From the NCBI RefSeq assembly GCF_003018255.1, contig NZ_CP027440.1: a stretch of DNA of 64,000 nt. One strand, written 5' to 3'. Positions 1 to 64,000 of this stretch are shown piece by piece (positions within the stretch are counted from its first letter, which is position 1; each line of letters begins with the position of its first letter). Both the position numbers and the translations under genes were made by a program. Source of the stretch: Escherichia coli. Lineage in GTDB: Bacteria > Pseudomonadota > Gammaproteobacteria > Enterobacterales > Enterobacteriaceae. The notes beneath the pieces were generated by a model that saw only the letters and a program-made list of their open reading frames with translations, was not told the DNA's origin and did not search any database.

Positions 1-1342
1 AGCAAGAGTCCGCATGAGCCTCGACACCCTGCCGGAGCCGCTGACGCAGCTTCATGCGCGACTGGCGGCGCTGGATATCGAGCGGGAGGCGATTGAGCAG
101 GACAGCGTGTTTTATCCCGAAACCAGCCCGGAGCGGCTGGCAGAACTGACCGATTTGCGTGATGAGCTGCAGGCAGAAGCCGGGCATCTGGAAGCGCAGT
201 ATCAGCAGGAAAAGGCACTGGTGCAGCAGATTATGACGTTGCGTCAGGAAGGAACAGACAGCTCTGAACTGCAACAGCAACTGCGGACGCATCAGGGCTT
301 TGCACCGCTGCTGGCGCTGGATGTGGACGCCCGCGCCGTCGCCACGGTGGTGGCGGACTGGACTGGCATCCCGCTCTCTTCCCTGCTCAAGGACGAGCAG
401 AGCGACCTGCTCAGTATGGAACAGAGCCTTGAAAACCGCGTTGTCGGGCAACGCCCGGCGCTCTGCGCCATCGCACAGCGGTTGCGGGCGGCTAAAACCG
501 GCCTCACGCCGGAGAACGGCCCACAGGGGGTATTCCTGCTGACCGGCCCCAGCGGCACCGGTAAAACCGAAACTGCGCTCACACTGGCCGACACCCTGTT
601 TGGCGGTGAAAAATCTCTTATCACCATCAACCTCTCCGAATATCAGGAGCCGCATACCGTCTCCCAGCTTAAGGGGTCTCCTCCGGGCTACGTTGGCTAC
701 GGTCAGGGCGGCGTACTTACCGAAGCCGTTCGCAAACGCCCGTACAGCGTGGTGTTGCTCGACGAAGTGGAAAAGGCGCACCGCGACGTAATGAACCTGT
801 TCTATCAGGTATTTGACCGGGGTTTTATGCGCGACGGCGAAGGCCGGGAAATTGACTTCCGCAACACCGTGATTCTGATGACGGCTAATCTGGGCAGCGA
901 CCACATCATGCAACTGCTGGAGGAAAAACCGGACGCCACGGACGCAGACCTGCATGAACTGCTGTATCCCCTGCTGCGCGAGCACTTCCAGCCTGCACTG
1001 ATGGCGCGTTTTCAGACGGTGATTTACCGCCCGCTGGGACAGGAGGCGATGCGCACCATTGTGGAAATGAAACTGGCGCAGGTGGTTCGTCGTCTTCATC
1101 AGCACTATGGGCTGGAAACGGAAATCAACGACAGCCTGTATGACGCGCTGACCGCCGCCTGCCTGCTGCCGGACACCGGTGCACGCAATATCGACAGCCT
1201 GTTGAACCAGCAAATCCTGCCGGTACTAAGTCAGCAGTTGCTGGCACAGCAGGCCGCGCACCGTAAACCAGCCCAACTACGGCTTGGCTGGGATGAGGAA
1301 GACGGGATTGTACTGGAGTTCGCTACGGAAGAGATGCAATAA
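1..1342 (+). CDS. tssH: ClpV/TssH AAA+ ATPase, C-terminal fragment (5' end lies outside the window)
   Basis: Reading frame is open to the window start. Translation has Walker A GPSGTGKTE and Walker B VVLLDEVEKAH typical of the ClpB/ClpV second AAA+ domain. Sits directly upstream of vgrG. Confidence 0.85.
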   Translation, partial: ARVRMSLDTLPEPLTQLHARLAALDIEREAIEQDSVFYPETSPERLAELTDLRDELQAEAGHLEAQYQQEKALVQQIMTLRQEGTDSSELQQQLRTHQGFAPLLALDVDARAVATVVADWTGIPLSSLLKDEQSDLLSMEQSLENRVVGQRPALCAIAQRLRAAKTGLTPENGPQGVFLLTGPSGTGKTETALTLADTLFGGEKSLITINLSEYQEPHTVSQLKGSPPGYVGYGQGGVLTEAVRKRPYSVVLLDEVEKAHRDVMNLFYQVFDRGFMRDGEGREIDFRNTVILMTANLGSDHIMQLLEEKPDATDADLHELLYPLLREHFQPALMARFQTVIYRPLGQEAMRTIVEMKLAQVVRRLHQHYGLETEINDSLYDALTAACLLPDTGARNIDSLLNQQILPVLSQQLLAQQAAHRKPAQLRLGWDEEDGIVLEFATEEMQ

Positions 1343-1353
1343 CGGAGGCTTTT

Positions 1354-3834
1354 ATGGGTATTCAGAATTTCGACCACTCACACCACAAGCTCAAAATTCG
1401 CGGCCTGAAAAGCCCGGTGGACGTGCTGACGTTTACGGGCCGGGAACAACTCAGCGCACCCTTCCGCTACGACATTGAATTTACCAGTACCGATAAAACC
1501 ATCGAGCCGGAGTCGGTGCTGATGCAGGATGGCGCATTCAGCCTGACGGCACCGCCGGTACAGGGAATGCCGGTACAGACTGCCCTGCGCACCCTGCACG
1601 GCGTCATTACCGGCTTTAAACATCTCTCATCGTCACAGGACGAAGCCCGTTACGAAGTGCGCCTTGAACCCCGTATGGCGCTGCTTACCCGCAGCCGCCA
1701 GAACGCCATCTACCAGAACCAGACGGTGCCGCAAATCGTCGAAAAAATCCTGCGCGAGCGGCACCAGATGCGCGGTCAGGACTTCGTGTTTAACCTCAAA
1801 AGCGAATACCCGTCCCGTGAACAGGTGATGCAGTACGGTGAGGACGACCTGACGTTTATTTCACGCCTGCTGTCAGAAGTGGGTATCTGGTTCCGCTTTG
1901 CCACCGACGCCCGGTTGAAAATCGAAGTTATCGAATTTTACGACGACCAGAGCGGCTACGAGCGCGGGCTGACGCTGCCGCTTCGCCATCCTTCTGGGCT
2001 GTTTGATGGTGAAACGGAAGCCGTATGGGGGCTGAACACCGCGTACAGCGTGGTGGAAAAAAGTGTCTCCACGCGGGACTACAACTACCGTGAAGCCACG
2101 GCGGAAATGACCACAGGCCAGCATGACGCCACCGGGGGCGATAACACCACTTACGGCGAAGCCTACCACTATGCCGACAACTTCCTGCAACAAGGCGATA
2201 AAGAGGCAGCGGAAAGCGGCGCGTTTTATGCCCGTATCCGTCACGAACGCTACCTGAATGAACAGGCCATTCTCAAAGGCCAGAGCACCAGTTCACTGCT
2301 GATGCCGGGGCTGGAGATAAAAGTTCAGGGCGACGACGCGCCTGCGGTGTTCCGCAAGGGCGTGCTGATTACCGGCGTGACGACCAGCGCGGCGCGTGAC
2401 CGCAGCTATGAGCTGACGTTCACGGCGATACCGTACTCAGAGCGCTACGGCTACCGTCCGGCGCTTATCCCCCGCCCGGTCATGGCCGGAACGCTCCCGG
2501 CGCGGGTCACCAGCACGGTGAAGAACGATATCTATGCCCATATCGACAAAGACGGGCGCTACCGGGTCAACCTCGATTTTGACCGCGATACGTGGAAACC
2601 GGGTTATGAGAGCCTGTGGGTACGCCAGTCGCGCCCGTATGCGGGAGACACCTACGGCCTGCATCTGCCGCTGCTGGCGGGAACGGAGGTCAGCATCGCG
2701 TTTGAGGAAGGCAACCCGGACCGACCGTATATCGCCGGGGTAAAGCACGACTCGGCGCACACCGACCATGTGACCATCCAGAACTACAAGCGTAACGTGC
2801 TGCGCACCCCAGCAAACAACAAAATCCGCCTCGACGATGAGCGCGGCAAAGAGCATATCAAGGTCAGTACCGAGTACGGCGGCAAGAGCCAGCTAAACCT
2901 CGGCCATCTGGTGGATGCCGGGAAACAGCAGCGCGGCGAAGGCTTTGAACTGCGTACCGATATGTGGGGCGCAGTGCGGGCGAAGAAAGGCATCTTTATC
3001 AGCGCCGATGCGCAGGACAAGGCTCAGGGTCAGGTGCGGGAAATGGCTCCGGCAATGGCAATACTGGATGGCGCACAGTCACAGATGAAGTCGCTGTCCA
3101 CTGATGCGCAGACGGCGAATGCCGATCCGGCAGATCTGTCATCACAGATAGCGCTGTTGCAGCAGAGTGTAAAAGATCTGACGCAGGCGGTGATCCTGCT
3201 AAGCGCACCCAAAGGCGTGGCGATCGCCAGCGGCGAGCACCTGCAACTGGCGGCGGCAAAGAATGTGATAGCCAACGCAGGCAACAACGCCGATGTCGGC
3301 GTGGTGAAAAATATGTTTATCGGCGTGGGACAGGCGCTGAGCGTGTTTGTGCGTAAAGCGGGCATCAAGCTGTTTGCCAATAAGGGCGCAATCTCGGTGC
3401 AGGCGCAGAACGACTTGATGGAACTGTTGGCGAAGAAGGAAATCATCATTACCAGTACCGAAGATGAAATTAAAATCACGGCGAAGAAAAAGATCACCCT
3501 TAACGGCGGTGGCAGCTACATCCGGCTGGATGCCTGTGGGATAGAAGCGGGAACGCCGGGAGAATATAACGTTAAGGCGGGATATTATGGGCGTAAGCCG
3601 AAGGCGAAGCTGACGCCGGAGCTGATGGCGTTTCCGGTGATTGAGGGTGGAGACTATTCTCGCTGTTTTAAATTTTTTGATGACGAAAATATCCCATATC
3701 GTAATGTTAAGTATATAGCCAATTTTATTGATGGAACAAAAAAGGAAGGTGTCACTGATGATGAGGGATGCACCGAAACATTTTTTAGTGATAAAGAAGA
3801 AGAAATTGAAATTGAGATTTTACTTGGTGTTTAA
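1354..3834 (+). CDS. vgrG: T6SS spike protein VgrG with C-terminal extension
   Basis: 826-aa ORF. The N-terminal two thirds read as a gp27/gp5-like VgrG (N-terminal block ...GLKSPVDVLTFTGREQLSAPFRYDIEFTS...). The last ~60 codons are AT-rich and unlike the core. SD AACGGAGG precedes the ATG. Confidence 0.85.
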   Translation: MGIQNFDHSHHKLKIRGLKSPVDVLTFTGREQLSAPFRYDIEFTSTDKTIEPESVLMQDGAFSLTAPPVQGMPVQTALRTLHGVITGFKHLSSSQDEARYEVRLEPRMALLTRSRQNAIYQNQTVPQIVEKILRERHQMRGQDFVFNLKSEYPSREQVMQYGEDDLTFISRLLSEVGIWFRFATDARLKIEVIEFYDDQSGYERGLTLPLRHPSGLFDGETEAVWGLNTAYSVVEKSVSTRDYNYREATAEMTTGQHDATGGDNTTYGEAYHYADNFLQQGDKEAAESGAFYARIRHERYLNEQAILKGQSTSSLLMPGLEIKVQGDDAPAVFRKGVLITGVTTSAARDRSYELTFTAIPYSERYGYRPALIPRPVMAGTLPARVTSTVKNDIYAHIDKDGRYRVNLDFDRDTWKPGYESLWVRQSRPYAGDTYGLHLPLLAGTEVSIAFEEGNPDRPYIAGVKHDSAHTDHVTIQNYKRNVLRTPANNKIRLDDERGKEHIKVSTEYGGKSQLNLGHLVDAGKQQRGEGFELRTDMWGAVRAKKGIFISADAQDKAQGQVREMAPAMAILDGAQSQMKSLSTDAQTANADPADLSSQIALLQQSVKDLTQAVILLSAPKGVAIASGEHLQLAAAKNVIANAGNNADVGVVKNMFIGVGQALSVFVRKAGIKLFANKGAISVQAQNDLMELLAKKEIIITSTEDEIKITAKKKITLNGGGSYIRLDACGIEAGTPGEYNVKAGYYGRKPKAKLTPELMAFPVIEGGDYSRCFKFFDDENIPYRNVKYIANFIDGTKKEGVTDDEGCTETFFSDKEEEIEIEILLGV

Positions 3835-3866
3835 AAATACTACCCTTAATTATTAAAGAGAAAAAA

Positions 3867-4601
3867 ATGAGCAAAAATGTAATATTAAGTAATGGGGAAA
3901 GAGAAAATCCTTCTCCGCTGATCTATGACAAGCATAAAAAGCACTGTATTTTTCGTACAAAGACATTACTTAGTGAAGAGAAAAAAGAAGACGAAAAATG
4001 TACTGTATCAGTTGTATTTATTGATCATGAGGGGTATATAAGAAATGCTGGAATTATAAAACACACAGTCCCTGAACTTGAAGAAGGTCGCATGCCTAAA
4101 ATTAATGCAATAATATTGCATAGAACAGATTCTTCAACAATAAATGGTACACTTGCTAGTTTTTCTAAAGGCATTGGAACTCATTTTATTGTTGAAAAAG
4201 ATGGTAATATATACCAGGCTGCAAGCCTATTTGTATATACCAGCCATGTGGGGAAGATAAAGTCTCGATGTAAGGAGGAAAAAACATGGTCGTCTGAAGA
4301 AAAAAAGAAAACAGAGGCATTCGGATGGAATGCTAAGAAGATACATGATCATGAAAAAATTAAACAATATCCTTATAGATATCCATATAATATGGACAGT
4401 GTTGGCATTGAGGTTATTGCATTATATGATAAAAAAAATAAAAAATGGGAGTCTGCTACAGACTCTCAAAAAAAATCAATTGAGAAACTTGTAGATATAA
4501 TAAAAAATATTTATGAGTTAGAAGATAGGGATGTTTATGAACATGATAAAATTAGTTATAAAACAGAAGGTGAAGGCGCTGATCTCTATAGTGTTAATTA
4601 A
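3867..4601 (+). CDS. Putative T6SS effector, Amidase_2 (PGRP/AmpD/T7-lysozyme-like) N-acetylmuramoyl-L-alanine amidase domain
   Basis: 244 aa with no signal peptide. Motifs ILHRTDS, THFIVEKDGNIYQ, SVGIEVIALYD and EHDKIS resemble Amidase_2 zinc-amidase signatures. AT-rich gene immediately downstream of vgrG. Confidence 0.55.
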   Translation: MSKNVILSNGERENPSPLIYDKHKKHCIFRTKTLLSEEKKEDEKCTVSVVFIDHEGYIRNAGIIKHTVPELEEGRMPKINAIILHRTDSSTINGTLASFSKGIGTHFIVEKDGNIYQAASLFVYTSHVGKIKSRCKEEKTWSSEEKKKTEAFGWNAKKIHDHEKIKQYPYRYPYNMDSVGIEVIALYDKKNKKWESATDSQKKSIEKLVDIIKNIYELEDRDVYEHDKISYKTEGEGADLYSVN

Positions 4602-4980
4602 TTTCTTTTTTTGTTCAAATAGTTACTCCGAAGAAAAAATAGAGATAATAAACATTAATAAACCAATATATATAGGTACCAATCAATCAGATAAGGTGCT
4701 TATTACTGCGTGTAATCATTGGGTGCTTAATTCTAGAGATATTATAGACATATTCAATCTAAGTATAAAGCATGATGATTATGGCGAAATAAACAGAATG
4801 TATTATTGGTTACCTTGTGAAATTAGAGGGAGACTAATGTATGACGGAATAGAATGGAGTTTTGTTATCAATGCTGCTGCAACAGCAATGTGGATGAGCA
4901 ATGATAAAGAGATTTACTGGGGATGCAATAAAAAAGCATGCGATAATTTCTTTTTATTACCATATGATGGGATGAGGTAA
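4543..4980 (+). CDS. Putative secreted (periplasmic) immunity protein for the upstream amidase
   Basis: Start is ambiguous (ATG 4531/4543 or GTG 4570) and overlaps the effector 3' end. N-terminus MIKLVIKQKVKALISIVLINFFFCSNSYS has the form of a Sec signal peptide. Small Cys-rich AT-rich ORF. Confidence 0.45.
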   Translation: MIKLVIKQKVKALISIVLINFFFCSNSYSEEKIEIININKPIYIGTNQSDKVLITACNHWVLNSRDIIDIFNLSIKHDDYGEINRMYYWLPCEIRGRLMYDGIEWSFVINAAATAMWMSNDKEIYWGCNKKACDNFFLLPYDGMR

Positions 4981-5085
4981 ATCACAGTTAATAAAGCAAA
5001 AACATTATGGACAAGTGAATTAATCAGATAGTTCAAGCACCTTGAGATTCATTGTATTCATATTTCAGAATAACGGATTATTACA

Positions 5086-6300
5086 ATGCCCATCCGACTT
5101 AATACCATTCCCGACGCAGAACCCTATCCCGCACCGCCAGCCCGCATTAAATGGCTGTCAGCCTTATTACTGATGCTGTCTGTTGGTGTGGCAATAACCT
5201 CATTATTCGCCAGCGATGAACTGGCAAAAAACGGCCCATATTTCTGGGGGCTGGCCTGCGGCGTGCCTGCTTTTATCTGGTCACTGGTCGGTTCGGTGCG
5301 CTGGCTGGTATTTGTCACTCAACATATTCGTGCCGATGCCTGGAATCAACGTCGCGAAGAAGTCATTTTGCAGGAAACACGGCGGGGACGACGGGCGTTG
5401 CAGATACTCAGTTTTTCCGTACAAACCGCGCTGAATGGTGATTCCGTCGCAGAAACTACAACAGCATTTCTGGCGCGTCATCAGGTGTTGAATACTTACG
5501 CTGATTTGCGCGGAGAAGATACCGTGCGTCGCAGTGTCATTCCCGTATTAACCAATAAACCGGTTACCGGGCGTTTATCCGAAATTATTTCCCGCCTTTT
5601 TATTGATATCAGACCGCAATTGTTTCTGCTGCCCCCTGATTTTCATATCAACGTACTACTGGAAATTGATGCGCCGCTTTCAGGGGCCTCCGTGAGAACT
5701 ATCTGGCAGGACGAATGGCAAAAAGCCGGACTCCCCGAAGCCCGTCTGTTTTCTGCCCCGGAGCCGGGGCTGGCCGCCGTGGACGACTGGCTGGACAACT
5801 TTATTCAGGAAAAGGCCGTACTGCTGGTGATTTCCGTGCGTCTGGAACCGAAGAACCCGGAACGGACGGCAGAATCCGCCACCGCGCTGTTGCTGGCAAA
5901 CCGACTGACGCAAACCGCGCTGACGCCGCTGGCCCTGCTGCATCGTCCTGAACGTATCACAGATACGGAGATGATGGCGTCAGGCATTGCACAGGCGCTG
6001 GACTGGATGCCGGTGCAGCCAGATGCCATATCCGGCATGTGGACAGTCGAACTGAACAGGGAACAGCGCGCCTCGCTGCTGTCATCTAACCAGCCGTTTA
6101 CTCAGGAAGCCCTGATGTACGAGCTGGATGCCTTTCTGGGGTGCTCCGGACCGGCAGCGCCGTGGCTGTCCGTCGCTGCGGCAACGCTGGCGGCAATACA
6201 ATCACAACACCCCCAACTGACGCTCAGCGGCGTTCAGAACGGGCATTATTCATGGGCGACCATGGTGTCGCCATTCGTTTCCCCTCAGGAGGCATCATAG
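5086..6300 (+). CDS. T6SS-associated inner-membrane protein of unknown function (two N-terminal TM helices plus ~330-aa soluble domain)
   Basis: 404-aa ORF. Hydrophobic stretches WLSALLLMLSVGVAITSLFA and FWGLACGVPAFIWSLVGSVRWLVFV lie near the N-terminus. Composition is GC-rich like the T6SS core genes. Placed between the cargo module and tssM. Confidence 0.5.
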   Translation: MPIRLNTIPDAEPYPAPPARIKWLSALLLMLSVGVAITSLFASDELAKNGPYFWGLACGVPAFIWSLVGSVRWLVFVTQHIRADAWNQRREEVILQETRRGRRALQILSFSVQTALNGDSVAETTTAFLARHQVLNTYADLRGEDTVRRSVIPVLTNKPVTGRLSEIISRLFIDIRPQLFLLPPDFHINVLLEIDAPLSGASVRTIWQDEWQKAGLPEARLFSAPEPGLAAVDDWLDNFIQEKAVLLVISVRLEPKNPERTAESATALLLANRLTQTALTPLALLHRPERITDTEMMASGIAQALDWMPVQPDAISGMWTVELNREQRASLLSSNQPFTQEALMYELDAFLGCSGPAAPWLSVAAATLAAIQSQHPQLTLSGVQNGHYSWATMVSPFVSPQEAS

Positions 6301-6356
6301 TGGTTCCGGGATTAAACCGTCTCCGGCCCCGTTCGGTTTCAGGGCCTGCCATCGTC

Positions 6357-9300
6357 ATGACCGTGGCCGTTGTGGTTGCGCTTTGCACGTTTATTCACCG
6401 TAAACCGGCATTGCTGGGCGTTGAACCGGGTAGTTCACAGCAAATGTACTGGATGGCTGGCGTGATTGCCGCAGGTGTGGTCTTTCTGATTATCATGGGG
6501 GTTTATCATCTGCTGAACCGCCACGCTGCCGTACAGAGCTTTGAACTCCACAGACAGCTTGCCGCCGGAGATGACTATCGGGCGGTGACGACAAAGAAAG
6601 CCGACAGCCGTCATCCGGCAATGGTGGAACTCGCCGCCTTCCTGCGCGACCGCTACGGCCCATTCTGGCGGCGTAAAATCCGCCTGCTGCTGGTGACCGG
6701 CGAGCCTGAACAGGCAGAGGCCATCGCGCCGGGGCTGACCGGGCAACACTGGCTGGAGGGCGACCACACGGTGCTGATATATGGCGGCAGGCCATCTACA
6801 GAGCCTGATGTCGCGCTACTGACCGCCTTAAAAAAACTGCGCCGCAGCCGTCCGCTGGACGGCATCATCTGGCCGCTGACAGAAGAACAGAGCCGCCAGA
6901 CGGCGCAACTCGACAAAGGCTGGCGCGAACTGATAAACGGCGGTAAGCGACTCGGTTTTCAGGCTCCACTCTATTTGTGGCAGGTCTGTGACAACGGTGA
7001 TTATCAGACCGGACGCCCCCTGCAAAGCGTCGGCTGCCTGCTGTCGGAACGCTGTACCCCGGAACAACTGGCTGCAATGCTGGAAGCACAAACCCTGCCG
7101 CTGACGGAACAGGGCATGTCGCAGCTGCTTACCGATAACCGCCATGATTTCCTGCTGCGTCTGGCCCATACCCTTGCAGAGCGGGGTATCGCTCACTGGC
7201 AAAGTATCCTGAAACCGCTGCTGGCAGGCGGCGCATTTTCCTCCCTGCGCCTGCGTGGCCTGATGTTCAGCCCGCCGCTTACCGCCGTACCGGAAGCCGC
7301 ACCTCATGCGTGGCTGCCGTCACCGGTCTGGGCGGGCGTGACCGGCGATAACGCGCGGGGTCGCACGGTGGGCTTTCCGTGGCTGCGTATCACGCTGATG
7401 TCTGCTGTCTGCGTACTGGCGATATGGGGGGCCGGAATGACGACCTCGTTCTTCGCCAACCGCGCACTTGTTCAGGAAACCAGCATCCAGACGGCGCGTG
7501 CACTCGATATCCGTCTGCCGCTGTCTGAACAACTGGTGGCGCTGCATACCCTGCAGGGTGAACTGGAGCGCCTGCAGTACCGTATCCGGGAGGGTGCGCC
7601 GTGGTATCAGCGTTTTGGCCTTGAACGTAACCAGCAACTGCTCGCCGCCGCCTTTCCCGGCTATGCGCAGGCGGCAAACCGGCTGGTGCGCGACGTGGCC
7701 GTTGACCATCTGCAACAGCAACTGAATGCCTTTGTCGCGCTGCCGCCCAATAGTCCGCAGCGTACCGCCACCGGCGAACAGCGCTATAAGCAGCTTAAGG
7801 CATTGCTGATGACTTCCCGCCCGGAAAAGGCCGACGCTGCCTTTTTCAGTACCACGCTGATGGCAGATGACCTGCGCTATGCAGGTGTACCGGAAGGTGT
7901 GCGTCAGAGCGTGTTGCCGTCACTGCTGACCTTCTGGATGGCGAATCTGCCGGAACACCCACAGTGGAAAACTTCGCCGCCACCGGAACTGACCGGCGCA
8001 GTGCGCAAAATCCTGCTGCGCCAGATTGGTGTGCGCAATGCCGAAAACACTCTCTACCAGAACGTACTGCAACAGGTGTCCCGCAACTACGCCGATATGA
8101 CGCTGGCGGACATGACCGGGGATACGCTCACCGAATCTCTTTTCAGTACGGAGCAGACGGTGCCGGGGATGTTTACCCGTCAGGCGTGGGAAGGACAGGT
8201 CAGGGAAGCCATCGAGCAGGTGGTGACGGCGCGGCGCGAGGAAATCGACTGGGTACTCAGCGACCGCCAGCAGGATACCTCTGCGGATATCTCGCCGGAT
8301 ATGCTGCGTAACCGTCTCACTTCACGCTACTTTACCGACTTTGCCGGAAGCTGGCTGGCGTTTCTCAACAGCATTCGCTGGAAAAAGGAAGACTCGCTCT
8401 CCGGCATTCTCGACCAGTTGACGCTGATGGCCGATGCCCGCCAGTCACCGCTGATTGCGCTGACAGACACCCTCGCGTGGCAGGCGGCGGCTGGCAGGGA
8501 AAACCGTGGCCTGTCAGACTCGCTGGCGAAATCGGCACAGGAACTGTTTAACGGCAAGGAGAAAACGCCGCAGCAATCCCGTGAAGGCGACGTGCCTGTC
8601 GGGCCGCTGGATAAAACCTTCGCGCCGCTGCTGCGGTTGCTTGGCGATAAGGCAGGAGGCGGCGACAGCCAGCTGAGCCTGCAGACCTACCTCACCCGAG
8701 TCACCCGCGTGCGCCTCAAACTGCAACAGGTGACCAACGCCCCTGACCCGCAGGAGATGACCCAGCAACTGGCGCAGACGGTCTTACAAGGCAAAACCGT
8801 TGACCTTACCGACACCCGCGACTATGGCAGCCTGATAGCCGCCAGTCTGGGTGAAGAGTGGAGTGGCTTCGGTCAGGCGCTGTTCGTCCGCCCGGTGGAG
8901 CAGTCATGGCGGCAGGTGCTGACGCCTGCGGCAGACAGCCTGAACCGCCAGTGGCAGCGGGCGATTGTCAGCCACTGGGATCAGGACTTCGCTGGTCGCT
9001 ACCCGTTCAAAGCCTCACAAAACGATGCCTCCCTCCCCCTGCTGGCGCAGTACCTGCGCGATGACGGGCGCATCAACCAGTTTATCGCCGCCAATCTTTC
9101 CGGCGTACTGAAACGTGAAGGCCGCTACTGGGTGGCTGACGCCATGAACACGCAGGGGCTGACAGTCAATCCGGACTTTATTCGCGCCCTGAACCGCCTG
9201 CGCGATGTGGCCGATACCGCCTTTGCCAGCGGCGATGCAGGGATACATTTTGAACTGCGGGCAAAACCGGCGCGCGACGTGATGAAGACGCATCTGGTGA

Positions 9301-9683
9301 TTGACGGGCAGGAGCTGGAATATTTCAACCAGAAGGAACGCTGGCAGCGTTTTAACTGGCCGGATGAACAGTGGCAACCCGGCGCATCGCTGAGCTGGAC
9401 CAGTACGCAGGCGATGGAACGCATACTGGCGGATTATCGGGGAAGCTGGAGCCTTATTCGCCTGCTGGAACAGGCGCAGGTGACACCGGTGGACAGCAGT
9501 ACCTTTAAAGTGGTGTGGAAAGCGCAGGACGGCCTGCCGCTGAATTACCTGCTGCGGGTTGAACAGGGTAAAGGGCCGCTGGCGCTGCTGGAACTGAAAA
9601 ACTTCCGCCTGCCGGGACAGGTGTTCCTGACCGGCAGGAGTATGAAGGATGCGGAAGAATACGGGGAAGACGCCGATGAGTGA
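6357..9683 (+). CDS. tssM: TssM (IcmF-family) T6SS membrane-complex protein
   Basis: ~1100 aa. Two TM segments at the N-terminus, a third around WLRITLMSAVCVLAIWGAGM, then a long C-terminal domain. Start is uncertain (GTG 6300 or ATG 6357; the track ORF begins at 6141). Stop overlaps the tssA start. Confidence 0.8.
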   Translation: MTVAVVVALCTFIHRKPALLGVEPGSSQQMYWMAGVIAAGVVFLIIMGVYHLLNRHAAVQSFELHRQLAAGDDYRAVTTKKADSRHPAMVELAAFLRDRYGPFWRRKIRLLLVTGEPEQAEAIAPGLTGQHWLEGDHTVLIYGGRPSTEPDVALLTALKKLRRSRPLDGIIWPLTEEQSRQTAQLDKGWRELINGGKRLGFQAPLYLWQVCDNGDYQTGRPLQSVGCLLSERCTPEQLAAMLEAQTLPLTEQGMSQLLTDNRHDFLLRLAHTLAERGIAHWQSILKPLLAGGAFSSLRLRGLMFSPPLTAVPEAAPHAWLPSPVWAGVTGDNARGRTVGFPWLRITLMSAVCVLAIWGAGMTTSFFANRALVQETSIQTARALDIRLPLSEQLVALHTLQGELERLQYRIREGAPWYQRFGLERNQQLLAAAFPGYAQAANRLVRDVAVDHLQQQLNAFVALPPNSPQRTATGEQRYKQLKALLMTSRPEKADAAFFSTTLMADDLRYAGVPEGVRQSVLPSLLTFWMANLPEHPQWKTSPPPELTGAVRKILLRQIGVRNAENTLYQNVLQQVSRNYADMTLADMTGDTLTESLFSTEQTVPGMFTRQAWEGQVREAIEQVVTARREEIDWVLSDRQQDTSADISPDMLRNRLTSRYFTDFAGSWLAFLNSIRWKKEDSLSGILDQLTLMADARQSPLIALTDTLAWQAAAGRENRGLSDSLAKSAQELFNGKEKTPQQSREGDVPVGPLDKTFAPLLRLLGDKAGGGDSQLSLQTYLTRVTRVRLKLQQVTNAPDPQEMTQQLAQTVLQGKTVDLTDTRDYGSLIAASLGEEWSGFGQALFVRPVEQSWRQVLTPAADSLNRQWQRAIVSHWDQDFAGRYPFKASQNDASLPLLAQYLRDDGRINQFIAANLSGVLKREGRYWVADAMNTQGLTVNPDFIRALNRLRDVADTAFASGDAGIHFELRAKPARDVMKTHLVIDGQELEYFNQKERWQRFNWPDEQWQPGASLSWTSTQAMERILADYRGSWSLIRLLEQAQVTPVDSSTFKVVWKAQDGLPLNYLLRVEQGKGPLALLELKNFRLPGQVFLTGRSMKDAEEYGEDADE

Positions 9684-11286
9684 ACTGTTGCAAAAGCTGA
9701 CCCGTAGCTGTTTTGCCGACCGGGACGCACTGGACTCGGCGCGAACACAGGCGGCGCTGTGGCAGACATGGCTGCTGCCGGTGACGGCAGATACGCCGGT
9801 CGGGGAAGACCCCGGCTACCACGACGATTTCCTGCGTATCCGCGACGAGATGAACAAACTTTCCGGCGCGGATACGGACCTTATCTGCCAGCTTGCCGAA
9901 TCCCTGCTGCTGACGCAGGCAAAAGACGTGCGCATCGCCACTTACTATATCTGGGCGCGACTGCACCGCGATGGCGAACGCGGACTGGCTGAGGGGCTGG
10001 CGCTGTTAGCCGGACTGGTGGAACGCTTCGGTGCGCAACTGCTGCCCTCGCGCCCGGCAAGCCGAAAAATGGCGCTGGAGTGGCTGGCAGGGGAAAAGAT
10101 GCTCGACAGCCTTGCCCGCTACCCGGAAGTGGCAAAAGAGGATTTTGCGAACATTGTTGCCGCTCTTAATCAACTGACGGTTTCCTTCACTGCATGGCCC
10201 GAAGACCAGCATTCCCCCTCCCTGATGCCGCTGATTAACGCGCTGGAATCACGTCTGGCGCAGTCGGGTGGGATGAACGCGGTGGTGCCGCAGAACAGCA
10301 GCGGCGTTCCGGCACCGTCTTCCCCGGTGGATGCGCCACAGGTACAGACCATCACTTCCGGGCGCGACCTGCTCGACCAGGCGAAAGTGCTGGCCCGTTA
10401 TCTGAACGAACAGCCGCAGGGCTGGCTTTCAGCACACCGGCTGATGAAAACCCTGCGCTGGGACACGGTGCATGAACTGCCGCCGGATGTGGACGGAAAA
10501 ACCCGGCTGGCCCCGCCGCGCACAGAATCACGCAACCAGCTTAAGCGGCTGTATGCTCAGCAGAACTGGACGGAACTGCTGGAGCAGGCCGACCTGATGT
10601 TCAGCACCGGCGTCAGCCATTTCTGGCTGGACATTCAGTGGTATCTGCATCAGGCGCTGACTAAGGCGGGCGCACCGTGGGACAGGTGGACAGCGGTTAT
10701 CCGTCAGGACCTGGCGTTACTACTGGAACGCCTGCCGGGGCTGGAAAATCTGGCATGGAACGACGGCACGCCGTTCGCCGATGAGTTGACGCGCAACTGG
10801 ATAGCGCAGCAGGTCATGATGCGGGAAGACGGCGCATGGCTTGCGGGGAAAGCCGCTGTACCGACAGACGACGCCACAAACGACGTACTGGCGCTGGAGC
10901 CGGAAGCGCTGGAGATGGCAGACAGTCAGGGCGTGGAAGCGGCGCTGGGCTGGATACAGACCCGTCCGGGCATCACCACGGCACGCCAGCGCCTGTTATT
11001 GCGACTGCTGATGGCGCGGGTGGCGGAACAGTACGGTAAAAACGAGATGGCGCTCCTGCTGCTGGAAGAACTGGATATCGCCGCACAGGGGCTGACGCTG
11101 ACGCAGTGGGAGCCGGACCTGCTGTTTGAGGTAAAAGCCCGACAGCTGAAACAGCTGCGCCTGCGGGCGCACCGCTATGCGGATAAAGCCCTGCTGAACC
11201 GAAAAATGGAAATCCTGCTGGGAACGCTGGTGACAATAGATCCGGTACGGGCAGCGGTATTGTGTGATACGCAACATAAGGACTGA
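9676..11286 (+). CDS. tssA: TssA (ImpA_N-domain) T6SS baseplate/cap protein
   Basis: N-terminal ImpA_N-like block (...LLPVTADTPVGEDPGYHDDFLRIRDEMNKL...). ATG at 9676 overlaps the tssM stop (ATGAGTGA); an alternative ATG lies at 9649. Confidence 0.8.
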   Translation: MSELLQKLTRSCFADRDALDSARTQAALWQTWLLPVTADTPVGEDPGYHDDFLRIRDEMNKLSGADTDLICQLAESLLLTQAKDVRIATYYIWARLHRDGERGLAEGLALLAGLVERFGAQLLPSRPASRKMALEWLAGEKMLDSLARYPEVAKEDFANIVAALNQLTVSFTAWPEDQHSPSLMPLINALESRLAQSGGMNAVVPQNSSGVPAPSSPVDAPQVQTITSGRDLLDQAKVLARYLNEQPQGWLSAHRLMKTLRWDTVHELPPDVDGKTRLAPPRTESRNQLKRLYAQQNWTELLEQADLMFSTGVSHFWLDIQWYLHQALTKAGAPWDRWTAVIRQDLALLLERLPGLENLAWNDGTPFADELTRNWIAQQVMMREDGAWLAGKAAVPTDDATNDVLALEPEALEMADSQGVEAALGWIQTRPGITTARQRLLLRLLMARVAEQYGKNEMALLLLEELDIAAQGLTLTQWEPDLLFEVKARQLKQLRLRAHRYADKALLNRKMEILLGTLVTIDPVRAAVLCDTQHKD

Positions 11287-12698
11287 TGGCAATGGGAACA
11301 GGCTACTTTCTGGTCAGGGGGGACAAAACCACCTGCGGCGGCAAAATTATTGAAGGCGCGGACGACCATACGATCATGGGTATCCCGCAGGCGCGGGATA
11401 TGGACCGGGTCACCTGCGGCAGATATCCGGGAATGTTTATTATTGTGGGCGGCGTTCCTGAAACAGATATTCACGGCAGGCTGATGGCGGGGACGCTGGA
11501 CAGTCAGAGCAGTTGCCCGTGTAAGGCACGGTTTATTGCGTCAATGATGGATGATACGTATGAGACGGATGACGGGGAAAGTGAAGCGGAACAACATGCG
11601 CAGTCGGCGAAAAAGGATCTGACTTCTGGTTCTGATTCATCCTCTGATGATGTAAAACTGGATTACAGAATTAAATTATCAGGTAATAAGATACTGACGC
11701 CACTGAATATACCTGATTATAAAGAAATGATTAGCGGTGGTAGTACGAAGAATACAGAAAAAATAGATTTTACCATCACAAATAAAGGCGATGAGGCTGA
11801 AGCGCTTTCTCTGGAAGTGCTTGATGGTAATGAAGTGATTTATAGTGAACGGCAGACCGGTAAATATTGTGATAAGGGAGAGCATGCCTGGCAATGGGAT
11901 GGCTACAGTAATCAAGGCATACTGGATACAACTAAGATAAAAAGCAAATCACTACTCGTAAGACTGATTGCTTTATGTGGTGATATGATGATAAAAGTTG
12001 ATTATCCATTGAAAAATGCTGCGAAAGAAGAAGAGTGGGTTGATGTAAAAGTTGACAGAAATAATAAAGTGGTCGATATAACATGGAGATTATCTGTTAA
12101 GGATAGCGGTACAAAAGGCAGTAACCCTGAGTTATCGCCAATACCTTATAGCGATTTAGTTAGTCTTACTAAAAATGGCGTGGAGTTTTACTGGTCACGA
12201 AATGGAAGTCGCGGCGGGGGAATTGGTGGTAATATCGTTACAGCGATTGGGGTTTTTAAAGTAAATGTAAAGGCTGAGATAAATATTACTCCATCTATGC
12301 GAACTTTTGATTTGATATCATCGTTAGATCCAGATATGCAGTCGTCGGTAAGTCTTTTGGGGTTTGAAAAAATATACCATAACTATGGTGGCTATTATAA
12401 TAACAGCAAGGATGAAATAAAGGCTCTTCTATATAGTAATGAAAGATATAAATGGGATAGTGCTCATGAGATGGGACATAAAGTTATGGATAAATATGGT
12501 TCTGAATCATGGACACATAAGGGGACATCCACGCGGGGTCAAAGTACCATCCCTAATACTCCAATGCCATCTTCAGGAGAGATTGATATAATGAAATATG
12601 CAGATAGCTATGCACCTGATAGATATAAGAGATTGGTCGCGGCAGATGAAGATGTTCAGGCATTGATCTGGTTGAGCAGGGTGAGTTTTAATGATTAG
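11286..12698 (+). CDS. PAAR-like domain protein with C-terminal HExxH (zincin-like) putative toxin domain
   Basis: N-terminus (GDKTTCGGKIIEGADDHTIMGIPQARDMDRVTCG...) resembles PAAR/DUF4150 spike-tip domains. C-terminal region is AT-rich and contains HEMGH. ATG overlaps the tssA stop (TGATG). Confidence 0.6.
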   Translation: MAMGTGYFLVRGDKTTCGGKIIEGADDHTIMGIPQARDMDRVTCGRYPGMFIIVGGVPETDIHGRLMAGTLDSQSSCPCKARFIASMMDDTYETDDGESEAEQHAQSAKKDLTSGSDSSSDDVKLDYRIKLSGNKILTPLNIPDYKEMISGGSTKNTEKIDFTITNKGDEAEALSLEVLDGNEVIYSERQTGKYCDKGEHAWQWDGYSNQGILDTTKIKSKSLLVRLIALCGDMMIKVDYPLKNAAKEEEWVDVKVDRNNKVVDITWRLSVKDSGTKGSNPELSPIPYSDLVSLTKNGVEFYWSRNGSRGGGIGGNIVTAIGVFKVNVKAEINITPSMRTFDLISSLDPDMQSSVSLLGFEKIYHNYGGYYNNSKDEIKALLYSNERYKWDSAHEMGHKVMDKYGSESWTHKGTSTRGQSTIPNTPMPSSGEIDIMKYADSYAPDRYKRLVAADEDVQALIWLSRVSFND

Positions 12699-12713
12699 AA
12701 TAATTGTTTTTTA

Positions 12714-13115
12714 TTGTTTTTTTTGAGTGGGTGTACTTCACAAAAAGAGTATTCCAATATAGTCAGGATTGAGAATAGATGCTCCTCAGATATCGATGTC
12801 TTTATTCAGGGATATGTTTCCGGTTCTACGCTGATTTATCAGCATAATATACACTTGCCAGTTGGTGATAGTGATGTATTAGTATATTTTTCCACGGCAG
12901 ATATTGATGATGGTTTTAAATATGAGGGGGCATTCATGATATATAAAGATAGCCGCGGTGAATTGGATTATCCATTCACCATTTCATTGTCAGGGCGCGA
13001 AAAAAAATTTGGGAAGAATGACTTAATTAGATTATCACGAGATATTTCAACAAAAGACGACAGAAAATACGGAGTTATAAGATATATAATCGACAGTCAG
13101 GAAATTTGCCCGTGA
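12714..13115 (+). CDS. Small AT-rich ORF, candidate immunity protein; 5' end probably disrupted by a homopolymer frameshift
   Basis: The track ORF starts at a TTG. An upstream ATG at 12691 (overlapping the PAAR stop) encodes MIRIIVFYCFF and then hits a stop after a T8 tract. One extra T would give MIRIIVFYCFFLSGC..., a lipoprotein signal with lipobox. Confidence 0.4.
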   Translation: MFFLSGCTSQKEYSNIVRIENRCSSDIDVFIQGYVSGSTLIYQHNIHLPVGDSDVLVYFSTADIDDGFKYEGAFMIYKDSRGELDYPFTISLSGREKKFGKNDLIRLSRDISTKDDRKYGVIRYIIDSQEICP

Positions 13116-13324
13116 TGTTTTAAGTTATTCGTTCACAATTATTAATTATTGCCTATTATGTAAGGTAAATTTAATTTGGTTCAGAAAAGACAAGAATACA
13201 TCATTATTAAAATCAATAAGTCAGCAACTATCCATAATATATTCACATAGAATAAATTTAACTATGATGTTACTTCTACACCTGCATGATATTCACTTTC
13301 AATGAAAGGAAGATAATCCCTCCG

Positions 13325-15085
13325 ATGGACGATCTAACCCAACGCTACTACGAAGCCGAAATGCGCTACCTGCGTGAAGCGGGGAAAGAATTTGCGCAGG
13401 CTTACCCCGACCGCGCCGCGATGCTCAATCTTGATAAACCCGGCGCACGCGATCCCTATGTGGAGCGCCTGTTCGAAGGCTTCGCTTTTTTAATGGGTCG
13501 CCTGCGTGAAAAGCTGGATGACGACCTGCCCGAACTGACCGAGGGGCTGGTCAGCCTGCTGTGGCCTCACTACCTGCGAACCATCCCGTCACTTTCCGTG
13601 GTTGAACTGTCGACAGATCACCGGCAGATGAAGCAGAGCGAAACACTGAGTAATTTTCAGGTATTGTCGCGTCCTGTTGGCGAGCGCAGAACCCGCTGTG
13701 TCTACAGTGCTACGCGGGATATCACGCTGCATCCGCTGGCGCTGCCGGACGTGTCATTGCAATATGAACCGGACGGGCGCTCGGTTATCCGTCTGCGCTT
13801 TGAATGCGGCCCGCTGGTTGGTGACTGGTCACAGATCGATCTATCCCGTTTGCCGCTCTATCTCAATGCCGACAGCCCGGTGGCCTGTGCGCTGCACCGG
13901 GCTTTAACGCTTGGCACCCAGCAGTTCTGGCTGCGTCTGCCGGGGCAGGAACGCCGTGTGCTGGACGCGCACTTTTCCCCGATGGGTTTTGATGACAATG
14001 ACCGACTGTGGCCAAAAGGCGAGTCGGCGTTCAGCGGCTACCAGTTGCTGCTGGAGTATTTCACCTTCCGCGAAAAGTTTATGTTTGTGGCGCTGAACGG
14101 GCTGGAGAACGTCATCTGGCCGGAAGGGATGAGCGGCTTTGAGATTGACGTGGTGCTGAGCGAGAACTGGCCTCACGACCTGCCGTTTGACAGCGATAAT
14201 ATCCGTCTGCACTGCGTGCCGGTCATCAACCTGTTCCCGCTGGAAGCCGATCCGTTACACCTTTCGCCACTGGAAAACGAATTTCTGCTGCGCCCGATGC
14301 GTATTCAGGACGGGCATACCGAGATTTATTCCGTCGACAACATTATTTCTTCGCGCCATACCGGCAGTCAGGCGTATGTCCCGTTTTCCAGCTTTCGTCA
14401 CCGGGGCGGGATGCTGCGCCACGATGCACCGGAACGCTATTACCATACGCGGGTTAAGCGCGGCCCTTCCGGCCTGCATGATACCTGGCTGATTCTGGGC
14501 GGCGATGCGTTTGATTCCGACCGGATGCTGGAGGATGAAACGCTCTCTTTAAGCCTGACCGGCACTAACGGACAGCTTCCCCGTAAGGCTTTACAGAGCA
14601 CGCTGCTTGATACGCCAGTTCATGCCTCACAGAACGTCCTGCGGGTGCGCAACCTGTGCGCCCCGACGCAGCCCTGTTATCCCCCGGCGCGTGACCGCTT
14701 CCACTGGCGGGTGCTCAGCCACCTCGGTTCTAACTTTCTTTCAATGATGGATAACGCCGAAATTCTGCGCGGCACGCTGGCGCTGTACGACTGGACCGAA
14801 AGCGAGATGAACCGCCGCCGTCTGTCGGCGATTGTCGACGTTCAGCACAGCCTGATACAGCGTTTTGAAAGAGGCTTTCTGCTGCGTGGCGTGGATATTC
14901 AGGTGACGCTGGACAGCACCGGCTTTGCCGGAGAGGGTGATATCACGCTGTTTGGCGAACTGCTGCACCGCTTCTTTGCACTGTATGCCGATATCCACTT
15001 ATTCACTCAACTGACCTTAATTCTGCAACCCACAGGAAAGTGCCTGCAATGGACAGAGCATCACAGCCAGCGCGTACCGGGCTGA
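13325..15085 (+). CDS. tssF: TssF (ImpG/VasA family) baseplate protein
   Basis: N-terminus MDDLTQRYYEAEMRYLREAGKEFAQAYPDRAAMLNL matches the conserved TssF N-terminal pattern. The track ORF begins 13 codons upstream at 13286. Confidence 0.8.
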   Translation: MDDLTQRYYEAEMRYLREAGKEFAQAYPDRAAMLNLDKPGARDPYVERLFEGFAFLMGRLREKLDDDLPELTEGLVSLLWPHYLRTIPSLSVVELSTDHRQMKQSETLSNFQVLSRPVGERRTRCVYSATRDITLHPLALPDVSLQYEPDGRSVIRLRFECGPLVGDWSQIDLSRLPLYLNADSPVACALHRALTLGTQQFWLRLPGQERRVLDAHFSPMGFDDNDRLWPKGESAFSGYQLLLEYFTFREKFMFVALNGLENVIWPEGMSGFEIDVVLSENWPHDLPFDSDNIRLHCVPVINLFPLEADPLHLSPLENEFLLRPMRIQDGHTEIYSVDNIISSRHTGSQAYVPFSSFRHRGGMLRHDAPERYYHTRVKRGPSGLHDTWLILGGDAFDSDRMLEDETLSLSLTGTNGQLPRKALQSTLLDTPVHASQNVLRVRNLCAPTQPCYPPARDRFHWRVLSHLGSNFLSMMDNAEILRGTLALYDWTESEMNRRRLSAIVDVQHSLIQRFERGFLLRGVDIQVTLDSTGFAGEGDITLFGELLHRFFALYADIHLFTQLTLILQPTGKCLQWTEHHSQRVPG

Positions 15086-16128
15086 CCGACCGGCTGGCCC
15101 CGGATATTGCGCGGATCAATTTTTACCGTTTTTGCCAGTTGCTGGAACAGAGCCCGCAGAACGCGCCGCTGGGCAGTACCGACAGCCCCGCCACCGATGC
15201 GGTGCGCTTTCGTCCTCATCCAGGTATGGGCTTTCCGGTCAGCGAGTTAAAAAACGTTGAACGTGACGTGGGCAATCCCGACGCGCCCCCCACGGTGCGC
15301 ACCACTTTTCTCGGCCTGTACGGCGTGGATTCGCCGCTGCCAACCGCCTATCTGGACTACATTACCCAGCGTCATGACGGACATGACGCAGTGATGGCGT
15401 TTCTCGATATTTTTAACCATCGCTTTATTACTCAGTACTACCGCATCTGGCGCAAATATAACTACCCGGCGTCGTTTGAAGCAGGTGCCGTGGATGACAT
15501 TTCCCGTTGTCTGCTGGGACTCATCGGGCTGGGTATTCCCGGCAGCGAGAACCATATCGCCACGCCGGTATCCCGTTTTCTGGCCCTGCTCAGCGTGATG
15601 CGCCTGCCGACGCGCACGGCGGAAGGCGTTACGGCACTGGTGGGACTGCTTGCCCCGCTGACGAAAGCGACGGTGGTGCCTCATGATCCGCAGCCTGTAA
15701 TTCTCCCGGCCCCTGCGGGTCTGTCAAAAAATTCACGCATCAGCCTGAAAACGCGAACGCTGCTGGGGCGTACCGGTACCGACGTCAACAGCCAGTTGCT
15801 GCTGAAACTGTATACCGAAGATGCCGCAGAAGCGCGTGGCTGGCTGCCCGGCGGGCAACTGCACAGCGATTTGCTGGTGCTGCTGCGCGTTTATCTGGGC
15901 TGGCGCTGTCAGGCCCGTCTGCAACTGACGCTGCCCGTCAGCCTGTTGCCTGCTGCCCGGCTGGGAAAACAGCGTGTACAGATTAGCCGTACCGGCATCC
16001 TTCGCGCCTCCTTTGCCGCGCCCGCGACCGGAACAGTGACGGTCAGTCTGGGGCGTTATCAGGGATTAATACCCGCTTTTTCCATTCGTAACAGGGAGAG
16101 TATGACTCATGTTTCCTATTCGTTTTAA
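15049..16128 (+). CDS. tssG: TssG baseplate protein
   Basis: N-terminal ...INFYRFCQLLEQ... is typical of TssG. ATG at 15049 follows SD AGGAAAG and overlaps the tssF 3' end. Confidence 0.8.
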   Translation: MDRASQPARTGLTDRLAPDIARINFYRFCQLLEQSPQNAPLGSTDSPATDAVRFRPHPGMGFPVSELKNVERDVGNPDAPPTVRTTFLGLYGVDSPLPTAYLDYITQRHDGHDAVMAFLDIFNHRFITQYYRIWRKYNYPASFEAGAVDDISRCLLGLIGLGIPGSENHIATPVSRFLALLSVMRLPTRTAEGVTALVGLLAPLTKATVVPHDPQPVILPAPAGLSKNSRISLKTRTLLGRTGTDVNSQLLLKLYTEDAAEARGWLPGGQLHSDLLVLLRVYLGWRCQARLQLTLPVSLLPAARLGKQRVQISRTGILRASFAAPATGTVTVSLGRYQGLIPAFSIRNRESMTHVSYSF

Positions 16129-16645
16129 ACGTCCGGCGTTGCTCTGTATGGCGATGCTGACGGTTGTTCTGAGTGGCTGCGGGCTGATTCAGAAAGTGGT
16201 GGATGAATCGAAAAGCGTGGCCTCAGCCGTTTTCTACAAACAAATCAAAATACTGCATCTCGATTTCTTCTCCCGCAGCGCCCTGAATACGGATGCGGAA
16301 GATACGCCGCTTTCCACGATGGTGCATGTCTGGCAACTGAAAACCCGCGAAGATTTTGATAAGGCGGATTATGACACCCTGTTTATGCAGGAAGAGAAGA
16401 CGCTGGAGAAGGACGTACTGGCAAAACACACCGTCTGGGTAAAACCTGAAGGCACGGCATCCCTGAATGTGCCGCTGGATAAAGAGACGCAGTTTGTCGC
16501 CATTATTGGGCAGTTTTATCACCCGGATGAAAAAAGCGACAGCTGGCGTCTGGTGATCAAAAGGGACGAACTGGAGGCCGACAAGCCGCGCTCGATTGAA
16601 CTGATGAGAAGCGACCTGCGACTGCTGCCTCTCAAGGATAAATAA
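16109..16645 (+). CDS. tssJ: TssJ outer-membrane lipoprotein
   Basis: 178 aa. Signal peptide with lipobox (MLTVVLSGCGL). Size and position between tssG and tssE. Confidence 0.8.
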   Translation: MFPIRFKRPALLCMAMLTVVLSGCGLIQKVVDESKSVASAVFYKQIKILHLDFFSRSALNTDAEDTPLSTMVHVWQLKTREDFDKADYDTLFMQEEKTLEKDVLAKHTVWVKPEGTASLNVPLDKETQFVAIIGQFYHPDEKSDSWRLVIKRDELEADKPRSIELMRSDLRLLPLKDK

Positions 16646-16648
16646 CCG

Positions 16649-17077
16649 ATGGCGACACCTTCCTTATATGAAATGCTGACGTTCAGTTTCAGCGGCGAGT
16701 TACCGCTGGAACAGGTCAGTGAGCGGGATCAGCTTATCCTTTCCGTGATGGACAATATGCAACGCATTATCAACTGTCGGGCAGGCACACTGGCGCATTT
16801 GCCGGATTACGGTCTGCCGGATCTCAGCCTGATCCATCAGGGGATGGCTGCGGGTATTCATAGCCTGATGCGCCAGATTGAAGAAACGCTGCTGCGTTAT
16901 GAACCACGCCTGAATCAGATACAGGTGGAGTTACTGCCCCAGCCCGGTCCGGGGCATCTTAATTACCTGATCCACGCGCAGCTTCCCGATACCGGCTGGA
17001 TACGCTTTGATGGCGTATTTTCTCCGGAAGGACGAATTGTTCTGCGTCATCTCAAACAACAGGAGCGGGCGTACTGA
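16649..17077 (+). CDS. tssE: TssE (gp25-like) baseplate protein
   Basis: 142-aa protein of gp25/GPW25 size class. Stop overlaps the next gene start (TGATG). Confidence 0.75.
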   Translation: MATPSLYEMLTFSFSGELPLEQVSERDQLILSVMDNMQRIINCRAGTLAHLPDYGLPDLSLIHQGMAAGIHSLMRQIEETLLRYEPRLNQIQVELLPQPGPGHLNYLIHAQLPDTGWIRFDGVFSPEGRIVLRHLKQQERAY

Positions 17078-18453
17078 TGGCAAGTAACGCGAATTTTATC
17101 AGCCAGTTCGTCATGGGCGGCGATCCCTGTACTTATAAGGAATCCGGTGAACTGCAGGCTGAAATGAGTAAACTGACTCACCCGGCCCGACCGGATGTGG
17201 ACTGGCGTCAGGTGGAAAAACTCTGCCTCGCGCTGTTCCGGCAAAATGGCGTGGAACTACAGACGCTGGTCTGTTACGTGCTGGCAATAACCAGACGGCA
17301 GGGGCTGGCAGGGATGGCAGACGGACTCGGTTCACTGGATATACTGCTCCAGCGCTGGGCTGACTTCTGGCCGGTACAGGTACATTCCAGAATATCACTG
17401 CTCAGCTGGGTCACAGAAAAAATGCAGCAGGCACTGAGAACGCTGGATATTCAGTATCAGGATCTGCCGCAGATCTACCGTTGTGTACAGCATCTTTCCG
17501 CCATCGAAACCACGCTGCAACAGTGTGAACTGTGGCATATGACGAAGCTGGACGTATTGTCCGGGCAGTTTCGCAATGCGGCTCTGCGTCTGGAACGGCT
17601 GGCGCCTCAGGGAGCGGAAACCATTATCACTCCCCCTGAATTACCCCGCCGGGAAATGAATCAACCGAAAAAGTCAGAGGAAAGTCCACAGCCGGTTTTT
17701 GCAACCAGATCCGTTCAGCAAAACGATAAGGATGCCAGTCCACCCGTGCCATCCCCTGAAATCTCCCGGCAGCGGACATGGCCGATATTTATGGCCGGAA
17801 TGGTTGTGATGGCCGGTCTCGGCGGAACAGGATTATGGGGCTGGTCGCAGCTTAATCAGCCGGACGCGCTAATCCAGCGAATACAACTGTCTGTCATGCC
17901 GTTGCCGCAGTCGCTGGAGAGCGGCGAACTGGCAAAGCTGGATGTAAAGGATAAGGCGCTGCTGGCTCAGGACAGAACAATTGCGGCAAGTCAGATGCAA
18001 CTGGAGCAGTTAAACAAATTGCCTGCCCGCTGGCCACTGGAGCAGGGATATCGCCAGCTACGCCAGCTTGATGCCCTGTGGCCGGATAATCCTCAGGTCA
18101 GGGCGCTGAACGCGCAGTGGCGCAAACAGCGGGAGCTGAGCGCCCTGTCTGCTGAGGCACTGAATGGCTATGCTCAGGCGCAGAGCCAGCTACAGCGCCT
18201 GTCGGCGCAGCTGGATGCACTGGATGAACGTAAGGGGAGATATCTGACCGGTTCGGAACTAAAAACGGCGGTGTACGGCATCCGGCAGTCGTTAAAGGAG
18301 CCGCCGCTGGAAGAACTGCTTCGGCAACTGGAAGAGCAAAAACAGACCGGAGAGGTTTCGCCAACGCTGTTGACGCAAATTGATACCCGGTTAAATCAGT
18401 TGTTGAATCGCTATGTCATTTTACTGGATACGAAGGTGGAACAAAGTCAGTAA
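17077..18453 (+). CDS. ImpA_N-domain, membrane-anchored T6SS accessory protein (TagA/VasL-like)
   Basis: N-terminal ImpA_N-like region, one hydrophobic helix (WPIFMAGMVVMAGLGGTGLWGW), and a C-terminal Q/L/E/R-rich region with heptad-like character. Last gene of the + strand cluster. Confidence 0.6.
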   Translation: MASNANFISQFVMGGDPCTYKESGELQAEMSKLTHPARPDVDWRQVEKLCLALFRQNGVELQTLVCYVLAITRRQGLAGMADGLGSLDILLQRWADFWPVQVHSRISLLSWVTEKMQQALRTLDIQYQDLPQIYRCVQHLSAIETTLQQCELWHMTKLDVLSGQFRNAALRLERLAPQGAETIITPPELPRREMNQPKKSEESPQPVFATRSVQQNDKDASPPVPSPEISRQRTWPIFMAGMVVMAGLGGTGLWGWSQLNQPDALIQRIQLSVMPLPQSLESGELAKLDVKDKALLAQDRTIAASQMQLEQLNKLPARWPLEQGYRQLRQLDALWPDNPQVRALNAQWRKQRELSALSAEALNGYAQAQSQLQRLSAQLDALDERKGRYLTGSELKTAVYGIRQSLKEPPLEELLRQLEEQKQTGEVSPTLLTQIDTRLNQLLNRYVILLDTKVEQSQ

Positions 18454-18660
18454 ACATCGGGGGATTTATGTACCAATAAGGGATATGTGACCTTGCCATT
18501 TTTTAAAATGGAGTCTCTGTGTACAAAAAAGAGAGGAACAGGCCATTCGATCTACTCGTTGATTCACATCAGATAATGAGTGTATATTTCGGTAGATAGC
18601 TTGGGTTCGGGAACAGTGAATACCTTAAGTTTCAAAAGATTGGATTAACCTCTTGACTGT

Positions 18661-18674
18661 GGCCCCCGCAACCA
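18661..18674 (+). repeat. 14-nt segment identical to the 3' end of initiator tRNA-fMet (GGCCCCCGCAACCA); putative island attachment-site remnant
   Basis: Exact match to the acceptor-stem 3' strand plus discriminator and CCA of E. coli tRNA-fMet as I recall it. No full tRNA is present in the window. Lies at the boundary between the T6SS cluster and the downstream region. Confidence 0.55.
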
Positions 18675-18692
18675 ATTTATTAGAATGCTGAC

Positions 18693-18728
18693 AAACCGCA
18701 ATGTGTTCTACAAATTGCGGTTTTTTTG
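18693..18728 (+). terminator. Rho-independent terminator ending the T6SS operon
   Basis: Inverted repeat AAACCGCAAT / ATTGCGGTTT followed by TTTTTTT. Confidence 0.6.
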
Positions 18729-18753
18729 TATTTAAAATCTTTGTTCGCTGAAC

Positions 18754-19710
18754 TCACAACACGTTTTTTATCTCCCTTCCTGCGAAGTAATCAATTATCG
18801 ACTGGGCAACGTGTATCCCGGTTTGCTGGTATGACTCAACGGTGGCGGCCGCGATATGCGGCGTTGTAATGATATTTTTGGCATGTAGCAGTGGGCTAAA
18901 TTGCGCCAACGGTTCAGAGCTAAACACATCCAGCGCCGCAAACACATTTCGTTCTTCAATCACCTGAAGTAAAGCGCCCTCATCCAGCAACTTTCCCCTT
19001 GCGGCATTGATGATCAGAGCACCATTGCGCATCATCGACAAATATTTATGACTAATGAAGTTCTCCAGCTCAGAAGAAAAAGGCAAAAGAACAATGATGA
19101 CATGCGACTGCATAAAGATATCTTCAATTGATACAAACTGAACTCCAGCTTTGTCAGCAACCTGATAGTCGGGTTGTTTGTCAAAAGCTAAAAGCTCAAC
19201 ATCAAAACCAGATAACCTTTTCGCCAGTGTTTTGCCAATATTGCCGTAGCCAAGCAGGCCAATACGTTTACCTTGTAACTCGCAGCCATGCGACTCACCC
19301 CAATAACCATTTTGCATTGCATGATAGCTACCGGGGATATTTCTCATGCTCGCAAAAATAAGACCGATGATAAATTCCGCGACTGCGTTTGAATTAATCC
19401 CAACAGCATTATTGACCACAATACCTGATTGTCGAGCCGTATGAAGATCAATATTATCAATCCCTGTCCCGAATCTCGATATTATTTTCACTCCTGGTAG
19501 TCGCGATAACGTATCCGCTTGATAACAATCTTTTCCGGCAATGACTGCGCAAATAGATTCTCGTAATACTGTGGATTCTGATTTAACCAGATGCTCCACA
19601 TTATTCTTGATAATAAGGTTAAAATGATTTTCTCTTAGCAGCTTGCTGGCAGAAACACAACGCGCTGAAAAGCTGGGAACGGTGACCAGAACGTTTTTCA
19701 TAGCTGACAC
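18754..19710 (-). CDS. D-isomer-specific 2-hydroxyacid dehydrogenase family protein
   Basis: 318 aa. NAD-binding motif GLLGYGNIGKTLAKRL. Low-GC gene. Confidence 0.7.
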   Translation of the reverse strand: MSAMKNVLVTVPSFSARCVSASKLLRENHFNLIIKNNVEHLVKSESTVLRESICAVIAGKDCYQADTLSRLPGVKIISRFGTGIDNIDLHTARQSGIVVNNAVGINSNAVAEFIIGLIFASMRNIPGSYHAMQNGYWGESHGCELQGKRIGLLGYGNIGKTLAKRLSGFDVELLAFDKQPDYQVADKAGVQFVSIEDIFMQSHVIIVLLPFSSELENFISHKYLSMMRNGALIINAARGKLLDEGALLQVIEERNVFAALDVFSSEPLAQFSPLLHAKNIITTPHIAAATVESYQQTGIHVAQSIIDYFAGREIKNVL

Positions 19711-19771
19711 TCACATCAATGAACGCCACCCCAAAAGATGGCGTGACCGGTTACTGTTTTATATTCTAAAA

Positions 19772-20368
19772 TTATGAGTTTGCTTTAATACCGAGCGCAC
19801 CTCCTGGATGATATAAGCCGAAATCAGCACGAGTAAACTTTTTCAATTCGGAGAGCGCAAGCGCCACCGCATCACCAACAACCAGAACGACTGTTGATGA
19901 GCATGACGGCGCTAAACCTAAATTATCCGCCTCACTTTTTACGGGAATTTCAACGGATAAATCACAACTTATCGCAAGCGATGAGCGATGACTGCGGGTA
20001 AAGGAGATCAAATAATTACCCATTTTTTTCAGACTAGGTAGTGTTGCCAGGATTTCTGTCGTCTCACCACTGTTTGAAATAAGAATAACAACATCATCTT
20101 TCGCCACCATCCCAAGATCGCCGTGTACGGCTTCAGTACCGTGAACAAAAAACGAGGGAGTTCCAGTGCTGGCAAATGTTGCGGCGAGTTTTCGGGCAAT
20201 AATACCGGACTTACCGACACCAATAAAAACAACTTTCCCCTGACAAGACTGTAATACTTTAATTAAATTTGCGACCTCCGAAAGGGGGGAATCAATAACT
20301 TCTTCAACTGCTTTATGTTCGTTACGCATAAAATGTTTAATGAGATGGATAAGATCCGTACTGTTCAT
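19772..20368 (-). CDS. SIS-domain sugar-phosphate isomerase (KpsF/GutQ-like, no CBS domains)
   Basis: 198 aa. SIS-like block VVFIGVGKSGIIARKLAATFASTGTPSFFVH...ILISNSGETTEIL. Confidence 0.65.
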   Translation of the reverse strand: MNSTDLIHLIKHFMRNEHKAVEEVIDSPLSEVANLIKVLQSCQGKVVFIGVGKSGIIARKLAATFASTGTPSFFVHGTEAVHGDLGMVAKDDVVILISNSGETTEILATLPSLKKMGNYLISFTRSHRSSLAISCDLSVEIPVKSEADNLGLAPSCSSTVVLVVGDAVALALSELKKFTRADFGLYHPGGALGIKANS

Positions 20369-20370
20369 TT

Positions 20371-21546
20371 TTATTTTCCTTGATTAATATTTTTAATTAC
20401 ACTCGCAAGACGCGTAAGCCCCATATATAATTTTTCTCGACCGCAGGCCAGGTTCAGACGAAGGTAGCCCTCCCCCTCCGTTCCATAGACATTCCCCGCC
20501 ATAATGCCCACTTTGCCTTCATGAATTAATCGACTGTAGAATTCATCAAAGGAATAACCAATAGCAGAGCAATCTATCCACGAAAAATAGCAACCATCAG
20601 CTGGCCTTACGATCAATTCTGGAGTATTTTCGTTCAGATACTGCTGGGTGAATTGAATGTTAGAGGCGATATGTGCCTTTAATGACTTTAACCATCCCTC
20701 ACATTCATTATAGGCAACAATGGTTGCAATTATATTCAGTACTGATGGGGAGTTTACGAAATCGCGATACCTCGATATCGTTCTGAACTTATGATTATAA
20801 TCCTCGTCAGTTGAAATCAGATACGATCCTGTTAGCGCAGGAACATTAAATGTTTTCGATATCGAGTTAAATACCACTACTTTTTCTTTTTTTATTTTAA
20901 GCGCGGATGTAAAGCTACGATTAAAAACAAAATCACTATGAATTTCATCTGAACATAACCAGACATTATGCCTTGTACAGCTTGTAGCGATTTTAAGCAG
21001 TTCTTCTTCCGACCAGACTGTTCCTGTCGGATTATGAGGATTACATAATAACACCATCTTTGCGCTTTTAATCTTAAGATCAAAATCTTGCCAGTTGATA
21101 GCGTAGCCCCCCTCATTTTTTATAATCAAAGAGGCTGTCAGAATATTTCGCTCGCTATGTTTAATTACATCAAAAAATGCATTATAGACAGGTGTAAAAA
21201 CGAGAATATTATCACCATGCGATGTCAATAACTCTATTGCCTTTGCAATAGAGTACATCACACTGGGGCTATAGGTTATCCATTCAGGTTTAATGTCTGT
21301 TTGATATTGTTGATGATACCAGTTTACTATCGCATTCAGATATTCACCATGTTGCCAACGACTGTACCCTAAAATCGGGTGTTCCAGGCGTTTTTTTAAT
21401 GCTCTGGTGATAGCGTCTGGTATCGGAAGATCCATATCTGAAATAGAGAAGGGTAATACATCTTTTACACCAAATCTGTCCTCGCAAAAGTCCCATTGGG
21501 TGCAATATGTTCCTTTACGGGAAATAGGAGTATTAAAAATATCCAT
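20371..21546 (-). CDS. PLP-dependent aminotransferase class I/II, MalY/PatB-like C-S lyase
   Basis: 391 aa. Motif CNPHNPTG and a lysine-containing SISKTFN block typical of this family. Confidence 0.7.
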   Translation of the reverse strand: MDIFNTPISRKGTYCTQWDFCEDRFGVKDVLPFSISDMDLPIPDAITRALKKRLEHPILGYSRWQHGEYLNAIVNWYHQQYQTDIKPEWITYSPSVMYSIAKAIELLTSHGDNILVFTPVYNAFFDVIKHSERNILTASLIIKNEGGYAINWQDFDLKIKSAKMVLLCNPHNPTGTVWSEEELLKIATSCTRHNVWLCSDEIHSDFVFNRSFTSALKIKKEKVVVFNSISKTFNVPALTGSYLISTDEDYNHKFRTISRYRDFVNSPSVLNIIATIVAYNECEGWLKSLKAHIASNIQFTQQYLNENTPELIVRPADGCYFSWIDCSAIGYSFDEFYSRLIHEGKVGIMAGNVYGTEGEGYLRLNLACGREKLYMGLTRLASVIKNINQGK

Positions 21547-23126
21547 CAGCGCATCCCCATGTAGTTATCCATATCCCTACGCAGGGCGATGACTTTAGTG
21601 CCGATAATGACTTGTAGGGTATTTTGATCAAGTTTAACAACCGCAATCCCGCCAGCTCTTTTTATTGCAACTTCATCAATCAATCCCATATCTGCGATTG
21701 TTAAACGTAAACGAGTTACGCAATTATCCAGTGACTTAATATTCTCTTTACCACCAAGTGCCTTAACCATCTGCTCCGCTGCTTGCAACTCTGATTTATC
21801 AAGAGTTGGGGTATCCGCTATAGCCGTATCTTCGTGAGCGTTCAGCGTGACAGGACTGGACTCTTCACGTCCTACGGTCATCAGGTTAAATTTGAGAATG
21901 GTCCAACGGAACACAAAGTAATAAATGAAGAAATAGGCCACTTCAACACACACCGCGATCGGCCAACCTGTTCTTGTGCCACGCAATACGCCAAAGCTAA
22001 TAAATTGAATCAGATCGCCAGTAAATCCCATCTTCACGCCCATATATGGCAAGACCATGTTGGCGAATCCATTCATAAAGGCATGGAAGACAAACAGCAG
22101 CGGACTGACAAATAAGAACAGAAATTCAATCGGTTCGCTGACGCCACCAATAATAACCGTAAGCACACCGGAAATAAGCAATGCTTTGATAGCCTTTCTG
22201 TTTTGAGCATGAGCAGTGCGATACATGGCCAGTGCAGCACCAGCCAGACCGTACTGAATCATCAGTTTGCCCTGCTCCATTTTCCCCGCCAAATCCAGCG
22301 GAATGACCGCATTCTCTTTGACGTACGCCATAAACATGTTCAGGGTGCCGTAATACTCTTCGCCGCCAATCACAGCCGAACCGCCGATTGGCGTAAAGCG
22401 GAACACTGACGTCACCAGATGGTTTAAGCCAAAAGGAATCGTCACACGTTCGGCAACTGCATAGAAGAAATAACCAACAGGACCGGAAGTTGATATCCAG
22501 TGGCCAATGAGCATGAAGAGATTGAAAAATGGCGGCCAGATAAAAGGAATGATCAGACCAAATCCACTCATCACAATCAGTGTAATGATAGGCACCAGAC
22601 GTGGGCCGCTATAAAAACCTAATGATTCTGGAATGCGTAAATTAACGATCTTTTTATACATGCTGGCGACTAATAACCCAGCAACAATTCCCCCTAACAC
22701 GCTGGTATTGTAGGACTGGATCCCCAGAATGATGTTTTGCCCATGTGTCGACATTTGGTCAGCAACGACCAATAAGTCGTGCTGTTTAAGATAAAAGTTC
22801 GTTCCCAGATGCATCGCCATAAAACCAATTAAGCCAGAAAAAGCACCATAGGCTTTATCCTCTTTATCTTTTAATAATCCTAAGGGAATCGCTATCGCAA
22901 ACAATACAGGTAAATTAACAAAGGCAAACAAACCAAGACTAACAATGAAATCAAGTATGGTTTTAATTATTGGAATAGCCAGAAATGGAATTAACTTTGC
23001 CATATCATCACTGGCTAAACCACTTCCCAGCCCTAGCATCATGCCACATACACTTAGCAGAGCAATGGGATACATAAATGCCTTCCCCAGGCTCTGAAAA
23101 AAACTCCAGGCTTTCTTTTGTTTCAT
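21546..23126 (-). CDS. PTS glucose-family EIICB component
   Basis: 526 aa. Polytopic membrane domain plus C-terminal EIIB with NCVTRLRL phosphorylation-site motif. Confidence 0.8.
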   Translation of the reverse strand: MKQKKAWSFFQSLGKAFMYPIALLSVCGMMLGLGSGLASDDMAKLIPFLAIPIIKTILDFIVSLGLFAFVNLPVLFAIAIPLGLLKDKEDKAYGAFSGLIGFMAMHLGTNFYLKQHDLLVVADQMSTHGQNIILGIQSYNTSVLGGIVAGLLVASMYKKIVNLRIPESLGFYSGPRLVPIITLIVMSGFGLIIPFIWPPFFNLFMLIGHWISTSGPVGYFFYAVAERVTIPFGLNHLVTSVFRFTPIGGSAVIGGEEYYGTLNMFMAYVKENAVIPLDLAGKMEQGKLMIQYGLAGAALAMYRTAHAQNRKAIKALLISGVLTVIIGGVSEPIEFLFLFVSPLLFVFHAFMNGFANMVLPYMGVKMGFTGDLIQFISFGVLRGTRTGWPIAVCVEVAYFFIYYFVFRWTILKFNLMTVGREESSPVTLNAHEDTAIADTPTLDKSELQAAEQMVKALGGKENIKSLDNCVTRLRLTIADMGLIDEVAIKRAGGIAVVKLDQNTLQVIIGTKVIALRRDMDNYMGMR

Positions 23127-23157
23127 GTGGGTTATCTCATATAAATGTTATATATAA

Positions 23158-23982
23158 TTAGTCCATTAATACTTTGGTACGAATAGAGAGATATAGTTTT
23201 TCTTCTAAAATTAATTCATATTTAAAAGTGGCATACAGATACCGTTCAATTTCATGAATTGCGCGCTGTAACAGGATGTCCTTTTCAAGAAACTGTTCAT
23301 AGATATCACCAATATCTTTCTGTTTTATTTTTTCATTGCATAACACGCGACTTGAAAAATATTTAAGGTGCATCATAAATCTGGAATAGTTAAATGAACT
23401 TCTGTCCACCTTTCTGTTATAAACAACTTCAATAAGCTCCGTGATTATTTGCGACAACTCAATAATCCGTACTGATTCATAATCAACTGAATTTTCATAA
23501 TTATTTAAAATATGCAATGCTATAAAACCAATCTCATCATCAGGAAGTTGAACGCTGAATTGCTCATTAATGATAGTTAATGCATCGCGACTTATCGCAT
23601 ACTCTGCTTTGTACAACGCTTTGATTTCATCAAGGAAAACATTATTAATTTGTATACCTGAAACTACTCGGGATATTGCATTCGAAATGTGATCCGCAAG
23701 AATCAATAGTAGCGATGGATTGAGATTTTTTTCGAGATTTTTCTCCGCATATTGCACTATTTTTTCGGCAACAAAAATATACTCAATATCCACATGTTCA
23801 ATCAATTTGTAGAGTTTATTTTTTTGTTCGTTTCTGACATAAAAAATCCGGTTAGCCGGATGTTCAGGGACCGACATTCCATATTTTTTGTTATAACCGA
23901 CGCCAGGTCCAGAAATGATAACCTCCTGTCCATTCATCGATGCCTGTACACAATTATTGTTCATGACTTTTTCGATGATCAT
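23158..23982 (-). CDS. BglG/LicT-family transcription antiterminator (CAT RNA-binding domain plus PRD domains)
   Basis: Start taken at MIIEKVMNNNCVQASMNGQEVIISGPGVGYNKK (CAT domain signature) with SD GGAG 7 nt upstream. The track ORF extends 19 codons further upstream, into the leader hairpin. Confidence 0.75.
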   Translation of the reverse strand: MIIEKVMNNNCVQASMNGQEVIISGPGVGYNKKYGMSVPEHPANRIFYVRNEQKNKLYKLIEHVDIEYIFVAEKIVQYAEKNLEKNLNPSLLLILADHISNAISRVVSGIQINNVFLDEIKALYKAEYAISRDALTIINEQFSVQLPDDEIGFIALHILNNYENSVDYESVRIIELSQIITELIEVVYNRKVDRSSFNYSRFMMHLKYFSSRVLCNEKIKQKDIGDIYEQFLEKDILLQRAIHEIERYLYATFKYELILEEKLYLSIRTKVLMD

Positions 23983-23993
23983 TCCATGACTCC

Positions 23994-24075
23994 AAAAAAA
24001 AAGGCAAGGCACGTCAGAAGTAATAATTACTTCAAACATTGCCTTGCCTGATTTAACAGTTACAAGATGATTAAC
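23994..24075 (-). promoter_or_regulatory. Leader intrinsic terminator with overlapping RAT-like element upstream of the antiterminator gene
   Basis: On the minus strand: AGGCAAGGCA, a loop containing the palindrome GAAGTAATAATTACTTC, TGCCTTGCCT, then T9, directly abutting the SD. Upstream TTGTAACTGTTAAATCAGGCAAGGCA resembles the RAT consensus. Confidence 0.5.
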
Positions 24076-24239
24076 TAATGCGTATACATTACACGGAATT
24101 GTGCTTAATTAAAGAGATGGTCGGCTTATTTTTCAAGCCGACATTCAAATATTCGACATCAGTCACAAAACCAGCATCTAATATTCATGAAAATGTTATC
24201 TATTCAACGAAATATAAATTCATTGAATAAATAAAAACA

Positions 24240-25493
24240 TCATCCCCTTCTCGCCAGCGTCGCCCCATCGGCAAAATACGCTTTAATCCCCGCAAGAATA
24301 GACTCCGCAACTTCCTGCTGGAAAGTCGCCGTTTTCAGTTTACGTTCTTCCTCAACGTTACTGATAAACGCCGTTTCGACCAGAATGGAGGGAATATCTG
24401 GTGCCTTTAGTACGGCAAACCCGGCCTGTTCAACTTGATTTTTATGCAGCTTGTTGATTTTACCGAGCTTATTCAGCACCGCTTTACCAAACTTCAGGCT
24501 GTCGGCAATGGTCAGCGACTGCACCATATCGAACATGGTGTGGTCGACATAGCGGTCACCGCTTTTGCTCACGCCACCAATCAAGTCCGAGGCGTTCTGG
24601 GTTTGTGCCAGATATTTTGCCGCAGTACTGGTTGCACCTTTGGTTGAGAGCGCAAACACAGAGGAACCGCTCGGCTGACGACTGGTAAAGGCGTCGGCAT
24701 GGATAGAGACAAACAGGTCAGCACGCTGTTTCTGGGCTTTTGCTACGCGCACTTGCAACGGAATGAAGATGTCTTCATTGCGCGTCATGTACACCTTCAT
24801 ATTGCCCTCTTTCTCGATCAGAGAGCGCAGACGGCGAGCTATTTGCAATACCACGTCTTTTTCGCGCGTTTTGTATTTCCCCACCGCACCGGAGTCTTCG
24901 CCACCGTGGCCAGGGTCAAGCATAATGACAATAGGACGATCGCGCCCTGCTTTACCCGGTTGTGGACCACTTTGTGCTGGCGGCACCTGCTTTTCGAGGT
25001 CGCCTTTGTTGTAATCCTCCAGCAGCGCCAGCAGCGGGTCCTGCATATCCTGTGCATTGGCCGGATAGAGGTCCATCACCAGACGCTCTTTAAACCCGGC
25101 GACCGGCGCAAGGGCAAACAGCTGCGGTTTTACGTTTTGCTTTAATTCAAAAACCATACGTACGGTTTGCGGGTCAAATTGCCCGACGCGCGCCGACTTG
25201 ATGAACGGGTCGTCAGCGCGGATTTGCGCAGCCATCCCCTTGAGTACCGAGTTCAGGTTTACATCTTCGATATCCACCACCACGCGTTCAGGATTACTCA
25301 ACGCGAACTGCTTATATTTCAGCTGACGATTTGATTCTACCGTCACGCGGGTGTAGCTGGACGCAGGCCAGACGCGCACCGCCACGACCTGGCTGACCGC
25401 AGCCAGGCTGACCTGACTTACGCTCAATAGCCACATGGCACCCGCGCCTTGCAGTAAACGACGACGGCTGATTGCAGTGTTGGATCCTGACAT
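24240..25493 (-). CDS. amiC: N-acetylmuramoyl-L-alanine amidase AmiC
   Basis: 417 aa. Tat signal [15 protein letters not shown]. Colinear with K-12 amiC-argA. Confidence 0.9.
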
Positions 25494-25724
25494 GCCTCTC
25501 CCGAGCAAAAGAAATCTAAGCTGTGTAACAAGTAAACGACCAATTTGACCGGAAACTTTAGCGAAAGACGCATAATCTGTCATCTATAAAACGGTAAACA
25601 TTCTTTTTATATTCACGGTATTACTGATAAAAAACTCGCTCCCGCATAAAATTTACACTTGCACCCTGCGAAAAAACAGAATAAAAATACAATAATTTCG
25701 AATAATCATGCAAAGAGGTGTACC

Positions 25725-27056
25725 GTGGTAAAGGAACGTAAAACCGAGCTGGTCGAGGGATTCCGCCATTCGGTTCCCTATATCAATACCCACCGGGGAA
25801 AAACATTTGTCATCATGCTCGGCGGTGAAGCCATTGAGCATGAGAATTTCTCCAGTATCGTTAATGATATCGGGTTGTTGCACAGCCTCGGCATCCGTCT
25901 GGTGGTGGTCTATGGCGCACGTCCGCAGATCGACGCAAATCTGGCTGCGCATCACCACGAACCGCTGTATCACAAGAATATACGTGTGACCGACGCCAAA
26001 ACACTGGAACTGGTGAAGCAGGCTGCGGGAACATTGCAACTGGATATTACTGCTCGCCTGTCGATGAGTCTCAATAACACGCCGCTACAGGGCGCGCATA
26101 TCAACGTCGTCAGTGGCAATTTTATTATCGCCCAGCCGCTGGGCGTCGATGACGGCGTGGATTACTGCCATAGCGGGCGTATCCGGCGGATTGATGAAGA
26201 CGCGATCCATCGTCAACTGGACAGCGGTGCAATAGTGCTAATGGGGCCGGTCGCTGTTTCAGTCACTGGCGAGAGCTTTAATCTGACCTCGGAAGAGATT
26301 GCCACTCAACTGGCCATCAAACTGAAAGCTGAAAAGATGATTGGTTTTTGCTCTTCCCAGGGCGTCACTAATGACGACGGTGATATTGTCTCCGAACTTT
26401 TCCCTAACGAAGCGCAAGCACGGGTAGAAGCCCAGGAAGAGAAAGGTGATTACAACTCCGGTACGGTGCGCTTTTTGCGTGGCGCAGTGAAAGCCTGCCG
26501 CAGCGGCGTGCGTCGCTGTCATTTAATCAGTTATCAGGAAGATGGCGCGCTATTGCAAGAGTTGTTCTCACGCGACGGTATCGGTACGCAGATTGTGATG
26601 GAAAGCGCCGAGCAGATTCGTCGCGCAACAATCAACGATATTGGCGGTATTCTGGAGTTGATTCGCCCGCTGGAGCAGCAAGGTATTCTGGTACGCCGTT
26701 CTCGCGAGCAGCTAGAGATGGAAATCGACAAATTCACCATTATTCAGCGCGATAACACGACTATTGCCTGCGCCGCGCTCTATCCGTTCCCGGAAGAGAA
26801 GATTGGGGAAATGGCCTGTGTGGCAGTTCACCCGGATTACCGCAGCTCATCAAGGGGCGAGGTTCTGCTGGAACGCATTGCCGCTCAGGCGAAGCAGAGC
26901 GGCTTAAGCAAATTGTTTGTGCTGACCACGCGCAGTATTCACTGGTTCCAGGAACGTGGATTTACCCCGGTGGATATTGATTTACTCCCCGAGAGCAAAA
27001 AGCAGTTGTACAACTACCAGCGTAAATCCAAAGTGTTGATGGCGGATTTGGGGTAA
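25725..27056 (+). CDS. argA: Amino-acid N-acetyltransferase (N-acetylglutamate synthase)
   Basis: 443 aa from GTG start ([34 protein letters not shown]...). Confidence 0.92.
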
Positions 27057-27293
<237 letters not shown>

Positions 27294-29120
27294 TTATTCC
27301 CGCGAACTAAACAATGCCGCCAGACCACTGCGCCGCTCAGTGCGCGTGGCAATTGCCGCACTTAAAATGCGCTCATCGGCATACAGCGACAGACGGCGAC
27401 GCGCGCGGGTCACTGCGGTGTAAACCAGCTCTCGCGTTACTACCGGCGTGCGTTGACTCGGTAAAATCAACGCCGCATGGTCGAACTCCGATCCCTGCGA
27501 TTTATGTACCGTCATCGCCCACGTCGTTTCGTGCTCTGGCAGGCGACTCGGTTGCACAGACTTAATATTGCCGTCCGGCATCGCAAACCAAACGCGCGTC
27601 CCCTGCCCGCGATCCAGCGCAATACCGATATCGCCATTAAACAACCCAAGCGCGCTGTCATTACGGGCAATCATCACCGGTCGGCCTTCGTACCAACGAG
27701 AGTGCGGATTACGATGAATTTTGCGCTTCTGTTGCATAAACTGCTCAATTCGCTCATTCAGTCCAGCCACGCCAAACGGCCCTTCCCGCAGGGCGCACAA
27801 AAGCTGGTACTCATTGAACGCCTGAATGATTAAATCCGGCTCGGCACGCGCTTGCAGCAGATCCAGATAACGCCCGTAACCCGCAAGAGCCTCCTCAAGC
27901 ATCGCAATATAGTCTTCGCCGCTCTGTAAGAGCCGTTTTTCGATATCAGTAAAATCCTGCTGAAAAACGGTTTTCACTGCCGTTTTATCACCACGGTTGA
28001 TCGCCGCAGCTAACTGACCAATGCCAGAATCGCTGCCGAAACGATAGCTTTTTTGCAGCAGGCAGAGACTGTCGCGCAAAGATGCCGCTTCTGTGCCAGT
28101 TCCTGACGGAACGTGAGTTCCCGTCAGGCGGCTCAACTGCCCGGCACGCTCGGCGGTAAAGCCCGCGTTGGCATAAGCGCAGATATCGCCCAGCACAGCT
28201 CCAGCCTCAACTGAGGCCAGTTGATCGCGATCACCGAGGAAGATCACTCGCGCATGATCGGGCAACGCATCGATCAGGCGCGACATCATGGGGAGATCGA
28301 TCATTGACGCTTCATCCACCACCAGCACATCAAGATGCAGCGGGTTACCGGCATGATGACGTAAACGCTGGCTACCCGGCTGCGCACCCAGCAATCGGTG
28401 CAAAGTGCTGGCATCTTCCGGAATGCGTTTCTTTTGTTCATCGGTCAGCGGTAACTGGCGCAAAGCCTTGCCGAGAGATTCGGTTAAGCGCGCGGCAGCT
28501 TTACCCGTTGGTGCAGCCAGACGGATACGGCAGCGTTCGCCGTCTGCCATTTGAATTAACGCTGCCAGCAACTTCGCTACGGTGGTCGTTTTACCGGTGC
28601 CAGGGCCGCCGGAAATCACCGAGATCCGCCGCGTCAGCGCCACTGCCGCCGCCACTTTTTGCCAGTTAATTTCATCGCTTACTGGAAAAAGTTTGTCCAG
28701 GGTTTGCGCCAGTAGAGCTTCATCAACCTCAATGGCATGATTCACTTCGTTGAAAAAGCGTGCCACTGTGCGCTCGTTACACCACATGCGATTCAAATAA
28801 AGACGATCACCACAGAGGATCATCGGCGTTGGTTCATCTCCCCGGCTGACCGCTTGTGAAGCCAGCAAGCATTCTTCCCAATTTTGTAACTCACCGATTT
28901 CGCTGACGCAGGTTGCTAACAGCGGATGTGACGCCTCGTTATTTTCCAGTCGTGAGAGCGGTAAACAGACATGCCCTTCCCCGGCGTCGTGGCTTAACAG
29001 GGCTGCCGCGAGGGTGACGGCAGGATGTTCATCTCCCGCCACGGTCAGGGCAAATTGCACATCCAGCGGGCGTAACTGTTTGTGCTCCACAGCTTCCAGT
29101 AATTGCTTTTGCAATTTCAT
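27294..29120 (-). CDS. recD: Exodeoxyribonuclease V alpha subunit RecD
   Basis: 608 aa. Walker [10 protein letters not shown]. Overlaps the recB stop. Confidence 0.92.
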
Positions 29121-32100
29121 TACGCCTCCTCCAGGGTGATACCGGCAAACATCTCATCCATCAGGTCAATCAACCCGGCGTTGGGTCGGGTCGCGTAGAT
29201 CCCTTGTTGCGGATGTTCTTTATCAACACCACGCAGGAACAGATAAATAACGCCGCCAAAGTGGCGCTCATAGTCGTAATCAGCAATGCGATGGCGCAGA
29301 TAACGGTGCAGCGCCAGGGTATAAAGCTGATATTGCAGATCATAGCGGTGTGCCTGCATTGCCGCTGCCATAGCCTGTTGGGTGTAAGCAGAACTGTCTT
29401 CACCCAACCAGTTGGATTTATAGTCGAGCAGGTAATAACGCCCTTCGTGGCGGAACACCAGGTCAATAAAGCCTTTTAACATGCCGCGTACCTGCATGAA
29501 CTCCAGCGGCGGGCAGCCAGCGGATAGCGAGTCAAACTGGCGAATTAGTGCATCAAGCTGGCTGGCGATGAGCGGTTCGCTAATCGGCAGGTAAAACTCC
29601 ATCTCCACCTGTTTATCGCGGTCGGAAAGCTGACTCAGGCTAACACCCGTTTCATTGAGAGGTGCCTGGAGGACAGCCGTGATCCACTCGGTCAACACCG
29701 GTTCCCACTGCGATTCAAAGCCGCCGAGTTCCAGTTTTTCCTGTACCCAGTTCGGGTCAACCGGCTGGGTAAAATCGAGGTCTTCAAACAAACTGTGCAA
29801 GAATGTCCCCGGTGACGCACCGCGCGGGAACTGATGCGGTGTTAACGTCGGTTCGTCAACGACGCTGACCACGCCTGCGGCATCAACATCCAGCCGTGGC
29901 ATCAGATCCTGAGCGATACCGTGACCACGCTGCTGCAAACCGGAGTAGCTGGTGACACGCCAGTTATCGCCGGGCAATCGTTGTAGCGTCCTCGCATTCA
30001 GTTCTGCAGTTATAGCATCATTAACCTGCCAGGGCTGGTTATCACCAGTTTGTGCCGTTTGCCAGGCAATATCATCATCGCATAACGCTTCAATACAGGT
30101 GCGAAGCCCTGCCGCATCTTGCGGTTCCCCTTTTTGCAGCAAACGCCCGAGCGCACTTTGGTGGACGTCGGTGTCACCTTTTTTATCGCCACGACGGCGC
30201 ACCAGCGGTGCAACGCCGAGACTGCAATGCCAAACCGAACGCGTCAGCGCCACGTAAAGCAAACGCAGATCTTCCGCCAGACGTTCGGCCTCCGCGAGAT
30301 CGACGCTTTCTGGCGCAGCATTAAGATCCAGAACAGCCTCAAACGAGTGGCGATCGTGATAGAACGCCTGATCCTGGACGCGGAAATTGGTAATAAATGG
30401 CAACCAGACCAGCGGATATTCCAGCCCTTTTGATTTATGGATCGTGACAATCTGCACCAGATGTTTATCACTTTCGAGGCGCATTTGTTGGCTGGAGGCA
30501 TTACTGTCTGGCTCGAGGATATGTTGCGATAACCAGCGTACCAGCGCATGTTCACTTTCCAGCTGCGTTCCGGCTTCTTGTAGCAATTCGCTGATATGCA
30601 AGATATCGGTAAGACGCCGCTCACCGCCTGCTGTTGCCAGCAAGTTTTCTGCAATGTTACGCGCCGACATCAGCGCCCGCAGCATCGGCATAACGCCACG
30701 TTTGCGCCAGATTTGCCGATAACCATCGAACTCTTCGACGACCGCATCCCACGCATGTTCGTCATTATTCAGCGTTTCAATATCCAGCGCATTCAGCCCC
30801 ATCATTGACGTTGCCAGCGCACTGCGCAGGGTGTTCTCACGTTCGGGAGTCATCACCGCCTGCAACAGCCAAAGCATCTCCTGCGCTTCCAGAGTTTCAA
30901 AAACACTGTCGCGGTTCGAAAGGTAAACGGAAGGGATTTCCAGCAGCATTAAGGCATCGCGCACCTGGGCGGCCTCCTGGCGGCTGCGCACCAGCACACT
31001 GATGTCCGAAGCACGCACCGGACGCGCGTCGTCGCCGTTCATCAGCAACGCTTCGCCCCGCTGTCCGGCTTGTAGCCAGTCGCGGATTTGCGCAGCACAT
31101 ACCTGCGCCATGGTACTTTGATAGTCGCCAACGCCGCAGCTTTCGCCTTCCATCAGCCACATTTTCATCGCAGGCTGCGTTTCACCTTTAAACACAAAAC
31201 GTAACGCCTGATTTTTGCCGGCAGATTTCACAGGAATAAACGGTATTTCACGAAACATGAACGCGTCATCAGTCTGGCTGAAAAGTTTGTTAACGCTGTT
31301 CACCATTCCCGGTGCGGAACGCCAGTTGGTATCTAAGGTGTAGTGAGCATGAACTTCGCTACGCGCCTTCATATAAGTGAAGATATCCGCACCCCGGAAT
31401 GCATAAATAGCCTGTTTCGGGTCGCCAATCAGCAACAATGCGGTTTCCGGCTGATGGTGCCAGATACGGCGAAAAATTCGATACTGCTGGGGGTCGGTAT
31501 CCTGAAATTCATCGATCATTGCCACCGGGAATCGCGTACGGATCGCCGCTGCCAATACCTCGCCGCTTTCACTACGCAGCGCGGAATCGAGCCGACTTAA
31601 CATGTCATCAAAACCCAATTCGCCACGGCGGCGTTTTTCACGCGCTACTGTTTCGCGGATCTCAGCCAATGCGCTGGTGATCACCAGATCGCGGATCGAC
31701 AATGGTTCTGCAAGCAGTTGATCGATCGCCTCAAACAGTGGATGTCGCGGGGTTTCCCCCCCGGCTTTCGTGCGATCTTCTAAGAAACGCTGAGAGAATT
31801 TTTCCAGCGACTCCGGCAACTGATAGCTGTTGGTCTCTTCTTCTGCCCAGGCGCTGATCTTGTCGATCCATTTAGCCTGATTGCTACGGTTAAACTTGCG
31901 TCGATCAATACCAGAAGATTCGATCAGCGCATCCAGTTCACCCACTGCGTCGCGCCACTGCTGTTTTACGGCATCAATACGCGCCACAATTTGCGCGTGG
32001 CGGGAAGCAAGCGTTTCATCATCGGGCGGCGGTGCTTTGATAACCGGTGCTTCGCCTTGCAGATAACGATTAATATCGCGCAGCAACGCCTGCGGCCCTT

Positions 32101-32662
32101 TCCAGGTTTCAAAGACCACCTGGGCAATTTCACGCGGCAGCGGGTAGCAGTGGCGACGCCAGAAATCGGCGCAGGCCTGGTAGCGTAGCAGAGACTCATC
32201 TTCAATCAGCTGCTGCTCAAACAGCATGCCGGATTCAAAGGCATTCAGGTTGAGCATGCGCTGGCAAAAACCGTGAATAGTAAAGACTGCCGCTTCATCC
32301 ATCTGCCGTTCGGCTAACAACAACCACTGCGCGGCTTGCGCTTTATCGTCGATCTCCTCCAGCAGGAGTTTGTACAGTGGATTGTCGGTGGTTTCACGCA
32401 GACAGGCGATGCGCAACTCGTGGATATTGCTACGGATACGACCGCGCAATTCTGCCGTGGCAGCCTCGGTAAAGGTGACCACCAGCAGTTCTTCAACGGT
32501 CAGCGGGCGGGGAAAGGCGGCAGAACCGCCTAGTCCAAGTAACAGGCGCAAATAGAGCGCCGCAATCGTAAAGGTTTTGCCTGTGCCGGCAGAGGCTTCA
32601 ATCAGGCGCTCGCCCTGTAAGGGCAAGCGCAAAGGATCTAGTGTCTCGGCGACATCACTCAT
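29120..32662 (-). CDS. recB: Exodeoxyribonuclease V beta subunit RecB
   Basis: 1180 aa from [13 protein letters not shown]. Helicase motif ASAGTGKTF. Confidence 0.92.
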
Positions 32663-35543
32663 TCTTTTCACTCATCAGGGGCATTGTTTGCTGCAACGCG
32701 CTGACGTTCTCCCACACTTTCCAGCCTTCAGGATGCACATATTCGGCTTTCCCGTTCTGGCTGCCGGAAATCTGCGACAGAATAGCCATGCCTTGCGGCT
32801 CGACCACCGCCTGATGGAAGAAATCAGCAAGTTTTTGCGGCGTCAGCAGTTTTATCTGGGCCACGATTTTATCACGCGAATCGAAGCGCATATTGCCGCG
32901 ATCGAAATCTTTACTTAACTTCGATGCTTCTTCGCCGAGCGTTTGCGGTGCCTGCAGCATCTGGGTTATTACCGCCTGCTGGATTTGCGCAAACTCCTCT
33001 GGCTTCATCGCCCGCAATTTTGCCTCTGCGGTTGGGAAAAACGCCTTGTAACGCTCCCACAAGAATGAAGGCTGTTTATCATTGCTTTGCAAAAGGAAGC
33101 CCATGCCCCACTGACGCCCCACGCTCATTGGAAACGCAAACACGGCATAGCCCAACTGTTCTTCGGTACGCAACTGATTGTAGAACCACGGCTGTACGAT
33201 CTGCCCCAACAGAGAGCTATAGGCTGAGCTGGTGTATTCATCGTAGCCAGTCGGTACAAATACCGCTGCCAGTGCGGAGTCGGTGCTGTTACCGGCTTTT
33301 TCAAAGATGACAGATTGTTTTTTATCGACCACGACATCTTTGTTACGGCACCACTCCGAACCATCAGCGCCCAACTGTTTTTGCACATCGCGTGCCAGCG
33401 TTGTTGCCTGGGCTTCGGTCATGTTGCCAATAACCATAAACTCTGGTCGAGCCCCTGATTTTAAGGCGTCGCGATAGGCCAGCACCTCTTTCAAAGTGAT
33501 TGAAGGCAAAATTTTGCGCCGTTCATCTCGCGAGAAGTACGGCACTTGCGAGAGCATCTGCGCGGGCATAATCGCCTGCTCGAACGCTTTGCCCTTTTCT
33601 GCGGAATCCATCATCTGGTTATACCAGGACTTCGCCTGCTCAAGCTGATCTTCCGTAGCGGTATAGCTAAAGTACCCCTCGAGCAATGCCTGGAACAGCT
33701 GCGGCAGACGCTGGGTGTAACCATTAGCATTAACCATAAGGCCGTTGTTAGCGTTGGTGGAAAAACTAATGCCACCAACCGACGCCTGGTTGCTTAACTG
33801 ATCAAGCGCTAGCCCGGCAAGATAATCATTGAGCGCAAACATCACCTGATTGCGGGCGCTGTCCATGGCTTTCGGATTACGCAAAATCAGGCTGACATCA
33901 GCTTTGGGTTCGCTGGAAAAATAACGGCTTGGCGCATAGACCACACGCAGATTCGACTCATCAACAATAAGCTCTGGATGGTCATATTTCTTCTCTGACT
34001 TAATCAGCGAGAAATCGTCAGGAATATAGGGGTTAAGCTCTGGCAAAGAGAGCGCAATGTCGGCGGCTTTTTTCTGCCAGTCAGCGAAAGTTTGTGCGCT
34101 AATTTTATCGACCTGATACGGCGCATCGACAAAGTAAGCCGTTTTGTTGTGCGGCTCTTTCGGGCTGATATACCAGATACGCGCATTCTGCGGCGTCATC
34201 ATCGCCAGGCGTTCTTTTACTGCTTTAGCGTCGTACCGATCGGCAATATTGACTGCATCCAGCGTATGCTCAACAGGAACGCGAATCATGGTATCTGCCA
34301 GCCATTCGACGTAATCCATATCACGGGTGATTGACGGATAACGAAAGTCGATATCCAGCACATTCGCCAGTTCATCGAAGTATTGTTTATCAATCCCTTT
34401 TTCGCGTAACAGATTGAGGTAGCTAAAAATGGCCGCCACAACCTGATCGCGATTCGCCAGACCTTTATCGGTTAAAGACGCAGAGATCGCTAATACGCCG
34501 CTGTTGCCGTTGACGATAGGATCGGAATTGGCGCTAATGCCCTCAACTAATCCCTGCTTTTGCAGCCAGTCAGAAAGTGTACCTGGGCTGCGATTACCGA
34601 TCAGATAGGTAATCAATTCATCCGTTTTACTACGGAACTTCGCTGAATTGTTATCGATGCGAAACTCAACGCGCAGAACTTTACGCGGCAGCGCCGGGAC
34701 GTAATGAATGATAATACCTTTTTGCGCGTCGGTGACTACCGGCACGGTGATTTCCGGTTTTTTGCTCTCTTTGTTCGGCACGCGACCAAAGGTGTCCGCC
34801 GCCATTTTTGCCAACTCCGGCAGCGGTTTATTGCTGTAAATAACCGCCTTCATCAGATTGGCAGAGTAATATTTCTCGTGAAAATCTTTCAGCGCCTGCT
34901 GCACCGGATTTCCGGGTTTGTCGCTTAAAGTTTCGAGGTTACCACCAGAAAACTTTGAACCGGGGTGTGCCGGGTTAATGGTTTCTGCGCTGACCTGTGC
35001 CATGCGCATCCCGTCACGCGTACGCGCCATGGTTAATTCGGCATTCACTGCATTACGTTCACGTTCGGCGTATTTCTTGTCGAGCAAGGGTTCTGCAATA
35101 GCGTCCGCCAGGCGGTCTACCGCACCGGGCAAGGCGTCGTTCTCAACTTCCAGATAGAAAGCCGTGCGATACGGTGCCGTGCTGGCATTGTGACTGCCGC
35201 CGTGCATTTTGAGATATTCGGCCAGACTGTCAGCCTGCGGGTACTTTTTCGACCCCATCAGACTCATATGTTCAAGGTAATGTGCCAGCCCCTGGTACGC
35301 CTCGGGATCTTCCAGCGACCCAACGGGCACTACCAGCGCCGAGAGCGATTTAACCGCCTGCGGATCAGAAACCAGCAAGACCACCATACCGTTATCCAGA
35401 CGTATAGCCTGATACTGGCGGTTATCTTTATCACTTTTACGGATGGTTTCCTGAATCGGCTGCCATCCCGTTTCTGCCTGACTTAAGGGTGCCCAAAGGG
35501 CAACAAACAACAATAATGCTTTGAACCAGGTGCTGCGGGGCAT
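32655..35543 (-). CDS. ptrA: Protease III (pitrilysin)
   Basis: 962 aa. Signal peptide. Inverted zincin motif HYLEH. Confidence 0.92.
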   Translation of the reverse strand: MPRSTWFKALLLFVALWAPLSQAETGWQPIQETIRKSDKDNRQYQAIRLDNGMVVLLVSDPQAVKSLSALVVPVGSLEDPEAYQGLAHYLEHMSLMGSKKYPQADSLAEYLKMHGGSHNASTAPYRTAFYLEVENDALPGAVDRLADAIAEPLLDKKYAERERNAVNAELTMARTRDGMRMAQVSAETINPAHPGSKFSGGNLETLSDKPGNPVQQALKDFHEKYYSANLMKAVIYSNKPLPELAKMAADTFGRVPNKESKKPEITVPVVTDAQKGIIIHYVPALPRKVLRVEFRIDNNSAKFRSKTDELITYLIGNRSPGTLSDWLQKQGLVEGISANSDPIVNGNSGVLAISASLTDKGLANRDQVVAAIFSYLNLLREKGIDKQYFDELANVLDIDFRYPSITRDMDYVEWLADTMIRVPVEHTLDAVNIADRYDAKAVKERLAMMTPQNARIWYISPKEPHNKTAYFVDAPYQVDKISAQTFADWQKKAADIALSLPELNPYIPDDFSLIKSEKKYDHPELIVDESNLRVVYAPSRYFSSEPKADVSLILRNPKAMDSARNQVMFALNDYLAGLALDQLSNQASVGGISFSTNANNGLMVNANGYTQRLPQLFQALLEGYFSYTATEDQLEQAKSWYNQMMDSAEKGKAFEQAIMPAQMLSQVPYFSRDERRKILPSITLKEVLAYRDALKSGARPEFMVIGNMTEAQATTLARDVQKQLGADGSEWCRNKDVVVDKKQSVIFEKAGNSTDSALAAVFVPTGYDEYTSSAYSSLLGQIVQPWFYNQLRTEEQLGYAVFAFPMSVGRQWGMGFLLQSNDKQPSFLWERYKAFFPTAEAKLRAMKPEEFAQIQQAVITQMLQAPQTLGEEASKLSKDFDRGNMRFDSRDKIVAQIKLLTPQKLADFFHQAVVEPQGMAILSQISGSQNGKAEYVHPEGWKVWENVSALQQTMPLMSEKNE

Positions 35544-35718
35544 TCACGGACCTCATAATCAACTTTATTTTCTGGCCAGATTCAACAGGTTAACGCAAAT
35601 CATCTGCCAGAATTTAATCTTGTGCTGAACGAGTCAGCCTATGTCTATATATCCATCAGTCCGTGACTGGTGCGCATCATAAAGCAAGCAGATATATTGC
35701 GCAATTTTTATACAGCAC

Positions 35719-38700
35719 TCATGACTGATTAAAGCGAAACAGCGGTAACAGGAAACGTTGCGACTGTTCAACGATAGCCTCCATTGTCTCTGGTGTTAAT
35801 TGCCGCCAGAGCCGTTGATACCAGATATCATCACCTTCGCCACGCACCATCATGTTGCCTTCGTAAGCCTGAAGGAATTTCGTACGGGCTTTTTGTAACG
35901 TGGAATCGTCATCCAGCATGGCATCGTTTTGCGCGTCATAACAGGTTTTTAGCCACGCGCCGCCACTTTCAGGTAACACCAGCAATGGCGCGGACATTCC
36001 TTCACGATACCCCTCAATCAGTTGTGAGAGGTAATGCAAAGCCTGTTCGGCTGCAAGCGGCGGAAAACGCCACTCGCCGTCTTTGCGTAGAAAAAGGCGA
36101 CTTTCACCATTACCACCGCTGGCACAGTAGACAAGGTGTTCCAGCCAAAGTTGCATTCCCTGCGCCACACTTAATAAAGAGGGACGCCAGCGCAACAGGC
36201 CATCCGGCTGCACCTGCGGCAACCAGCCAGTTATCTGCACACCGTTGCAGGCGAGATCAATTTCCATACTCTGCCCCGGCTGGCGACGTGCAATGACTCT
36301 GTCGGCAAGCTGCTGCATCTCCTGGCACTGTGTTTCCCAGAAAATTTCACCAAAAGCGCCATACGGTAAATCCCCTGCCGCCCGGAAGCGGCGGAATAAG
36401 CGATCGGCATCATCCTGCTCAACCAGTGCATTCAATAACTGCTGATTGATTTGATAACGGCTAAGCCCTTCCAGAATAAATGGCTCGGTGTCGGGGATTT
36501 CGCTGTCTTCAGTACGGAAGTTCACCTGCAAACGCATCTGGAAGAACGCCCGTACCGGATGTGCCCAGAATCGTTGTAGCGTTTCCAGCGGCACGGTTTC
36601 CGGTAAGGTAAACGGCAGCGGCTGAACAAATTCAGAATGTGCTTTACCAGCCTGGCTGGCCGCAGGTAGCCATTCACGAGCATAGCTTTGTCGTTCGCCT
36701 GGCTGGTAGTTTTGCGGATCAAACGGCATCCGGGTATGGAGGCAAGTAAGATGCGCTTTTACCCTTGCCTCGCTTTCATCACAGTTGAGCGCTTCATCGC
36801 CCGGTAGATAATGGCTTTGCCCGATGTAGTCGATCAGTTCCTGCACCAGTACCGACGGGAAACGTTCACTGTTATCCTGAATAGAACGCCCGATATAGCT
36901 GATATAGAGTTTTTGCTGCGCGGAAATTAACGCTTCCAGGAACAGATAGCGGTCGTCATCGCGACGGCTACGGTCGCCACGCTTCGGTTTCTGGCTCATC
37001 AGGTCAAAGCCCAATGGCGCAAGCTGGCGTGGATAAACGCCGTCGTTCATTCCCAGCAGGCAAACCACTTTGAATGGGATGGAACGCATTGGCATCAGAG
37101 TACAAATGTTAACCGGTCCGGCGAGAAAACGCTGGCTGATACGTTCCTGATCCAGGCGCTGTGCCAGTTCATCACGCAATAGTGACAGCGGCACCGCGTC
37201 GCCATACTGCGCACCTAAACCTTCGGCGATAATCGCCTGCCATTGTTGTTCGATCAGCGTCATAGCCGCTTCGGTTTCCGCATCCGGCAGGAAGAAGGCG
37301 TTGAGCATATCGCGACAAACCGGCAACCACTCTTCCAGCGGACGCTCCTGCGCCAGCCCGCGACGCCAGATGTTTAGCTGCATTAGCAGTGAAGCCAGAT
37401 GCCCCACCAGTTCTGCAATTAAGCCGCTCGATTCATCATAAGGTAGAACCGATTGCCACTCGCCCTGCGCGCTCTCCATCGCGTAGCCCAGCAACATACG
37501 CGTCAGGCCAAATCGCCAGGTGTGTTGTCCGGTGGCGGGGAGTTCCAGCTCGCGAACGTTGTCGTCATCTATCCCCCAACGAATGCCGGATTCGTTGACC
37601 CACTGGCGTAAATAACGCAGCCCTTCTTCGGTGATGTCAAACCGCGCCGCCAGCACCGGCACATCCAGCAGCGCCAGCACATCCTCTGACACAAAGCGAC
37701 TGTCAGGCAGTGATAACAGGCTGATAAACGCTTCCAATACCGGATGTGACTGCCGCGCCCGACGGTCGGAAATGGCGTAAGGCAGGTAACGATCCGCAGG
37801 TGCGCTACCAAACACAGCCTGAATAAACGGACTGTAGCTGTCGATGTCGGCCACCATCACGATGATGTCGCGCGGAGTCAGTGTCGGGTCTTCCTCCAGC
37901 ATCGCCAGCAGGCGATCGTGTAAAACTTCAACTTCACGCTGCGGGCTATGGCAAACGTGAAAGGTGATACTGCTATCCAGTGGATCAAGCGGGCGTTTGT
38001 TATCGCTACGGGAAAACTCTTCGATGTTTACACCAGCAACGGCGCGGTTTTCCAGTTCCAGAATGTCAGACTGAATGTTATGCAGCAGGTTATCTGGCGT
38101 AACATCGACAAAAGCGTCCAGCTCCTGGCTGCTCTCCAGATCAGAAAGGAGATAAATGTAGTCGCGCCCAAGCTTGCCCCATGAGGCCAGCAGCGGGTTG
38201 CCGACATCCTGTTCACCATCGCTGTTAAAGAGCTGCCCGGCATTTTCGCTGTCGCGAAATAGCGGTAATTCTCGATCTTCAAAACTGTGTCGGCGCTGGC
38301 GAGTCAGTAGTTTCGCCAGATAAGCAGGATCTTTAATGTCGCCCCAGTAATAACGGCAGGGGTTGGTAAACAGGAGATGGATTTCAATATGTTTACCCAG
38401 CGCCTGGAGTGCCTGGAGATAAACAGGCGGTAACGCGGAAATACCGCATATAAAGACGCGCGAAGGTAACCCCGGCGGGCAGGTCGTCGCGGACTCCAGC
38501 GTTTCGATAAAGCGCTGATAGAGATTGGCGCGGTGCCAGCGCGGTTGCCCGAGTTCATGGGTATATTCCACCAACGCCTTCCACAACGGCGCTTGCCAGG
38601 CCTGTGCTTCTCCCAGCCCTTCAACCAAATGTCCTATTTCCCACTGTGCCAGCCAGTCCGGACGATAGACCAGATACTGGTCAAACAGGTCCGCCGCTTT

Positions 38701-39087
38701 TGAAGAAAGCTGGAACAGTTTTCGCTTGTCGCTATCGTCAGTCAGATAATGCCGCAACAGGGTAAAGTCTTCGCGCTCCAACAGTTGCGGCAGCAGAGTC
38801 ATCAGTTTCCAGCTCATGCTCTGTTTGTTAAAGGCGCTCTCTTTGGGGATTTCCGGTAACACCCGGACGAACATATCCCAGATAAAGCTCGCTGGCAGCG
38901 GAAAATCAATGTTTGCCGCAATACCAAACTTTTGCGACAGGGTCATTTGCAGCCACTGCGCCATACCGGTACTTTGCACCAGAATCATTTCTGGTTCGAA
39001 AGGATCGTCCAGCCGTTCGCGTTCGACGATAAACTCCATCAACGCTTCCAGCACGTCCAGACGATTGGAATGGTAGACCCTTAACAT
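35719..39087 (-). CDS. recC: Exodeoxyribonuclease V gamma subunit RecC
   Basis: 1122 aa. Conserved position between ptrA and ppdC. Confidence 0.92.
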   Translation of the reverse strand: MLRVYHSNRLDVLEALMEFIVERERLDDPFEPEMILVQSTGMAQWLQMTLSQKFGIAANIDFPLPASFIWDMFVRVLPEIPKESAFNKQSMSWKLMTLLPQLLEREDFTLLRHYLTDDSDKRKLFQLSSKAADLFDQYLVYRPDWLAQWEIGHLVEGLGEAQAWQAPLWKALVEYTHELGQPRWHRANLYQRFIETLESATTCPPGLPSRVFICGISALPPVYLQALQALGKHIEIHLLFTNPCRYYWGDIKDPAYLAKLLTRQRRHSFEDRELPLFRDSENAGQLFNSDGEQDVGNPLLASWGKLGRDYIYLLSDLESSQELDAFVDVTPDNLLHNIQSDILELENRAVAGVNIEEFSRSDNKRPLDPLDSSITFHVCHSPQREVEVLHDRLLAMLEEDPTLTPRDIIVMVADIDSYSPFIQAVFGSAPADRYLPYAISDRRARQSHPVLEAFISLLSLPDSRFVSEDVLALLDVPVLAARFDITEEGLRYLRQWVNESGIRWGIDDDNVRELELPATGQHTWRFGLTRMLLGYAMESAQGEWQSVLPYDESSGLIAELVGHLASLLMQLNIWRRGLAQERPLEEWLPVCRDMLNAFFLPDAETEAAMTLIEQQWQAIIAEGLGAQYGDAVPLSLLRDELAQRLDQERISQRFLAGPVNICTLMPMRSIPFKVVCLLGMNDGVYPRQLAPLGFDLMSQKPKRGDRSRRDDDRYLFLEALISAQQKLYISYIGRSIQDNSERFPSVLVQELIDYIGQSHYLPGDEALNCDESEARVKAHLTCLHTRMPFDPQNYQPGERQSYAREWLPAASQAGKAHSEFVQPLPFTLPETVPLETLQRFWAHPVRAFFQMRLQVNFRTEDSEIPDTEPFILEGLSRYQINQQLLNALVEQDDADRLFRRFRAAGDLPYGAFGEIFWETQCQEMQQLADRVIARRQPGQSMEIDLACNGVQITGWLPQVQPDGLLRWRPSLLSVAQGMQLWLEHLVYCASGGNGESRLFLRKDGEWRFPPLAAEQALHYLSQLIEGYREGMSAPLLVLPESGGAWLKTCYDAQNDAMLDDDSTLQKARTKFLQAYEGNMMVRGEGDDIWYQRLWRQLTPETMEAIVEQSQRFLLPLFRFNQS

Positions 39088-39099
39088 AGCGGCTCCTGA

Positions 39100-39423
39100 C
39101 TACTGACGATTCGGGCAATGCAGGCGGGTCATCTCGCCTTCTCTGCCCCCGGGTGAAACTAGCGTAACGCTGATGCTGACACATCCCGCCTGCGATGTCT
39201 GCATTCGGTTGACCTGCCAGTTAGCAGGTGGCGAAATCGCGCGCAGTTGCGTTTGCTGCCAGCCATGCCGCCAGAGCTGTTGGTACTGGTTTCTGCTGGC
39301 AAGACTGTTCATTAATGTTCGCTGGAAACCCGATAACGCAGTGACAATCATCACCATCAACACCATCGCCAACATTACCTCCGGCAGACTAAAGCCTTGT
39401 TGATTCCTCAGGGAAGCTGACAT
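39100..39423 (-). CDS. ppdC: Prepilin-type protein PpdC
   Basis: 107 aa from [24 protein letters not shown] (prepilin N-methylation-like N-terminus). Confidence 0.85.
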
Positions 39424-39815
39424 AACGCCCTCTCTTTCAGCGGACAAAAATCGCTCCAGCCGCGTGGCGAAAAAACAATGTTTCCATCGATGACTTCGCC
39501 TGTTCGCCACAACGAAACGCCTTCATAACCAGCAATCAATAAGGCTTCATTATCTGCCAGTAAACGCAGACAAACCCGGGCACCGGTGGCAGCATACAGT
39601 AAGCACTGAACTGCGGGCAGCGTCTGCCAGGAGTGCATTTTTCCCCACTCCAGCGCCGACTGAACGATGGCCTGGCGGCGCAATGACTGACTTTCCATGC
39701 TCACGCGAGAAGCAAAACTGCGATCCTGCTGACTCATTCCTTGCAATAGCAAGCTACCCAAAATCAGCAGCATCAGGACCAGAGCCAGTGACGAAACACC
39801 CTTTTCGCGGTTCAC
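39408..39815 (-). CDS. ygdB: YgdB family protein
   Basis: 135 aa. Conserved gene between ppdC and ppdB. Confidence 0.85.
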
Positions 39816-40375
39816 AGGTTGGATCCTGTCACGCTATAGCTGGCATCCACCACGGTTTGCGGATCAGCCTTGCTGGCAGCGTGCATATTAACCGTCAACA
39901 CCGGCGAGAAGCCGCTGACATCCTGACGTACGACCTGAAAAGTGTCGATAATGATGGCATCCGGATTAGTGACTTTATCCCAGCCCTTACCTTCACAGGA
40001 TGTCGCACCGCGTAGCGTTTCCAGCACATGCTCCTTCAGACGAAATCCAATCTGGTCGGACTCTTTTACCGGTTCGCGATCCCAGATACCATTACTGTTC
40101 GCATCCCACTGCACAATGACACAGTCACCCTGTCCGACAATTTCCAGCCCTTCGCCCGTACAGCTGCCATGGCAATAACCCGCCCTCTGGAGATGCTTCG
40201 CGACGGTAAATACCCGCAGCCAGATTTCATCTTCCAGCGCCAGCTTACGGGTGTTCGTTAAACTTTCACGCTGTAACGCAGGCAGAAAGCGTGCAGCCCC
40301 CAGCAACAATACGCTACTGATCGCCATAGCAATCAACACTTCCAGCAGAGAAAAACCTTGCTCTTTTACAGGCAT
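39812..40375 (-). CDS. ppdB: Prepilin-type protein PpdB
   Basis: 187 aa from [21 protein letters not shown]. Confidence 0.85.
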
Positions 40376-40836
40376 CCTTCTGTTTCTCCTTGCTGACAAA
40401 GCCGGAGTCTTCCCCACGGCGAAACCACTAGCCACCACTCGCCCGTTGAGTTTTTGAAGCGAATATGCCCGGCCCATGCGGTATTGCGCAGGCCAAAGAA
40501 AGCAAGCGAAGGTGTCAGGTCGCTCATTTCGACTTCGGGCCAGCGCGGCACAAAGACCAATGGTGAACTGCCATGACAGGTATTCGCCCCAGCAACGGAA
40601 CTCACAAGGCACCATAACGTCCCCTCCCTGATAAGACTGATACTGTGGTCGCGGTTATGCCAGTTGGCATCTTCACGTAAATAGAGCAAATAGTCCCGCG
40701 CCTGGCTGGCGGTTTGCCAAAGCCGTTGCGACTGCTGCCAGTATTGCCAGCCATAAAGCCCACTTGCGCTTAGCATGACCAGAATCAGCATCGCGACCAG
40801 CGTTTCAATCAGCGTATAACCACGTTGTGTTTTCAT
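40366..40836 (-). CDS. ppdA: Prepilin-type protein PpdA
   Basis: 156 aa. [19 protein letters not shown] prepilin leader. Confidence 0.88.
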
Positions 40837-40971
40837 GCCGGCAGTATGGAGCGAGGAGAAAAAAAGACGAGGGCCAGTTTCTATTTCTTCGGCACATCTT
40901 CCGGACTATTTACGCCGTTGCAGGACGTTGCAAAATTTCGGGAAGGTGTCTCGAAGAATTTAACGGAGGGC

Positions 40972-40999
40972 AAAAAAAACCGACGCACACTGGCGTCGG
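40972..40999 (-). terminator. Rho-independent terminator downstream of thyA
   Basis: Minus-strand hairpin CCGACGCCAGTGTGCGTCGG followed by T8. Confidence 0.65.
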
Positions 41000-41020
41000 C
41001 TCTGGCAGGATGTTTCGTAA

Positions 41021-41815
41021 TTAGATAGCCACCGGCGCTTTAATGCCCGGATGTGGATCGTATCCTTCAATCTCAAAGTCTTCGAAACGGTAGTCGAAGA
41101 TGGATTCGGGTTTACGTTTGATAATCAACTTCGGCAGCGGACGCGGTTCGCGGCTTAATTGCAGATGAGTTTGATCCATATGGTTGCTGTAGAGATGCGT
41201 GTCGCCACCGGTCCAGACAAAATCACCCACTTCCAGATCGCACTGCTGCGCCATCATATGCACCAGTAACGCGTAGCTGGCAATGTTGAACGGCAGGCCG
41301 AGGAAGACGTCACAGGAGCGCTGATAAAGCTGGCAAGAGAGTTTGCCGTCTGCCACATAGAACTGGAAGAATGCATGGCACGGTGCCAGCGCCATTTTAT
41401 CCAGTTCGCCTACGTTCCACGCTGAAACAATAATGCGGCGGGAATCCGGGTCGTTTTTCAGCTGGTTCAGTACAGTAGTGATCTGGTCAATATGACGACC
41501 ATCCGGCGTTGGCCAGGCGCGCCACTGTTTACCATACACTGGCCCGAGGTCGCCGTTTTCATCGGCCCATTCGTCCCAGATGGTGACATTGTTTTCGTGT
41601 AGATAAGCAATGTTAGTGTCGCCCTGCAGGAACCACAGCAGTTCGTGGATGATGGAACGCAGGTGGCAACGTTTAGTTGTCACCAGCGGGAATCCATCCT
41701 GCAGGTTAAAACGCATCTGATGACCAAAAATGGAAAGCGTTCCGGTTCCGGTACGGTCGTTTTTCTGTGTGCCTTCGTCGAGCACTTTTTGCATCAGTTC
41801 TAAATACTGTTTCAT
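41021..41815 (-). CDS. thyA: Thymidylate synthase
   Basis: 264 aa with highly conserved ThyA sequence. Confidence 0.95.
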
Positions 41816-41821
41816 GGTTCC

Positions 41822-42697
41822 TCAGGAAACGTGTTGCTGTGGGCTGCGACGATATGCCCAGACCATCATGATCACACCCGCGACAATCATCGGGATGGAA
41901 AGAATTTGCCCCATGCTGATGTACTGCACCCAGGCACCAGTAAACTGCGCGTCGGGCTGGCGGAAAAACTCAACAATGATGCGAAACGCGCCGTAACCAA
42001 TCAGGAACAAGCCTGAGACAGCTCCCATTGGGCGCGGTTTACGAATATACAGGTTGAGGATAATAAACAGCACCACACCTTCCAGCAGCAGCTCGTAAAG
42101 CTGTGATGGGTGGCGCGGCAGCACACCGTAAGTGTCGAAAATGGATTGCCACTGCGGATTGGTTTGCAGCAGCAAAATATCTTCTGTACGGGAGCCAGGG
42201 AACAGCATGGCAAACGGGAAGTTCGGGTCAACGCGGCCCCACAATTCACCGTTAATAAAGTTGCCCAGGCGCCCGGCACCAAGACCAAACGGAATGAGTG
42301 GGGCAATAAAATCAGAGACCTGGAAGAAGGAACGTTTAGTACGGCGGGCGAAGATAATCATCACCACGATAACGCCAATCAGGCCTCCGTGGAAGGACAT
42401 GCCGCCGTCCCATACACGGAAAAGATACAGCGGATCGGCCATAAACTGCGGGAAATTGTAGAACAGAACATAACCAATACGTCCACCGAGGAAGACGCCG
42501 AGGAAGCCCGCATAGAGTAAGTTTTCAACTTCATTTTTGGTCCAGCCACTGCCCGGACGATTCGCCCGTCGTGTTGCCAGCCACATTGCAAAAATGAAAC
42601 CCACCAGATACATCAGGCCGTACCAGTGAAGCGCCACGGGTCCTATTGAGAAAATGACCGGATCAAACTCCGGAAAATGCAGATAGCTACTGGTCAT
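41822..42697 (-). CDS. lgt: Prolipoprotein diacylglyceryl transferase
   Basis: 291 aa polytopic membrane protein immediately upstream of thyA. Confidence 0.93.
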
Positions 42698-42847
42698 CTG
42701 TCACCACAAGTTCTTGTTATTTCGCTGAAAGAGAACAGCGATTGAAATGCACGCCGCAGGTTTCAGGCGCTCCAAAGGTGCGAATAATAGCACAAGGGGA
42801 CCTGGCTGGTTGCCGGATACCGTTAAAAAATATGTATATGATCCGCG

Positions 42848-45094
42848 CTATAACCCCCCGCGAATCAACCCGCCCATGCCGCGACGCTCCATAAAGGCTG
42901 CAACCTGATGGCGAACTTCGGTCGCCAGTTGCGCTTCCAGACTACGCTGCGCAAGATTTTCTGCTTCAGCAAAATCAATGCGCCGCAGCAGGTATTTTAC
43001 GCGCGCTACAGAACGTCCGTTCATAGACAGATGGCGATACCCAAGCCCAATGAGGATTGCCACGCACATGGGATCGCCCGCCATTTCACCGCACAAACGG
43101 AGATCGATTCCATGTATTTCCGCTTCCCGGGCGATCATCGCCAGAGCTCGTAACATTGCAGGATGAAGACTGTCATAAATGTTCGCCACCCGGGTATTGT
43201 TGCGATCAACGGCCAGGATGTATTGAGTCAGATCGTTGGTGCCAACAGAGATGAAATCGACCCGCTTTGCCAGATGCGGCAGCATAAATACCATTGACGG
43301 CACTTCCAGCATGATGCCGATACGTGGTTTGGGAATTTCGTAACCGATCATCTCCTCGACTTCACGTCCGGCACGTTCAATCAGGCGGCGTGCTTCGTCA
43401 ACTTCATCGAGGCTTGTGACCATCGGCAACAGAATATTCAGGTTGCCCGTAGCGGCATTAGCACGCAGCATCGCCCGCACCTGGATCAAGAAGATCTCCG
43501 GCTGATCGAGCGTAATGCGAATCCCACGCCAACCCAGGCATGGATTCTCTTCGCTAATCGGCATGTAAGGCAGCTGCTTATCTGCTCCGACATCCAGCGT
43601 ACGCAAGGTGACGGGTTTATCATTAAACATTTGCAGCATCCCCTGATACTGCGCCACCTGTTCTTCTTCCGACGGAAAACCACTTTGCAGCATGAATGGG
43701 ATTTCAGTGCGATAAAGTCCTATGCCATCAATACGGCTGCCCAGTTTTTCTTCATGTTCCGGGCTTAAACCGGCATTGAGCATGACTTTAATGCGCTCGC
43801 CGCTTTTTAACTGGGCGGGTAAATTGACGTCATCTTCCGCCAGACGGCTAAGCTCGATCTCTTCACTAATTAGCCGCTGATATTCTTGCAGCAGTACCGG
43901 TTCCGGATCGACCAGCAATTCACCGCGATAACCATCGACGATCAGCGTCCGACGATGCAGTACCGAAGGCTGAATATCCGCGCCCATCACGGTAGGTATC
44001 CCCAGCGCACGTACCATGATCGCAGCATGGGAGTTGGCAGCGCCATCGCGCACGACAACACCGACTAAGCGATCCTGGGGCAGCTCAGCAAGCGTTGTCG
44101 CTGACAGTTCATCTGCCACCAGAATGAAACGTTCCGGCCAGGCGTTCGGCCCTTGATTAGCGTCATCAAGATGAAACAGCAATCGCTGACCCAGCGCACG
44201 TAAATCGCCAGCCCGCTCTTTGAGATAGTTATCGCTTAGCGCGGCAAACTGTTCGGCAAATTTTTCAATGACCGTTTTTACCGCCCACTCTGCCACCGAG
44301 CCTTTATCAACCTCGGCAAACAATTCGCGACGCAGCCGGGTATCCGAAAGCAGGTGTGAGTAAAGATCGAAAATAGCCGCCGTTTCTTTTTGTGCACCGG
44401 CAGCAAAGCGTTTGCTATAGCGGCGAAACTCGTTAGCCGCCTCTTCCAACGCCCCGGTCAGTCGTTCGCGTTCCAGAGCCGGATCCAGCGTTGATGCCTG
44501 ATACACCTGTTCCATTAAAGGTAACGTGGCATCCTGCCAGCCTTCGGCAATCGCCACACCAGGTGCTGCCGGTAATGCACGGATTCGCGTCTGGCGATAT
44601 TGCCCAAACAAGGCAGTCAACTGCGACTGAGAAAGAATAGCTGCCATCTGGGTGGCAAGCGTCACCAGGAAGGATTCTTCACTTTCGTCATACTGGCGCA
44701 ACTCTCGTTGCTGTACCACCAGTACACCAAGCAACTGGCGACGTTGAATAATTGGTACGCCTAAAAACGCGCGGAAACGTTCTTCTTTTACGGAGGGGAT
44801 GTATTTGAAGCTGGGGTGCTTTTGCGCATCTGCAAGGTTTATCGGTTCCGCCAGCCTGCCAACCAGGCCGACGATCCCTTCATCAAACGCGAGCGTTACA
44901 GTGCGACCGCGTGGTTTTTTCAGTCCCCGGGTCGCCATCAGGTAGTAACAACGTCGATCATGATCGGCCAGGTAGACCGAACAGACCTCGGTATCCATCG
45001 CAAGACAGATGTCGGTAACCAGAATATTTAACGCCTCATTCAGGCGTGGTGCGCTGGCTACCTTTTCGACTATTTCGCGCAGGCGAGTGAGCAT
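42848..45094 (-). CDS. ptsP: Nitrogen-PTS enzyme I (EI-Ntr) with GAF domain
   Basis: 748 aa. Conserved position upstream of lgt. Confidence 0.92.
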   Translation of the reverse strand: MLTRLREIVEKVASAPRLNEALNILVTDICLAMDTEVCSVYLADHDRRCYYLMATRGLKKPRGRTVTLAFDEGIVGLVGRLAEPINLADAQKHPSFKYIPSVKEERFRAFLGVPIIQRRQLLGVLVVQQRELRQYDESEESFLVTLATQMAAILSQSQLTALFGQYRQTRIRALPAAPGVAIAEGWQDATLPLMEQVYQASTLDPALERERLTGALEEAANEFRRYSKRFAAGAQKETAAIFDLYSHLLSDTRLRRELFAEVDKGSVAEWAVKTVIEKFAEQFAALSDNYLKERAGDLRALGQRLLFHLDDANQGPNAWPERFILVADELSATTLAELPQDRLVGVVVRDGAANSHAAIMVRALGIPTVMGADIQPSVLHRRTLIVDGYRGELLVDPEPVLLQEYQRLISEEIELSRLAEDDVNLPAQLKSGERIKVMLNAGLSPEHEEKLGSRIDGIGLYRTEIPFMLQSGFPSEEEQVAQYQGMLQMFNDKPVTLRTLDVGADKQLPYMPISEENPCLGWRGIRITLDQPEIFLIQVRAMLRANAATGNLNILLPMVTSLDEVDEARRLIERAGREVEEMIGYEIPKPRIGIMLEVPSMVFMLPHLAKRVDFISVGTNDLTQYILAVDRNNTRVANIYDSLHPAMLRALAMIAREAEIHGIDLRLCGEMAGDPMCVAILIGLGYRHLSMNGRSVARVKYLLRRIDFAEAENLAQRSLEAQLATEVRHQVAAFMERRGMGGLIRGGL

Positions 45095-45106
45095 AATTGG
45101 CGTGAC

Positions 45107-45637
45107 TTAACCTCTTTTACGTCGATAAGCAGATGCGTTTTGTGGTTTTGGCGTATTTTCCTGCAGTGACATCACCACACTCGCGAACTCTTTCATTACC
45201 CTACGGTAGACATCACGTTTAAATGACACCACCTGTCTGACTGGATACCAGTAACTTACCCATCGCCAGCCGTCAAACTCTGGTGTACTGCTGGTTTGCA
45301 TATTGATTTCTGCATCGCCGCTCACCAGCTGCAAGAGAAACCATTTTTGTTTTTGGCCGATACAAACCGGCTTCGTGTCCCAACGCACCAAACGTTTCGG
45401 TAATTTGTAGCGCAACCAGTTACGCGTTGAAGCAAGGATTCGAACGTCTTTGCGGCTTAATCCTACTTCTTCAAACAATTCACGGTACATCGCCTGCTCT
45501 GCGGATTCTCCGGGGTTGATTCCGCCTTGCGGAAATTGCCAGGAGTGCTGACCAAATCGCCGGGCCCACATTACCTGCCCCTGGCGATTACAAATCACGA
45601 TACCTACGTTTGGGCGGTAGCCATCGTCATCAATCAC
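45107..45637 (-). CDS. rppH: RNA pyrophosphohydrolase (Nudix)
   Basis: 176 aa. Nudix box [22 protein letters not shown]. Confidence 0.93.
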
Positions 45638-46321
45638 CGGACTACCTCAAAATAAAGCTTTATATACGAATGATTGTTTCATACTCCAGGAAGACGGTAA
45701 ACCACTCTCTGCAGGGCATTACACACTAATAACAATTGAATAACTCACAGTTATGTGCAGAGTTATAAACAGAGGAAGGGGTGGATAGCCGTTTTTATTC
45801 ACCTTTTCTGTGGATAGAGTTGTGAAGAACTACGGAATTACTACGGGAAAACCCGGAGCATTCTGAATAAGACAGATACAGAGATTTTAAAATATTCATT
45901 ATCAGTCAATGCATTACATGTGATTTGAGTAATAAAAAAGAGTAATTCGTGACCCAGGTCACACCTCTCATTTACGGGTTGGCGAAAGATCAACCAATGC
46001 CGTATTTATCCACAGAATGTGCCACTAAGTTAAGCACTGAACCACTAAAAACTGGAGTTTCGTCGCACGTCAAGGCTGTAAATGGAAACAGTAGTGAAGG
46101 TTTTTCACAGTTATCCCAGCTTTCTGTGGATAACATGGTGTAAGATCCTGTTTATTTTCAGTGACCAGATTTGGAAAACCCGTTGCAGTGTTGCGCAACT
46201 CGATTACCGGCAACCTAAAAAGCAATATAAATCAGAGAATTGAACAACGCATGTGGAAAAAGTTACACTGCGAATATTCGGCACTTAATTGCTGTTTGTT
46301 TTTTAACCAAGGTATCATGAC

Positions 46322-47011
46322 ATGTCCCAACCTCGCCCACTGCTCTCTCCTCCCGAAACTGAAGAACAATTGTTAGCGCAAGCACAACAACTTTCTGGTT
46401 ATACATTGGGAGAACTGGCGGCACTTGCCGGGCTGGTTACGCCGGAGAATTTAAAACGCGATAAGGGCTGGATTGGCGTGTTACTGGAGATCTGGCTAGG
46501 TGCCAGCGCAGGGAGTAAACCTGAGCAAGATTTTGCTGCTCTGGGCGTGGAACTTAAAACTATCCCTGTGGATAGTCTTGGTCGTCCGCTGGAAACAACA
46601 TTCGTTTGTGTTGCCCCGTTAACGGGCAATAGCGGGGTGACCTGGGAAACCAGCCACGTGCGCCACAAGCTCAAACGCGTGCTGTGGATACCGGTTGAAG
46701 GCGAGCGCAGCATCCCGCTGGCAAAGCGTCGCGTAGGATCACCGTTGCTGTGGAGCCCGAATGAAGAGGAAGACCGACAGTTACGCGAAGACTGGGAAGA
46801 ATTAATGGATATGATTGTTCTCGGTCAGATTGAGCGGATCACCGCTCGTCACGGGGAATATTTACAGATACGACCGAAAGCAGCGAATGCGAAAGCGCTG
46901 ACCGAAGCTATTGGTGCCCGGGGCGAACGGATTCTGACGCTGCCGCGCGGATTTTATTTGAAGAAGAATTTCACCAGTGCGCTACTGGCCCGTCATTTTC
47001 TGATCCAGTAG
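46322..47011 (+). CDS. mutH: DNA mismatch repair endonuclease MutH
   Basis: 229 aa. Conserved sequence and position. Confidence 0.93.
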
Positions 47012-47079
47012 CCATCGCTTTGACCTGCCGCTTTCCGGGCATATAATTACCGCTTCATTTTTTTGGCAGGGCTTTTTAG

Positions 47080-47793
47080 ATGTTATTTGCATGGATAACC
47101 GATCCTAACGCCTGGCTTGCGCTCGGTACACTGACGCTGCTGGAGATCGTTCTTGGGATCGACAATATTATTTTCCTTTCTCTGGTGGTGGCAAAGCTTC
47201 CCACAGCACAACGTGCTCATGCGCGCCGTCTGGGGTTGGCGGGAGCCATGGTCATGCGTCTGGCGCTGCTGGCATCCATCGCCTGGGTTACGCGCCTGAC
47301 GAATCCGCTTTTTACAATATTCAGTCAGGAAATTTCCGCCCGTGATTTGATCCTGCTTCTGGGTGGCTTGTTCCTTATCTGGAAAGCCAGCAAGGAAATC
47401 CACGAATCCATCGAAGGTGAAGAAGAAGGGCTGAAAACACGCGTTTCATCATTCCTCGGCGCTATCGTGCAGATTATGCTGCTGGATATTATCTTCAGCC
47501 TCGACTCGGTGATTACCGCTGTGGGTCTGTCAGATCACCTGTTTATTATGATGGCTGCCGTGGTGATTGCCGTAGGCGTGATGATGTTCGCCGCGCGCTC
47601 GATTGGTGATTTTGTCGAGCGCCATCCTTCGGTAAAAATGCTGGCGCTCTCTTTCCTGATTCTGGTGGGCTTTACCCTGATTCTGGAAAGTTTCGACATC
47701 CACGTACCGAAAGGTTACATCTACTTCGCGATGTTCTTCTCTATTGCGGTTGAAAGCCTCAACCTGATTCGCAACAAAAAGAATCCGCTCTGA
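47080..47793 (+). CDS. ygdQ: TerC-family inner membrane protein
   Basis: 237 aa multi-TM protein. Confidence 0.88.
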
Positions 47794-47930
47794 TACTCCG
47801 TACGCTCTCCTGCGGGAGGGCGTACTCACTCCTGTTACCCTCACAGTTTAAGATTTTCCTGCTTTCAAGATATATAACGTCGGTTTATAAACAGACTATT
47901 ATCATAGGTGGGCCAAATGAGGATAACCGG

Positions 47931-48149
47931 ATGAAAAAATGGGCAGTAATAATTTCTGCAGTCGGACTGGCGTTTGCTGTTTCCGGGTGTTCCAGTGATT
48001 ACGTCATGGCGACCAAAGATGGCCGTATGATTTTGACCGATGGAAAACCTGAAATTGATGATGATACCGGGCTGGTGAGTTATCACGATCAGCAAGGTAA
48101 CGCGATGCAAATTAACCGTGATGATGTTTCGCAAATTATTGAACGTTAA
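47931..48149 (+). CDS. ygdR: Small lipoprotein YgdR
   Basis: 72 aa. Signal with lipobox VSGC. Confidence 0.85.
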
Positions 48150-48256
48150 CAAATAAGGTCAGCATCCGGCTGGCCTTAAGATTTTTCTCTTTCCCTTTTC
48201 CCTTCCCTCTGCCATTTTTATATTCCTTATGTCGTGATTATAAAAAGGAAACGGCT

Positions 48257-49297
48257 ATGCAATATCACCGTATACCCCACAGTTCGCTGGAAGTCAGCAC
48301 GCTGGGGCTTGGCACGATGACGTTTGGTGAACAGAACAGCGAAGCCGACGCCCACGCACAACTCGACTATGCCGTCGCTCAGGGCATTAACCTTATCGAC
48401 GTTGCCGAAATGTACCCAGTACCTCCGCGCCCCGAAACTCAAGGGCTAACCGAAACCTACGTCGGCAACTGGCTGGCGAAACATGGCAGCCGCGAAAAGT
48501 TAATTATCGCCTCCAAAGTGAGCGGACCGTCGCGCAATAATGACAAAGGCATCCGCCCGGATCAGGCGCTGGATCGGAAGAATATCCGCGAAGCGCTGCA
48601 TGACAGCCTCAAGCGTCTGCAGACTGATTACCTCGATCTTTATCAGGTGCACTGGCCGCAGCGCCCAACCAACTGCTTCGGCAAACTCGGTTATAGCTGG
48701 ACAGATTCTGCGCCTGCGGTTTCGCTGCTGGATACACTGGACGCACTGGCAGAGTACCAACGCGCGGGAAAAATTCGTTATATCGGCGTGTCGAACGAAA
48801 CTGCATTTGGCGTAATGCGCTACCTGCATCTGGCGGACAAACACGATCTGCCGCGTATTGTCACCATTCAGAACCCCTACAGTCTGTTAAACCGCAGTTT
48901 TGAAGTAGGTCTGGCAGAAGTCAGCCAGTATGAAGGGGTCGAACTGCTGGCCTATTCGTGCCTGGGTTTCGGCACGCTGACCGGGAAATATCTCAACGGT
49001 GCAAAACCCGCTGGCGCACGTAATACGCTCTTTAGTCGGTTCACCCGCTATAGCGGTGAGCAAACGCAAAAAGCCGTCGCGGCGTATGTTGATATAGCCA
49101 GACGTCATGGCCTGGATCCTGCACAGATGGCGCTCGCTTTTGTACGCCGTCAACCGTTTGTTGCCAGCACTCTGCTGGGCGCAACCACGATGGAGCAGCT
49201 GAAAACTAACGTCGAAAGTTTGCATCTGGAGTTAAGCGAAGACGTATTAGCAGAAATTGAAGCGGTGCATCAGGTTTACACTTATCCGGCACCATAA
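48257..49297 (+). CDS. tas: Aldo-keto reductase Tas
   Basis: 346 aa aldo-keto reductase family sequence. Confidence 0.9.
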   Translation: MQYHRIPHSSLEVSTLGLGTMTFGEQNSEADAHAQLDYAVAQGINLIDVAEMYPVPPRPETQGLTETYVGNWLAKHGSREKLIIASKVSGPSRNNDKGIRPDQALDRKNIREALHDSLKRLQTDYLDLYQVHWPQRPTNCFGKLGYSWTDSAPAVSLLDTLDALAEYQRAGKIRYIGVSNETAFGVMRYLHLADKHDLPRIVTIQNPYSLLNRSFEVGLAEVSQYEGVELLAYSCLGFGTLTGKYLNGAKPAGARNTLFSRFTRYSGEQTQKAVAAYVDIARRHGLDPAQMALAFVRRQPFVASTLLGATTMEQLKTNVESLHLELSEDVLAEIEAVHQVYTYPAP

Positions 49298-49328
49298 GAT
49301 TAACGCCGGTTAAAACCGGCGTTAAATA

Positions 49329-52695
<3,367 letters not shown>

Positions 52696-52761
52696 TCAGT
52701 AAAAGCGAATGGAGGGAGATTACACGAGATAAAGAACGCGAGCGACAGTAAATTAGGTGCG

Positions 52762-52849
52762 AAAAAAAACCTGCGCATCCGCGCAGGTTGGTGCAAGAGA
52801 CAGGGTACGAAGAGCGTACCGAATAATCTCACCAATCAATACCTCTGGG
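52762..52849 (-). ncRNA. omrA: Small regulatory RNA OmrA
   Basis: Minus-strand unit beginning CCCAGAGGTATTGATTGGTGAG and ending in the terminator hairpin CCTGCGCGGATGCGCAGG plus T-run. In the aas-galR intergenic region, as in K-12. Confidence 0.8.
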
Positions 52850-52963
52850 ATCTTGATTGTGGTCTGCACGACGACTCTTCGCCAGTGAGAAAACGCAAAG
52901 GAATGAAGGGAAATGCAACGAGGTGTGTAAATTGTCGGTTACTGTTACAGATTGATGACCGGC

Positions 52964-53045
52964 AAAAAAAACCTGCGCATCTGCGCAGGCTGGTGTAATT
53001 CATGTGCTCAACCCGAAGTTGACTTCACCTATCAATACCTCTGGG
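52964..53045 (-). ncRNA. omrB: Small regulatory RNA OmrB
   Basis: Paralogous unit: CCCAGAGGTATTGATAGGTGAAGTCAAC..., terminator CCTGCGCAGATGCGCAGG plus T-run. Confidence 0.8.
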
Positions 53046-53258
53046 ATCACCACTTTAGCAACCTGAAGCCAAACGCCACCAGCGGTCAATCGCAACAGCG
53101 TTTCGCAAAGTGTAACCAAAGGTTTGCAATCTCTTTTTTTGTCTTACTTATTTGCGTTTGGCTCACATTCCCACAATGAAAACACGCCGCCCCTTGAACC
53201 AACGGGCGTTTTCCGTAACACTGAAAGAATGTAAGCGTTTACCCACTAAGGTATTTTC

Positions 53259-54290
53259 ATGGCGACCATAAAGGATGTAGCCCGACTGGCAGGCGTTTCA
53301 GTCGCCACCGTTTCCCGCGTCATTAATAATTCACCCAAAGCCAGCGAAGCTTCCCGGCTTGCTGTGCATAGTGCAATGGAGTCTCTTAGCTATCACCCGA
53401 ACGCCAACGCCCGTGCGCTGGCGCAGCAGACCACTGAAACGGTCGGTCTGGTCGTTGGTGATGTTTCCGATCCGTTTTTCGGTGCAATGGTGAAAGCGGT
53501 CGAACAGGTGGCTTATCACACTGGTAATTTTTTATTGATTGGCAACGGTTACCACAACGAACAAAAAGAGCGTCAGGCCATTGAGCAACTGATCCGCCAT
53601 CGCTGTGCTGCGTTGGTCGTCCATGCCAAAATGATCCCGGATGCCGATTTAGCCTCATTAATGAAACAAATGCCCGGTATGGTGCTGATCAACCGTATCC
53701 TGCCTGGCTTTGAAAACCGTTGTATTGCTCTGGACGATCGTTACGGTGCCTGGCTGGCTACGCGTCATTTAATTCAGCAAGGTCATACCCGCATTGGTTA
53801 TCTGTGCTCTAACCACTCTATTTCTGACGCCGAAGATCGTCTGCAAGGGTATTACGATGCCCTTGCTGAAAGTGGTATTCCGGCCAATGACCGGCTGGTG
53901 ACATTTGGCGAACCAGACGAAAGCGGCGGCGAACAGGCAATGACCGAGCTTTTGGGACGAGGCAGAAATTTCACTGCGGTAGCCTGTTATAACGATTCAA
54001 TGGCGGCGGGCGCGATGGGCGTGCTCAATGATAATGGTATTGATGTACCGGGTGAGATTTCGTTAATTGGCTTTGATGATGTGCTGGTGTCACGCTATGT
54101 GCGCCCGCGTCTGACCACCGTGCGTTACCCAATCGTGACGATGGCGACCCAGGCTGCCGAACTGGCTTTGGCGCTGGCGGATAATCGCCCTCTCCCGGAA
54201 ATCACTAATGTCTTTAGTCCGACGCTGGTACGTCGCCATTCAGTGTCAACTCCGTCGCTGGAGGCAAGTCATCATGCAACCAGCGACTAA
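53259..54290 (+). CDS. galR: Galactose operon repressor (LacI family)
   Basis: 343 aa. N-terminal HTH MATIKDVARLAGVSVATVSRVIN. Confidence 0.92.
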   Translation: MATIKDVARLAGVSVATVSRVINNSPKASEASRLAVHSAMESLSYHPNANARALAQQTTETVGLVVGDVSDPFFGAMVKAVEQVAYHTGNFLLIGNGYHNEQKERQAIEQLIRHRCAALVVHAKMIPDADLASLMKQMPGMVLINRILPGFENRCIALDDRYGAWLATRHLIQQGHTRIGYLCSNHSISDAEDRLQGYYDALAESGIPANDRLVTFGEPDESGGEQAMTELLGRGRNFTAVACYNDSMAAGAMGVLNDNGIDVPGEISLIGFDDVLVSRYVRPRLTTVRYPIVTMATQAAELALALADNRPLPEITNVFSPTLVRRHSVSTPSLEASHHATSD

Positions 54291-54296
54291 CCGCAG

Positions 54297-55559
54297 TTAA
54301 AGCAATTCCAGCGCCAGTAATTCTTCAATGGTCTGGCGACGGCGAATCAACCGCGCCTGACCATTATCAAACAGAACTTCTGGTAACAGCGGACGGCTGT
54401 TGTAGTTGGATGACATTGATGCGCCATATGCCCCTGTATCATGCAGTACCAGATAATCACCTGCCTTCACTTCCGGCAAGGCGCGGGTTTCGACATTTCC
54501 CCCTTCCTGCTGGGTAAAGACATCGCCCGATTCACATAACGGCCCGGCGACGACGGTTTCCACCGTTGGTGCGTGTTCCAGAGAACGACCATCAGCTGCC
54601 AGGGCACTGATATGGTGGTAACTACCGTACATTGCCGGGCGCATCAGATCGTTGAACCCGGCATCAACCAGCACAAAGTGGCGGCTACCCATTTGTTTGA
54701 CGCTCCGCACTTGAGTAATTAATACGCCAGACTGCGCTACCAGAAAGCGACCCGGTTCAATTTCCAGTTTCACAGGGTGGCCCAAATGGCGGGCGATTTG
54801 CTGACGCGCGGCATTCCACAGACCATAATAATGCTCGGTATCAACCGCCTCTTCACCCTGTTGATAAGGAACAGAAAGCCCACCGCCCGCAGAAATAGCC
54901 TGTAAATCCTGACCGAATTCGAGGACCTGACGCACCATAGCACCACATACCTGTTCCAGATGGGCATAATCGACGCCAGAACCAATGTGCATGTGAATGC
55001 CGACCAGCTGTAGATGATGACGTTGTATCACGTCCAGTGCGGCGGGCAGATCGGTGTACCAGATACCGTGCTTGCTGTTTTCGCCACCGGTATTGGTTTT
55101 TTGGCTATGCCCGTGACCAAACCCCGGATTAACACGCAGCCATACCCGATGCCCTGGCGAAACCTGACCCAGTTGGTCGAGCATATCAACAGAACCCGCA
55201 TTCACCGGAATTTGCAATTCACTGACGCGTTCAAGCGTCGCCTGATCGATAACATCTGCCGTAAAAACAATATCATCAGGGTGCGTTTGCGGATTGTAAC
55301 CCGCCGCCAGTGCACGCTCTATTTCGCCTAACGAGACGGAATCCACTTTCACGCCCTGCTCACGCATTAAGCGCAAAATATGAATATTGGAACAGGCTTT
55401 CTGTGCGAAGCGCACCACATCAAACTGTTTCAGCGCTGCAATCTGCCGACGAATAATTTGCGCATCGTAGACCCACACCGGGCAGCCAAATTCTGCGGGC
55501 AAACGCAGCAGATTTTCGGCGGTGAGATCGGTATCAGTGCTGAACAGTGAATGTGGCAT
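54297..55559 (-). CDS. lysA: Diaminopimelate decarboxylase
   Basis: 420 aa. Divergent from lysR. Confidence 0.93.
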   Translation of the reverse strand: MPHSLFSTDTDLTAENLLRLPAEFGCPVWVYDAQIIRRQIAALKQFDVVRFAQKACSNIHILRLMREQGVKVDSVSLGEIERALAAGYNPQTHPDDIVFTADVIDQATLERVSELQIPVNAGSVDMLDQLGQVSPGHRVWLRVNPGFGHGHSQKTNTGGENSKHGIWYTDLPAALDVIQRHHLQLVGIHMHIGSGVDYAHLEQVCGAMVRQVLEFGQDLQAISAGGGLSVPYQQGEEAVDTEHYYGLWNAARQQIARHLGHPVKLEIEPGRFLVAQSGVLITQVRSVKQMGSRHFVLVDAGFNDLMRPAMYGSYHHISALAADGRSLEHAPTVETVVAGPLCESGDVFTQQEGGNVETRALPEVKAGDYLVLHDTGAYGASMSSNYNSRPLLPEVLFDNGQARLIRRRQTIEELLALELL

Positions 55560-55680
55560 AACAAACTCCAGATAAGTGCTTTTTTATGATTACGCCACAT
55601 CATAAAAAGAATAAAAAATATCGATTTATGTCGAGTCTATGCAAAAATGATATGGATTACCGGATTGCGAGAGAGCGCTA

Positions 55681-56616
55681 ATGGCCGCCGTTAACTTACG
55701 TCATATTGAAATTTTTCATGCGGTAATGACCGCCGGAAGCCTGACTGAGGCGGCACACCTGCTACACACCTCACAGCCAACTGTCAGCCGCGAACTGGCG
55801 CGCTTTGAGAAGGTGATCGGGCTGAAATTGTTTGAGCGCGTACGTGGACGATTGCATCCTACCGTGCAAGGACTGCGTCTGTTTGAAGAAGTGCAACGAT
55901 CCTGGTACGGACTGGATCGCATTGTCAGCGCCGCAGAAAGTCTGCGCGAGTTTCGCCAGGGAGAACTGTCTATTGCCTGCCTGCCGGTCTTTTCGCAATC
56001 TTTTTTACCGCAGCTCCTGCAACCCTTTCTGGCACGTTATCCCGATGTCAGCTTAAATATCGTGCCCCAGGAATCACCGCTACTTGAAGAGTGGCTCTCG
56101 GCCCAGCGTCATGATTTAGGACTCACGGAGACACTCCATACGCCTGCGGGAACAGAACGTACCGAATTACTCTCTTTAGATGAAGTGTGTGTGTTACCTC
56201 CGGGCCATCCGCTGGCGGTAAAAAAGGTATTAACGCCGGATGATTTTCACGGTGAAAACTACATCAGCCTTTCCCGTACTGACAGCTATCGCCAGTTGCT
56301 GGATCAATTGTTTACTGAGAATCAGGTTAAACGACGCATGATCGTAGAAACCCACAGCGCCGCGTCAGTCTGCGCAATGGTACGGGCGGGGGTAGGTGTT
56401 TCGGTGGTTAACCCGCTCACCGCACTGGATTATGCGGCAAGCGGTTTAGTGGTACGGCGGTTCAGTATTGCGGTTCCGTTCACCGTCAGCCTGATCCGCC
56501 CCCTGCACCGCCCGTCATCAGCGCTGGTTCAGGCGTTTAGTGAGCATTTACAAGCGGGATTACCGAAACTGGTCACTTCTCTTGACGCTATTTTGTCGTC
56601 AGCTACGACAGCATAA
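55681..56616 (+). CDS. lysR: LysR transcriptional activator
   Basis: 311 aa. N-terminal HTH of the LysR family; divergent from lysA. Confidence 0.92.
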
Positions 56617-57295
56617 AAGCGACAGCATCCTCGGCATGGATCGCCGCAGTATCAAACACAGGCAGAACACTGCGCTCTTCTGGCACCAGTAAACCAATTT
56701 CCGTACAGCCAAAAATGACACCCTGTGCGCCCTGTTCTGCAAGGCGAGCAATCACTTGCGCATAATAAGTGCGTGACGCTTCGGTAAATTGCCCCAGACA
56801 CAGTTCTTCAAAAATAATCTGATTAATTTTCGCCCGTTTATCCGCTTCAGGAATGAGACAGTTGATGGAAAATTGTTCCGTCAGCCGCCCGCGATAAAAA
56901 TCCTGTTCCATGGTGTAACGCGTACCCAGCAGCGCCACACGAGTCATTCCAGCCCGGATAATTGCACGTCCAGTGGCATCCGCTATGTGTAAGAAAGGCA
57001 GAGAGCAACGAGACTCAATGGCATCCGCCACTTTATGCATCGTATTGGTGCATAACACAATACCTTCTGCGCCCGCCCGCTGTAAGCCAAGCGCCGCCTC
57101 AGCCAGAATATCCCCGGTTTTGTCCCACTCACCGCGACGCTGGCACTCTTCTATTTCATGAAAATCGACGCTATGTAGCAGCACTTGCGCAGAGTGAAGC
57201 CCACCAAGCCGCTGTTTAATGCCTTCATTTATCAGACGATAGTAAGGAATAGTGGATTCCCAGCTCATTCCTCCCAGCAAACCAATTGTTTTCAT
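56603..57295 (-). CDS. ygeA: Asp/Glu racemase family protein
   Basis: 230 aa. Conserved position. Confidence 0.88.
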
Positions 57296-57384
57296 TCCTC
57301 TCTCCTGATGTGTGTTACCGCAACAAGGCTGAATAAGGAACGAGACAAACGCCTCAACGGCCAGGTGCCTAATCTCTATTAACG

Positions 57385-57417
57385 AAAAAAGGGCCGGATG
57401 TACAGCACATCCGGCCC
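57385..57417 (-). terminator. Rho-independent terminator downstream of araE
   Basis: Minus-strand hairpin GGGCCGGATGTGCTGTACATCCGGCCC followed by a T-run. Confidence 0.65.
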
Positions 57418-57423
57418 GTGAAA

Positions 57424-58842
57424 TCAGACGCCGATATTTCTCAACTTTTCGCCTGCCATCAGTTTGCGCTCGATATGTTCCAGCGTGACATTTTTGGTTT
57501 CCGGAATGAGCCAGAAAGTGATGCCCACAAACGCAATGTTCAGCGCAGTGTAGAGCCAGAACGTACCGGCAGCGCCAATGCTATCAAGCAGTGTCAGGAA
57601 GGTCGCGCCGATAATCATATTCGACACCCAGTTTGTCGTCGTTGAGCAGGTGATGCCAAAATCGCGGCATTTCAGCGGCTGAATTTCAGAGCACAAGATC
57701 CACACCACTGGCGCGGCGCTCATCGCATAACCGGCAATACACATCATCGTCATGCCAACAGAGAGCCAGGACAAGCCACTGGAAGCCGTACCGTTATCAA
57801 ACTGCATCAGGCAGTAACCCAGCACCAGAGTGCCTAACGCCATCACGCTGAAACCAATTTTCAGAGCCGGCTTACGCCCTGCTTTATCTACCGTAAAGAC
57901 CGCAATGAAGGTAGCGAACATAAAGGTCAGCCCCACGACCAGAGTCGCAATCATCTGTTGTTCTGTGGTCGTAAAGCCCGCCATTTTGAAGATACGTGGC
58001 GCGTAGTACATGATGATGTTCATACCGGTAAACTGCTGCATCGCCTGCAACAACATACCGAGAAACACAGCACGACGGACGTTACGGTTGATCTTAAACA
58101 GTGCCCAACCGCCCTGTTTTAACTTCAGGCTTTCACGAATTTCGTTGAGTTCTTCTCGCGCTTTTTCCGACGTATCGCGCAGCATACGCAACACTTCTTC
58201 CGCCTCAATATGACGCCCTTTTTCCGCCAGCCAGCGCGGGCTATTTGGCAGGAAGACCACCAGAATAATCAGCAGGACTGCTGGTAAAGCAAGAACCCCC
58301 AACATTGCGCGCCAGTTACCGCTATAACTGAACGCTGTATCGGATAAAAACGCCAGCACGATGCCGAGTGTGACCATCAACTGGTACATACTGATCATCT
58401 TACCGCGAACGTTTTCACTTGCCATTTCAGAAAGATACAGAGGAGCGGTGTAAGACGCGATCCCGACAGCAATGCCCAGCACCACACGAGCGGCGATTAA
58501 CATCTCTACGCTGGTCGCAAATGCGGACCCTATCGAACCGAGCACAAAAAGGATAGCCCCCGCCATCAGGCTGTATTTACGCCCCAGGCGGAACGACAGC
58601 CACCCATTAAACAGCGCACCAATTGCTGCGCCGAGCATCATGCTACTGACCACCCATTCCTGCAAACGGCTGGTCAGCACAAAGTGATCGGTAATGAACG
58701 GCAACGCTCCGGCGATTACGCCGATATCAAGACCAAATAACAATCCTGCGACCGCAGCAGCTACCGAAACAAACATATTCATACGCCGCGTATCCCGCAA
58801 AGAACGTGGCGTTAAAGCAGATTCCGTATTGATAGTAACCAT
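57424..58842 (-). CDS. araE: Arabinose:H+ symporter (MFS sugar porter)
   Basis: 472 aa from [17 protein letters not shown]. 12-TM sugar porter. Confidence 0.92.
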
Positions 58843-59156
58843 TTTTTCCTGCCAGCAGAGAGTAAGACATAGTGAAAAAATACGTGAACAATTCACACAG
58901 GTGTCAGGTCGGAAATAGCATAAATATGGATTAAATTGCTGCGACATGTCGTTATGTGATGGATATTCCAATTTTCAAATTAAGTTGAATTATTGAGATT
59001 ATTATTAACCACCTAATTTTAAAGCAGATAAAATTCATAAAGTTCATTAATTGATAATTGATATGGATTATTTCATAACCATGATATGGATTATGATGAT
59101 CTACAGGTATAAAAAACCCTGCCATGCGGCAGGGTCATAAAAGTAAGAGAAATGAA

Positions 59157-59918
59157 TTAACGAGCCAGCCAACCGCCATCCACGGCAATGGTATAACCAT
59201 TCACATAATCTGAAGCGCTGGAGGCAAGGAACACTACCGGCCCCATCAGGTCACTCGGCAGTCCCCAACGGCCAGCTGGAATGCGGTCGAGAATTTCCGC
59301 GCTACGTTGTTCATCTGCCCGTAGTTGTTGAGTATTGTTGGTTGCCATGTAACCCGGAGCTATCGCATTAACATTAATGTTGTGTTTAGCCCATTCATTC
59401 GCCATCAATCGCGTCACGCCCATCACGCCGCTTTTTGATGCGGTATAAGAAGGCACACGGATCCCGCCCTGGAAGGAGAGCATTGACGCGATATTGATAA
59501 TCTTGCCGCCATTGCCTTGCGCGATAAAGTGTTTCGCCGCTGCCTGAGACATGAAGAATACGCTCTTGATATTCAGGTTCATGACATCGTCCCAGTCTTT
59601 TTCGCTGAACTCGAGAGCGTCTTCGCGGCGAATCAATCCGGCGTTATTCACCAGGATATCAATATGACCAAACTCAGCTACCGCGCGATCCAGCAGTGCT
59701 GGAATGCCATCAATCTTTCGCAGATCGGCGGTCAGGCTTAAAAAACGACGCCCCAGCGCCGTGACCTGCTTGATGGTTTCAGTCGGTTCAACGATGTTAA
59801 TGCCAACAATGTCACAGCCTGCTTGCGCCAGCCCCAACGCCATCCCCTGGCCCAGCCCAGTATCACAACCAGTGACGACCGCAACTTTACCTTCGAGAGA
59901 AAATGCACTTAAAATCAT
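59157..59918 (-). CDS. kduD: 2-dehydro-3-deoxy-D-gluconate 5-dehydrogenase (SDR)
   Basis: 253 aa. SDR motif VTGCDTGLG. Confidence 0.92.
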   Translation of the reverse strand: MILSAFSLEGKVAVVTGCDTGLGQGMALGLAQAGCDIVGINIVEPTETIKQVTALGRRFLSLTADLRKIDGIPALLDRAVAEFGHIDILVNNAGLIRREDALEFSEKDWDDVMNLNIKSVFFMSQAAAKHFIAQGNGGKIINIASMLSFQGGIRVPSYTASKSGVMGVTRLMANEWAKHNINVNAIAPGYMATNNTQQLRADEQRSAEILDRIPAGRWGLPSDLMGPVVFLASSASDYVNGYTIAVDGGWLAR

Positions 59919-59947
59919 AACAATACCTTATTCGTTTATGCCCACAA

Positions 59948-60784
59948 CTAGCGCAAATCTTTAACGGCCACATGGTCCATATCATCAAAAACCTGGTTTT
60001 CACCGACCATGCCCCAGATAAAGGTATAAGCTTTGGTTCCGACGCCGGAATGGATCGACCAGCTCGGGGAGATCACCGCCTGCTCGTTATGCATCACAAT
60101 GTGACGCGTTTCTTGCGGTTGCCCCATCATGTGGAAAACGCAGGCGTCATCATCCATATTGAAATAGAAATAAACTTCCATCCGGCGCTCGTGGGTGTGA
60201 CACGGCATGGTGTTCCACAAGTTACCTGGAGCCAGCTCCGTCAGCCCCATACTCAATTGGCAGGTTTCCAGCACATCCGGGACAAAATATTTGTTAATCG
60301 TGCGACGGTTACTGGTGAGGTTATCGCCTAACGTGACTGGAGATACTTCGTCCGGTGTGACTTTTTTGGTGGGATACGTCGTATGCGCGGGTGCGCAATT
60401 GTAATAAAACTTCGCCGGAGTGGCGGTATCAATACTGGCAAAGACAACTTCTTTTGCACCTTTACCAACATACAGGGCTTCGCGGTGACCGATTTCATAG
60501 CATTGACCATCGACAGTAATCGTACCGGCACCGCCAATATTGATAATACCTAACTCGCGACGTTCAAGGAAATAGCTTACGCCGAGTTGTTTACCAACTT
60601 CCCCGCCAACGGAAACCGTTTTAGTTACCGGCATAATGCCGCCAACAATAATACGGTCAATGTGGCTGTAAACCATGGTGTACTCATCGGCGACAAATAC
60701 CTTTTCAACCAAAAATTCATTGCGCAGCCCCTGGGTATCCAGCGTTTTTGCGTGCGCACTGTGGATGCTCTGTCTTACGTCCAC
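59948..60784 (-). CDS. kduI: 5-dehydro-4-deoxy-D-glucuronate isomerase
   Basis: 278 aa. Conserved sequence, adjacent to kduD. Confidence 0.92.
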
Positions 60785-61070
60785 ATCAACCTCCGATAAT
60801 CAGTGAAGCGTGAAAATAGAAAACGATAGTGAAACGCTGTTTCGTTTTCTCTATAAGGGGATGATATGCCCACGGGATAGGGTTTTCAATTAAAAATAAA
60901 ACAATGTTTCATTTTTAAGGTAAGGACTGAAAAAAGTGCAGTGTCGATCACGAATATGTCATGAGAATGGAAAAATCAGGGAGCCCTGAAAAGGTATGTC
61001 GACTCGCCAGCCACCATTATTCAACAGATTAATGACGGCTGATATTTATCGGTAAGGAGGAAATGCAGAG

Positions 61071-62252
61071 CTATTCGTCACGTTCAATGGTCAATGCCAC
61101 GCCCTGGCCCCCGCCGATACAAAGCGTAGCCAGTCCTTTGCGGGCATTACGTTTCACCATTTCATGAACCAGAGAAACGAGGATTCGGCAACCGGAAGCG
61201 CCTATTGGGTGACCGAGTGCGATCGCGCCACCATTGACATTGACACGACGCTCATCCCATTCAAGCATCTTGCCAACCGAAAGCGCCTGTGCAGCAAACG
61301 CTTCATTAGCCTCGATAAGATCGACATCAGCCAACTGCCAGCCTACACGCTCCAGGCAACGGCGGGTCGCATACACCGGCGCAATTCCCATCAATGCCGG
61401 ATCTACACCAACGCTGGCAAATGCGCGGATGCGGGCCAGCACGGGTAAATTCAACGCTCGTGCTTTGGCTTCGCTCATCATCATTACTGCAGCTGCGCCA
61501 TCGTTTATGGATGATGCATTACCCGCTGTCACAGAACCGAGACTATCAAATGAAGGATTTAAACGGGCTAAGCCTTCTGCACTGGCGTCAGTGCGTGGCT
61601 GCTCATCGGTATCAACAACCAACGTCTGACCGTTACTTTGGGTCATTACCGGGACGATCTCATCTTTAAATCGTCCAGCGTCAATCGCCGCTCGCGCTTT
61701 TTGTTGCGAGCTAAGTGCGTAAGCATCCTGCAACTGACGGCTGATGCCATATTCGCGAGCCAGATTTTCGGCGGTGACACCAATATGATAATCATTGAAG
61801 GCATCCCACAACCCATCGTGCACAAGACTATCAACCAACTGGCTATTGCCAAGCTGTGCACCGGTGCGGCTATCAGTCAGAACATGTGGTGCGCGGCTCA
61901 TGTTTTCCTGGCCACCGGCGATGACAATATCAGCCTCGCCACACTGTATCGCCTGAGTAGCCAGATGCAGTGCTTTAAGCCCGGAACCGCAAACGTCATT
62001 AATAGTGATTGCAGAAACGCTATTAGGAAGACCACCTTTAATAGCCGATTGCCTTGCCGGATTCTGCCCTGCCCCTGCAGTCAACACCTGACCAAGAATT
62101 ACTTCATCCACCGCATATGCAGGAACGCCGGTACGTTCTATTAACGCTTTCACGACCAAGCTGCCAAGTTCCACGGCGGAATGACCCGCTAACGCACCAC
62201 GGAAGCAGCCGATGGGTGTCCGTAACGCCCCGACAATCACAACGTCTTTCAT
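61071..62252 (-). CDS. yqeF: Acetyl-CoA acetyltransferase (thiolase) family protein
   Basis: 393 aa. Thiolase signatures including the C-terminal GGGQG region. Confidence 0.9.
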   Translation of the reverse strand: MKDVVIVGALRTPIGCFRGALAGHSAVELGSLVVKALIERTGVPAYAVDEVILGQVLTAGAGQNPARQSAIKGGLPNSVSAITINDVCGSGLKALHLATQAIQCGEADIVIAGGQENMSRAPHVLTDSRTGAQLGNSQLVDSLVHDGLWDAFNDYHIGVTAENLAREYGISRQLQDAYALSSQQKARAAIDAGRFKDEIVPVMTQSNGQTLVVDTDEQPRTDASAEGLARLNPSFDSLGSVTAGNASSINDGAAAVMMMSEAKARALNLPVLARIRAFASVGVDPALMGIAPVYATRRCLERVGWQLADVDLIEANEAFAAQALSVGKMLEWDERRVNVNGGAIALGHPIGASGCRILVSLVHEMVKRNARKGLATLCIGGGQGVALTIERDE

Positions 62253-62506
62253 CACAACCTCGCACCAATTAACAGTGCAATAGTAAATGAATGTTAATTA
62301 CAGTTATCTTAATTGTTTAAAAAAAGTGATTTTTATCACAAAGGAAATATGCCTGAGTAGCAATCAGAGACATAACTGGCACGTAAGGTTTGCAACCACT
62401 AACCCACCAATAGAGAGGTAGAAAGGGCGTTAATCTCCCATACTTAACCTGGTTTATGGTAAATTGCCCTCCATTTTGTTTAATTTGTAGATGATACGTT
62501 CAGATA

Positions 62507-63736
62507 ATGTCTAATATTTGGTCAAAAGAAGAAACTCTGTGGAGTTTCGCGCTCTACGGCACAGCCGTTGGTGCAGGCACGCTCTTCCTTCCTATTCAGT
62601 TAGGTTCGGCGGGGGCTGTGGTCCTGTTTATTACTGCTCTGGTCGCCTGGCCTTTAACATATTGGCCACATAAAGCCTTATGCCAGTTCATCCTCTCATC
62701 GAAAACATCAGCAGGTGAAGGGATAACGGGCGCGGTAACACACTACTATGGCAAGAAGATTGGTAATCTGATTACCACGCTGTACTTCATCGCCTTTTTT
62801 GTCGTCGTGTTGATATATGCAGTGGCAATTACCAACTCACTTACAGAACAGCTGGCAAAGCATATGGTTATTGATCTTCGCATCCGTATGTTGGTGAGTC
62901 TGGGGGTTGTATTAATCCTGAATCTCATTTTTCTGATGGGACGCCATGCCACTATTCGGGTAATGGGATTTTTGGTATTCCCATTGATTGCCTATTTCTT
63001 ATTTCTTTCTATTTACCTGGTCGGTAGTTGGCAACCTGATCTATTAACAACCCAGGTAGAGTTCAATCAGAATACCCTTCACCAGATATGGATATCGATT
63101 CCCGTGATGGTTTTCGCTTTTAGCCATACGCCCATTATTTCTACGTTTGCCATAGACAGACGTGAAAAATATGGCGAACACGCTATGGATAAATGCAAAA
63201 AAATTATGAAAGTCGCTTATCTCATCATCTGCATAAGTGTATTGTTCTTTGTCTTTAGCTGCCTGCTTTCTATTCCACCTTCGTATATTGAAGCGGCTAA
63301 AGAAGAAGGGGTTACCATTTTATCGGCGCTTTCTATGCTGCCGAACGCCCCAGCATGGTTGTCAATTTCCGGGATTATTGTCGCAGTAGTTGCGATGTCG
63401 AAATCATTCCTGGGTACGTACTTTGGCGTTATTGAAGGTGCCACAGAGGTCGTCAAAACAACATTACAGCAGGTTGGTGTAAAGAAAAGTCGTGCATTTA
63501 ACCGCGCACTATCAATTATGTTGGTATCGCTGATTACCTTCATTGTTTGTTGCATTAACCCGAACGCGATTTCGATGATTTACGCGATCAGCGGCCCGCT
63601 CATTGCCATGATACTTTTCATCATGCCTACGCTGTCAACGTATCTCATCCCGGCGCTTAAACCCTGGCGTTCCATCGGAAATCTGATTACCCTGATCGTG
63701 GGTATCCTGTGCGTATCGGTAATGTTCTTTAGCTAA
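62507..63736 (+). CDS. yqeG: Serine/threonine-type transporter family membrane protein
   Basis: 409 aa polytopic membrane protein. Conserved position after yqeF. Confidence 0.88.
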   Translation: MSNIWSKEETLWSFALYGTAVGAGTLFLPIQLGSAGAVVLFITALVAWPLTYWPHKALCQFILSSKTSAGEGITGAVTHYYGKKIGNLITTLYFIAFFVVVLIYAVAITNSLTEQLAKHMVIDLRIRMLVSLGVVLILNLIFLMGRHATIRVMGFLVFPLIAYFLFLSIYLVGSWQPDLLTTQVEFNQNTLHQIWISIPVMVFAFSHTPIISTFAIDRREKYGEHAMDKCKKIMKVAYLIICISVLFFVFSCLLSIPPSYIEAAKEEGVTILSALSMLPNAPAWLSISGIIVAVVAMSKSFLGTYFGVIEGATEVVKTTLQQVGVKKSRAFNRALSIMLVSLITFIVCCINPNAISMIYAISGPLIAMILFIMPTLSTYLIPALKPWRSIGNLITLIVGILCVSVMFFS

Positions 63737-64000
63737 TATCCGTTGTGGATGGTTCAAAATTGCTTCAATTTTGAACCATCCCAGTTTTCATAATGTTCAT
63801 TTGTTATTATTCCGCTCTATCACTTCTCTCGTAATATTATATAATTATCAGCCACTTAAACACACAAAGAGTTCTAAACATCTTAAATAAGACTATTTAA
63901 GATACATGACGATTGCATTGCGTAAACGCTTTTTATTTACAAAAAAATGGGGAAGTATTACGGCGATTGCGAAAAGTCTGAAGCGCTTGAATTAAGATAA

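Follow-up and report, generated by a model that had tools for sequence, protein, structure and literature searches.

Positions 1 to 18,453 of the window (the whole 64,000-nt stretch of Escherichia coli DNA analysed here) hold the 3' two-thirds of an E. coli T6SS-1 gene cluster (Sci-1-like, subtype i2). The system is already known; it is the usual T6SS-1 of the metV island in E. coli. Genes were called with NCBIfam and Pfam scans and all lie on the + strand. Their order is the one given by an original prediction made from the sequence, running from clpV to a protein with an ImpA_N domain and a transmembrane segment, and the T6SS HMM scans bore it out. The features are as follows:

2..1342, +, tssH/clpV, C-terminal 446 codons, cut by the window edge (TIGR03345, 5.8e-156, profile positions 408-849 of 852)
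1354..3834, +, vgrG/tssI spike, 826 aa (TIGR01646, 1.7e-138)
3867..4601, +, cargo effector 1, Amidase_2, 244 aa (PF01510, 3.4e-11)
4531..4980, +, putative immunity protein 1, 129-149 aa depending on the start codon (position and Sec-type N-terminal signal sequence)
5086..6300, +, conserved accessory gene, 404 aa (PGAP: KPHS_23130 family T6SS system protein; TM hairpin, ketosynthase/Tla3-like domain)
6357..9683, +, tssM, ImcF-related (TIGR03348, 8.6e-77, profile positions 433-1167)
9649..11286, +, tssA, PGAP start at about 9676 (TIGR03362, 1.4e-140)
11286..12698, +, specialised effector 2, PAAR fusion (PF05488)
12691..13115, +, putative immunity lipoprotein 2, frameshifted (comparison with an intact allele)
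13286..15085, +, tssF (TIGR03359, 2e-173)
15040..16128, +, tssG (TIGR03347, 6.8e-77)
16109..16645, +, tssJ lipoprotein (TIGR03352, 1.6e-22; lipobox LSGC)
16649..17077, +, tssE (TIGR03357, 4.3e-25)
17077..18453, +, tagA, last cluster gene, ImpA_N, hydrophobic segment and VasL (PF06812, 3.2e-11; PF12486, 5.2e-39)

Gene content and chromosomal setting

From the 13 core genes of a canonical type i T6SS, the window contains tssH, tssI/vgrG, tssM, tssA, tssF, tssG, tssJ and tssE. The tssA, tssF, tssG, tssJ and tssE calls were made with curated NCBIfam equivalog models above cut-off, and VgrG was called with a domain model. Apart from tssH, which the window edge cuts, all visible core ORFs have their full length and align with their models from end to end; in NZ_AP045072 tssH is complete (2646 nt). 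The ImpA_N-transmembrane protein of the original prediction proved to be TagA, with ImpA_N and VasL domains on either side of the hydrophobic stretch WPIFMAGMVVMAGLGGTGLWGW. An Rfam scan gave no match within the cluster. Every protein that we looked up is already present in public databases, save the frameshifted immunity 2 ORF.

The core genes missing from the window had been predicted to lie upstream, and this is where they were found in the near-identical genome NZ_AP045072 (99.1% identical to the window over 18.5 kb). There, tssB, tssC, tssK, tssL, tagL (OmpA-family) and hcp are situated directly upstream, after three tRNA-Met genes, and the site is flanked by these tRNA genes and amiC. 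This upstream gene table comes from that one genome, the upstream half of the window's own genome lying outside the window. The cluster of UTI89 has been named T6SS1 (PMC6730261), and that of E. coli 042 has been classed as subtype i2, with the same variable regions described (PMC9134191). Our i2 assignment follows from this classification of the 042 cluster together with the at least 90% identity to UTI89 proteins. In line with the T6SS-1 type originally proposed, the cluster is collinear with that of UTI89, TssM being 90% identical and VgrG about 97% identical up to residue 560. The order tssBCKL-tagL-hcp-clpV-vgrG-[cargo]-tssM-tssA-[PAAR]-tssFGJE-tagA is shared with the E. coli T6SS-1 clusters of EAEC 042 (Sci-1), UTI89, CFT073 and APEC (metV island), as is the site between the three tRNA-Met genes and amiC, and the core proteins are at least 90% identical to those of UTI89. 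TagA has the same layout and last position as TagA of EAEC Sci-1, and we saw no difference between the two. Citing Santin et al. (2018), PMC6730261 describes the latter as stopping and clamping the sheath, and by homology the same function is assumed for TagA in the window.

The stop/start overlaps that had been noted before were recovered at five gene pairs (tssM/tssA, -8; PAAR/immunity, -8; tssF/tssG, -37; tssG/tssJ, -20; tssE/tagA, -1). These overlaps and the common strand suggest a single long operon, in which internal promoters could be present within the AT-rich cassettes. A promoter/terminator consensus scan of the cluster did not rise above shuffled expectation. The core T6SS genes have a GC content of 0.56-0.62 and the chromosome farther to the right one of about 0.50-0.55, so that the description of the cluster as GC-rich relative to its neighbourhood holds for these genes. 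In the two cargo stretches (about 3650-5080 and 11580-13290) GC is down to 0.26-0.44. Altogether, we are confident that this locus is the distal part of the T6SS-1 of the metV island, a contractile, contact-dependent antibacterial weapon with two payload cassettes.

The two payload cassettes

Both cargo slots that the original prediction had marked as variable indeed differ between strains. Of 5426 complete E. coli genomes, 1348 (about a quarter) have a match to the cluster DNA, and 79 have one to slot 1 DNA. For slot 2, 79 genomes show an identity of at least 99% and most others one of about 82%; in some, the slot is partly or wholly replaced. As alternatives, other strains carry Tle4-like lipase, SLT transglycosylase or Tle1 modules in slot 1, and the same PAAR fused to Ntox44, pyocin S/colicin E3 or DUF2235 in slot 2. 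The cassette junctions are not located in intergenic gaps but inside the carrier genes (at about codon 763 of VgrG, and just past the PAAR domain), and the drops in GC coincide with these junctions. A larger variable block extends from about codon 560 of VgrG to about codon 100 of TssM. Repeats flanking the cassettes were looked for, and none were found. The payload of UTI89 is different: a Tle4-like lipase, Tli4, a small PAAR and another PAAR toxin, of 525 aa, take the place of the amidase and the PAAR-zincin, and the separate small PAAR gene of UTI89 has no counterpart in the window. As a side observation, strain DETEC-S792 is 100% identical to the window over 5086-6700, yet has three tandem vgrG modules.

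The last ~60 residues of VgrG (about 3643-3834) form a cargo-specific tail that is part of cassette 1. Relative to UTI89 VgrG the protein diverges beyond residue ~560, whereas VgrG of the O103:H2 haplotype, whose cargo is SLT, shares 97% identity with it up to residue ~763 and differs in the tail alone; across 3300-3900 GC falls from 0.58 to 0.28. The effector behind this tail is, by its sequence, a PGRP/AmpD-type zinc N-acetylmuramoyl-L-alanine amidase. It matches PF01510 and has conserved zinc ligands and a catalytic Lys, with H85, H226, K232 and E236 invariant among 16 homologues. The H226-E236 spacing of 10 equals that between H154 and D164 of AmpD. Membership in Tae1-4 (papain-like/NlpC-P60 Cys-His enzymes that cleave the peptide stem) was ruled out, since the protein is a metal-dependent Amidase_2 and not a cysteine amidase. 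The exact amidase protein is already public, and a sequence search of the PDB returned a spurious lectin repeat and nothing else. According to the summary in PMC6730261 of Ma et al. (2018), VT1 (KX118292), of the VT1/VTI1 pair, is an amidase from an E. coli T6SS1 vgrG island that cuts the MurNAc-L-Ala bond and is unrelated to Tae1-4. The amidase in the window belongs to the same specificity class and directly follows vgrG; it is probably of the published VT1 kind, going by that description. The ORF of protein 1 overlaps the amidase stop and has the N-terminus MIKLVIKQKVKALISIVLINFFFCSNSYS. It had no family match in the profile scans (PADLOC included), and its position and signal peptide point to a putative immunity role. 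For none of the cargo or accessory proteins was there a match with PADLOC defence models.

Effector 2 consists of a PAAR domain (aa 1-95), a disordered linker, an Ig-like sandwich and an HExxH zinc-peptidase-like domain (HEMGH, aa 394-398). The first of these has the PAAR motif and the conical beta fold of a spike tip, and the Ig-like and HExxH parts fall in no Pfam family. The extended metzincin motif HExxHxxGxxH/D is absent: in the sequence HEMGHKVMDKY, position +8 is not Gly and position +11 is neither His nor Asp, and the next invariant His after HEMGH is H411. A PDB sequence search with the PAAR effector gave no match, and in a Foldseek search of its model against the PDB Ig-like glycosidase matches dominated, which were uninformative on the toxin domain. 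At a coverage of at least 80%, the toxin region is present in about 865 complete genomes, and the Ig plus HExxH domain accounts for 366 clusters at 50% identity. One homologue, from Tenacibaculum, lacks PAAR; its gene is immediately preceded by one for TssD/Hcp and followed by an array of small genes. The literature that we checked on Salmonella, on Enterobacter, on STEC and on large-scale effector surveys described Rhs-M91, Rhs-MPTase4, VgrG2b-like and Tox-HopH1 effectors only, and none with this architecture. What effector 2 has in common with the zinc-metallopeptidase T6SS toxins (the C-terminal domain of P. aeruginosa VgrG2b, Rhs-Tox-MPTase4 and Rhs-Peptidase_M91) is an HExxH domain on a spike component and a periplasm-facing immunity protein (PMC6899460, PMC8867033, 10.1101/2024.03.05.583533).

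The gene for immunity 2 is frameshifted in the window, where the T run at 12707-12712 is 6 T long; in intact alleles it is 7 T long. The intact allele of NZ_CM125665 encodes 141 aa and begins with MIRIIVFLLFFLSGC, which contains a lipobox, and the ORF in the window (12714-13115) is without a signal peptide. In the alignment, NZ_AP045072 shows a different T-run deletion. Immunity 2 belongs to no Pfam family and has no similarity to the small proteins after the Tenacibaculum homologue. The signal peptide on immunity 1 and the lipobox on immunity 2 together point to periplasmic targets. If real, the frameshift would fit badly with an active periplasmic toxin.

The accessory protein and the TssM N-terminus

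The 404-aa protein is predicted to have an N-terminal TM helical hairpin followed by a ketosynthase/Tla3-like domain without catalytic residues. Its predicted fold agrees with the crystal structure of Tla3, and this structural match was nearly as strong as those to ketosynthases, with a sequence identity of 16% that was among the highest in the list. In P. aeruginosa, Tla3 (PA0259, DUF2875) serves as the adaptor by which Tle3 is loaded onto VgrG2b. The two proteins differ in several respects: Tla3 is described as cytoplasmic and is tandem, of the DUF2875 family and cargo-specific, whereas the 404-aa protein has a TM hairpin and a single domain, had no Pfam match even at E <= 10 and hence no DUF2875, and does not go with one cargo. 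Its allele is 93-100% alike under amidase or SLT cargo, so that it is no cargo-specific adaptor in the manner of Tla3. The protein is found in about 1000 complete genomes. NCBIfam has no model for it, and newer RefSeq records place it in the KPHS_23130 family, a name which appears in the literature in one paper only, as a virulence-database entry. As a separate possibility, we considered that the 404-aa protein could be a split-off TssM N-terminus, and rejected this because BLASTP finds no similarity to TssM.

The window differs from UTI89 both in the allele of this accessory membrane protein and in the TssM hairpin. In spite of the high overall identity of TssM to its UTI89 counterpart, residues 1-100 (the TM hairpin) could not be aligned, whereas they are 96% identical in O103:H2, a haplotype that shares the 404-aa allele of the window. 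Two deeply diverged 404-aa alleles thus go with two diverged TssM N-termini. Since only two haplotypes are involved, this pairing may be plain linkage.

Proposed mechanism and competing readings

In the mechanism that we propose, TssJ and TssM form the membrane complex together with the upstream TssL and TagL, and TssE, TssF and TssG form the baseplate together with TssK. TssA acts as the cap, TagA as the sheath stopper, ClpV as the recycling ATPase and VgrG as the spike. Cassette 1 comprises the last ~60 residues of VgrG, the 244-aa amidase and the putative immunity protein 1, which would be exported by Sec. Most likely, the matching VgrG tail would carry the amidase into the periplasm of the prey, where it would cut the MurNAc-L-Ala bond of peptidoglycan. 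Cassette 2, which starts just past the PAAR domain, encodes the Ig-like domain, the HExxH zinc-peptidase-like toxin and the putative lipoprotein immunity. With its PAAR domain on the VgrG tip, this fusion would most likely cleave a periplasmic or cell-envelope substrate. The 404-aa protein, going by its structural model, may help to load VgrG-borne cargo at the membrane complex.

This last role has a competitor that we regard as a serious minority possibility, namely that the 404-aa protein is no adaptor but a structural partner pairing with the TssM TM hairpin, or alternatively a thiolase-superfamily enzyme. Its own TM hairpin, the position of its gene directly before tssM and the tracking of the two alleles with the two TssM N-termini are what a structural partner would bring along; against this, two haplotypes cannot separate interaction from linkage, and the protein does not resemble TssM in BLASTP. 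The enzyme reading is met by the lack of the catalytic Cys and of the His-His/His-Asn of beta-ketoacyl synthases: no invariant Cys or His is available for that chemistry, and we rejected an active ketosynthase on this ground. The Tla3 match, almost equal to the ketosynthase matches, speaks against non-adaptor readings in general. We put forward only tentatively the joint proposal that the 404-aa protein is a membrane-anchored adaptor distantly related to Tla3, with a dead ketosynthase fold, which would hand small VgrG-tail cargo to the spike at the TssM complex with alleles matched to TssM hairpins, and that the PAAR-fused Ig/HExxH domain represents a zincin toxin family that is new, is linked to Hcp as well in Bacteroidota and may be directed at a specific envelope substrate.

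Whether the cluster as a whole is a working weapon was weighed as well. We consider it unlikely that this strain keeps it only as a silent or decaying relic, recognisable but not functional. The frameshifted immunity 2 gene would suit such decay, and T6SS-1 is often broken elsewhere: in ST131 MB1341 tssM is split by ISEc12, an element that several avian strains also have inside the matched region, and frameshifts affect a vgrG of DETEC-S792 and an immunity gene of O103:H2. In the window, however, the core ORFs are complete along their models, and the two effector ORFs are unbroken and keep the conserved catalytic residues. The sole frameshift lies in a homopolymer, and because NZ_AP045072 has another homopolymer error there and several in its amidase, it looks like sequencing noise. 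Still more doubtful is the idea that the system serves mainly host virulence, with the PAAR-fused peptidase aimed at a eukaryotic protein. The island is typical of extra-intestinal and avian pathogenic strains (among the matches are many APEC or human isolates), adamalysin-like folds are active on eukaryotic substrates, and the T6SS metallopeptidase VgrG2b acts across kingdoms (PMC6560169, PMC6899460). But small genes with export signals follow both effectors, which is the signature of antibacterial effector/immunity pairs, the substrate of the amidase, peptidoglycan, is bacterial, and a review attributes antibacterial activity to T6SS1 and mainly pathogenesis to T6SS2 (PMC6730261).

With the antibacterial T6SS-1 as the preferred reading, the cluster itself offers nothing new. 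It does provide a clean example of nested cassette exchange, in which toxin and immunity genes swap along with the piece of the carrier that holds them (the VgrG tail, or the part after the PAAR domain). It also draws attention to two abundant E. coli proteins without an experimental function, the PAAR-zincin toxin and the Tla3-like membrane protein, which would be easy targets for T6SS laboratories and should be of modest interest there.

Gene order, chromosomal site and type of the cluster

An ORF scan placed every large ORF of window positions 1-18453 on the + strand, and curated models returned the gene order originally predicted (tssH, vgrG, tssM, tssA, tssF, tssG, tssJ, tssE). Because the tssH/clpV match begins only at TIGR03345 position 408, the window edge truncates this gene, in line with the truncation of the cluster that had been noted.

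Features of the T6SS cluster
Left window edge, + strand: tssH/clpV, C-terminal 446 codons (TIGR03345 positions 408-849 of 852)
1354-3834, + strand: vgrG (curated model)
3867-4601, + strand: amidase, 244 aa (PF01510, 3.4e-11)
5086-6300, + strand: accessory membrane protein, 404 aa (no match in Pfam or NCBIfam)
6357 (PGAP-style start) to 9683, + strand: tssM (curated model)
Ending at 11286, + strand: tssA (curated model)
11286-12698, + strand: PAAR effector, 470 aa (PAAR domain match)
Downstream of the PAAR effector and its immunity gene, + strand: tssF, tssG, tssJ, tssE (curated models)
17077-18453, + strand: tagA, the last gene (ImpA_N and VasL domains, hydrophobic segment between them)

The last gene product, first described as an ImpA_N-TM protein, has the architecture of TagA. 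The stop/start overlaps already noted (1 to 37 nt) join tssM to tssA, the PAAR gene to its immunity gene, tssF to tssG, tssG to tssJ and tssE to tagA. The cluster is also GC-rich as stated, with core genes at 0.56-0.62 versus about 0.50-0.55 in the chromosome further right, and a composition scan revealed two stretches of 0.26-0.44 inside it.

The genes expected upstream (tssB, tssC, tssK, tssL and hcp) were indeed present there in the upstream gene table of one genome, NZ_AP045072, the best match (99.1% identical) and closest public relative, which carries mltA, three tRNA-Met genes, tssB, tssC, tssK, tssL, an OmpA-family protein gene (TagL), hcp and tssH to the left. To the right, a low-GC block (phosphoglycerate dehydrogenase, KpsF-like isomerase, PatB-like lyase, PTS EIIC, PRD protein) precedes amiC and argA, and the right-hand genes of the window are the same. 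In the K-12 map amiC directly follows metV, and therefore the T6SS cluster and the low-GC block together are the metV genomic island. In the window this second low-GC block (18754-24039, minus strand, GC 0.39-0.42) directly follows the T6SS genes and is itself followed by amiC and argA; it encodes a phosphoglycerate dehydrogenase-like protein, a short (198 aa) KpsF/GutQ-like isomerase, a PatB-type C-S lyase, a maltose/glucose-type PTS EIICB and a PRD-domain regulator, and resembles a module for using sugars or amino sugars, carried within the same island. The tandem sRNA genes OmrA and OmrB (52762-53045, minus strand; Rfam RF00079, 96.6 and 86.1 bits) are ordinary core-genome content.

The 18.5 kb cluster matched 1348 of 5426 complete E. 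coli genomes, 846 of them with a coverage of at least 80%. In UTI89 the locus occupies the same site and is collinear with the window, with a TssM 90% identical to that of the window and a VgrG near-identical up to residue ~560. Since the literature names the clusters of UTI89, CFT073, LF82 and EAEC 042 T6SS1 and assigns antibacterial activity to it (PMC6730261), and classes that of E. coli 042 as subtype i2 (PMC9134191), the label "T6SS-1-type" was well chosen. TagA is described as a non-essential protein that improves efficiency (PMC6730261), and both the variable region after vgrG and the PAAR genes after tssA have been described (PMC9134191).

An ISEc12 element (IS21-family) splits tssM in ST131 MB1341 (comparison locus L006, 8272-14190) and also lies inside the matched region of several avian strains (hits H4, H8, H13), so that successful lineages often carry an inactivated T6SS-1. 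The region also occurs in two records labelled E. coli DH5alpha (hits H76 and H90), one with an IS3 insertion. A T6SS is not expected in K-12 derivatives, and these strains may be mislabelled.

Amidase cargo, exchange junctions and the accessory membrane protein

The 244-aa protein is an Amidase_2 enzyme in which H85, H226, K232 and E236 are invariant among 16 aligned homologues, the pattern seen in zinc N-acetylmuramoyl-L-alanine amidases of the AmpD/T7-lysozyme type. The following ORF overlaps the amidase stop codon and starts with a Sec-type signal sequence, as expected for a putative immunity protein working in the periplasm. VT1, the amidase of an E. coli vgrG island, is reported to cut MurNAc-L-Ala and to be unrelated to Tae1-4 (PMC6730261); to judge from this description, the window enzyme is very probably of this kind. 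The DNA of this slot was present in only 79 of the 5426 genomes. Its proposed variability is borne out by the other cargo found there: a Tle4-like lipase, Tli4 and a small PAAR in UTI89, an SLT transglycosylase with immunity gene in ST131 and O103:H2, and three tandem vgrG modules, the last with the window's amidase, in DETEC-S792. Of these modules (comparison locus L005, 1662-15695), one holds DUF4123-DUF3304-Tle1, another combines a frameshifted vgrG and two hypothetical genes, and the last pairs vgrG with the amidase; this arrangement shows that cassettes accumulate by vgrG duplication.

VgrG is 97% identical to that of the SLT-carrying O103:H2 strain up to residue ~763 and differs only in the last ~60 residues; a drop in GC, at about 3650, coincides with this boundary. 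What is exchanged is therefore the VgrG tail together with effector and immunity gene, which would fit cargo binding directly to the VgrG C-terminus, a mechanism known from EAEC VgrG1 and Tle1. Relative to UTI89 a larger block differs, comprising VgrG from residue ~560 on, the accessory membrane protein and the N-terminal ~100 residues of TssM with its transmembrane hairpin. The O103:H2 haplotype has the same membrane-protein allele as the window and a TssM N-terminus 96% identical; as only two haplotypes are involved, the link between this allele and the TssM hairpin should be read with caution.

The gene of the 404-aa protein, called "KPHS_23130 family T6SS system protein" in some newer RefSeq annotations, is present in 1007 complete E. 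coli genomes and has relatives in Salmonella, other Enterobacteriaceae and Pseudomonas. BLASTP found no similarity to the UTI89 protein in the same position, which profile comparison identified as a homologue (probability 97.5%, E 8e-12, 339 columns). In the AlphaFold model of the 404-aa protein (pLDDT 84.5), an alpha/beta domain follows a helical hairpin at the N-terminus. Ketosynthase chemistry is unlikely, because the family alignment contains no invariant Cys or His, and since the same allele serves amidase and SLT cargo the protein is not cargo-specific. We infer a non-catalytic accessory at the membrane, perhaps in cargo loading.

The predicted PAAR-zincin effector and its putative immunity gene

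The PAAR domain of the second effector (residues 1-95) belongs to the GC-rich core; beyond it, from about 11580 to tssF, GC is low throughout. In the predicted model of the whole protein (pLDDT 87, confident), a disordered linker connects PAAR to an Ig-like sandwich, which is followed by an alpha/beta domain. No Pfam model covers the part after PAAR, and three family members gave weak Peptidase_M10 matches. Among 33 homologues A393, H394, E395, G397, H411, E432, D434, M436 and Y438 are invariant; the predicted HExxH zinc site, followed by a further His and by a conserved Met, does not fit the canonical metzincin motif. We found no description of the PAAR, Ig-like and HExxH architecture in the literature consulted.

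The zincin family comprises 366 clusters at 50% identity (1.84 billion representatives searched), with PAAR in Enterobacteriaceae and Pseudomonas and without it in Limnobaculum, Hahella and Bacteroidota. In Tenacibaculum mesophilum (comparison locus L009, 5514-9800) a PAAR-less homologue directly follows a Bacteroidota-type TssD/Hcp gene, an unrelated delivery setting that supports a T6SS toxin role. Seven small genes follow (110-142 aa, three with CarboxypepD_reg-like domains), a series that looks like an immunity array. In other proteins this PAAR N-terminus is joined to Ntox44, pyocin S/colicin E3 or DUF2235 domains, and UTI89 carries a different 525-aa PAAR toxin; this slot is therefore polymorphic, as predicted, and in most E. 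coli the DNA of the region is about 82% identical to that of the window.

In NZ_CM125665 and DETEC-S792 the 141-aa immunity gene shares 8 nt with the end of the PAAR gene, and the intact protein starts with MIRIIVFLLFFLSGC, a lipoprotein signal. These two genomes have seven T where the window has six (12707-12712), one fewer than in the intact alleles of NZ_CM125665 and NZ_CP116067, so that the frame from ATG 12691 stops at 12726; a long ORF restarts at TTG 12714 without signal peptide. This is either a real mutation with loss of exported immunity or a homopolymer sequencing error. We suspect the latter, because NZ_AP045072 (coordinates of comparison locus L001) shows other homopolymer indels in both this gene and the amidase gene: a different T-run deletion in the former (27700-27730; RefSeq annotates an 86-aa fragment) and three single-base indels in the latter (18860-19600; a truncated 208-aa amidase is annotated). 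These are probably long-read errors, and that record's annotation calls for caution.

Proposed working and interest of the system

On the established model of the family, the machine would be anchored by TssJ, TssL, TssM and TagL, with a baseplate of TssE, TssF, TssG and TssK around VgrG; TssA would prime tube/sheath growth, and the distal end would be captured by TagA. Contraction would then push Hcp, VgrG and PAAR into an adjacent cell, after which ClpV would recycle the sheath. Of the two toxins, the amidase would be carried on the VgrG tail, whereas the zincin would form part of the PAAR tip. The export signals of both immunity proteins make the prey periplasm the probable site of action of both toxins, where the amidase would target peptidoglycan and the zincin some envelope substrate.

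The original prediction is correct and the cluster is an already known system; of seven proteins looked up, public databases contain all but the frameshifted immunity ORF. Of secondary interest are the exchange units neatly nested inside carrier genes, the Tla3-like membrane accessory protein, and the abundant, uncharacterised PAAR-zincin toxin.

Follow-up and report, generated by a model that had tools for sequence, protein, structure and literature searches.

Organization of the locus

The genes described here lie within a window of 64,000 nucleotides of Escherichia coli DNA (contig NZ_CP027440.1), in a complete type VI secretion system (T6SS) cluster that corresponds to the E. coli T6SS2 of subclass i1 and is found beside tRNA-Met genes. 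Between vgrG and tssM this cluster harbors an AT-rich cassette, the features of which are collected in Table 1. The cassette encompasses the last 63 codons of vgrG, an open reading frame (ORF) for a protein of 244 residues that starts 32 nucleotides 3' of vgrG, and a small ORF that overlaps the end of the second by 59-65 nucleotides. In the composition profile, the G+C content falls from 0.55-0.65 (around 0.60) in the flanks to 0.26-0.34 at about positions 3600-5100, in keeping with the AT-rich block that had originally been noticed in a GC-rich cluster. The left boundary, defined by a homology breakpoint at nucleotide 3645 against E. coli strains with other cassettes (L091 and L092), refines the divergent end of vgrG from the roughly 60 codons first proposed to 63, and the right breakpoint lies at 5086 or 5014. 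The alternative cassettes of these two strains have a G+C content of 0.32-0.34. In genomes that are 99.8% identical, the PGAP label of vgrG is 'type VI secretion system Vgr family protein'.

Table 1. Coordinates of the predicted features of the vgrG-tssM interval
Feature	Position	Strand	Basis
vgrG, 826 aa: gp27/gp5 spike core, DUF2345 and C-terminal tail	1354..3834	+	TIGR01646 E=1.7e-138; TIGR03361
Exchangeable AT-rich cassette	3646..5085	.	Composition profile; breakpoints versus L091 and L092; slot variants
Cassette-specific VgrG tail (last 63 codons), transthyretin-like; putative effector docking site	3646..3834	+	Sequence comparison
Predicted Zn-dependent N-acetylmuramoyl-L-alanine amidase effector, 244 aa, no signal peptide	3867..4601	+	Pfam, AF2, Foldseek, homologues
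Disordered N-terminal segment (about 45 residues) with NPSPLIYDKHK motif; putative VgrG-recognition segment	3867..4001	+	pLDDT; motif distribution
Amidase_2 catalytic domain	4098..4553	+	Invariant columns; hhalign to AmpD
Invariant residues H85; E182; H226; K232; E236	4119-4121; 4410-4412; 4542-4544; 4560-4562; 4572-4574	+	
Predicted periplasmic immunity protein, 147 aa from ATG 4537 or 145 aa from 4543	4537..4980	+	Adjacency, Cys, co-divergence
Predicted Sec-type signal peptide (MNMIKLVIKQKVKALISIVLINFFFCSNSYS / EE)	4537..4629	+	Four Lys; hydropathy window 2.67

The cassette is rare, being present in only about 79 of 5426 complete E. coli genomes (around 1.4%), among which it is 99-100% conserved. 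The immunity gene is found in the same 79 genomes as the amidase gene, with no orphan copies in E. coli. Among 1294 E. coli genomes that match this region of the cluster, approximately 94% do not have the cassette. The same slot in other strains is occupied by AT-rich cassettes that encode either an SLT transglycosylase, which is the commonest alternative, or an HExxH protein, and in these, too, homology breaks off at the vgrG tail. The slot 3' of the T6SS2 vgrG has at least three alternative occupants, all of them AT-rich cassettes. Because the cassette is so highly conserved among its carriers, and because the gene pair recurs across phyla, the two ORFs are not a chance pair. We consider it likely that nucleotides 3646-5085 represent an effector module of the E. 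coli T6SS2 that undergoes horizontal exchange, a single reading that includes the roles proposed below for the amidase, the docking tail and the immunity protein.

VgrG and its C-terminal tail

The layout of the VgrG matches that of the EAEC VgrG1 type, in which a gp27/gp5 core is followed by DUF2345 (here at residues ~603-743, E=3.1e-49) and a transthyretin-like (TTR) C-terminal domain. The tail gives no match in a Pfam search, and aligns to residues 714-818 of EAEC VgrG1 (PDB 6sjl), the TTR domain included; on this alignment it is homologous to the Tle1-binding domain. EAEC VgrG1 loads Tle1 through this C-terminal domain (PDB 6sjl; review PMC10433429). The tail is 62% identical to that of an amidase-linked VgrG from Intestinirhabdus, but E. 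coli alleles with 94-95% identity in the core match it at only 32% and 44%. VgrGs of other core types that precede the amidase also end in this tail motif. Judged by these comparisons, the tail follows the effector and not the species, and by analogy with Tle1 it may well provide the docking site for the amidase.

The predicted amidase effector

The 244-residue protein has a significant match to Pfam Amidase_2 (PF01510; i-Evalue 3.4e-11) over residues 78-229, which covers model positions 4-122 of 131, and a precomputed match to the same family is present in 24 of the 25 homologues that were aligned with it. Its AF2 model has an overall pLDDT of 85.5, with values above 90 at residues 45-240 and below 50-63 at residues 1-45. 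The best structural match in Foldseek is AmpD (2y28, E=8.7e-6), and each of the top 31 PDB matches (E<=1e-3) belongs to AmpD, AmpDh2, the amidase endolysins, the PGRPs or T7 lysozyme, in agreement with the mixed alpha/beta fold of these amidases. The matches to AmpD, amidase endolysins, PGRPs, AmpDh2/3 and T7 lysozyme each have a probability of 1.00. Solved amidases are only weakly similar in sequence, the best profile comparison giving E=2.4e-4.

Characterized Amidase_2 enzymes bind zinc through a triad of His, His and either Cys or Asp. In the family described here H85, E182, H226, K232 and E236 show no variation across 26 homologues, and hhalign pairs E182, within DSVGIE, with E116 of E. 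coli AmpD, and H226 with H154. The residue E236, which falls opposite AmpD D164 only after a gap-free extension of the hhalign alignment, is the putative third zinc ligand, and Glu would then take the place of the Cys or Asp of characterized members. The position of T7 lysozyme Tyr46 is apparently occupied by Thr (GTHF instead of GYHF, from a motif comparison only), and a family-specific insertion of around 35 residues that is not present in AmpD is placed by hhalign at about residues 130-164, near the active site. The motifs on which the original prediction of an amidase was based (ILHRTDS, THFIVEKDGNIYQ, SVGIEVIALYD and EHDKIS) are all found in the translation, on invariant or nearly invariant columns, and the HMM match, the fold model and the invariant AmpD-equivalent active-site residues agree in upholding it.

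The most hydrophobic 11-residue window within the first 50 residues has a mean Kyte-Doolittle value of 0.33, and therefore the protein has no signal peptide, as had been claimed. The disordered N-terminus contains the motif NPSPLIYDKHK, which is common only to the enterobacterial homologues and absent from PAAR-linked ones. In all four of the motif-bearing enterobacterial homologues whose neighborhoods were examined, the gene comes after vgrG. An A-rich AAGAG precedes the ATG of the amidase gene.

The bond cut by the enzyme is predicted to be the MurNAc-L-Ala amide. Many PGRPs are non-catalytic, and an Amidase_2/PGRP fold could also serve to bind peptidoglycan or muropeptides, or to hydrolyze some other amide, in which case toxicity would arise by another mechanism. 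The non-canonical Glu that would act as third ligand, the Thr within GTHF and the conserved insertion beside the active site all lend this some weight. However, non-catalytic PGRPs have typically lost zinc ligands, whereas here neither of the two zinc His residues varies from phylum to phylum, nor does the conserved Lys or the catalytic Glu of AmpD type in GIE. The closely co-evolving periplasmic partner also suggests that the enzyme does harm in the periplasm, and we regard a function other than MurNAc-L-Ala amidase as improbable.

The predicted immunity protein

The small ORF is open from 4531 to 4980, with 4543 as its fifth codon. Its start is likely to be the ATG at 4537 or that at 4543, after an AGGGA at 4527-4531. 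The overlap with the amidase gene that had been described is thus present, and the start originally placed at 4543 is one of the two likely candidates. The PGAP start, GTG 4591, would cost the protein most of its signal peptide. The Sec signal peptide that had been recognized on this ORF is apparent in an N-terminus with four Lys and an 11-residue window scoring 2.67 (Kyte-Doolittle), followed by CSNSYS/EE, and the leader is kept in orthologues. By hand-made criteria, a hydrophobic leader is present in 60 of the 67 homologues, 33 of which were scored as having a lipobox-like motif. Four Cys residues are conserved in the family, which comprises 1234 cluster representatives at 50% identity. The AF2 model has a pLDDT of 96.1 and resembles no solved structure, and searches of Pfam, NCBIfam and the PDB gave no relative.

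Distribution of the gene pair

In a genome scan that yielded 79 loci in several phyla, an immunity homologue was found directly downstream of the amidase gene in 63. Tandem immunity copies occur at some loci. Divergence of the one protein goes along with divergence of the other (r=0.81 over 58 pairs; none of 2000 permutations gave a value as high), with the immunity protein the faster-diverging partner at a mean identity of 27% versus 42% for the amidase. Homologues of the amidase come after VgrG in Intestinirhabdus, Budvicia, Salmonella and Stenotrophomonas, and after PAAR in Pseudomonas sp. Hp2, Xenorhabdus, Lysobacter and Luteimonas, while in Corallococcus the domain forms the C-terminal toxin after an Rhs core domain. 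Only 19 of the 79 loci have a recognizable spike gene (VgrG or PAAR) immediately 5' of the amidase gene, in an insensitive search with a few single-sequence queries, and at the Archangium locus neither is found directly upstream. Many homologues from the Lysobacterales and Helicobacter also have N-terminal regions before the amidase domain, which we count against the interpretation.

On balance, we lean towards seeing the pair as a widely distributed toxin-immunity family that is new to experiment. In this family an AmpD-like amidase with the 35-residue insertion and Glu ligand would be delivered by several routes, either as cargo of a TTR-tailed VgrG, as cargo linked to PAAR, at the tip of an Rhs protein or within a multi-hydrolase fusion, and would be neutralized by a four-cysteine periplasmic protein or lipoprotein. 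The phyla concerned would be the Proteobacteria, Campylobacterota, Bacteroidota, Myxococcota and Deferribacterota.

The distribution also bears on whether the amidase could be a housekeeping helper that opens the producer's own peptidoglycan for the T6SS membrane complex or tail, with the small protein as its regulator. TagX of Acinetobacter and MltE of EAEC have been proposed as local peptidoglycan openers for T6SS assembly, and a similar role would suit a gene within the vgrG-tssM interval of the core cluster, in a slot whose commonest alternative cassette also encodes a cell-wall enzyme. However, the amidase has neither signal peptide nor membrane anchor, and therefore the producer's own periplasm is out of its reach unless it is secreted. 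A polymorphic slot from which the cassette is mostly missing is ill-suited to a structural need, the same domain is Rhs-fused and PAAR-linked elsewhere, and the partner is immunity-like in its fast divergence and tandem arrays. A housekeeping role is accordingly quite improbable. There is scarcely any likelihood that the gene is a phage endolysin remnant or a cytoplasmic AmpD-like recycling amidase in an AT-rich insertion with no tie to type VI secretion: although it is structurally closest to AmpD and to amidase endolysins of phages or prophages, and its PGAP name is merely N-acetylmuramoyl-L-alanine amidase, tblastn against 50,697 phage genomes gave no match at E<=1e-3, no phage genes are present in the annotated neighborhood, NCBIfam has no equivalog (family members score 20-38 bits versus an AmpD cut-off of 143), and the recurrent place after VgrG, PAAR or Rhs in unrelated lineages would not be expected by chance.

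Comparison with known systems

To our knowledge, the characterized T6SS amidases are almost all papain-like. The comment in the original prediction that a PGRP-type amidase would be unusual is fair, yet there is a precedent in Pseudomonas aeruginosa, where AmpDh3 (PA0807) and PA0808 are listed as a toxin-immunity pair of the H2-T6SS (PMC10281587; PMC12494544), and AmpDh3 was the sole zinc Amidase_2-fold T6SS amidase found in a literature search. AmpDh3 is likewise an Amidase_2-fold zinc amidase, reported to hydrolyze prey peptidoglycan and encoded next to its immunity gene, and the structures of AmpDh3 and AmpDh2 are among the Foldseek matches of the E. coli protein. In sequence, however, AmpDh3 is only remotely related (about 14% identity, profile E=0.88). 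With a length of about 255-259 residues, against 244 here, and another arrangement, it has an extra C-terminal part that is not found in the E. coli protein. The latter in turn has the insertion, and its gene lies directly 3' of a TTR-tailed vgrG.

The Tae1-Tae4/Tai1-Tai4 systems (such as Tse1, Ssp1 and Tae4, the last of which includes Agrobacterium Atu4347) are similar in that a small T6SS cargo enzyme cuts peptidoglycan amide bonds in the prey periplasm and is paired with an adjacent periplasmic immunity protein. In PMC10469887 (Table 1), Tae proteins are described as endopeptidases of the papain-like NlpC/P60 type with Cys and His in the active site, and the bonds they cleave lie inside a stem peptide or between two of them, whereas the E. 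coli protein is a predicted zinc Amidase_2 enzyme with a cut at MurNAc-L-Ala, and has no sequence or fold relation to them. Membership of the Tae family was ruled out, as Amidase_2 is the sole significant Pfam match and all fold matches are zinc amidases.

EAEC VgrG1-Tle1 shares with the present system the gp27/gp5 core, DUF2345, a TTR-like tail of around 60 residues and a cargo gene immediately downstream, but its cargo is a phospholipase rather than an amidase, and the cluster here belongs to another T6SS subclass. AmpD, the cytoplasmic 1,6-anhydro-MurNAc-L-Ala amidase of the Enterobacteriaceae, shares the GIE catalytic Glu and the second zinc His; it is a conserved housekeeping recycling enzyme, whereas the E. 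coli effector is encoded by a rare accessory gene with a periplasmic partner. Rhs/PAAR polymorphic toxins carry the same amidase domain after an Rhs core (Corallococcus) or PAAR, with an immunity gene downstream, whereas the E. coli domain is free-standing cargo with no fusion. The one pertinent passage of Zhang et al. 2012 (PMC3482391) describes a different toxin, a FlgJ-like glycohydrolase, and no Amidase_2 toxin.

Proposed mechanism

The 244-residue protein is, on its sequence features, most likely a T6SS amidase toxin with a periplasmic antidote and a matching VgrG tail, and the earlier reading of a peptidoglycan amidase delivered by VgrG and paired with a periplasmic immunity protein is supported. 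The amidase would be made in the cytoplasm as an AmpD-like zinc enzyme, where its disordered N-terminal segment may dock on the transthyretin-like tail of the VgrG encoded upstream. Upon firing, the spike would bring it into the periplasm of a neighboring Gram-negative cell, where it would cut the MurNAc-L-Ala amide bond, such that stem peptides and cross-links would be lost from the glycan strands. Prey with a cell wall stripped in this way would be weakened or lysed. The overlapping immunity gene is probably translationally coupled to the amidase gene, and its product, predicted to be Sec-exported and stabilized by disulfides in the periplasm, would bind and block the amidase and so protect the producer and its kin.

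Biological significance

Among T6SS toxins, none are better known as a class than effectors that degrade the cell wall and have an immunity protein in the periplasm, and the toxin-immunity logic is therefore unsurprising here. The type of system is familiar; the toxin and antidote family is new to experiment. A zinc Amidase_2 family would widen the known set of cell-wall effectors and, if the proposal is true, would represent a distinct T6SS class beside Tae, Tge and Tlde. The immunity family is a possible marker for such toxins, and may embody a new mode of amidase inhibition. Judged by titles and abstracts, studies of this T6SS2 in the E. coli pathotypes APEC and NMEC deal mostly with virulence, a point that we count against the proposal. 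The existence of at least three cassettes in the slot points to an antibacterial role and to strain-to-strain incompatibility, and the amidase, if the interpretation holds, would provide a concrete antibacterial cargo for this mostly virulence-studied system.

The Predicted Amidase

The 244-aa protein encoded after vgrG matches the Pfam Amidase_2 family significantly (residues 78-229, E=3.4e-11), which bears out the identity given to it in the original prediction, and no NCBIfam family was found for it. A profile search of PDB sequences yielded only weak amidase matches, and the sole result of the single-sequence search, a fucose lectin, is spurious and repeat-based, so that a comparison of folds was required. 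The AlphaFold2 model, built with 26 homologues as input, is confident over residues 45-240 and disordered over the first ~45 residues. Its Foldseek matches, all with probability 1.00, include AmpD (E=8.7e-6), amidase endolysins, PGRPs, AmpDh2, AmpDh3, and T7 lysozyme.

The residues that are invariant in the family include H85-R-T, H127, E182 (in DSVGIE), H226, K232, and E236. In a profile alignment to E. coli AmpD, E182 corresponds to the catalytic E116 and H226 to the zinc ligand H154, and the same alignment reveals a conserved insertion of ~35 residues, at about residues 130-164, that is absent from AmpD. When this alignment is extended without gaps, E236 falls opposite AmpD D164, which points to a glutamate, E236, as the probable third zinc ligand. 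The amidase has no hydrophobic N-terminal segment (its most hydrophobic 11-residue window scores 0.33) and thus lacks a signal peptide, as had been anticipated. No homologue is found in the phage genome collection by tblastn at E<=1e-3, and on this basis an origin from a phage endolysin was rejected.

The Predicted Immunity Protein

The small ORF overlaps the end of the amidase gene and has no match in Pfam or NCBIfam; likewise, no Pfam family was matched by any of 43 homologues. Its N-terminus, MNMIKLVIKQKVKALISIVLINFFFCSNSYS followed by EE, is a typical Sec signal peptide, as predicted, with four lysines ahead of an 11-residue window scoring 2.67. The RefSeq start assigned by PGAP, GTG 4591, gives a protein of 129 aa and would remove the charged N-region together with half of the hydrophobic core. 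This start is probably too far downstream, judging from the position of an AGGGA at 4527-4531 and from the conservation of the leader in orthologues at the protein level, and the evidence favors ATG 4537 or ATG 4543. Four cysteines are conserved in the family, a hydrophobic leader is present in 60 of 67 homologues, and a lipobox-like motif occurs in 33 of the 67.

The VgrG Tail

The DUF2345 region of VgrG ends near residue 743. The last ~63 residues of the protein align to residues 714-818 of EAEC VgrG1 (PDB 6sjl), including the transthyretin-like domain, which in EAEC VgrG1 binds the cargo Tle1 (PMC10433429). The tail is 62% identical to that of an amidase-linked VgrG from Intestinirhabdus. 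Compared with two E. coli alleles, by contrast, it shares only 32% and 44% identity, although the cores share 94-95%. The same kind of domain ends the VgrGs that precede amidase homologues in Salmonella and Stenotrophomonas, although the cores of these proteins differ.

On the effector side, the motif NPSPL(I/V)Y(D/N)K recurs in the N-terminal part of the enterobacterial homologues and is absent from the PAAR-linked ones, and a vgrG gene precedes all four enterobacterial homologues whose neighborhoods were examined. This pattern suggests that the effector may dock on the VgrG tail through its disordered N-terminus.

Genomic Setting and the Polymorphic Slot

The region belongs to the E. coli chromosome and is 99.8% identical to APEC O2-211, MDR_56, and other strains. 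In APEC O2-211 the matching region lies within a complete T6SS cluster adjoined by two tRNA-Met genes, in the order tssB, tssC, tssK, tssL, an OmpA-family gene, hcp, tssH, vgrG, the amidase, a hypothetical gene, a second hypothetical gene, tssM, tssA, PAAR, tssF, tssG, tssJ, and tssE. We read this cluster as E. coli T6SS2, subclass i1, following the naming in PMC12282107.

Coordinates of the features discussed
Feature	Sequence	Position	Length
vgrG	window	1354-3834	826 aa
Amidase ORF	window	3867-4601	244 aa
Small ORF overlapping the amidase ORF, as open frame	window	4531-4980	
Protein between cassette and tssM	window	5086-6300	404 aa
PAAR-domain protein with HExxH motif + following ORF	window	11286-13115	470 aa + 133 aa
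SLT-domain protein + 149-aa ORF (SLT cassette)	L091, E. coli ST131 strain 4993	1784-2938	
tssM annotated as truncated pseudogene	L091, E. coli ST131 strain 4993	4287-4830	
HELTH-motif protein (262 aa) + signal-peptide protein (308 aa)	L092, E. coli	1758-3557	
Immunity ORF with two domain copies	L061, Gilliamella	2683-3486	267 aa
Homologue locus with the Lysobacterales N-terminal region, example	L023	5662-6627	

The ORF layout, the AT-rich block, and the motifs quoted in the original prediction are all confirmed, with every motif lying on conserved family columns. The composition profile gives a G+C of 0.26-0.34 at ~3600-5100, versus 0.55-0.65 on either flank, and alignment to E. coli strains with other cassettes places the breakpoints of homology at 3645 on the left and at 5086 or 5014 on the right, so that vgrG diverges over its final 63 codons. 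Between 3400 and 5300, promoter-like sites are at chance level; terminator-like sites number five against approximately one expected, but every one is located within a gene, with none after the immunity gene.

This cluster region is matched in 1294 of 5426 complete E. coli genomes, yet the amidase cassette is present in only 71-79. Among the matches listed, most of the other genomes have, in the same slot after vgrG, a cassette encoding an SLT-domain protein and a 149-aa ORF, which occurs in ST131, and some harbor a HELTH-motif protein with a signal-peptide partner; both alternatives are also AT-rich (G+C 0.32-0.34). In E. coli, the immunity gene is found only where the amidase is also present.

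Several neighboring features merit description in their own right. The 404-aa protein that separates the cassette from tssM begins with a hydrophobic segment and has no NCBIfam match. It is ~94% conserved whichever cassette is present, and looks like an uncharacterized accessory component of this T6SS subclass. Further along, the PAAR-domain protein carries its HExxH motif in the C-terminal part (...SAHEMGHKVMD...) and after it comes a 133-aa ORF whose first residues, MFFLSGCTSQ, resemble a lipobox; together they appear to be another effector-immunity pair belonging to this cluster. The record NZ_CP026085.1 (genome match H22), a complete genome labelled 'E. coli DH5alpha', also has this T6SS region; the slot is occupied by the SLT cassette, and vgrG is truncated, its annotation reading simply DUF2345 domain protein. 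Such a region is unexpected in a K-12 derivative, and the record may be mislabelled. The tssM ORF of the window is full length, and the ImcF-related tssM beside the SLT cassette of strain 4993 is annotated as a truncated pseudogene; frequent fragmentation of tssM is reported in ST131, albeit for the T6SS-i2 cluster (PMC12282107).

Distribution and Co-evolution

Among the six lineages examined, every close amidase homologue is accompanied by a small-ORF homologue, and a spike gene is present in five. The amidase follows a DUF2345-type VgrG in an orphan island of Intestinirhabdus, and a VgrG of different core type in a T6SS cluster of Salmonella, whereas in Xenorhabdus it comes after DUF4123 and PAAR genes. 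In Pseudomonas sp. Hp2 and metagenomes it overlaps the end of a PAAR gene, with tssM and tagF downstream, and in Archangium the small ORF is present but a neighboring spike gene is missing.

Scanning a single genome for each species gave 79 loci, in Enterobacterales, Lysobacterales, Helicobacter, Flavobacteriia, Chitinophagaceae, Burkholderiales, Myxococcota, and Mucispirillum. An immunity homologue lies directly 3' of the amidase in 63 of these, and a VgrG or PAAR gene directly 5' in 19, the latter count coming from an insensitive search with few single-sequence queries. The divergence of amidase and immunity protein is correlated (r=0.81 over 58 pairs, with none of 2000 permutations as high), and the immunity protein diverges faster, with a mean identity of 27% versus 42% for the amidase. 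Tandem immunity paralogues, two or three in number, follow the amidase at L030, L037, L038, L064, and L080 (Luteimonas, unclassified Proteobacteria (MAG), and Helicobacter), and in Gilliamella the domain is duplicated within the immunity ORF itself.

The amidase also occurs as a domain of larger proteins. In Corallococcus it is the C-terminal domain of a 1873-aa Rhs protein, directly after the Rhs core (TIGR03696, residues 1576-1658), and in Fluviicola it closes a 1206-aa protein that also has lysozyme and muramidase domains. The long 'fusion' ORFs of the high-G+C loci L021, L041, and L047 are over-extended artefacts of a simple ORF caller and were excluded from the fusion count. Many Lysobacterales homologues, among them similar loci of Lysobacter, Luteimonas, and Stenotrophomonas, have a conserved N-terminal region of ~130 residues (...PYDASHPDHARYQKV...GQWNDAESRN...), and those of Helicobacter and Mucispirillum (L051, L066, L080) have N-terminal regions of roughly 270-1200 residues. 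None of these regions has an NCBIfam match, and they may represent unrecognized trafficking domains.

Proposed Mechanism

Sequence and comparative evidence supports the interpretation, made in the original prediction, of a VgrG-linked amidase with its immunity protein. We infer that VgrG tail, effector, and immunity gene would be exchanged horizontally as one module. The amidase, made in the cytoplasm, would be loaded onto the VgrG tail and injected into the periplasm of a neighbor, where it would strip stem peptides from MurNAc and so destroy cross-linking, while its Sec-exported, presumably disulfide-bonded partner would inhibit the enzyme within producer and kin cells. The analysis shows the fold, the conserved catalytic residues, the compartment signals, the linkage, and the co-evolution of the pair, whereas secretion, docking, the bond cleaved, toxicity, and protection are predicted from these.

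Other explanations are that the amidase is an enzyme of T6SS assembly acting on the cell's own wall, a protein that is non-catalytic or of different specificity, or a phage or housekeeping remnant. These fit the data less well, because the protein has no export signal, its slot is polymorphic, the domain is Rhs-fused or PAAR-linked elsewhere, and tblastn finds no phage relatives.

Relation to Known Systems

The predicted effector-immunity pair resembles the Tae/Tai pairs in working principle, but the Tae family is papain-like and the amidase is not a member. It has its fold and predicted chemistry in common with P. aeruginosa AmpDh3, listed with PA0808 in the literature as an H2-T6SS toxin-immunity pair, although the relationship is very distant and the delivery context different. 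Its putative loading resembles that of the EAEC VgrG1-Tle1 pair. Agrobacterium Atu4347, considered as a PGRP-type T6SS amidase, is a papain-like Tae4 in the literature and was dropped as a precedent. Aeromonas TseP-N is a Zn-dependent amidase, but the comparison made in its paper is to PDB 3SLU and involves other residues, and no mention of AmpD or N-acetylmuramoyl was found there; it was likewise not used.

No mention of the E. coli protein accessions was found in the literature, and a survey of Salmonella effectors (PMC12994826 and its supplements) does not name the family. Another study (PMC10469887) describes 243-aa 'amidase' candidates in SPI-6 VR2, labelled Reprolysin_4 or M64, with signal-peptide partners; the Salmonella homologue P0009 is also 243 aa, and these candidates may be the Salmonella orthologues. 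The cassette is a credible addition to a known type of T6SS effector-immunity system. Its extra value comes from how widely the toxin-immunity family is spread and from a predicted immunity fold that has no known relative.

What the first reader, a model, noticed from the sequence alone, without database searches (positions are those of the whole stretch)
5086..6300. Unassigned two-TM membrane protein immediately upstream of tssM
This 404-aa protein has two N-terminal TM helices and a ~330-aa soluble domain. Its composition matches the GC-rich T6SS core rather than the AT-rich cargo, suggesting a conserved cluster component. Its topology is unlike TssL, which is C-terminally anchored, and the window shows no tssL or tssK, which may lie upstream. 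It could be an uncharacterised membrane-complex accessory or regulator.
Basis: inference. Interest (0 to 1): 0.5.

Follow-up and report, generated by a model that had tools for sequence, protein, structure and literature searches.

The report
Membrane-anchored Tla3-like T6SS accessory protein
The gene just upstream of tssM in this E. coli type VI secretion cluster encodes an unstudied, membrane-anchored protein whose cytoplasmic domain is an inactive copy of a fatty-acid-enzyme fold, most like the known secretion adaptor Tla3, so it probably helps load or dock the toxin-carrying spike at the membrane complex.

Summary
Window 5086-6300 (+) is a real 404-aa gene in an E. coli T6SS-1 cluster, with two N-terminal transmembrane helices and a roughly 300-aa cytoplasmic domain. 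Its GC content is 0.56, like the core genes and unlike the cargo at 0.31.

- **No family model:** it matches no Pfam or NCBIfam family, and I found no paper on it.
- **Not an enzyme of that type:** 113 diverse homologues share no conserved cysteine.
- **Linkage to tssM:** tssM is the next gene in 61 of 81 species loci. Its start overlaps or lies within 13 nt of the stop in 52 of 62 loci.
- **Variants:** EAEC 042 (EC042_4538) and strain KE51, where it follows Tle3 and PAAR, carry very divergent homologues in the same slot. In E. coli the gene swaps together with the part of tssM that encodes its first membrane hairpin.
- **Orphan copies:** copies that sit with effector-immunity pairs and lack tssM are under purifying selection.

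Best reading (inferred): a membrane-tethered, Tla3-like adaptor or chaperone that couples the loaded spike to TssM. The function is untested.

The parts
5086..6300 (+). Gene for the 404-aa 'pre-tssM' protein (RefSeq WP_001561982.1, hypothetical protein)
   Evidence: ORF. 100% match to an annotated CDS. 340 homologous cluster representatives. Purifying selection.
5155..5211 (+). TM helix 1 (residues 24-42); conserved W23 sits just before it
   Evidence: Kyte-Doolittle 19-residue mean of 2.23. Helix 20-41 in the model. W23 is 93% conserved.
5242..5316 (+). TM helix 2 (residues 53-77), with conserved W54, W65 and R72
   Evidence: Hydropathy 1.59. Part of the long helix 50-100 in the model. Conservation.
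5317..5394 (+). Basic juxtamembrane helix (residues 78-103), containing the RRGRRALQIL motif
   Evidence: Mean K+R of 7.0 in residues 79-110 across the family. R90, R102, R103 and Q106 are invariant in A1.
5395..6273 (+). Cytoplasmic thiolase/ketosynthase-fold domain (residues 104-396) with no catalytic Cys
5941..5949 (+). H286-R287-P288 motif, invariant in the family and aligned to the HRP motif of DUF2875 proteins
   Evidence: invariance. (hhalign to DUF2875 proteins). (HRP invariant in the three DUF2875 sequences).
6136..6165 (+). C-terminal L-G-x-S-G-x-A-A-P-W motif, shared with EAEC EC042_4538 and Tla3
   Evidence: Profile against PDB sequences: top hit 8yz3_A, E 0.015, over this motif. 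BLASTP to EC042_4538 over this motif. G352 is invariant.
6287..6302 (+). Translational-coupling junction: Shine-Dalgarno AGGAGG (6287-6292) inside the last codons, and TAG stop (6298-6300) overlapping a GTG start for tssM (6300-6302)
   Evidence: Sequence. The same arrangement is seen in related loci: the tssM start lies -3 to +13 nt from the stop in 52 of 62.
6300..9683 (+). tssM (T6SS inner-membrane subunit). Its first ~110 residues (TM1-TM2 hairpin) co-vary with the upstream gene in E. coli
   Evidence: TIGR03348. RefSeq 'ImcF-related family protein'. Mosaic identity profile between window and KE51.
3867..4980 (+). AT-rich cargo pair just upstream: a 244-aa amidase-annotated effector (3867-4601) and a 149-aa putative immunity protein (4531-4980)
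   Evidence: RefSeq annotation. GC 0.31. Replaced by other genes in other E. coli that carry the same pre-tssM gene.
1354..3834 (+). vgrG (spike), head of the cargo module that ends at the pre-tssM gene
   Evidence: TIGR01646 and TIGR03361.

Best explanation
**What it is (well supported).** It is a T6SS-specific accessory protein. An N-terminal two-helix hairpin anchors it in the inner membrane. Its cytoplasmic domain is a catalytically dead thiolase/ketosynthase fold of the same superfamily as Tla3 (DUF2875), the adaptor that loads the Tle3 lipase onto VgrG2b in P. aeruginosa. It belongs to one broad family of genes that occupy the slot immediately upstream of tssM in E. coli T6SS-1-type clusters, including EC042_4538 of the EAEC Sci-1 model system.

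**How it works (inferred).**
- It is made in step with TssM through translational coupling.
- It sits beside the TssJLM membrane complex, probably contacting the TssM N-terminal TM1-TM2 hairpin through its own conserved hairpin.
- Its cytoplasmic pseudo-enzyme domain acts as a protein-binding platform. That platform holds or chaperones the loaded spike (VgrG C-terminus, PAAR, cargo) while the baseplate docks, and it stays behind when the system fires.

The binding partners and any requirement for secretion are not shown.
For: - **Not an enzyme:** no conserved Cys or Ser in 113 homologues, and no Pfam ketoacyl-synthase or thiolase hit.
- **Topology:** N-in/C-in.
- **tssM linkage:** tssM is the next gene in 61 of 81 loci, and 6 of the other 18 have tssM or remnants of it. 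Members at 24-26% identity show the same order. Start and stop overlap or lie within 13 nt in 52 of 62 loci.
- **Co-variation with the TssM hairpin:** between window and KE51, the pre-tssM proteins are 24% identical and TssM residues 1-110 are 22-24% identical, while the rest of TssM is 93-100% identical. The partial correlation of target with the TssM N-terminal 95 residues, given the rest of TssM, is 0.23 with permutation p 0.008. W23, W54, W65 and R72 in the hairpin are conserved.
- **Cargo and spike linkage:** the KE51 variant sits directly after tli3-like, Tle3 (Pfam E 2e-103) and PAAR, which is the position Tla3 or DUF2875 takes elsewhere. A PAAR gene lies immediately upstream in 17 loci and in EAEC. 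Orphan effector-immunity-target islands keep the gene under purifying selection, with dN/dS 0.13-0.29.
- **Precedent:** Tla3 binds Tle3 and the VgrG2b C-terminus (PMC6560169). The thiolase-like PA0098/TvpD is modelled as a PAAR chaperone (bioRxiv 10.64898/2026.02.23.707444; PMC11883445).
Against: - No experiment exists for any member.
- The window gene is not next to a Tle3 effector, and the same allele (96-97% identical) sits behind different cargo in different E. coli. It is therefore not an effector-specific adaptor like Tla3.
- Its divergence does not track the VgrG C-terminal region (partial rho 0.10).
- EAEC Tle1 is reported to bind VgrG1 directly (cited in PMC6560169).
- Tla3 is soluble, whereas this protein is membrane-anchored.
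- No Pfam DUF2875 or Tla3_C hit was found. The best is one member at E 0.094.
- The EAEC and KE51 variants show no direct hhalign link to DUF2875.
- The block-wise co-variation with the tssM 5' end could simply reflect where recombination crossovers fall.
Confidence: 0.45

Rival explanations
1. It is a purely structural or assembly accessory of the TssJLM membrane complex. It would be a TssM partner that stabilises or orients the TssM/TssL transmembrane and cytoplasmic base, or helps baseplate docking, with no role in cargo or spike selection.
For: - Deep, near-universal adjacency and translational coupling to tssM.
- Its divergence tracks the core genes: rho is 0.74-0.89 with TssM and 0.84 with the VgrG N-terminal core. 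It does not track the VgrG C-terminus.
- The same allele sits behind different cargo.
- Hairpin residues are conserved.
Against: - About 10 loci carry intact copies under purifying selection, next to effector-immunity pairs with no tssM nearby.
- Several genomes carry 2-3 copies.
- It lies inside the exchangeable cargo block in E. coli.
- Its nearest characterised relative is an effector adaptor.
Confidence: 0.25
2. It is a post-translational regulator or checkpoint of firing or assembly. For example, it could hold TssM or the baseplate inactive until a spike is loaded.
For: Membrane location next to TssM and stoichiometric co-expression. Pseudo-enzymes often act as regulators (general knowledge).
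Against: No sensory or phospho-signalling domain was found by Pfam or NCBIfam. There is no linkage to the known T6SS regulatory genes (TagF, PpkA/PppA/Fha) in the loci examined.
Confidence: 0.1
3. It is an active thiolase-superfamily enzyme, for example an acyltransferase acting on a lipid or on an effector at the membrane.
For: Strong fold match to ketosynthases and thiolases. H286, D237 and E263 are 90-94% conserved. One UniProt homologue is labelled 3-oxoacyl-ACP synthase.
Against: - No conserved Cys (maximum 18% in any column) or Ser (maximum 55%) that could act as nucleophile.
- H286 is not kept in the EAEC family, where LLRP replaces LHRP.
- There are no sequence hits to any enzyme family.
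Confidence: 0.07
4. It is an immunity-type or self-protection protein, or a functionless remnant that merely marks the downstream recombination arm of the cargo cassette.
For: It sits at the 3' edge of effector-immunity modules. A 113-aa fragment of it lies between two effector modules in Pantoea sp. IMH (L034). Orphan islands end at it or 46 codons into tssM (L068).
Against: - The predicted cytoplasmic domain cannot neutralise the periplasm-acting peptidoglycan hydrolases and lipases it accompanies.
- The same allele accompanies unrelated effectors.
- Purifying selection and full-length conservation down to 21% identity argue against a remnant.
Confidence: 0.05

Closest known systems
Tla3 (PA0259) / DUF2875 family, T6SS adaptor for the Tle3 lipase (PDB 8yz3; Berni et al. 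2019, PMC6560169)
   Same: - Shared HRP and LG.xG.AAP motifs.
- Encoded in vgrG/PAAR/effector neighbourhoods.
- A sister variant in E. coli KE51 follows Tle3.
- At least one DUF2875 protein, from Ralstonia, also has hydrophobic N-terminal segments.
   Different: - No Pfam DUF2875 or Tla3_C match, and only 12-16% identity.
- Two-helix membrane anchor, where Tla3 is soluble and cytoplasmic.
- Fixed position and translational coupling to tssM.
- The window allele is not paired with Tle3 or with any single effector family.
EC042_4538 (WP_001403985.1), the unnamed gene between PAAR and tssM in the EAEC 042 Sci-1 cluster
   Same: Same slot, same architecture (two TM helices plus a ~300-aa domain) and the same C-terminal motif. 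Profile-profile homology runs over 346 columns at Prob 97.8%, E 7.6e-13.
   Different: Only about 24% identical, and recognisable by BLASTP only over 42 residues. It is likewise uncharacterised: no paper in the searched library mentions it.
TvpD / PA0098 'thiolase-like' protein of DUF2169-PAAR(DUF4150) spike-chaperone modules
   Same: It is a thiolase-fold, apparently non-catalytic T6SS accessory protein encoded next to PAAR genes, and is proposed to chaperone the spike tip (bioRxiv 10.64898/2026.02.23.707444; PMC11883445).
   Different: No DUF2169 or DUF6484 partner genes are present here. PA0098 is described as soluble. Sequence relationship was not tested, because I had no PA0098 sequence.
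Beta-ketoacyl-ACP synthases, PKS ketosynthase/chain-length-factor domains and thiolases
   Different: No catalytic Cys-His-His/Asn, no sequence similarity, a membrane anchor, and a T6SS-only genomic context.

Membership tests
DUF2875 / Tla3 (Pfam PF11394, PF20995) | Significant match to the Pfam family models | tested here: not met
   No Pfam hit even at E<=10 for the window protein. Of 42 diverse members, none reaches E<=0.001, and one hits Tla3_C at E 0.094.
DUF2875 / Tla3 (Pfam PF11394, PF20995) | Tla3-type three-dimensional fold | tested here: met
   [not shown]
DUF2875 / Tla3 (Pfam PF11394, PF20995) | Detectable sequence homology by profile methods | tested here: inconclusive
   hhalign of A1 and A5 against three DUF2875 proteins gives Prob 75-83%, E 2.5e-5 and 9.4e-6, over the C-terminal ~100 columns only. 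The profile against PDB gives E 0.015. The EAEC and KE51 variants give nothing.
DUF2875 / Tla3 (Pfam PF11394, PF20995) | Encoded next to a Tle3 (DUF3274) effector downstream of vgrG | tested here: not met
   The window cargo is an amidase-annotated 244-aa protein plus a 149-aa ORF. The KE51 sister variant does follow Tle3.
DUF2875 / Tla3 (Pfam PF11394, PF20995) | Soluble cytoplasmic protein that binds both effector and VgrG C-terminus | not testable with these tools
   Binding cannot be tested here. Unlike Tla3 (PMC6560169), this protein has a predicted two-helix membrane anchor.
Thiolase / beta-ketoacyl synthase enzymes | Thiolase-superfamily fold | tested here: met
   [not shown]
Thiolase / beta-ketoacyl synthase enzymes | Conserved catalytic Cys nucleophile with His/His or His/Asn | tested here: not met
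   In 113 homologues no column has Cys above 18% or Ser above 55%. The only conserved His (H286, 94%) is replaced in the EAEC family.
Thiolase / beta-ketoacyl synthase enzymes | Match to enzyme family profiles | tested here: not met
   No Pfam or NCBIfam hit. No enzyme appears among the PDB sequence hits.
T6SS core membrane-complex subunits (TssJ, TssL, TssM) | Homology to a core subunit family | tested here: not met
   No TssL/DotU, TssM/IcmF or TssJ model matches. TssM, TssJ and the other core genes are identified separately in the window.
T6SS core membrane-complex subunits (TssJ, TssL, TssM) | One conserved copy within the invariant part of the cluster | tested here: not met
   It lies in the exchangeable block in E. 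coli. There are 2-3 copies in some genomes and orphan copies without tssM.
EC042_4538-type 'pre-tssM' proteins (labelled 'type VI secretion protein' by NCBI; no model) | Full-length homology, including the TM hairpin | tested here: met
   hhalign A1 against A2 gives Prob 97.8%, E 7.6e-13 over 346 columns. A5 against the KE51 variant gives Prob 97.6%, E 3.8e-12 over 349 columns.
EC042_4538-type 'pre-tssM' proteins (labelled 'type VI secretion protein' by NCBI; no model) | Position immediately upstream of, and coupled to, tssM | tested here: met
   Window junction TAGTG with an AGGAGG Shine-Dalgarno. 61 of 81 loci. Coupling in 52 of 62 loci. Same position in EAEC and KE51.
TvpD / PA0098 thiolase-like T6SS chaperones | Co-occurrence with DUF2169 (TvpA), DUF6484 and DUF4150 genes | tested here: not met
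   The neighbours are vgrG, an amidase, a small ORF, tssM, tssA and a PAAR toxin. No such genes appear in the annotation or the NCBIfam scan.
TvpD / PA0098 thiolase-like T6SS chaperones | Sequence homology to PA0098 (PRK06147 / IPR040771) | not tested

The most novel reading that the evidence does not exclude
The pre-tssM proteins could be a missing, subtype-specific subunit of the T6SS-1 (EAEC Sci-1-type) machine. In this reading, a membrane-anchored pseudo-ketosynthase binds the TssM N-terminal hairpin and forms the physical link through which the effector-loaded VgrG-PAAR spike is recognised by the membrane complex. Swapping it together with the tssM 5' end would re-specify which cargo modules a cluster can fire. 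Published TssJLM structures, made from three over-expressed genes, would then lack a native component.
Probability: 0.2. Interest if true: 0.8.

Novelty: new variant of a known kind. Interest (0 to 1): 0.6.

Why it matters
- **Distribution:** this family is found in about a fifth of complete E. coli genomes (995 of 5426 for this allele alone). It also occurs in Yersinia pestis, Enterobacter, Klebsiella, Pantoea, many Pseudomonas and several Burkholderiaceae genera (Burkholderia, Paraburkholderia, Cupriavidus).
- **Gap in annotation:** it has no Pfam or NCBIfam model, no name and no literature. This holds even though a homologue sits in EAEC Sci-1, the cluster used to solve the TssJLM membrane complex.
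- **What the result adds:** the domain is a dead thiolase fold related to Tla3, and it is tied to tssM by translational coupling and by block-wise co-variation with the TssM hairpin. That turns an unlabelled arrow on cluster maps into a concrete hypothesis about how loaded spikes meet the membrane complex, testable by a simple deletion.
- **Wider pattern:** it is a third, membrane-bound branch of thiolase-fold pseudo-enzymes (after Tla3 and TvpD) recruited as T6SS accessory proteins.

Tried and rejected
- **Duplicate of the TssM N-terminal module:** I considered that the protein might copy the TssM hairpin plus cytoplasmic domain. The fold is thiolase-like, not IcmF-like, and no TssM model matches, so I rejected this.
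- **A TssM/TssJ pair in the Pseudomonas orphan island:** the 902-aa and 166-aa genes upstream of the orphan copy are not that. BLASTP shows no similarity. The 902-aa protein belongs to a recurrent effector family with peptidoglycan-hydrolase-like motifs.
- **Effector-specific adaptor:** I tested whether the gene tracks the VgrG C-terminus. It does not (partial rho 0.10), and the same allele follows different cargo.
- **Homodimer test:** an AlphaFold run on two soluble domains joined by a 30-residue linker with a duplicated alignment gave pTM 0.48, and four of five models were poor. There is no confident thiolase-type dimer. The result is inconclusive because the alignment was shallow (13 rows) and no PAE is available.
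- **Not attempted:** a fused target-TssM model, because only pTM and pLDDT are returned and hydrophobic helices pack non-specifically.
- **Family and sequence searches:** Pfam, NCBIfam and PDB-sequence searches of the window protein, EC042_4538 and the KE51 variant gave no family.
- **Rfam and signal scans:** Rfam found nothing in 3800-6500. The scan found only a weak promoter-like site at 5042-5071 and no terminator between the cargo and the gene.
- **Literature:** searches for the locus tags and accessions, 'upstream of tssM' and sciR found no paper describing this gene.
- **Tla3 fragment search:** a protein search with a 57-aa Tla3 fragment returned only fragments. Full-length DUF2875 proteins had to be taken from plasmid records, so the DUF2875 profile has only three rows.
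Full report
**Observation**

Window 5086-6300 (+) is an intact ATG-to-TAG ORF of 404 codons. The window is 100% identical over this gene to E. coli DETEC-S792, where RefSeq calls it 'hypothetical protein' WP_001561982.1.

The surrounding genes are a type VI secretion (T6SS-1, Sci-1-like) cluster. In order they are:
- tssH, cut by the window start;
- vgrG (1354-3834);
- an AT-rich, amidase-annotated 244-aa gene and an overlapping 149-aa ORF (3867-4980);
- the target gene;
- tssM, tssA, a PAAR toxin with a small downstream ORF, tssF, tssG, tssJ and tssE;
- a VasL-domain (TagA-like) gene.

GC is 0.557 for the target. The core genes are at 0.56-0.61 and the cargo pair at 0.31. Hydropathy finds two N-terminal hydrophobic segments, residues 24-42 and 53-77. 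Across the family the N-tail and the stretch after TM2 are basic (mean K+R 3.5 and 7.0) and the short loop is not (0.9). The positive-inside rule therefore predicts N-in/C-in, with the ~300-residue domain in the cytoplasm (inference).

**Reality and distribution**

The gene is found by megablast in 995 of 5426 complete E. coli genomes. A full scan of 1.84 billion cluster representatives gives 340 matches at E<=1e-3. Nearly all are full length at about 400 aa. A scan of one genome per species returned 80 loci in Enterobacterales and Pseudomonas. AFDB neighbours extend the family to Burkholderia, Paraburkholderia, Cupriavidus and Caballeronia. Pairwise dN/dS is 0.13-0.29.

No Pfam family matches the window protein even at E<=10, and none of 42 diverse members has a hit at E<=0.001. 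No NCBIfam model matches. No PDB sequence is significantly similar.

**Fold**

An AlphaFold2 model built on 21 homologues has mean pLDDT 81 and pTM 0.72. It shows a helical hairpin, a long basic helix to residue 100, and an alpha/beta domain over residues 104-396.

- Foldseek against the PDB ranks 8yz3 first at E 9.4e-11.
- A profile of the family searched against all PDB sequences also has 8yz3 as its best hit. The E-value is 0.015, over the motif Y-x-L-D-x-x-L-G-x-x-G-A-A-x-P.
- I took three full-length DUF2875 proteins from plasmid records. hhalign gives Prob 75% (E 2.5e-5) and Prob 83% (E 9.4e-6) over about 100 C-terminal columns. Those columns line up the family's invariant H286-R287-P288 with the invariant HRP of DUF2875, and the LG.xG.AAPW motif with LGdTGAASPF.

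I read this as real but remote homology to DUF2875. It is well supported by structure and moderately supported by sequence.

**Not an enzyme of the thiolase type**

In an alignment of 113 full-length homologues (21-38% identical to the window protein), no column has more than 18% Cys or 55% Ser. The strongly conserved positions are:
- W23, W54, W65 and R72 in the hairpin;
- R90 and R103;
- G228, D233, W235-L236-D237 and E263;
- H286-R287-P288;
- W307, W319, G352, G355 and W360.

The one conserved His is Leu in the EAEC-type family, where LLRP replaces LHRP. The Cys-His-His/Asn chemistry that defines condensing enzymes and thiolases is therefore absent. A protein-binding pseudo-enzyme is the most economical reading (inference).

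**Link to tssM**

In 81 homologous loci, tssM is the very next gene on the same strand in 61, and lies within two genes in 2 more. Of the 18 others:
- one has tssM at a contig end;
- five carry tssM remnants or frameshifts;
- about ten are true orphans.

Members only 24-26% identical show PAAR-target-tssM-tssA, or vgrG-x-x-target-tssM-tssA-tssF-tssG.

The junction is built for translational coupling. In the window, an AGGAGG lies at 6287-6292 and a GTG at 6300 overlaps the TAG stop at 6298-6300. In 27 of 62 loci the tssM start overlaps the stop (GTGA or ATGA). In 52 of 62 it lies within -3 to +13 nt, usually with a Shine-Dalgarno sequence inside the last codons of the upstream gene.

**The same slot in other E. 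coli clusters**

In EAEC 042, the model Sci-1 cluster, the gene between PAAR (EC042_4537) and tssM is an unannotated 382-aa protein (EC042_4538). It has the same two-TM-plus-domain layout. BLASTP sees only the C-terminal motif. Profile-profile comparison gives Prob 97.8%, E 7.6e-13 over 346 columns, including the hairpin.

In strain KE51 the slot holds a 477-aa variant with two extra C-terminal TM helices. It matches the window family at Prob 97.6%, E 3.8e-12, and the EAEC family at Prob 96%. In KE51 the order is vgrG, a 274-aa gene, Tle3 (Pfam Tle3, E 2e-103), PAAR, the variant, then tssM. That is the place taken by Tla3/DUF2875 relative to Tle3 in P. aeruginosa (PMC6560169) and in the Pseudomonas and Ralstonia plasmid loci. 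The three E. coli variants are 24-27% identical to each other.

**A mosaic that includes the start of tssM**

Window and KE51 TssM are 93-100% identical from the motif LRDRYGPFWRRK onward. They are only 22-24% identical over the first ~110 residues, which form the TM1-TM2 hairpin. The pre-tssM gene and the tssM 5' end are therefore exchanged as one block, together with the cargo.

Across 20 loci the target's divergence correlates with that of the TssM N-terminal 95 residues after controlling for the rest of TssM. The partial rho is 0.23 (permutation p 0.008), and 0.39 for the target's own TM part. This fits co-adaptation of two membrane hairpins, but it could also reflect where crossovers fall.

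**Link to cargo and spike**

The genes upstream are variable. One effector family of about 740-1000 aa, with peptidoglycan-hydrolase-like motifs, occurs in 37 loci. Others include BTH_I2691-family, PLD-type and LysM/CHAP-type proteins. A ~90-aa PAAR gene sits directly upstream in 17 loci.

Within E. coli, 96-97% identical alleles follow different cargo. In 16 loci the target's divergence follows TssM and the VgrG N-terminal core but not the VgrG C-terminus (partial rho 0.10). So it is not an effector-specific adaptor in the way Tla3 is.

About ten loci, mostly Pseudomonas, carry effector-immunity-target with no tssM, and sometimes no vgrG, nearby. Those copies are intact and under purifying selection. 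Several genomes have 2-3 copies. In Pantoea sp. IMH a 113-aa fragment lies between two stacked effector modules. The gene therefore travels with cargo modules as well as with tssM.

**Mechanism**

Two sets of facts have to be combined: stoichiometric coupling and hairpin co-variation with TssM, and homology and cassette-like behaviour typical of spike/cargo adaptors. The best-supported model joins them. A membrane-tethered Tla3-like platform sits at the cytoplasmic face beside TssM and binds or chaperones the loaded spike during docking.

Literature precedent exists for thiolase-fold T6SS accessories:
- Tla3 binds the Tle3 DUF3274 domain and the VgrG2b C-terminus (PMC6560169).
- The thiolase-like PA0098/TvpD is modelled with DUF2169 around a PAAR domain (bioRxiv 10.64898/2026.02.23.707444; PMC11883445; PMC11872809).

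What is shown here is the gene, its topology prediction, its fold, the lack of catalytic residues, the synteny, the coupling signals, the variants, the mosaic and the selection. What is inferred is every binding partner and any requirement for secretion. I put 0.45 on this model. The rivals are:
- 0.25 on a purely structural TssM partner;
- 0.10 on a regulator;
- 0.07 on an unconventional enzyme;
- 0.05 on immunity or a remnant.

**Comparison with the known, and novelty**

It works most like Tla3/DUF2875 but fails that family's sequence-model test, is membrane-anchored and is not tied to Tle3. I therefore do not file it as a DUF2875 member. It is a member of the unnamed EC042_4538-type pre-tssM family (test met).

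No paper in the searchable library mentions the locus tags or accessions. That library is incomplete, so an unindexed description cannot be excluded. I rate it a new variant of a known kind: a third, membrane-bound and tssM-coupled branch of thiolase-fold T6SS accessory proteins.

**What led nowhere**

A tandem-fusion AlphaFold test for a thiolase-type homodimer gave pTM 0.48 and is inconclusive. There was no Rfam hit, no convincing promoter and no terminator between the cargo and the gene. The EAEC and KE51 variants show no direct hhalign link to the three-row DUF2875 profile.

Noticed in passing
window 6287-6359: The tssM start is probably GTG at 6300, which overlaps the TAG stop of the upstream gene and has AGGAGG 8 nt upstream. 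RefSeq annotates ATG at 6357. Related loci mostly show an overlapping or closely abutting start.
   Followed up: partly
window 6300-6630, compared with L091:3704-4030: E. coli tssM is mosaic. Between this strain and KE51 the first ~110 residues (TM1-TM2 hairpin) are only 22-24% identical, while the rest is 93-100% identical. The breakpoint is at the conserved LRDRYGPFWRRK motif.
   Followed up: partly
L091:2264-3697 (E. coli KE51); L092:2452-3697 (E. coli HH45): A third E. coli variant of the pre-tssM protein is 477 aa, with two extra C-terminal TM helices, and sits after Tle3 and PAAR. In HH45 the same slot holds three small hypothetical ORFs in place of a single gene, and Tle3 and tssM are annotated as pseudogenes. 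This looks like a decayed cluster, but I did not align the ORFs to the 477-aa protein.
   Followed up: partly
P0035 (498 aa; seen on 90 contigs): This is an in-frame deletion product that joins residues 1-314 of the pre-tssM protein to TssA residues 362-545. All of tssM is removed, so this marks an inactivated T6SS-1 lineage. P0042 and P0056 carry TssF and TssG Pfam domains respectively and may be analogous fusions, but I did not check them.
   Followed up: partly
L002:6714-9422 and 36 other loci (for example L069:5397-7619): A recurrent effector-like family of about 740-1000 aa has no Pfam or NCBIfam match. It carries an N-terminal SWHGG(I/V)H motif and a C-terminal (Y/F)RGRGxxQLTG motif that resemble peptidase and lysozyme/chitinase signatures (my recollection, not tested). 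It is followed by a small secreted-looking protein.
   Followed up: no
L034 (Pantoea sp. IMH), about 3.5-4 kb upstream of the full-length copy at 10001-11197: A 113-aa fragment of the pre-tssM gene lies between two stacked effector-immunity modules. In L068 an orphan island ends 46 codons into a tssM remnant. Both suggest that cargo cassettes are inserted by recombination using this gene and the tssM 5' end as the downstream arm.
   Followed up: partly
window 3867-4980: The AT-rich (31% GC) cargo pair consists of a 244-aa protein annotated as N-acetylmuramoyl-L-alanine amidase and a 149-aa ORF that overlaps it by 71 nt. Neither matches any NCBIfam model. RefSeq starts the second ORF later, giving 129 aa.
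   Followed up: no
window 11286-13115: A 470-aa PAAR-domain protein has low overall GC (0.42), suggesting an exchangeable toxin domain. A 133-aa ORF with GC 0.36 follows it and is probably its immunity gene.
   Followed up: no
L001:1862-14749 (same strain, upstream of the window): Three vgrG modules lie in tandem: vgrG-DUF4123-DUF3304-DUF2235(Tle1-like); a frameshifted vgrG with two hypothetical genes; and the window's vgrG-amidase module. All three share a single pre-tssM gene.
   Followed up: no
window 27294-39087 (- strand): Four large ORFs of 608, 1183, 962 and 1122 aa have sizes and order that recall recD-recB-ptrA-recC (from memory, not tested). That would place the T6SS island near that chromosomal region.
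   Followed up: no

What the first reader, a model, noticed from the sequence alone, without database searches (positions are those of the whole stretch)
6357..7700. TssM cytoplasmic domain appears to lack a canonical Walker A P-loop
Between TM2 and TM3 I see no GxxxxGK[ST] motif; the only candidate position reads LLLVTGEPEQAEA. Some TssM proteins bind or hydrolyse NTP and others do not. A degenerate P-loop would place this system in the NTPase-independent group.
Basis: seen in the sequence. Interest (0 to 1): 0.3.

Follow-up and report, generated by a model that had tools for sequence, protein, structure and literature searches.

The report
TssM with a degenerate GTPase domain

The parts
6300..9683 (+). 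tssM coding sequence (1127 aa from GTG 6300; RefSeq annotates 6357..9683, 1108 aa, 'ImcF-related family protein')
   Evidence: ORF and annotation. Pfam PF06761, PF21070 and PF06744 match. 45% identical over the full length to EAEC Sci-1 TssM, PDB 6HS7/6IXH. GTG 6300 has AGGAGG 6-7 nt upstream and restores TM1.
6342..6395 (+). TM1 (GPAIVMTVAVVVALCTFI), cut short by the RefSeq start
   Evidence: Read from the sequence. It aligns with the EAEC TssM N-terminus 'RPGIVFIGVAALWWLI'.
6447..6515 (+). TM2 (YWMAGVIAAGVVFLIIMGVYHLL)
   Evidence: Kyte-Doolittle maximum 2.33.
6516..7370 (+). Cytoplasmic domain, about 285 aa: GTPase-like fold with no nucleotide-binding motifs (pseudo-GTPase)
6681..6737 (+).
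   Evidence: Aligns to 'WYMVIGPAGSGKS...'. In the subfamily G134 is kept in 128/128 sequences, the next residue is E or D in 92/128, and P144 is kept in 129/130. No sequence has GK[ST] here.
6768..6788 (+). Walker B/G3-equivalent TVLIYGG, with the Asp replaced by an aromatic residue
   Evidence: Aligns to 'AVIFDVDG'. Position 161 is W, Y or H in 126/132 sequences and D in 1/132. G162 is kept in 94/132 and G163 in 107/133.
6855..6875 (+). Conserved PLDGIIW strand, shared with canonical TssM 'PLNGLIL'
   Evidence: Weak PF14331 hit at residues 172-225 (E 0.093). hhalign alignments.
6969..6992 (+). LYLWQVCD, the stretch that aligns where a GTPase G4 [NT]KxD motif would lie (my reading); no such motif is present
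   Evidence: Aligns to canonical 'VYVVLTRLD'. Column counts.
7380..7454 (+). TM3 (WLRITLMSAVCVLAIWGAGMTTSFF)
   Evidence: Hydropathy windows and sequence.
7455..9680 (+). Periplasmic IcmF-related, helical and C2-like domains
   Evidence: Pfam. TIGR03348 matches only residues 364-1105. PDB 4Y7M/4Y7L/4Y7O match the C-terminus.
5086..6300 (+). Upstream partner gene: 404-aa membrane-anchored protein with a ketosynthase/thiolase-like fold. Its TAG stop overlaps the GTG start of tssM by 1 nt.

Best explanation
The segment between TM2 and TM3 of this TssM is a pseudo-GTPase. It descends from the P-loop GTPase-like domain of canonical TssM/IcmF proteins and keeps that fold. It has no Walker A lysine/serine and no Walker B/G3 aspartate, and the stretch that aligns where a G4 motif would lie carries none. 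The phosphate-binding loop has shrunk to two residues followed by acidic side chains. It therefore most likely cannot bind or hydrolyse NTP. Instead it serves as a rigid cytoplasmic docking platform of the TssJLM membrane complex for TssL, the TssK head domain, TssG and TssA, as shown for its EAEC Sci-1 homologue. Energy for firing and recycling comes from sheath contraction and the ClpV/TssH ATPase encoded in the same cluster. Shown here: the absence of motifs, the positional equivalence, the fold, and conservation with purifying selection. Inferred: the lack of nucleotide binding and the scaffold role.
Against: No nucleotide-binding or activity measurement exists for this protein or, in the papers I could read, for EAEC TssM. 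The structural argument rests on a predicted model built from a 12-sequence alignment. dN/dS in this domain (0.16-0.44) is higher than in the periplasmic domain (0.04-0.05), so constraint is weaker. The function of the replacement motif (G-E/D-x-x-x-I/V-x-x-h-x-P-x-L) is unknown and could be something other than passive scaffolding.
Confidence: 0.8

Rival explanations
1. The domain still binds a nucleotide, or another phosphorylated ligand, in a non-canonical way and acts as a switch without a classical P-loop.
For: The GTPase fold is retained. The replacement motif and the invariant GG pair are strongly conserved, which could reflect a ligand site rather than only a protein interface.
Against: The modelled strand 1-helix 1 loop is 2 residues long instead of the usual 8-residue anion hole. 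The residue after the invariant Gly is acidic in 92/128 sequences, which should repel phosphates. The Mg-coordinating Ser/Thr and Asp are both absent.
Confidence: 0.07
2. The motif loss reflects decay: this tssM, or the whole cluster, is a non-functional relic.
For: RefSeq does not name it tssM, because it fails TIGR03348. Some strains carry disrupted copies, for example an ISEc12 insertion in Ecol_542.
Against: The ORF is intact at 1127 codons. dN/dS is below 1 in every region. The same state is conserved across Escherichia, Klebsiella, Photorhabdus, Pantoea and Pseudomonas. The EAEC homologue with the same defect is the TssM whose membrane-complex structure was solved. 912 E. coli genomes hold a place covering at least 80% of the gene.
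Confidence: 0.02
3. The lost activity is replaced by, or coupled to, the conserved upstream ketosynthase-fold membrane protein. The pair forms one functional unit, for example a built-in adaptor or regulator docked on TssM.
For: Homologues of the 404-aa protein lie directly upstream of P-loop-less TssM in 8 of 9 loci, often overlapping the tssM start. In strain NGF1 the upstream gene and the TssM TM hairpin are replaced together. The protein's fold resembles the T6SS adaptor Tla3.
Against: The partner has no Walker A either, so it cannot supply NTPase activity. One subfamily member (L012) lacks it. No interaction data exist. I compared synteny with only one canonical TssM locus.
Confidence: 0.1
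4. A P-loop exists but is hidden by a wrong start codon, a frameshift or a misalignment.
For: The RefSeq start is probably wrong by 19 codons.
Against: The 19 extra residues are a basic N-terminus plus TM1 and carry no P-loop. The whole ORF from 6141 has no motif. The alignment to EAEC TssM is continuous. 128 homologues agree at this site.
Confidence: 0.01

Closest known systems
EAEC Sci-1 TssM (EC042 'ImcF-related family protein', PDB 6HS7 / 6IXH; periplasmic fragments 4Y7L/4Y7M/4Y7O)
   Same: Same gene order in the cluster: tssB-C-K-L, OmpA-family gene, hcp, tssH, vgrG ... partner gene, tssM, tssA ... tssF-G-J-E. 45% identical over the full length. Same three-TM layout. Same degenerate sites: 'ILLITGTASEVELLTPGL' and 'TLLLWGG'. 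Same syntenic upstream partner.
   Different: Only 35% identity in the cytoplasmic domain. The window protein reads GEPEQ where EAEC reads GTASE. The window cluster sits next to a Met-tRNA gene array and the EAEC 042 cluster lies elsewhere in the chromosome. The cargo genes between vgrG and tssM differ.
Canonical Walker-A TssM (A. tumefaciens TssM/ImpL; EAEC 042 T6SS-1 TssM, L002:20396-23833)
   Same: Homologous cytoplasmic domain (hhalign 97-98%). Same periplasmic Pfam domains. Same role as the inner-membrane core of the T6SS.
   Different: Canonical proteins carry GPAGSGK[ST], hhhhDxxG and a full PF14331 match, and they pass TIGR03348. The A. tumefaciens protein binds and hydrolyses ATP, and that activity is needed for Hcp secretion (PMC3346141). 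The window protein has none of the motifs and is about 19 residues shorter between strand 1 and strand 3.
Edwardsiella tarda EvpO (a TssM whose Walker A is dispensable)
   Same: It shows that T6SS function need not depend on the TssM P-loop (cited in PMC3346141, PMC4632598, PMC9972734).
   Different: EvpO still has a Walker A motif. Here the motif is absent by evolution, not by mutagenesis.
[not shown]
   Different: No sequence relationship. Calling those proteins pseudo-GTPases rests on my own knowledge and was not tested here.

Membership tests
TssM / IcmF family (T6SS inner-membrane core subunit) | Periplasmic IcmF-related, IcmF_helical and IcmF_C domains | tested here: met
   PF06761 E 2.3e-47, PF21070 E 2.7e-42, PF06744 E 1.5e-22.
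TssM / IcmF family (T6SS inner-membrane core subunit) | Three transmembrane segments with a large cytoplasmic loop between TM2 and TM3 | tested here: met
   Hydropathy peaks. TM1 is recovered with the GTG 6300 start. The layout matches EAEC TssM. This is prediction only.
TssM / IcmF family (T6SS inner-membrane core subunit) | Encoded within a T6SS core gene cluster | tested here: met
   tssB, C, K, L, hcp, tssH, vgrG, tssA, F, G, J and E flank it.
TssM / IcmF family (T6SS inner-membrane core subunit) | Passes the NCBIfam equivalog TIGR03348 (VI_IcmF) | tested here: not met
   259.4 bits against a cutoff of 388.15. Only residues 364-1105 match. This explains the RefSeq name 'ImcF-related family protein'. 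I read it as a limit of the model, not as evidence against orthology, because EAEC Sci-1 TssM is annotated the same way.
TssM / IcmF family (T6SS inner-membrane core subunit) | IcmF-related_N domain (PF14331) in the cytoplasmic loop | tested here: inconclusive
   Pfam gives 12.5 bits against a cutoff of 25, E 0.093, covering residues 172-225 only. Profile-profile alignment with canonical N-domains is nonetheless significant.
Active P-loop NTPase / TRAFAC GTPase | Walker A (G1) GxxxxGK[ST] | tested here: not met
   Absent from the whole protein. The aligned site reads GEPEQ followed by a deletion. Absent at the aligned site in all 128 sequences that cover it, out of the 150 best relatives.
Active P-loop NTPase / TRAFAC GTPase | Walker B / G3 hhhhDxxG | tested here: not met
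   The aligned site reads VLIYGG. The Asp position is W, Y or H in 126/132 sequences.
Active P-loop NTPase / TRAFAC GTPase | G4 [NT]KxD | tested here: not met
   The stretch I take as the G4 position reads LWQVCD. The canonical EAEC T6SS-1 TssM also lacks a strict [NT]KxD, so this feature discriminates less.
Active P-loop NTPase / TRAFAC GTPase | Three-layer alpha/beta GTPase fold | tested here: met
   [not shown]
Active P-loop NTPase / TRAFAC GTPase | Measured nucleotide binding or hydrolysis | not testable with these tools
   Needs biochemistry.
Sci-1-type P-loop-less TssM subfamily (defined here) | Conserved replacement motifs hhhhxG[ED]xxx[IV]xxhxPxL and hhhh[WYH]GG | tested here: met
   Column counts, sequence rows.
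Sci-1-type P-loop-less TssM subfamily (defined here) | A membrane protein of about 380-412 aa with a ketosynthase-like fold encoded directly upstream | tested here: met
   Window 5086..6300. Homologues in 8 of 9 loci (and the locus tables).

The most novel reading that the evidence does not exclude
The P-loop-less TssM subfamily works as an obligate pair with the membrane-anchored, catalytically dead ketosynthase-fold protein encoded just upstream. That protein is structurally like the DUF2875 adaptor Tla3. It would dock on the TssM TM hairpin or pseudo-GTPase domain and act as a built-in cargo or PAAR loading adaptor, or as an assembly regulator, taking over a step that NTP turnover controls in canonical TssMs.
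Probability: 0.15. Interest if true: 0.55.

Novelty: already known. Interest (0 to 1): 0.15.

Why it matters
For the finding itself, very little. It confirms that this E. coli cluster belongs to the Sci-1-type T6SSs, whose TssM is a structural anchor rather than an enzyme. That agrees with the current view that sheath contraction and ClpV supply the energy for T6SS.

There are two practical points. First, NCBI's TssM equivalog model and Pfam's IcmF-related_N model both miss this cytoplasmic domain. These proteins are therefore named 'ImcF-related family protein', and the RefSeq start here probably cuts off TM1. Second, this pseudo-GTPase family (339 clusters at 50% identity) keeps its own conserved surface motif and a conserved upstream partner gene. 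Both are concrete, untested handles on how the membrane complex of the best-studied T6SS model recruits the baseplate or cargo.

Tried and rejected
- hhalign of the 12-sequence subfamily profile against a single canonical sequence aligned only the C-terminal two thirds of the domain (probability 23%). I then used a broader subfamily profile (69 sequences) and a 7-sequence canonical profile.
- The Foldseek afdb50 library was not available, so I could not make a direct structural comparison with predicted canonical TssM N-domains.
- I tested whether the upstream 404-aa protein is a duplicated or split TssM N-domain. It is not: BLASTP and hhalign show no similarity.
- Pfam and NCBIfam scans of the upstream protein found nothing, although some RefSeq genomes name a neighbour 'KPHS_23130 family T6SS system protein'.
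- Several literature searches looked for an explicit statement that EAEC Sci-1 TssM lacks Walker motifs. They found only the general sentence in PMC9972734.
- A search for names of the upstream gene (KPHS_23130, EC042_4538, SciR, TagB) returned only irrelevant papers.
- The periplasmic 'GKT' at residue 812 was considered and rejected as a P-loop. Its spacing is wrong (AxxxxxGKT) and it lies in the wrong compartment.

Full report
**What is there.** The window is Escherichia coli chromosome, 100% identical over tssM to strain JNE23-011. The finding lies in a complete T6SS cluster next to a Met-tRNA gene array. The gene order is tssB, tssC, tssK, tssL, an OmpA-family gene, hcp, tssH, vgrG, an Amidase_2/PGRP-type gene, a small ORF, a 404-aa hypothetical gene, the 'ImcF-related family protein', tssA, a PAAR gene, tssF, tssG, tssJ, tssE and a VasL-domain gene. 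This matches the order of the EAEC 042 Sci-1 cluster. The TssM ORF runs 6141..9683, and RefSeq starts it at ATG 6357, which is the finding's start coordinate. It carries the three periplasmic TssM/IcmF Pfam domains. It is 45% identical over its full length to EAEC Sci-1 TssM, whose structure is in the PDB as 6HS7 and 6IXH.

**Checking the observation.** A regex scan finds no [AG]xxxxGK[ST] anywhere in the protein. 'LLLVTGEPEQAEA' is at nt 6684-6722, between TM2 and TM3. Absence alone is what chance predicts: 0.0135 motifs are expected in this 285-residue domain, and 1.45% of shuffles contain one. The question therefore had to be settled through homology.

As a canonical comparator I took the other T6SS of EAEC 042. 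Its tssM (L002:20396-23833) has Walker A GPAGSGKS at residues 113-120, Walker B VIFDVDG at 156-162 and a full PF14331 match, and it passes the NCBIfam equivalog TIGR03348 with 942 bits. The window protein matches TIGR03348 only from residue 364 onward (259 bits, cutoff 388). It has only a sub-threshold PF14331 hit (12.5 bits, E 0.093).

**Positional equivalence.** A 69-sequence profile of the window's subfamily was aligned by hhalign to a 7-sequence profile of Walker-A-bearing TssMs. The alignment covers the whole domain, with probability 98.4% (global) and 97.0% (local), and E 7.6e-14 and 1e-10. The paired segments are:
- 'RKIRLLLVTGEPEQ' on 'QLPWYMVIGPAGSGKS';
- 'TVLIY-GG' on 'AVIFDVDG';
- 'RPLDGIIW' on 'QPLNGLIL';
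- 'LYLWQVCD' on 'VYVVLTRLD', the stretch where I would place a GTPase G4 motif;
- 'LRGLMFS' on 'LRGVWLTS'.

Only the first glycine of the Walker A survives. The Walker B aspartate is gone, no [NT]KxD is present, and about 19 residues between strand 1 and strand 3 are missing.

**Is it decay?** No, for four reasons.
- A profile search of 1.84 billion representative proteins found 339 relatives of this domain. Of the 150 best, 128 cover the site, and none has GK[ST] at the aligned position.
- These relatives share their own motif. G134 is kept in 128/128. The next residue is Glu or Asp in 92/128. There is an Ile or Val five residues after the glycine. P144 is kept in 129/130 and L146 in 124/130. 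Position 161 is aromatic in 126/132, followed by G162 (94/132) and G163 (107/133).
- Named members come from Escherichia, Klebsiella, Photorhabdus, Pantoea and Pseudomonas.
- Among E. coli alleles, dN/dS of the cytoplasmic domain is 0.16-0.44. This is below 1 but less constrained than the periplasmic part at 0.04-0.05.

EAEC Sci-1 TssM reads 'ILLITGTASEVELLTPGL' and 'TLLLWGG' at the same sites.

**Mechanism.** The best-supported reading is a pseudo-GTPase scaffold. For EAEC, the TssM cytoplasmic domain was modelled on NTPases plus DPY-30 (PMC6517824). It contacts the TssK head domain and TssG, while TssA also takes part in docking the baseplate (PMC6300606). The cluster encodes ClpV/TssH. By contrast, A. 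tumefaciens TssM binds and hydrolyses ATP through Walker A and B motifs, and this is needed for Hcp secretion (PMC3346141). In E. tarda, Walker A substitutions have no effect. [quoted passage not shown] The lack of nucleotide binding here is an inference from sequence and model. It has not been measured.

**Novelty.** The phenomenon is in the literature in general terms, and the best-studied TssM shares it. The window protein is an ordinary RefSeq protein that matches 1249 of 5426 complete E. coli genomes. I score the finding as already known and of low interest. From memory only, reviews from the Cascales group say explicitly that EAEC TssM lacks the motifs. I could not verify this in the held library.

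**Side results.**

1. Start codon. GTG 6300 is a better start than ATG 6357. AGGAGG lies 6-7 nt upstream of it, and it overlaps the TAG stop of the upstream gene by one base. It adds 'VVPGLNRLRPRSVSGPAIV', which completes TM1 and aligns with the EAEC N-terminus.

3. Mosaic allele. In strain NGF1 the upstream gene and the first ~115 residues of TssM, including the TM hairpin, are replaced together, while the rest of TssM stays about 95% identical at the DNA level. The breakpoint is near window 6651. These observations suggest, but do not show, that the partner and the TssM N-terminus work together.

Noticed in passing
[not shown]
   Followed up: partly
window 6300-6357 (+): The RefSeq start of tssM (ATG 6357) probably cuts off TM1. 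GTG 6300 has an AGGAGG Shine-Dalgarno 6-7 nt upstream and overlaps the upstream TAG stop by 1 nt. The 19 added residues align with the EAEC TssM N-terminus.
   Followed up: partly
window ~5086-6651; L004:1140-2650 (strain NGF1): Mosaic allele. In NGF1 the upstream partner gene and the first ~115 codons of tssM (TM1-TM2 hairpin, dN about 1.0) are replaced, while the rest of tssM is about 95% identical. This implies a recombination breakpoint inside tssM near window 6651 and co-inheritance of the partner with the TM hairpin.
   Followed up: partly
window 11286-12698 (+): A 470-aa PAAR-domain protein (PF05488 at the N-terminus) in a low-GC stretch (43% in 12001-14000). It has a C-terminal 'AHEMGH' (HExxH) motif, which suggests a metallopeptidase-like toxin domain. 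A small ORF follows it.
   Followed up: no
window 3867-4980 (+): A low-GC cargo pair (41.7% GC in 4001-6000) lies downstream of vgrG: an Amidase_2/PGRP-type putative peptidoglycan amidase effector and a 149-aa ORF with a hydrophobic N-terminus, likely its immunity protein. Other strains carry an SLT transglycosylase or Tli4/PAAR genes at this position.
   Followed up: no
L005:2658-5962 (strain Ecol_542): In this strain tssM is cut short by an IS21-family ISEc12 insertion (istA/istB), so the cluster is inactivated in some lineages.
   Followed up: no
L008:498-11363 (GCA_047324915.1, CP168522.1): A P-loop-less TssM and its partner lie at the end of a vgrG - Glyco_hydro_19 effector - PAAR island, with no tssA, tssF or tssG downstream. 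Unrelated genes follow. This may be a split or auxiliary arrangement.
   Followed up: no
window 6300-9683: NCBIfam TIGR03348 and Pfam PF14331 do not cover the cytoplasmic domain of this subfamily. RefSeq therefore names these core TssM proteins, including EAEC Sci-1 TssM, only 'ImcF-related family protein'.
   Followed up: yes

What the first reader, a model, noticed from the sequence alone, without database searches (positions are those of the whole stretch)
12691..13115. Candidate immunity lipoprotein gene interrupted at a T8 homopolymer
An ATG at 12691, overlapping the PAAR gene stop (ATGATTAG), opens MIRIIVFYCFF and then terminates immediately after a T8 run (12717-12724). One extra T (or two fewer) would fuse it in frame to LSGCTSQKEY..., giving a lipoprotein signal peptide with lipobox LSGC and a ~130-aa mature protein. 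As written, the body is only translatable from a TTG with no signal peptide. This is either a homopolymer sequencing error, a slipped-strand on/off switch, or an inactivated immunity gene.
Basis: seen in the sequence. Interest (0 to 1): 0.65.

Follow-up and report, generated by a model that had tools for sequence, protein, structure and literature searches.

The report
Frameshifted T6SS immunity lipoprotein gene
This is the small lipoprotein gene that should protect an E. coli cell from its own type VI secretion toxin; here it is knocked out of frame by one missing T, and the same gene is out of frame in about a fifth of the E. coli genomes that carry it while the toxin gene stays intact.

Summary
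The sequence facts are correct: ATG at 12691 overlaps the PAAR stop, T8 lies at 12717-12724, TGA follows at 12724-12726, and a lipobox LSGC lies in another frame. The lesion, however, is not in the T8 run. In 77 of 79 complete E. coli genomes with this locus the tracts are T7+T8. The window is T6+T8, so the missing T is in the upstream run (12707-12712). The native product is a 141-aa prolipoprotein, MIRIIVFLLFFLSGC… (not …FYCFFLSGC), encoded directly after a PAAR-HExxH toxin inside a T6SS cluster. A small lipoprotein gene follows the toxin in the same way in Salmonella and Pseudomonas.

The gene breaks easily. Its signal-peptide region is an 11-nt tandem repeat, [ATTG-T7][ATTG-T8], and an A8 run lies further in. 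Public genomes carry T7+T7, an 11-nt deletion, an 11-nt duplication, A7, A9 (422 contigs; 11 of 79 complete genomes) and A10. The toxin is intact in every out-of-frame locus I inspected.

The window's T6+T8 allele was found nowhere else, and the window has two other unique one-base contractions in A-runs, so an assembly error remains a serious rival (about 35%). I favour a real slippage mutation that makes a null or leaky allele (about 55%). This is an ordinary kind of lesion in an uncharacterised effector-immunity family.

The parts
11292..12698 (+). PAAR-domain T6SS effector gene (468 aa from MGTGYF; the ORF can also start at ATG 11286) with a C-terminal HExxH zinc-metallopeptidase-like toxin domain; intact.
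12465..12479 (+). HEMGH codons (zinc-binding/catalytic motif of the toxin).
   Evidence: Read from sequence; invariant columns H203, E204, G206, H207 in alignment A4.
12680..12685 (+). GGTGAG, a Shine-Dalgarno-like element 5 nt upstream of the immunity ATG.
   Evidence: Read from sequence; function inferred. No comparable element precedes the TTG at 12714.
12691..12726 (+). Truncated reading frame from the native start: ATG…MIRIIVFYCFF, then TGA. The start overlaps the PAAR stop (ATGATTAG, TAG at 12696-12698).
   Evidence: the same 8-nt overlap is found in Pseudomonas, Salmonella and a second E. coli type.
12703..12724 (+). Imperfect 11-nt tandem repeat [ATTG-T6][ATTG-T8]; it is [ATTG-T7][ATTG-T8] in intact genes. 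It encodes the hydrophobic core of the signal peptide.
   Evidence: Alleles with one unit (11-nt deletion), three units (11-nt duplication), 7+7 and 6+8 were seen.
12707..12712 (+). T6 run: the actual site of the lesion (T7 in all other genomes examined).
   Evidence: 77 of 79 complete genomes are T7+T8.
12717..12726 (+). T8 run followed by GA. In the ATG frame it reads U_UUU_UUU_UGA, a perfect X_XXY_YYZ slippery heptamer followed by a stop codon. The body ORF lies in the -1 frame.
   Evidence: Sequence and frame arithmetic. Any rescue by a -1 ribosomal slip or a +1 transcriptional slip is inference, based on PMC10861913, PMC5574713 and PMC1088944.
12714..13115 (+). Body of the immunity gene: a 133-aa ORF from TTG with no signal peptide. 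It is in the same frame as the PAAR gene, separated only by TAG 12696-12698.
   Evidence: It equals residues 9-141 of the intact Ser-variant protein P0009.
12723..12734 (+). Lipobox codons L-S-G-C (Cys codon TGT at 12732-12734).
   Evidence: Sequence. L-[SAH]-G-C is conserved in all full-length homologues. Named 'Lipoprotein' in UniRef.
12891..12893 (+). TCC (Ser) where most genomes have CCC (Pro); marks the Ser-variant lineage.
   Evidence: The intact Ser-variant is on 471 contigs.
13000..13007 (+). A8 run (codons for …EKK…), the second hot spot in the gene. It is A8 (in frame) in the window.
   Evidence: A9 in 11 and A10 in 2 of 79 complete genomes. Contigs: A9 on 422, A10 on 28, A7 on 2-3.

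Best explanation
Window 12691-13115 is the cognate immunity gene of the PAAR-metallopeptidase effector encoded just upstream, inside an E. coli T6SS cluster.

In its intact form it makes a 141-aa prolipoprotein. Translation starts at an ATG that overlaps the toxin's stop codon. The signal peptide MIRIIVFLLFFLSGC would send the protein across the inner membrane. Cys15 would be lipidated. The mature protein of about 127 aa, with its conserved Cys31 and Cys140, would face the periplasm and neutralise incoming toxin there.

In the window one T is missing from the first of two T-runs (T7->T6 at 12707-12712). This is most likely a replication-slippage mutation in an 11-nt tandem repeat that is a recurrent mutational hot spot. 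Translation from the ATG now stops after 11 codons. The rest of the gene can be read only from a TTG that has no ribosome-binding site and no signal peptide. As written, the allele is therefore null, or at best leaky: a -1 ribosomal slip or a +1 transcriptional slip on the T8 run would give MIRIIVFYCFFLSGC….

Shown: the position of the frameshift, the intact form in relatives, the lipobox, the conserved gene order, the toxin's zincin signature, and the recurrence of out-of-frame alleles.

Inferred: the immunity function, the periplasmic location, that the lesion exists in the cells rather than only in the assembly, and any leakiness.
For: Position and nature of the lesion.

Intact form:
- 77 of 79 complete genomes are T7+T8.
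- The gene is annotated as a 141-aa CDS.
- The intact Ser-variant is on 471 contigs and the Pro-variant on >=1000.
- The closest T6SS-region relative, L031, differs by 2 SNPs in 20.4 kb and has the intact gene.

Immunity role:
- An 8-nt start/stop overlap with the PAAR toxin gene, inside the T6SS cluster.
- The same arrangement, with a lipobox and the shared N-x-C … ICP motifs, in Salmonella, Pseudomonas and a second E. coli type.
- Toxin family with invariant HExGH…H…M and metzincin-like best fold matches.
- Experimental precedent that a periplasmic T6SS metallopeptidase is neutralised only by an immunity protein that keeps its signal peptide (PMC6899460).

Reality of such lesions:
- 11-nt deletion and 11-nt duplication alleles, which are not homopolymer artefacts.
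- T7+T7 in at least five assemblies from several projects, one of them with a second lesion at the lipobox Cys.
- A9 in 11 complete genomes and 422 contigs from NCBI, Logan and ENA, on at least two haplotype backgrounds.
- Other draft assemblies show comparable unique homopolymer changes in the neighbouring effector module.
- No other coding frameshift in the 64-kb window relative to close relatives.
Against: The T6+T8 allele is a singleton:
- It is absent from 79 complete genomes.
- Its 133-aa Ser-variant product is absent from a collection of 15 billion proteins.
- It is absent from 4 metagenome contigs.

The window also carries two other lineage-specific one-base contractions of long A-runs: A7->A6 near 18524 and A9->A8 near 52963. 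These stand against only about 2 SNPs per 20 kb to its nearest relatives. All three contractions go the same way, which is what consensus under-calling of homopolymers would produce.

The immunity function is inferred from context only. The family has no Pfam, NCBIfam or PDB match and the AF2 model is poor (pLDDT 61).

An intact toxin beside a broken immunity gene is awkward if the T6SS is active.
Confidence: 0.55

Rival explanations
1. Assembly or sequencing artefact. The strain really has T7+T8 and an intact immunity gene; the consensus under-called a 7-nt homopolymer by one base.
For: The allele was found nowhere else. The window has two more unique one-base contractions in A-runs (near 18524 and 52963) and no unique expansions, against about 2 SNPs per 20 kb to its nearest relatives. 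That is 3 of roughly 30 long A/T runs. The two JNE assemblies also disagree with each other at one A-run (63940), which shows that homopolymer noise exists in this set of assemblies.
Against: At the other polymorphic runs the window agrees with the majority (3860, 4300 and 63940). No other gene in 64 kb is frameshifted. Real out-of-frame alleles of this gene are common, including 11-nt indels and A9 in hundreds of independent assemblies. Illumina-type drafts show similar numbers of unique homopolymer changes in the same island.
Confidence: 0.35
2. A selected, reversible slipped-strand switch (contingency locus). The 11-nt repeat and the T/A runs toggle production of the exported lipoprotein on and off within populations.
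For: There are repeats in the signal-peptide coding region whose unit length is not a multiple of 3. Seven length alleles exist among very similar genomes. At least 19% of complete genomes are out of frame. A9 occurs on two haplotype backgrounds. A T-run of 6-8 nt sits at the same place in four of the five other homologue groups, including T7 in a 55%-GC Pseudomonas gene.
Against: The tracts are short (7-8 nt; two repeat copies) for high-rate switching in mismatch-repair-proficient E. coli (my own knowledge). The 11-nt repeat is unique to this allele, and the P0003 homologue has no T-run. The runs are explained by AT-rich Phe, Leu and Lys codons. There is no evidence of within-strain heterogeneity or reversion. 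No literature precedent for phase-variable T6SS immunity turned up.
Confidence: 0.05
3. The lesion is real but phenotypically suppressed. Enough full-length prolipoprotein is made, by a -1 ribosomal frameshift at U_UUU_UUU_UGA (12717-12726) or by insertion of one U during transcription of the T8 or T6 run, to keep the cell immune.
For: Either event gives an in-frame precursor with an n-region, an h-region and the LSGC lipobox. In E. coli, single-base-deletion mutants are rescued by -1 slips at X_XXY_YYZ heptamers; bulk efficiency was about 4% in vitro for one reporter (PMC10861913). Transcriptional single-base insertions rise exponentially with A/T run length up to 9 nt (PMC5574713). Leaky rescue would also explain why the A9 allele persists next to an intact toxin.
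Against: No stimulatory element was identified. Selection against slippage typically appears only at 9 nt (PMC1088944), and the run here is 8. [quoted passage not shown] The efficiency is unknown and may be far too low to matter.
Confidence: 0.1

Closest known systems
Tpe/Tpi pairs: P. aeruginosa VgrG2b C-terminal metallopeptidase with PA0261, and A. baylyi Tpe1/Tpi1 (PMC6899460)
   Same: A T6SS-delivered HExxH metallopeptidase toxin acts in the periplasm. The immunity gene lies directly downstream. The immunity protein needs its signal peptide to protect. Conserved cysteines and DsbA matter. The enterobacterial homologues are predicted lipoproteins.
   Different: No detectable sequence relationship for either the toxin or the immunity protein. 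The toxin here is fused to PAAR rather than VgrG. No experiment has been done on this family.
Classical periplasmic T6SS effector-immunity pairs (Tse1/Tsi1, Tae/Tai, Tle/Tli)
   Same: A two-gene toxin-immunity unit inside a T6SS cluster, with an exported immunity protein. A second such pair (an Amidase_2 effector and a small downstream gene) sits after vgrG in the same window.
   Different: Different folds and activities. The substrate of the toxin here is unknown.
Slipped-strand phase variation in leader-peptide coding repeats, e.g. the Neisseria opa CTCTT repeats (my own knowledge, not checked here)
   Same: Repeats whose unit length is not a multiple of 3 lie in the signal-peptide coding region, so changes in copy number or tract length move the mature protein in or out of frame.
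   Different: Only two repeat copies and runs of 7-8 nt. Out-of-frame alleles are a minority and look like inherited losses. No switching has been shown.
Frameshift rescue by transcriptional slippage at A/T runs (Thermus dnaX A9, IS elements and disrupted ORFs with 9A/9T runs; PMC1088944)
   Same: A frameshifted ORF with a long A/T run at the junction, where adding one base to the mRNA restores the frame. The common A9 allele of this gene meets the 9-nt length.
   Different: The window's run is T8, below the length at which slippage is usually efficient. No transcript data are available.

Membership tests
T6SS effector-immunity pair (immunity gene) | Small gene directly downstream of, and co-oriented with, an effector gene inside or beside a T6SS cluster | tested here: met
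   The ATG overlaps the PAAR toxin stop. The flanking genes are tssM, tssA, tssF, tssG, tssJ and tssE.
T6SS effector-immunity pair (immunity gene) | Toxin-immunity linkage conserved in distant relatives of the toxin | tested here: met
   Pseudomonas, Salmonella and a second E. coli type all have a small lipoprotein gene with the same 8-nt overlap and the shared N-x-C … ICP motifs.
T6SS effector-immunity pair (immunity gene) | Protects against, and binds, the cognate toxin | not testable with these tools
   Needs competition, co-expression and binding assays.
Bacterial lipoprotein (Lgt/LspA substrate) | N-terminal signal peptide with a positively charged n-region, a hydrophobic h-region and a lipobox [LVI][ASTVI][GAS]C | tested here: met
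   In the intact allele: M-I-R, IIVFLLFF, L-S-G-C15, conserved in homologues. This is a motif check only; no signal-peptide predictor was run.
Bacterial lipoprotein (Lgt/LspA substrate) | The signal peptide and the mature protein are in one reading frame in this window | tested here: not met
   The ATG frame stops at 12724-12726, before the lipobox. The body is readable only from TTG 12714.
Tpe/Tpi (VgrG2b-Cter/PA0261) family | Sequence homology of the toxin or immunity protein to the solved or characterised members | tested here: not met
Zincin/metzincin metallopeptidase (the toxin) | HExxH motif with a further zinc ligand and a Met-turn, on a zincin fold | tested here: inconclusive
Slipped-strand contingency (phase-variable) locus | Repeat tract within the ORF, with length polymorphism among close relatives that changes the frame | tested here: met
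   Alleles 7+8, 6+8, 7+7, 8, 7+7+8, and A7/A8/A9/A10.
Slipped-strand contingency (phase-variable) locus | High-frequency reversible switching within a clonal population | not testable with these tools
   Needs reads or amplicon sequencing. The tracts are short for this (inference).
Slipped-strand contingency (phase-variable) locus | Repeat architecture conserved across diverged homologues | tested here: inconclusive
   A T6-T8 run sits at the same place in four of the five other homologue groups but is absent in P0003. The 11-nt repeat is unique to this allele.
Programmed transcriptional-slippage site | A/T run of about 9 nt or more at the frame junction | tested here: not met
   The window has T6 and T8. 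The threshold comes from PMC1088944. The A9 allele in other genomes would meet it.

The most novel reading that the evidence does not exclude
The immunity gene of this PAAR-metallopeptidase effector is a hypermutable locus, with an 11-nt repeat plus T7, T8 and A8 runs. Its frame state is toggled, or rescued at the RNA or ribosome level, so that cells keep an intact toxin while varying or rationing their own immunity lipoprotein. This would be a first case of slippage-controlled T6SS immunity in E. coli, and it would explain why about one carrier in five is out of frame.
Probability: 0.07. Interest if true: 0.7.

Novelty: new member of a known kind. Interest (0 to 1): 0.35.

Why it matters
For this window, the practical point is annotation. 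The 133-aa TTG-start ORF should not be called a functional protein; it is a frameshifted copy of a 141-aa lipoprotein gene.

More broadly, the locus defines an uncharacterised T6SS effector-immunity family: a PAAR-fused zincin-like toxin with a disulfide-type lipoprotein immunity protein, found in E. coli, Salmonella, Citrobacter, Serratia and Pseudomonas.

It also shows an unusual population pattern. The toxin gene is intact, with at most one or two amino-acid substitutions, while the immunity gene is out of frame at one of three slippage-prone sites in about 20% of carriers. If the T6SS is active in such strains, they should be sensitive to their own kin. This gives a simple testable system for how bacteria tolerate, or exploit, loss of T6SS immunity.

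Tried and rejected
Rejected by alignment: T8 is the wild-type length and the missing base is in the T7 run.
- **Further disrupted alleles in sister loci.** L026 has no gene call and L029 has a short call, but both are identical in DNA to their intact partners, so these are annotation differences.
- **Family assignment of the immunity protein.** No NCBIfam match, no meaningful PDB match, and the homologues' precomputed Pfam column is empty. The AF2 model had pLDDT 61, too poor for a fold search.
- **Prior description.** No paper cites the protein accessions, and none describes slippage-variable T6SS immunity genes.
- **T6SS1/2/3 class.** The review consulted does not cover this locus next to the tRNA-Met genes, so no class is assigned.
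- **A dead T6SS as a general explanation for tolerated immunity loss.** APEC O2-211 (A9) has every core gene annotated intact, although 20Ec-P-124 (A9) and 2009C-3133 (intact immunity gene) each have a frameshifted tssH.
- **The window assembly as grossly homopolymer-error-prone.** Only three unique contractions and one coding frameshift in 64 kb, so this is neither established nor excluded.
- **Metagenome scan for more alleles.** Only four contigs, all T7+T8.
Full report
**Observation.**
- An ATG at 12691 overlaps the stop of the upstream PAAR gene (ATGATTAG, TAG at 12696-12698).
- That frame reads MIRIIVFYCFF and ends at TGA 12724-12726, straight after a T8 run (12717-12724).
- The remaining 133 codons (12714-13115) are open only from a TTG and begin MFFLSGCTSQ….
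- A GGTGAG element lies 5 nt before the ATG. Nothing comparable precedes the TTG.
- In this allele the body ORF is in the same frame as the PAAR gene, separated from it only by the TAG.

**Context.** The locus is the AT-rich cargo part (GC about 0.36, against about 0.6 in the flanks) of an E. coli T6SS cluster. The cluster is inserted next to three tRNA-Met genes, between mltA and amiC/argA. The window starts inside tssH and carries, in order: vgrG, an Amidase_2/PGRP effector with a small downstream gene, a 404-aa membrane protein, tssM, tssA, the PAAR protein, the gene in question, then tssF, tssG, tssJ, tssE and vasL. All of these are intact.

**Where the lesion really is.** Of 5,426 complete E. 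coli genomes, 79 carry this region at >=99% identity. In those examined, the gene is annotated as a 426-nt CDS that starts at the overlapping ATG and encodes the 141-aa protein MIRIIVFLLFFLSGCTSQ…. Alignment shows that the T8 run is T8 in the intact genes too. The window lacks one T in the upstream run, T6 at 12707-12712 against T7. Of the 79 genomes, 77 are T7+T8.

**What the gene is.** The family is small and has no Pfam, NCBIfam or PDB relative.
- All full-length homologues keep a lipoprotein signal peptide with L-[SAH]-G-C. UniRef calls the intact protein 'Lipoprotein'.
- The upstream protein has an N-terminal PAAR motif.
- Its C-terminal region belongs to a family found in Enterobacteriaceae, Pseudomonas and, without PAAR, in Bacteroidota. 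That family has invariant HExGH, H220, E241, D243 and M245.
- In Pseudomonas, Salmonella and a second E. coli type, the toxin gene is likewise followed, with the same 8-nt overlap, by a small lipoprotein gene. These share an N-x-C motif near the mature N-terminus and a C-terminal ICP. This suggests a periplasmic, disulfide-bonded protein.

On this basis I infer a periplasm-acting metallopeptidase effector with a lipoprotein immunity protein. The closest characterised analogue is VgrG2b-Cter/PA0261 (Tpe/Tpi). There, the immunity protein without its signal peptide fails to protect, DsbA matters, and the enterobacterial homologues are predicted lipoproteins (PMC6899460). No sequence relationship to that family was detected, so this is an analogy and not membership.

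**The gene breaks easily.** The signal-peptide coding region is an imperfect 11-nt tandem repeat, [ATTG-T7][ATTG-T8], and an A8 run lies at 13000-13007. Public assemblies carry these out-of-frame alleles:

| Allele | Where seen |
|---|---|
| T7+T7 | Three JNE genomes (Japan) and two unrelated drafts, one also with the lipobox Cys codon mutated to CGT |
| One repeat unit (11-nt deletion) | Two backgrounds |
| Three repeat units (11-nt duplication) | One draft shown, plus two similar places not shown |
| A7 | 2-3 contigs, plus one low-coverage metagenome contig |
| A9 | 11 complete genomes; 422 contigs |
| A10 | 2 complete genomes; 28 contigs |

At least 15 of 79 complete genomes (19%) are therefore out of frame. 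A9 lies on at least two haplotype backgrounds. One of them (APEC O2-211) has every T6SS core gene annotated intact, while the other (20Ec-P-124) has a frameshifted tssH. In every out-of-frame locus I inspected the PAAR toxin gene is full-length and keeps HEMGH, with at most one or two amino-acid substitutions. The toxin gene has no A/T run longer than 6 nt.

The runs themselves follow from AT-rich Phe, Leu and Lys codons. The 11-nt repeat is unique to this allele. A T6-T8 run does recur at the same place in four of the five other homologue groups, including a 55%-GC Pseudomonas gene.

**Real mutation or artefact in this window?** Over the core region the window is about 100.0% identical to the T7+T7 JNE genomes. 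In the T6SS region its nearest relative is L031, which has the intact Ser-variant gene and differs by only 2 SNPs in 20.4 kb.

For an artefact:
- The T6+T8 allele occurs nowhere else that I could search.
- The window has two further unique one-base contractions in A-runs, near 18524 and 52963, and no unique expansions.

For a real lesion:
- The window agrees with the majority at the other polymorphic runs.
- It has no other frameshifted gene in 64 kb.
- Other draft assemblies show similar numbers of private homopolymer changes in the same island.
- Natural out-of-frame alleles of this very gene are abundant, and some are 11-nt events that cannot be base-calling noise.

I put this at about 55:35 in favour of a real slippage mutation. 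Only reads or resequencing can settle it.

**Consequence.** As written, the ATG frame yields an 11-aa peptide. The body lacks a ribosome-binding site and a signal peptide, so no exported lipoprotein is expected and the allele is null for a periplasmic immunity function.

- **A -1 ribosomal slip.** The ATG frame ends U_UUU_UUU_UGA (12717-12726), a perfect X_XXY_YYZ heptamer followed by a stop codon, and the body is in the -1 frame. Non-programmed -1 suppression of single-base deletions at such heptamers occurs at the per-cent level in E. coli (PMC10861913).
- **Insertion of one U during transcription of the T8 run.** Such insertions rise exponentially with run length up to 9 nt (PMC5574713). 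However, selection against slippery runs usually appears only at 9 nt (PMC1088944).

Both routes are inference, and no efficiencies are known for this site.

**Verdict.** This is a genuine T6SS immunity-type lipoprotein gene carrying a one-base frameshift in its signal-peptide region. The lesion is of an ordinary kind and may be an assembly error. What is less ordinary is the population pattern: a slippage-prone immunity gene that is out of frame in about a fifth of carriers, next to a toxin gene that stays intact. A selected on/off switch is not excluded, but the evidence for it is weak (about 5-7%).

Noticed in passing
window 3867-4980: The first effector-immunity pair after vgrG (an Amidase_2/PGRP effector at 3867-4601 and a 129-aa gene at 4591-4980) is intact in the window but varies at homopolymers in relatives: A7/A8 at 3861, A7/A6 at 4300, A8/A9 at 4431 and 4468, A6/A5 at 4502, T7/T8 at 4606. 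This gives truncated amidase calls (627 or 654 nt instead of 735) in the JNE strains, 2009C-3133, L031 and L032.
   Followed up: partly
window 18525-18530 and 52964-52971: Two further one-base contractions specific to the window, both in intergenic A-runs. A6 where all close relatives have A7 (after vasL), and A8 where the four closest relatives have A9 (between aas and galR; A8 also occurs in the more distant MINF_1D). These bear on whether the immunity frameshift is an assembly artefact.
   Followed up: yes
window 2000-3000 and 13000-20000: SNPs between the window and the JNE genomes cluster in vgrG and in the stretch from tssF to vasL and beyond (about 240 SNPs), whereas 44-64 kb is about 100.0% identical. 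This suggests recombination tracts that end next to the effector-immunity island.
   Followed up: partly
window 12696-12716: In the T6+T8 allele the body of the immunity ORF is in the same frame as the PAAR toxin gene and separated from it only by TAG 12696-12698, so readthrough of that stop codon would fuse toxin and immunity protein.
   Followed up: no
L046 and L048 (Salmonella enterica), toxin gene at about 150-1608: In the Salmonella sister locus the PAAR toxin gene itself is frameshifted at an A6->A7 run while the downstream immunity gene (P0002) is intact. This is the opposite pattern to the one in E. coli.
   Followed up: partly
L024 (Pseudomonas fluorescens) 3903-5090: The homologous PAAR toxin is followed by three small genes. 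The first two are paralogues of each other and share the N-x-C … ICP/FCP motifs of the immunity family. The first of these has a lipobox (YGC); the second does not.
   Followed up: no
L013 (GCA_020732185.1), about 1335-1420: A T7+T7 allele that also has the lipobox cysteine codon changed from TGT to CGT. A second lesion is consistent with ongoing decay of an already inactive gene.
   Followed up: no
L006 1-2322 (2009C-3133) and L053 11167-13792 (20Ec-P-124): tssH (ClpV) is annotated as frameshifted in two genomes that carry this cluster, so the T6SS is probably inactive in some carriers.
   Followed up: no
window 5086-6300: A conserved 404-aa hypothetical protein with hydrophobic N-terminal segments lies between the amidase pair and tssM. 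It is present in all related clusters. Its function is unknown and I did not study it.
   Followed up: no
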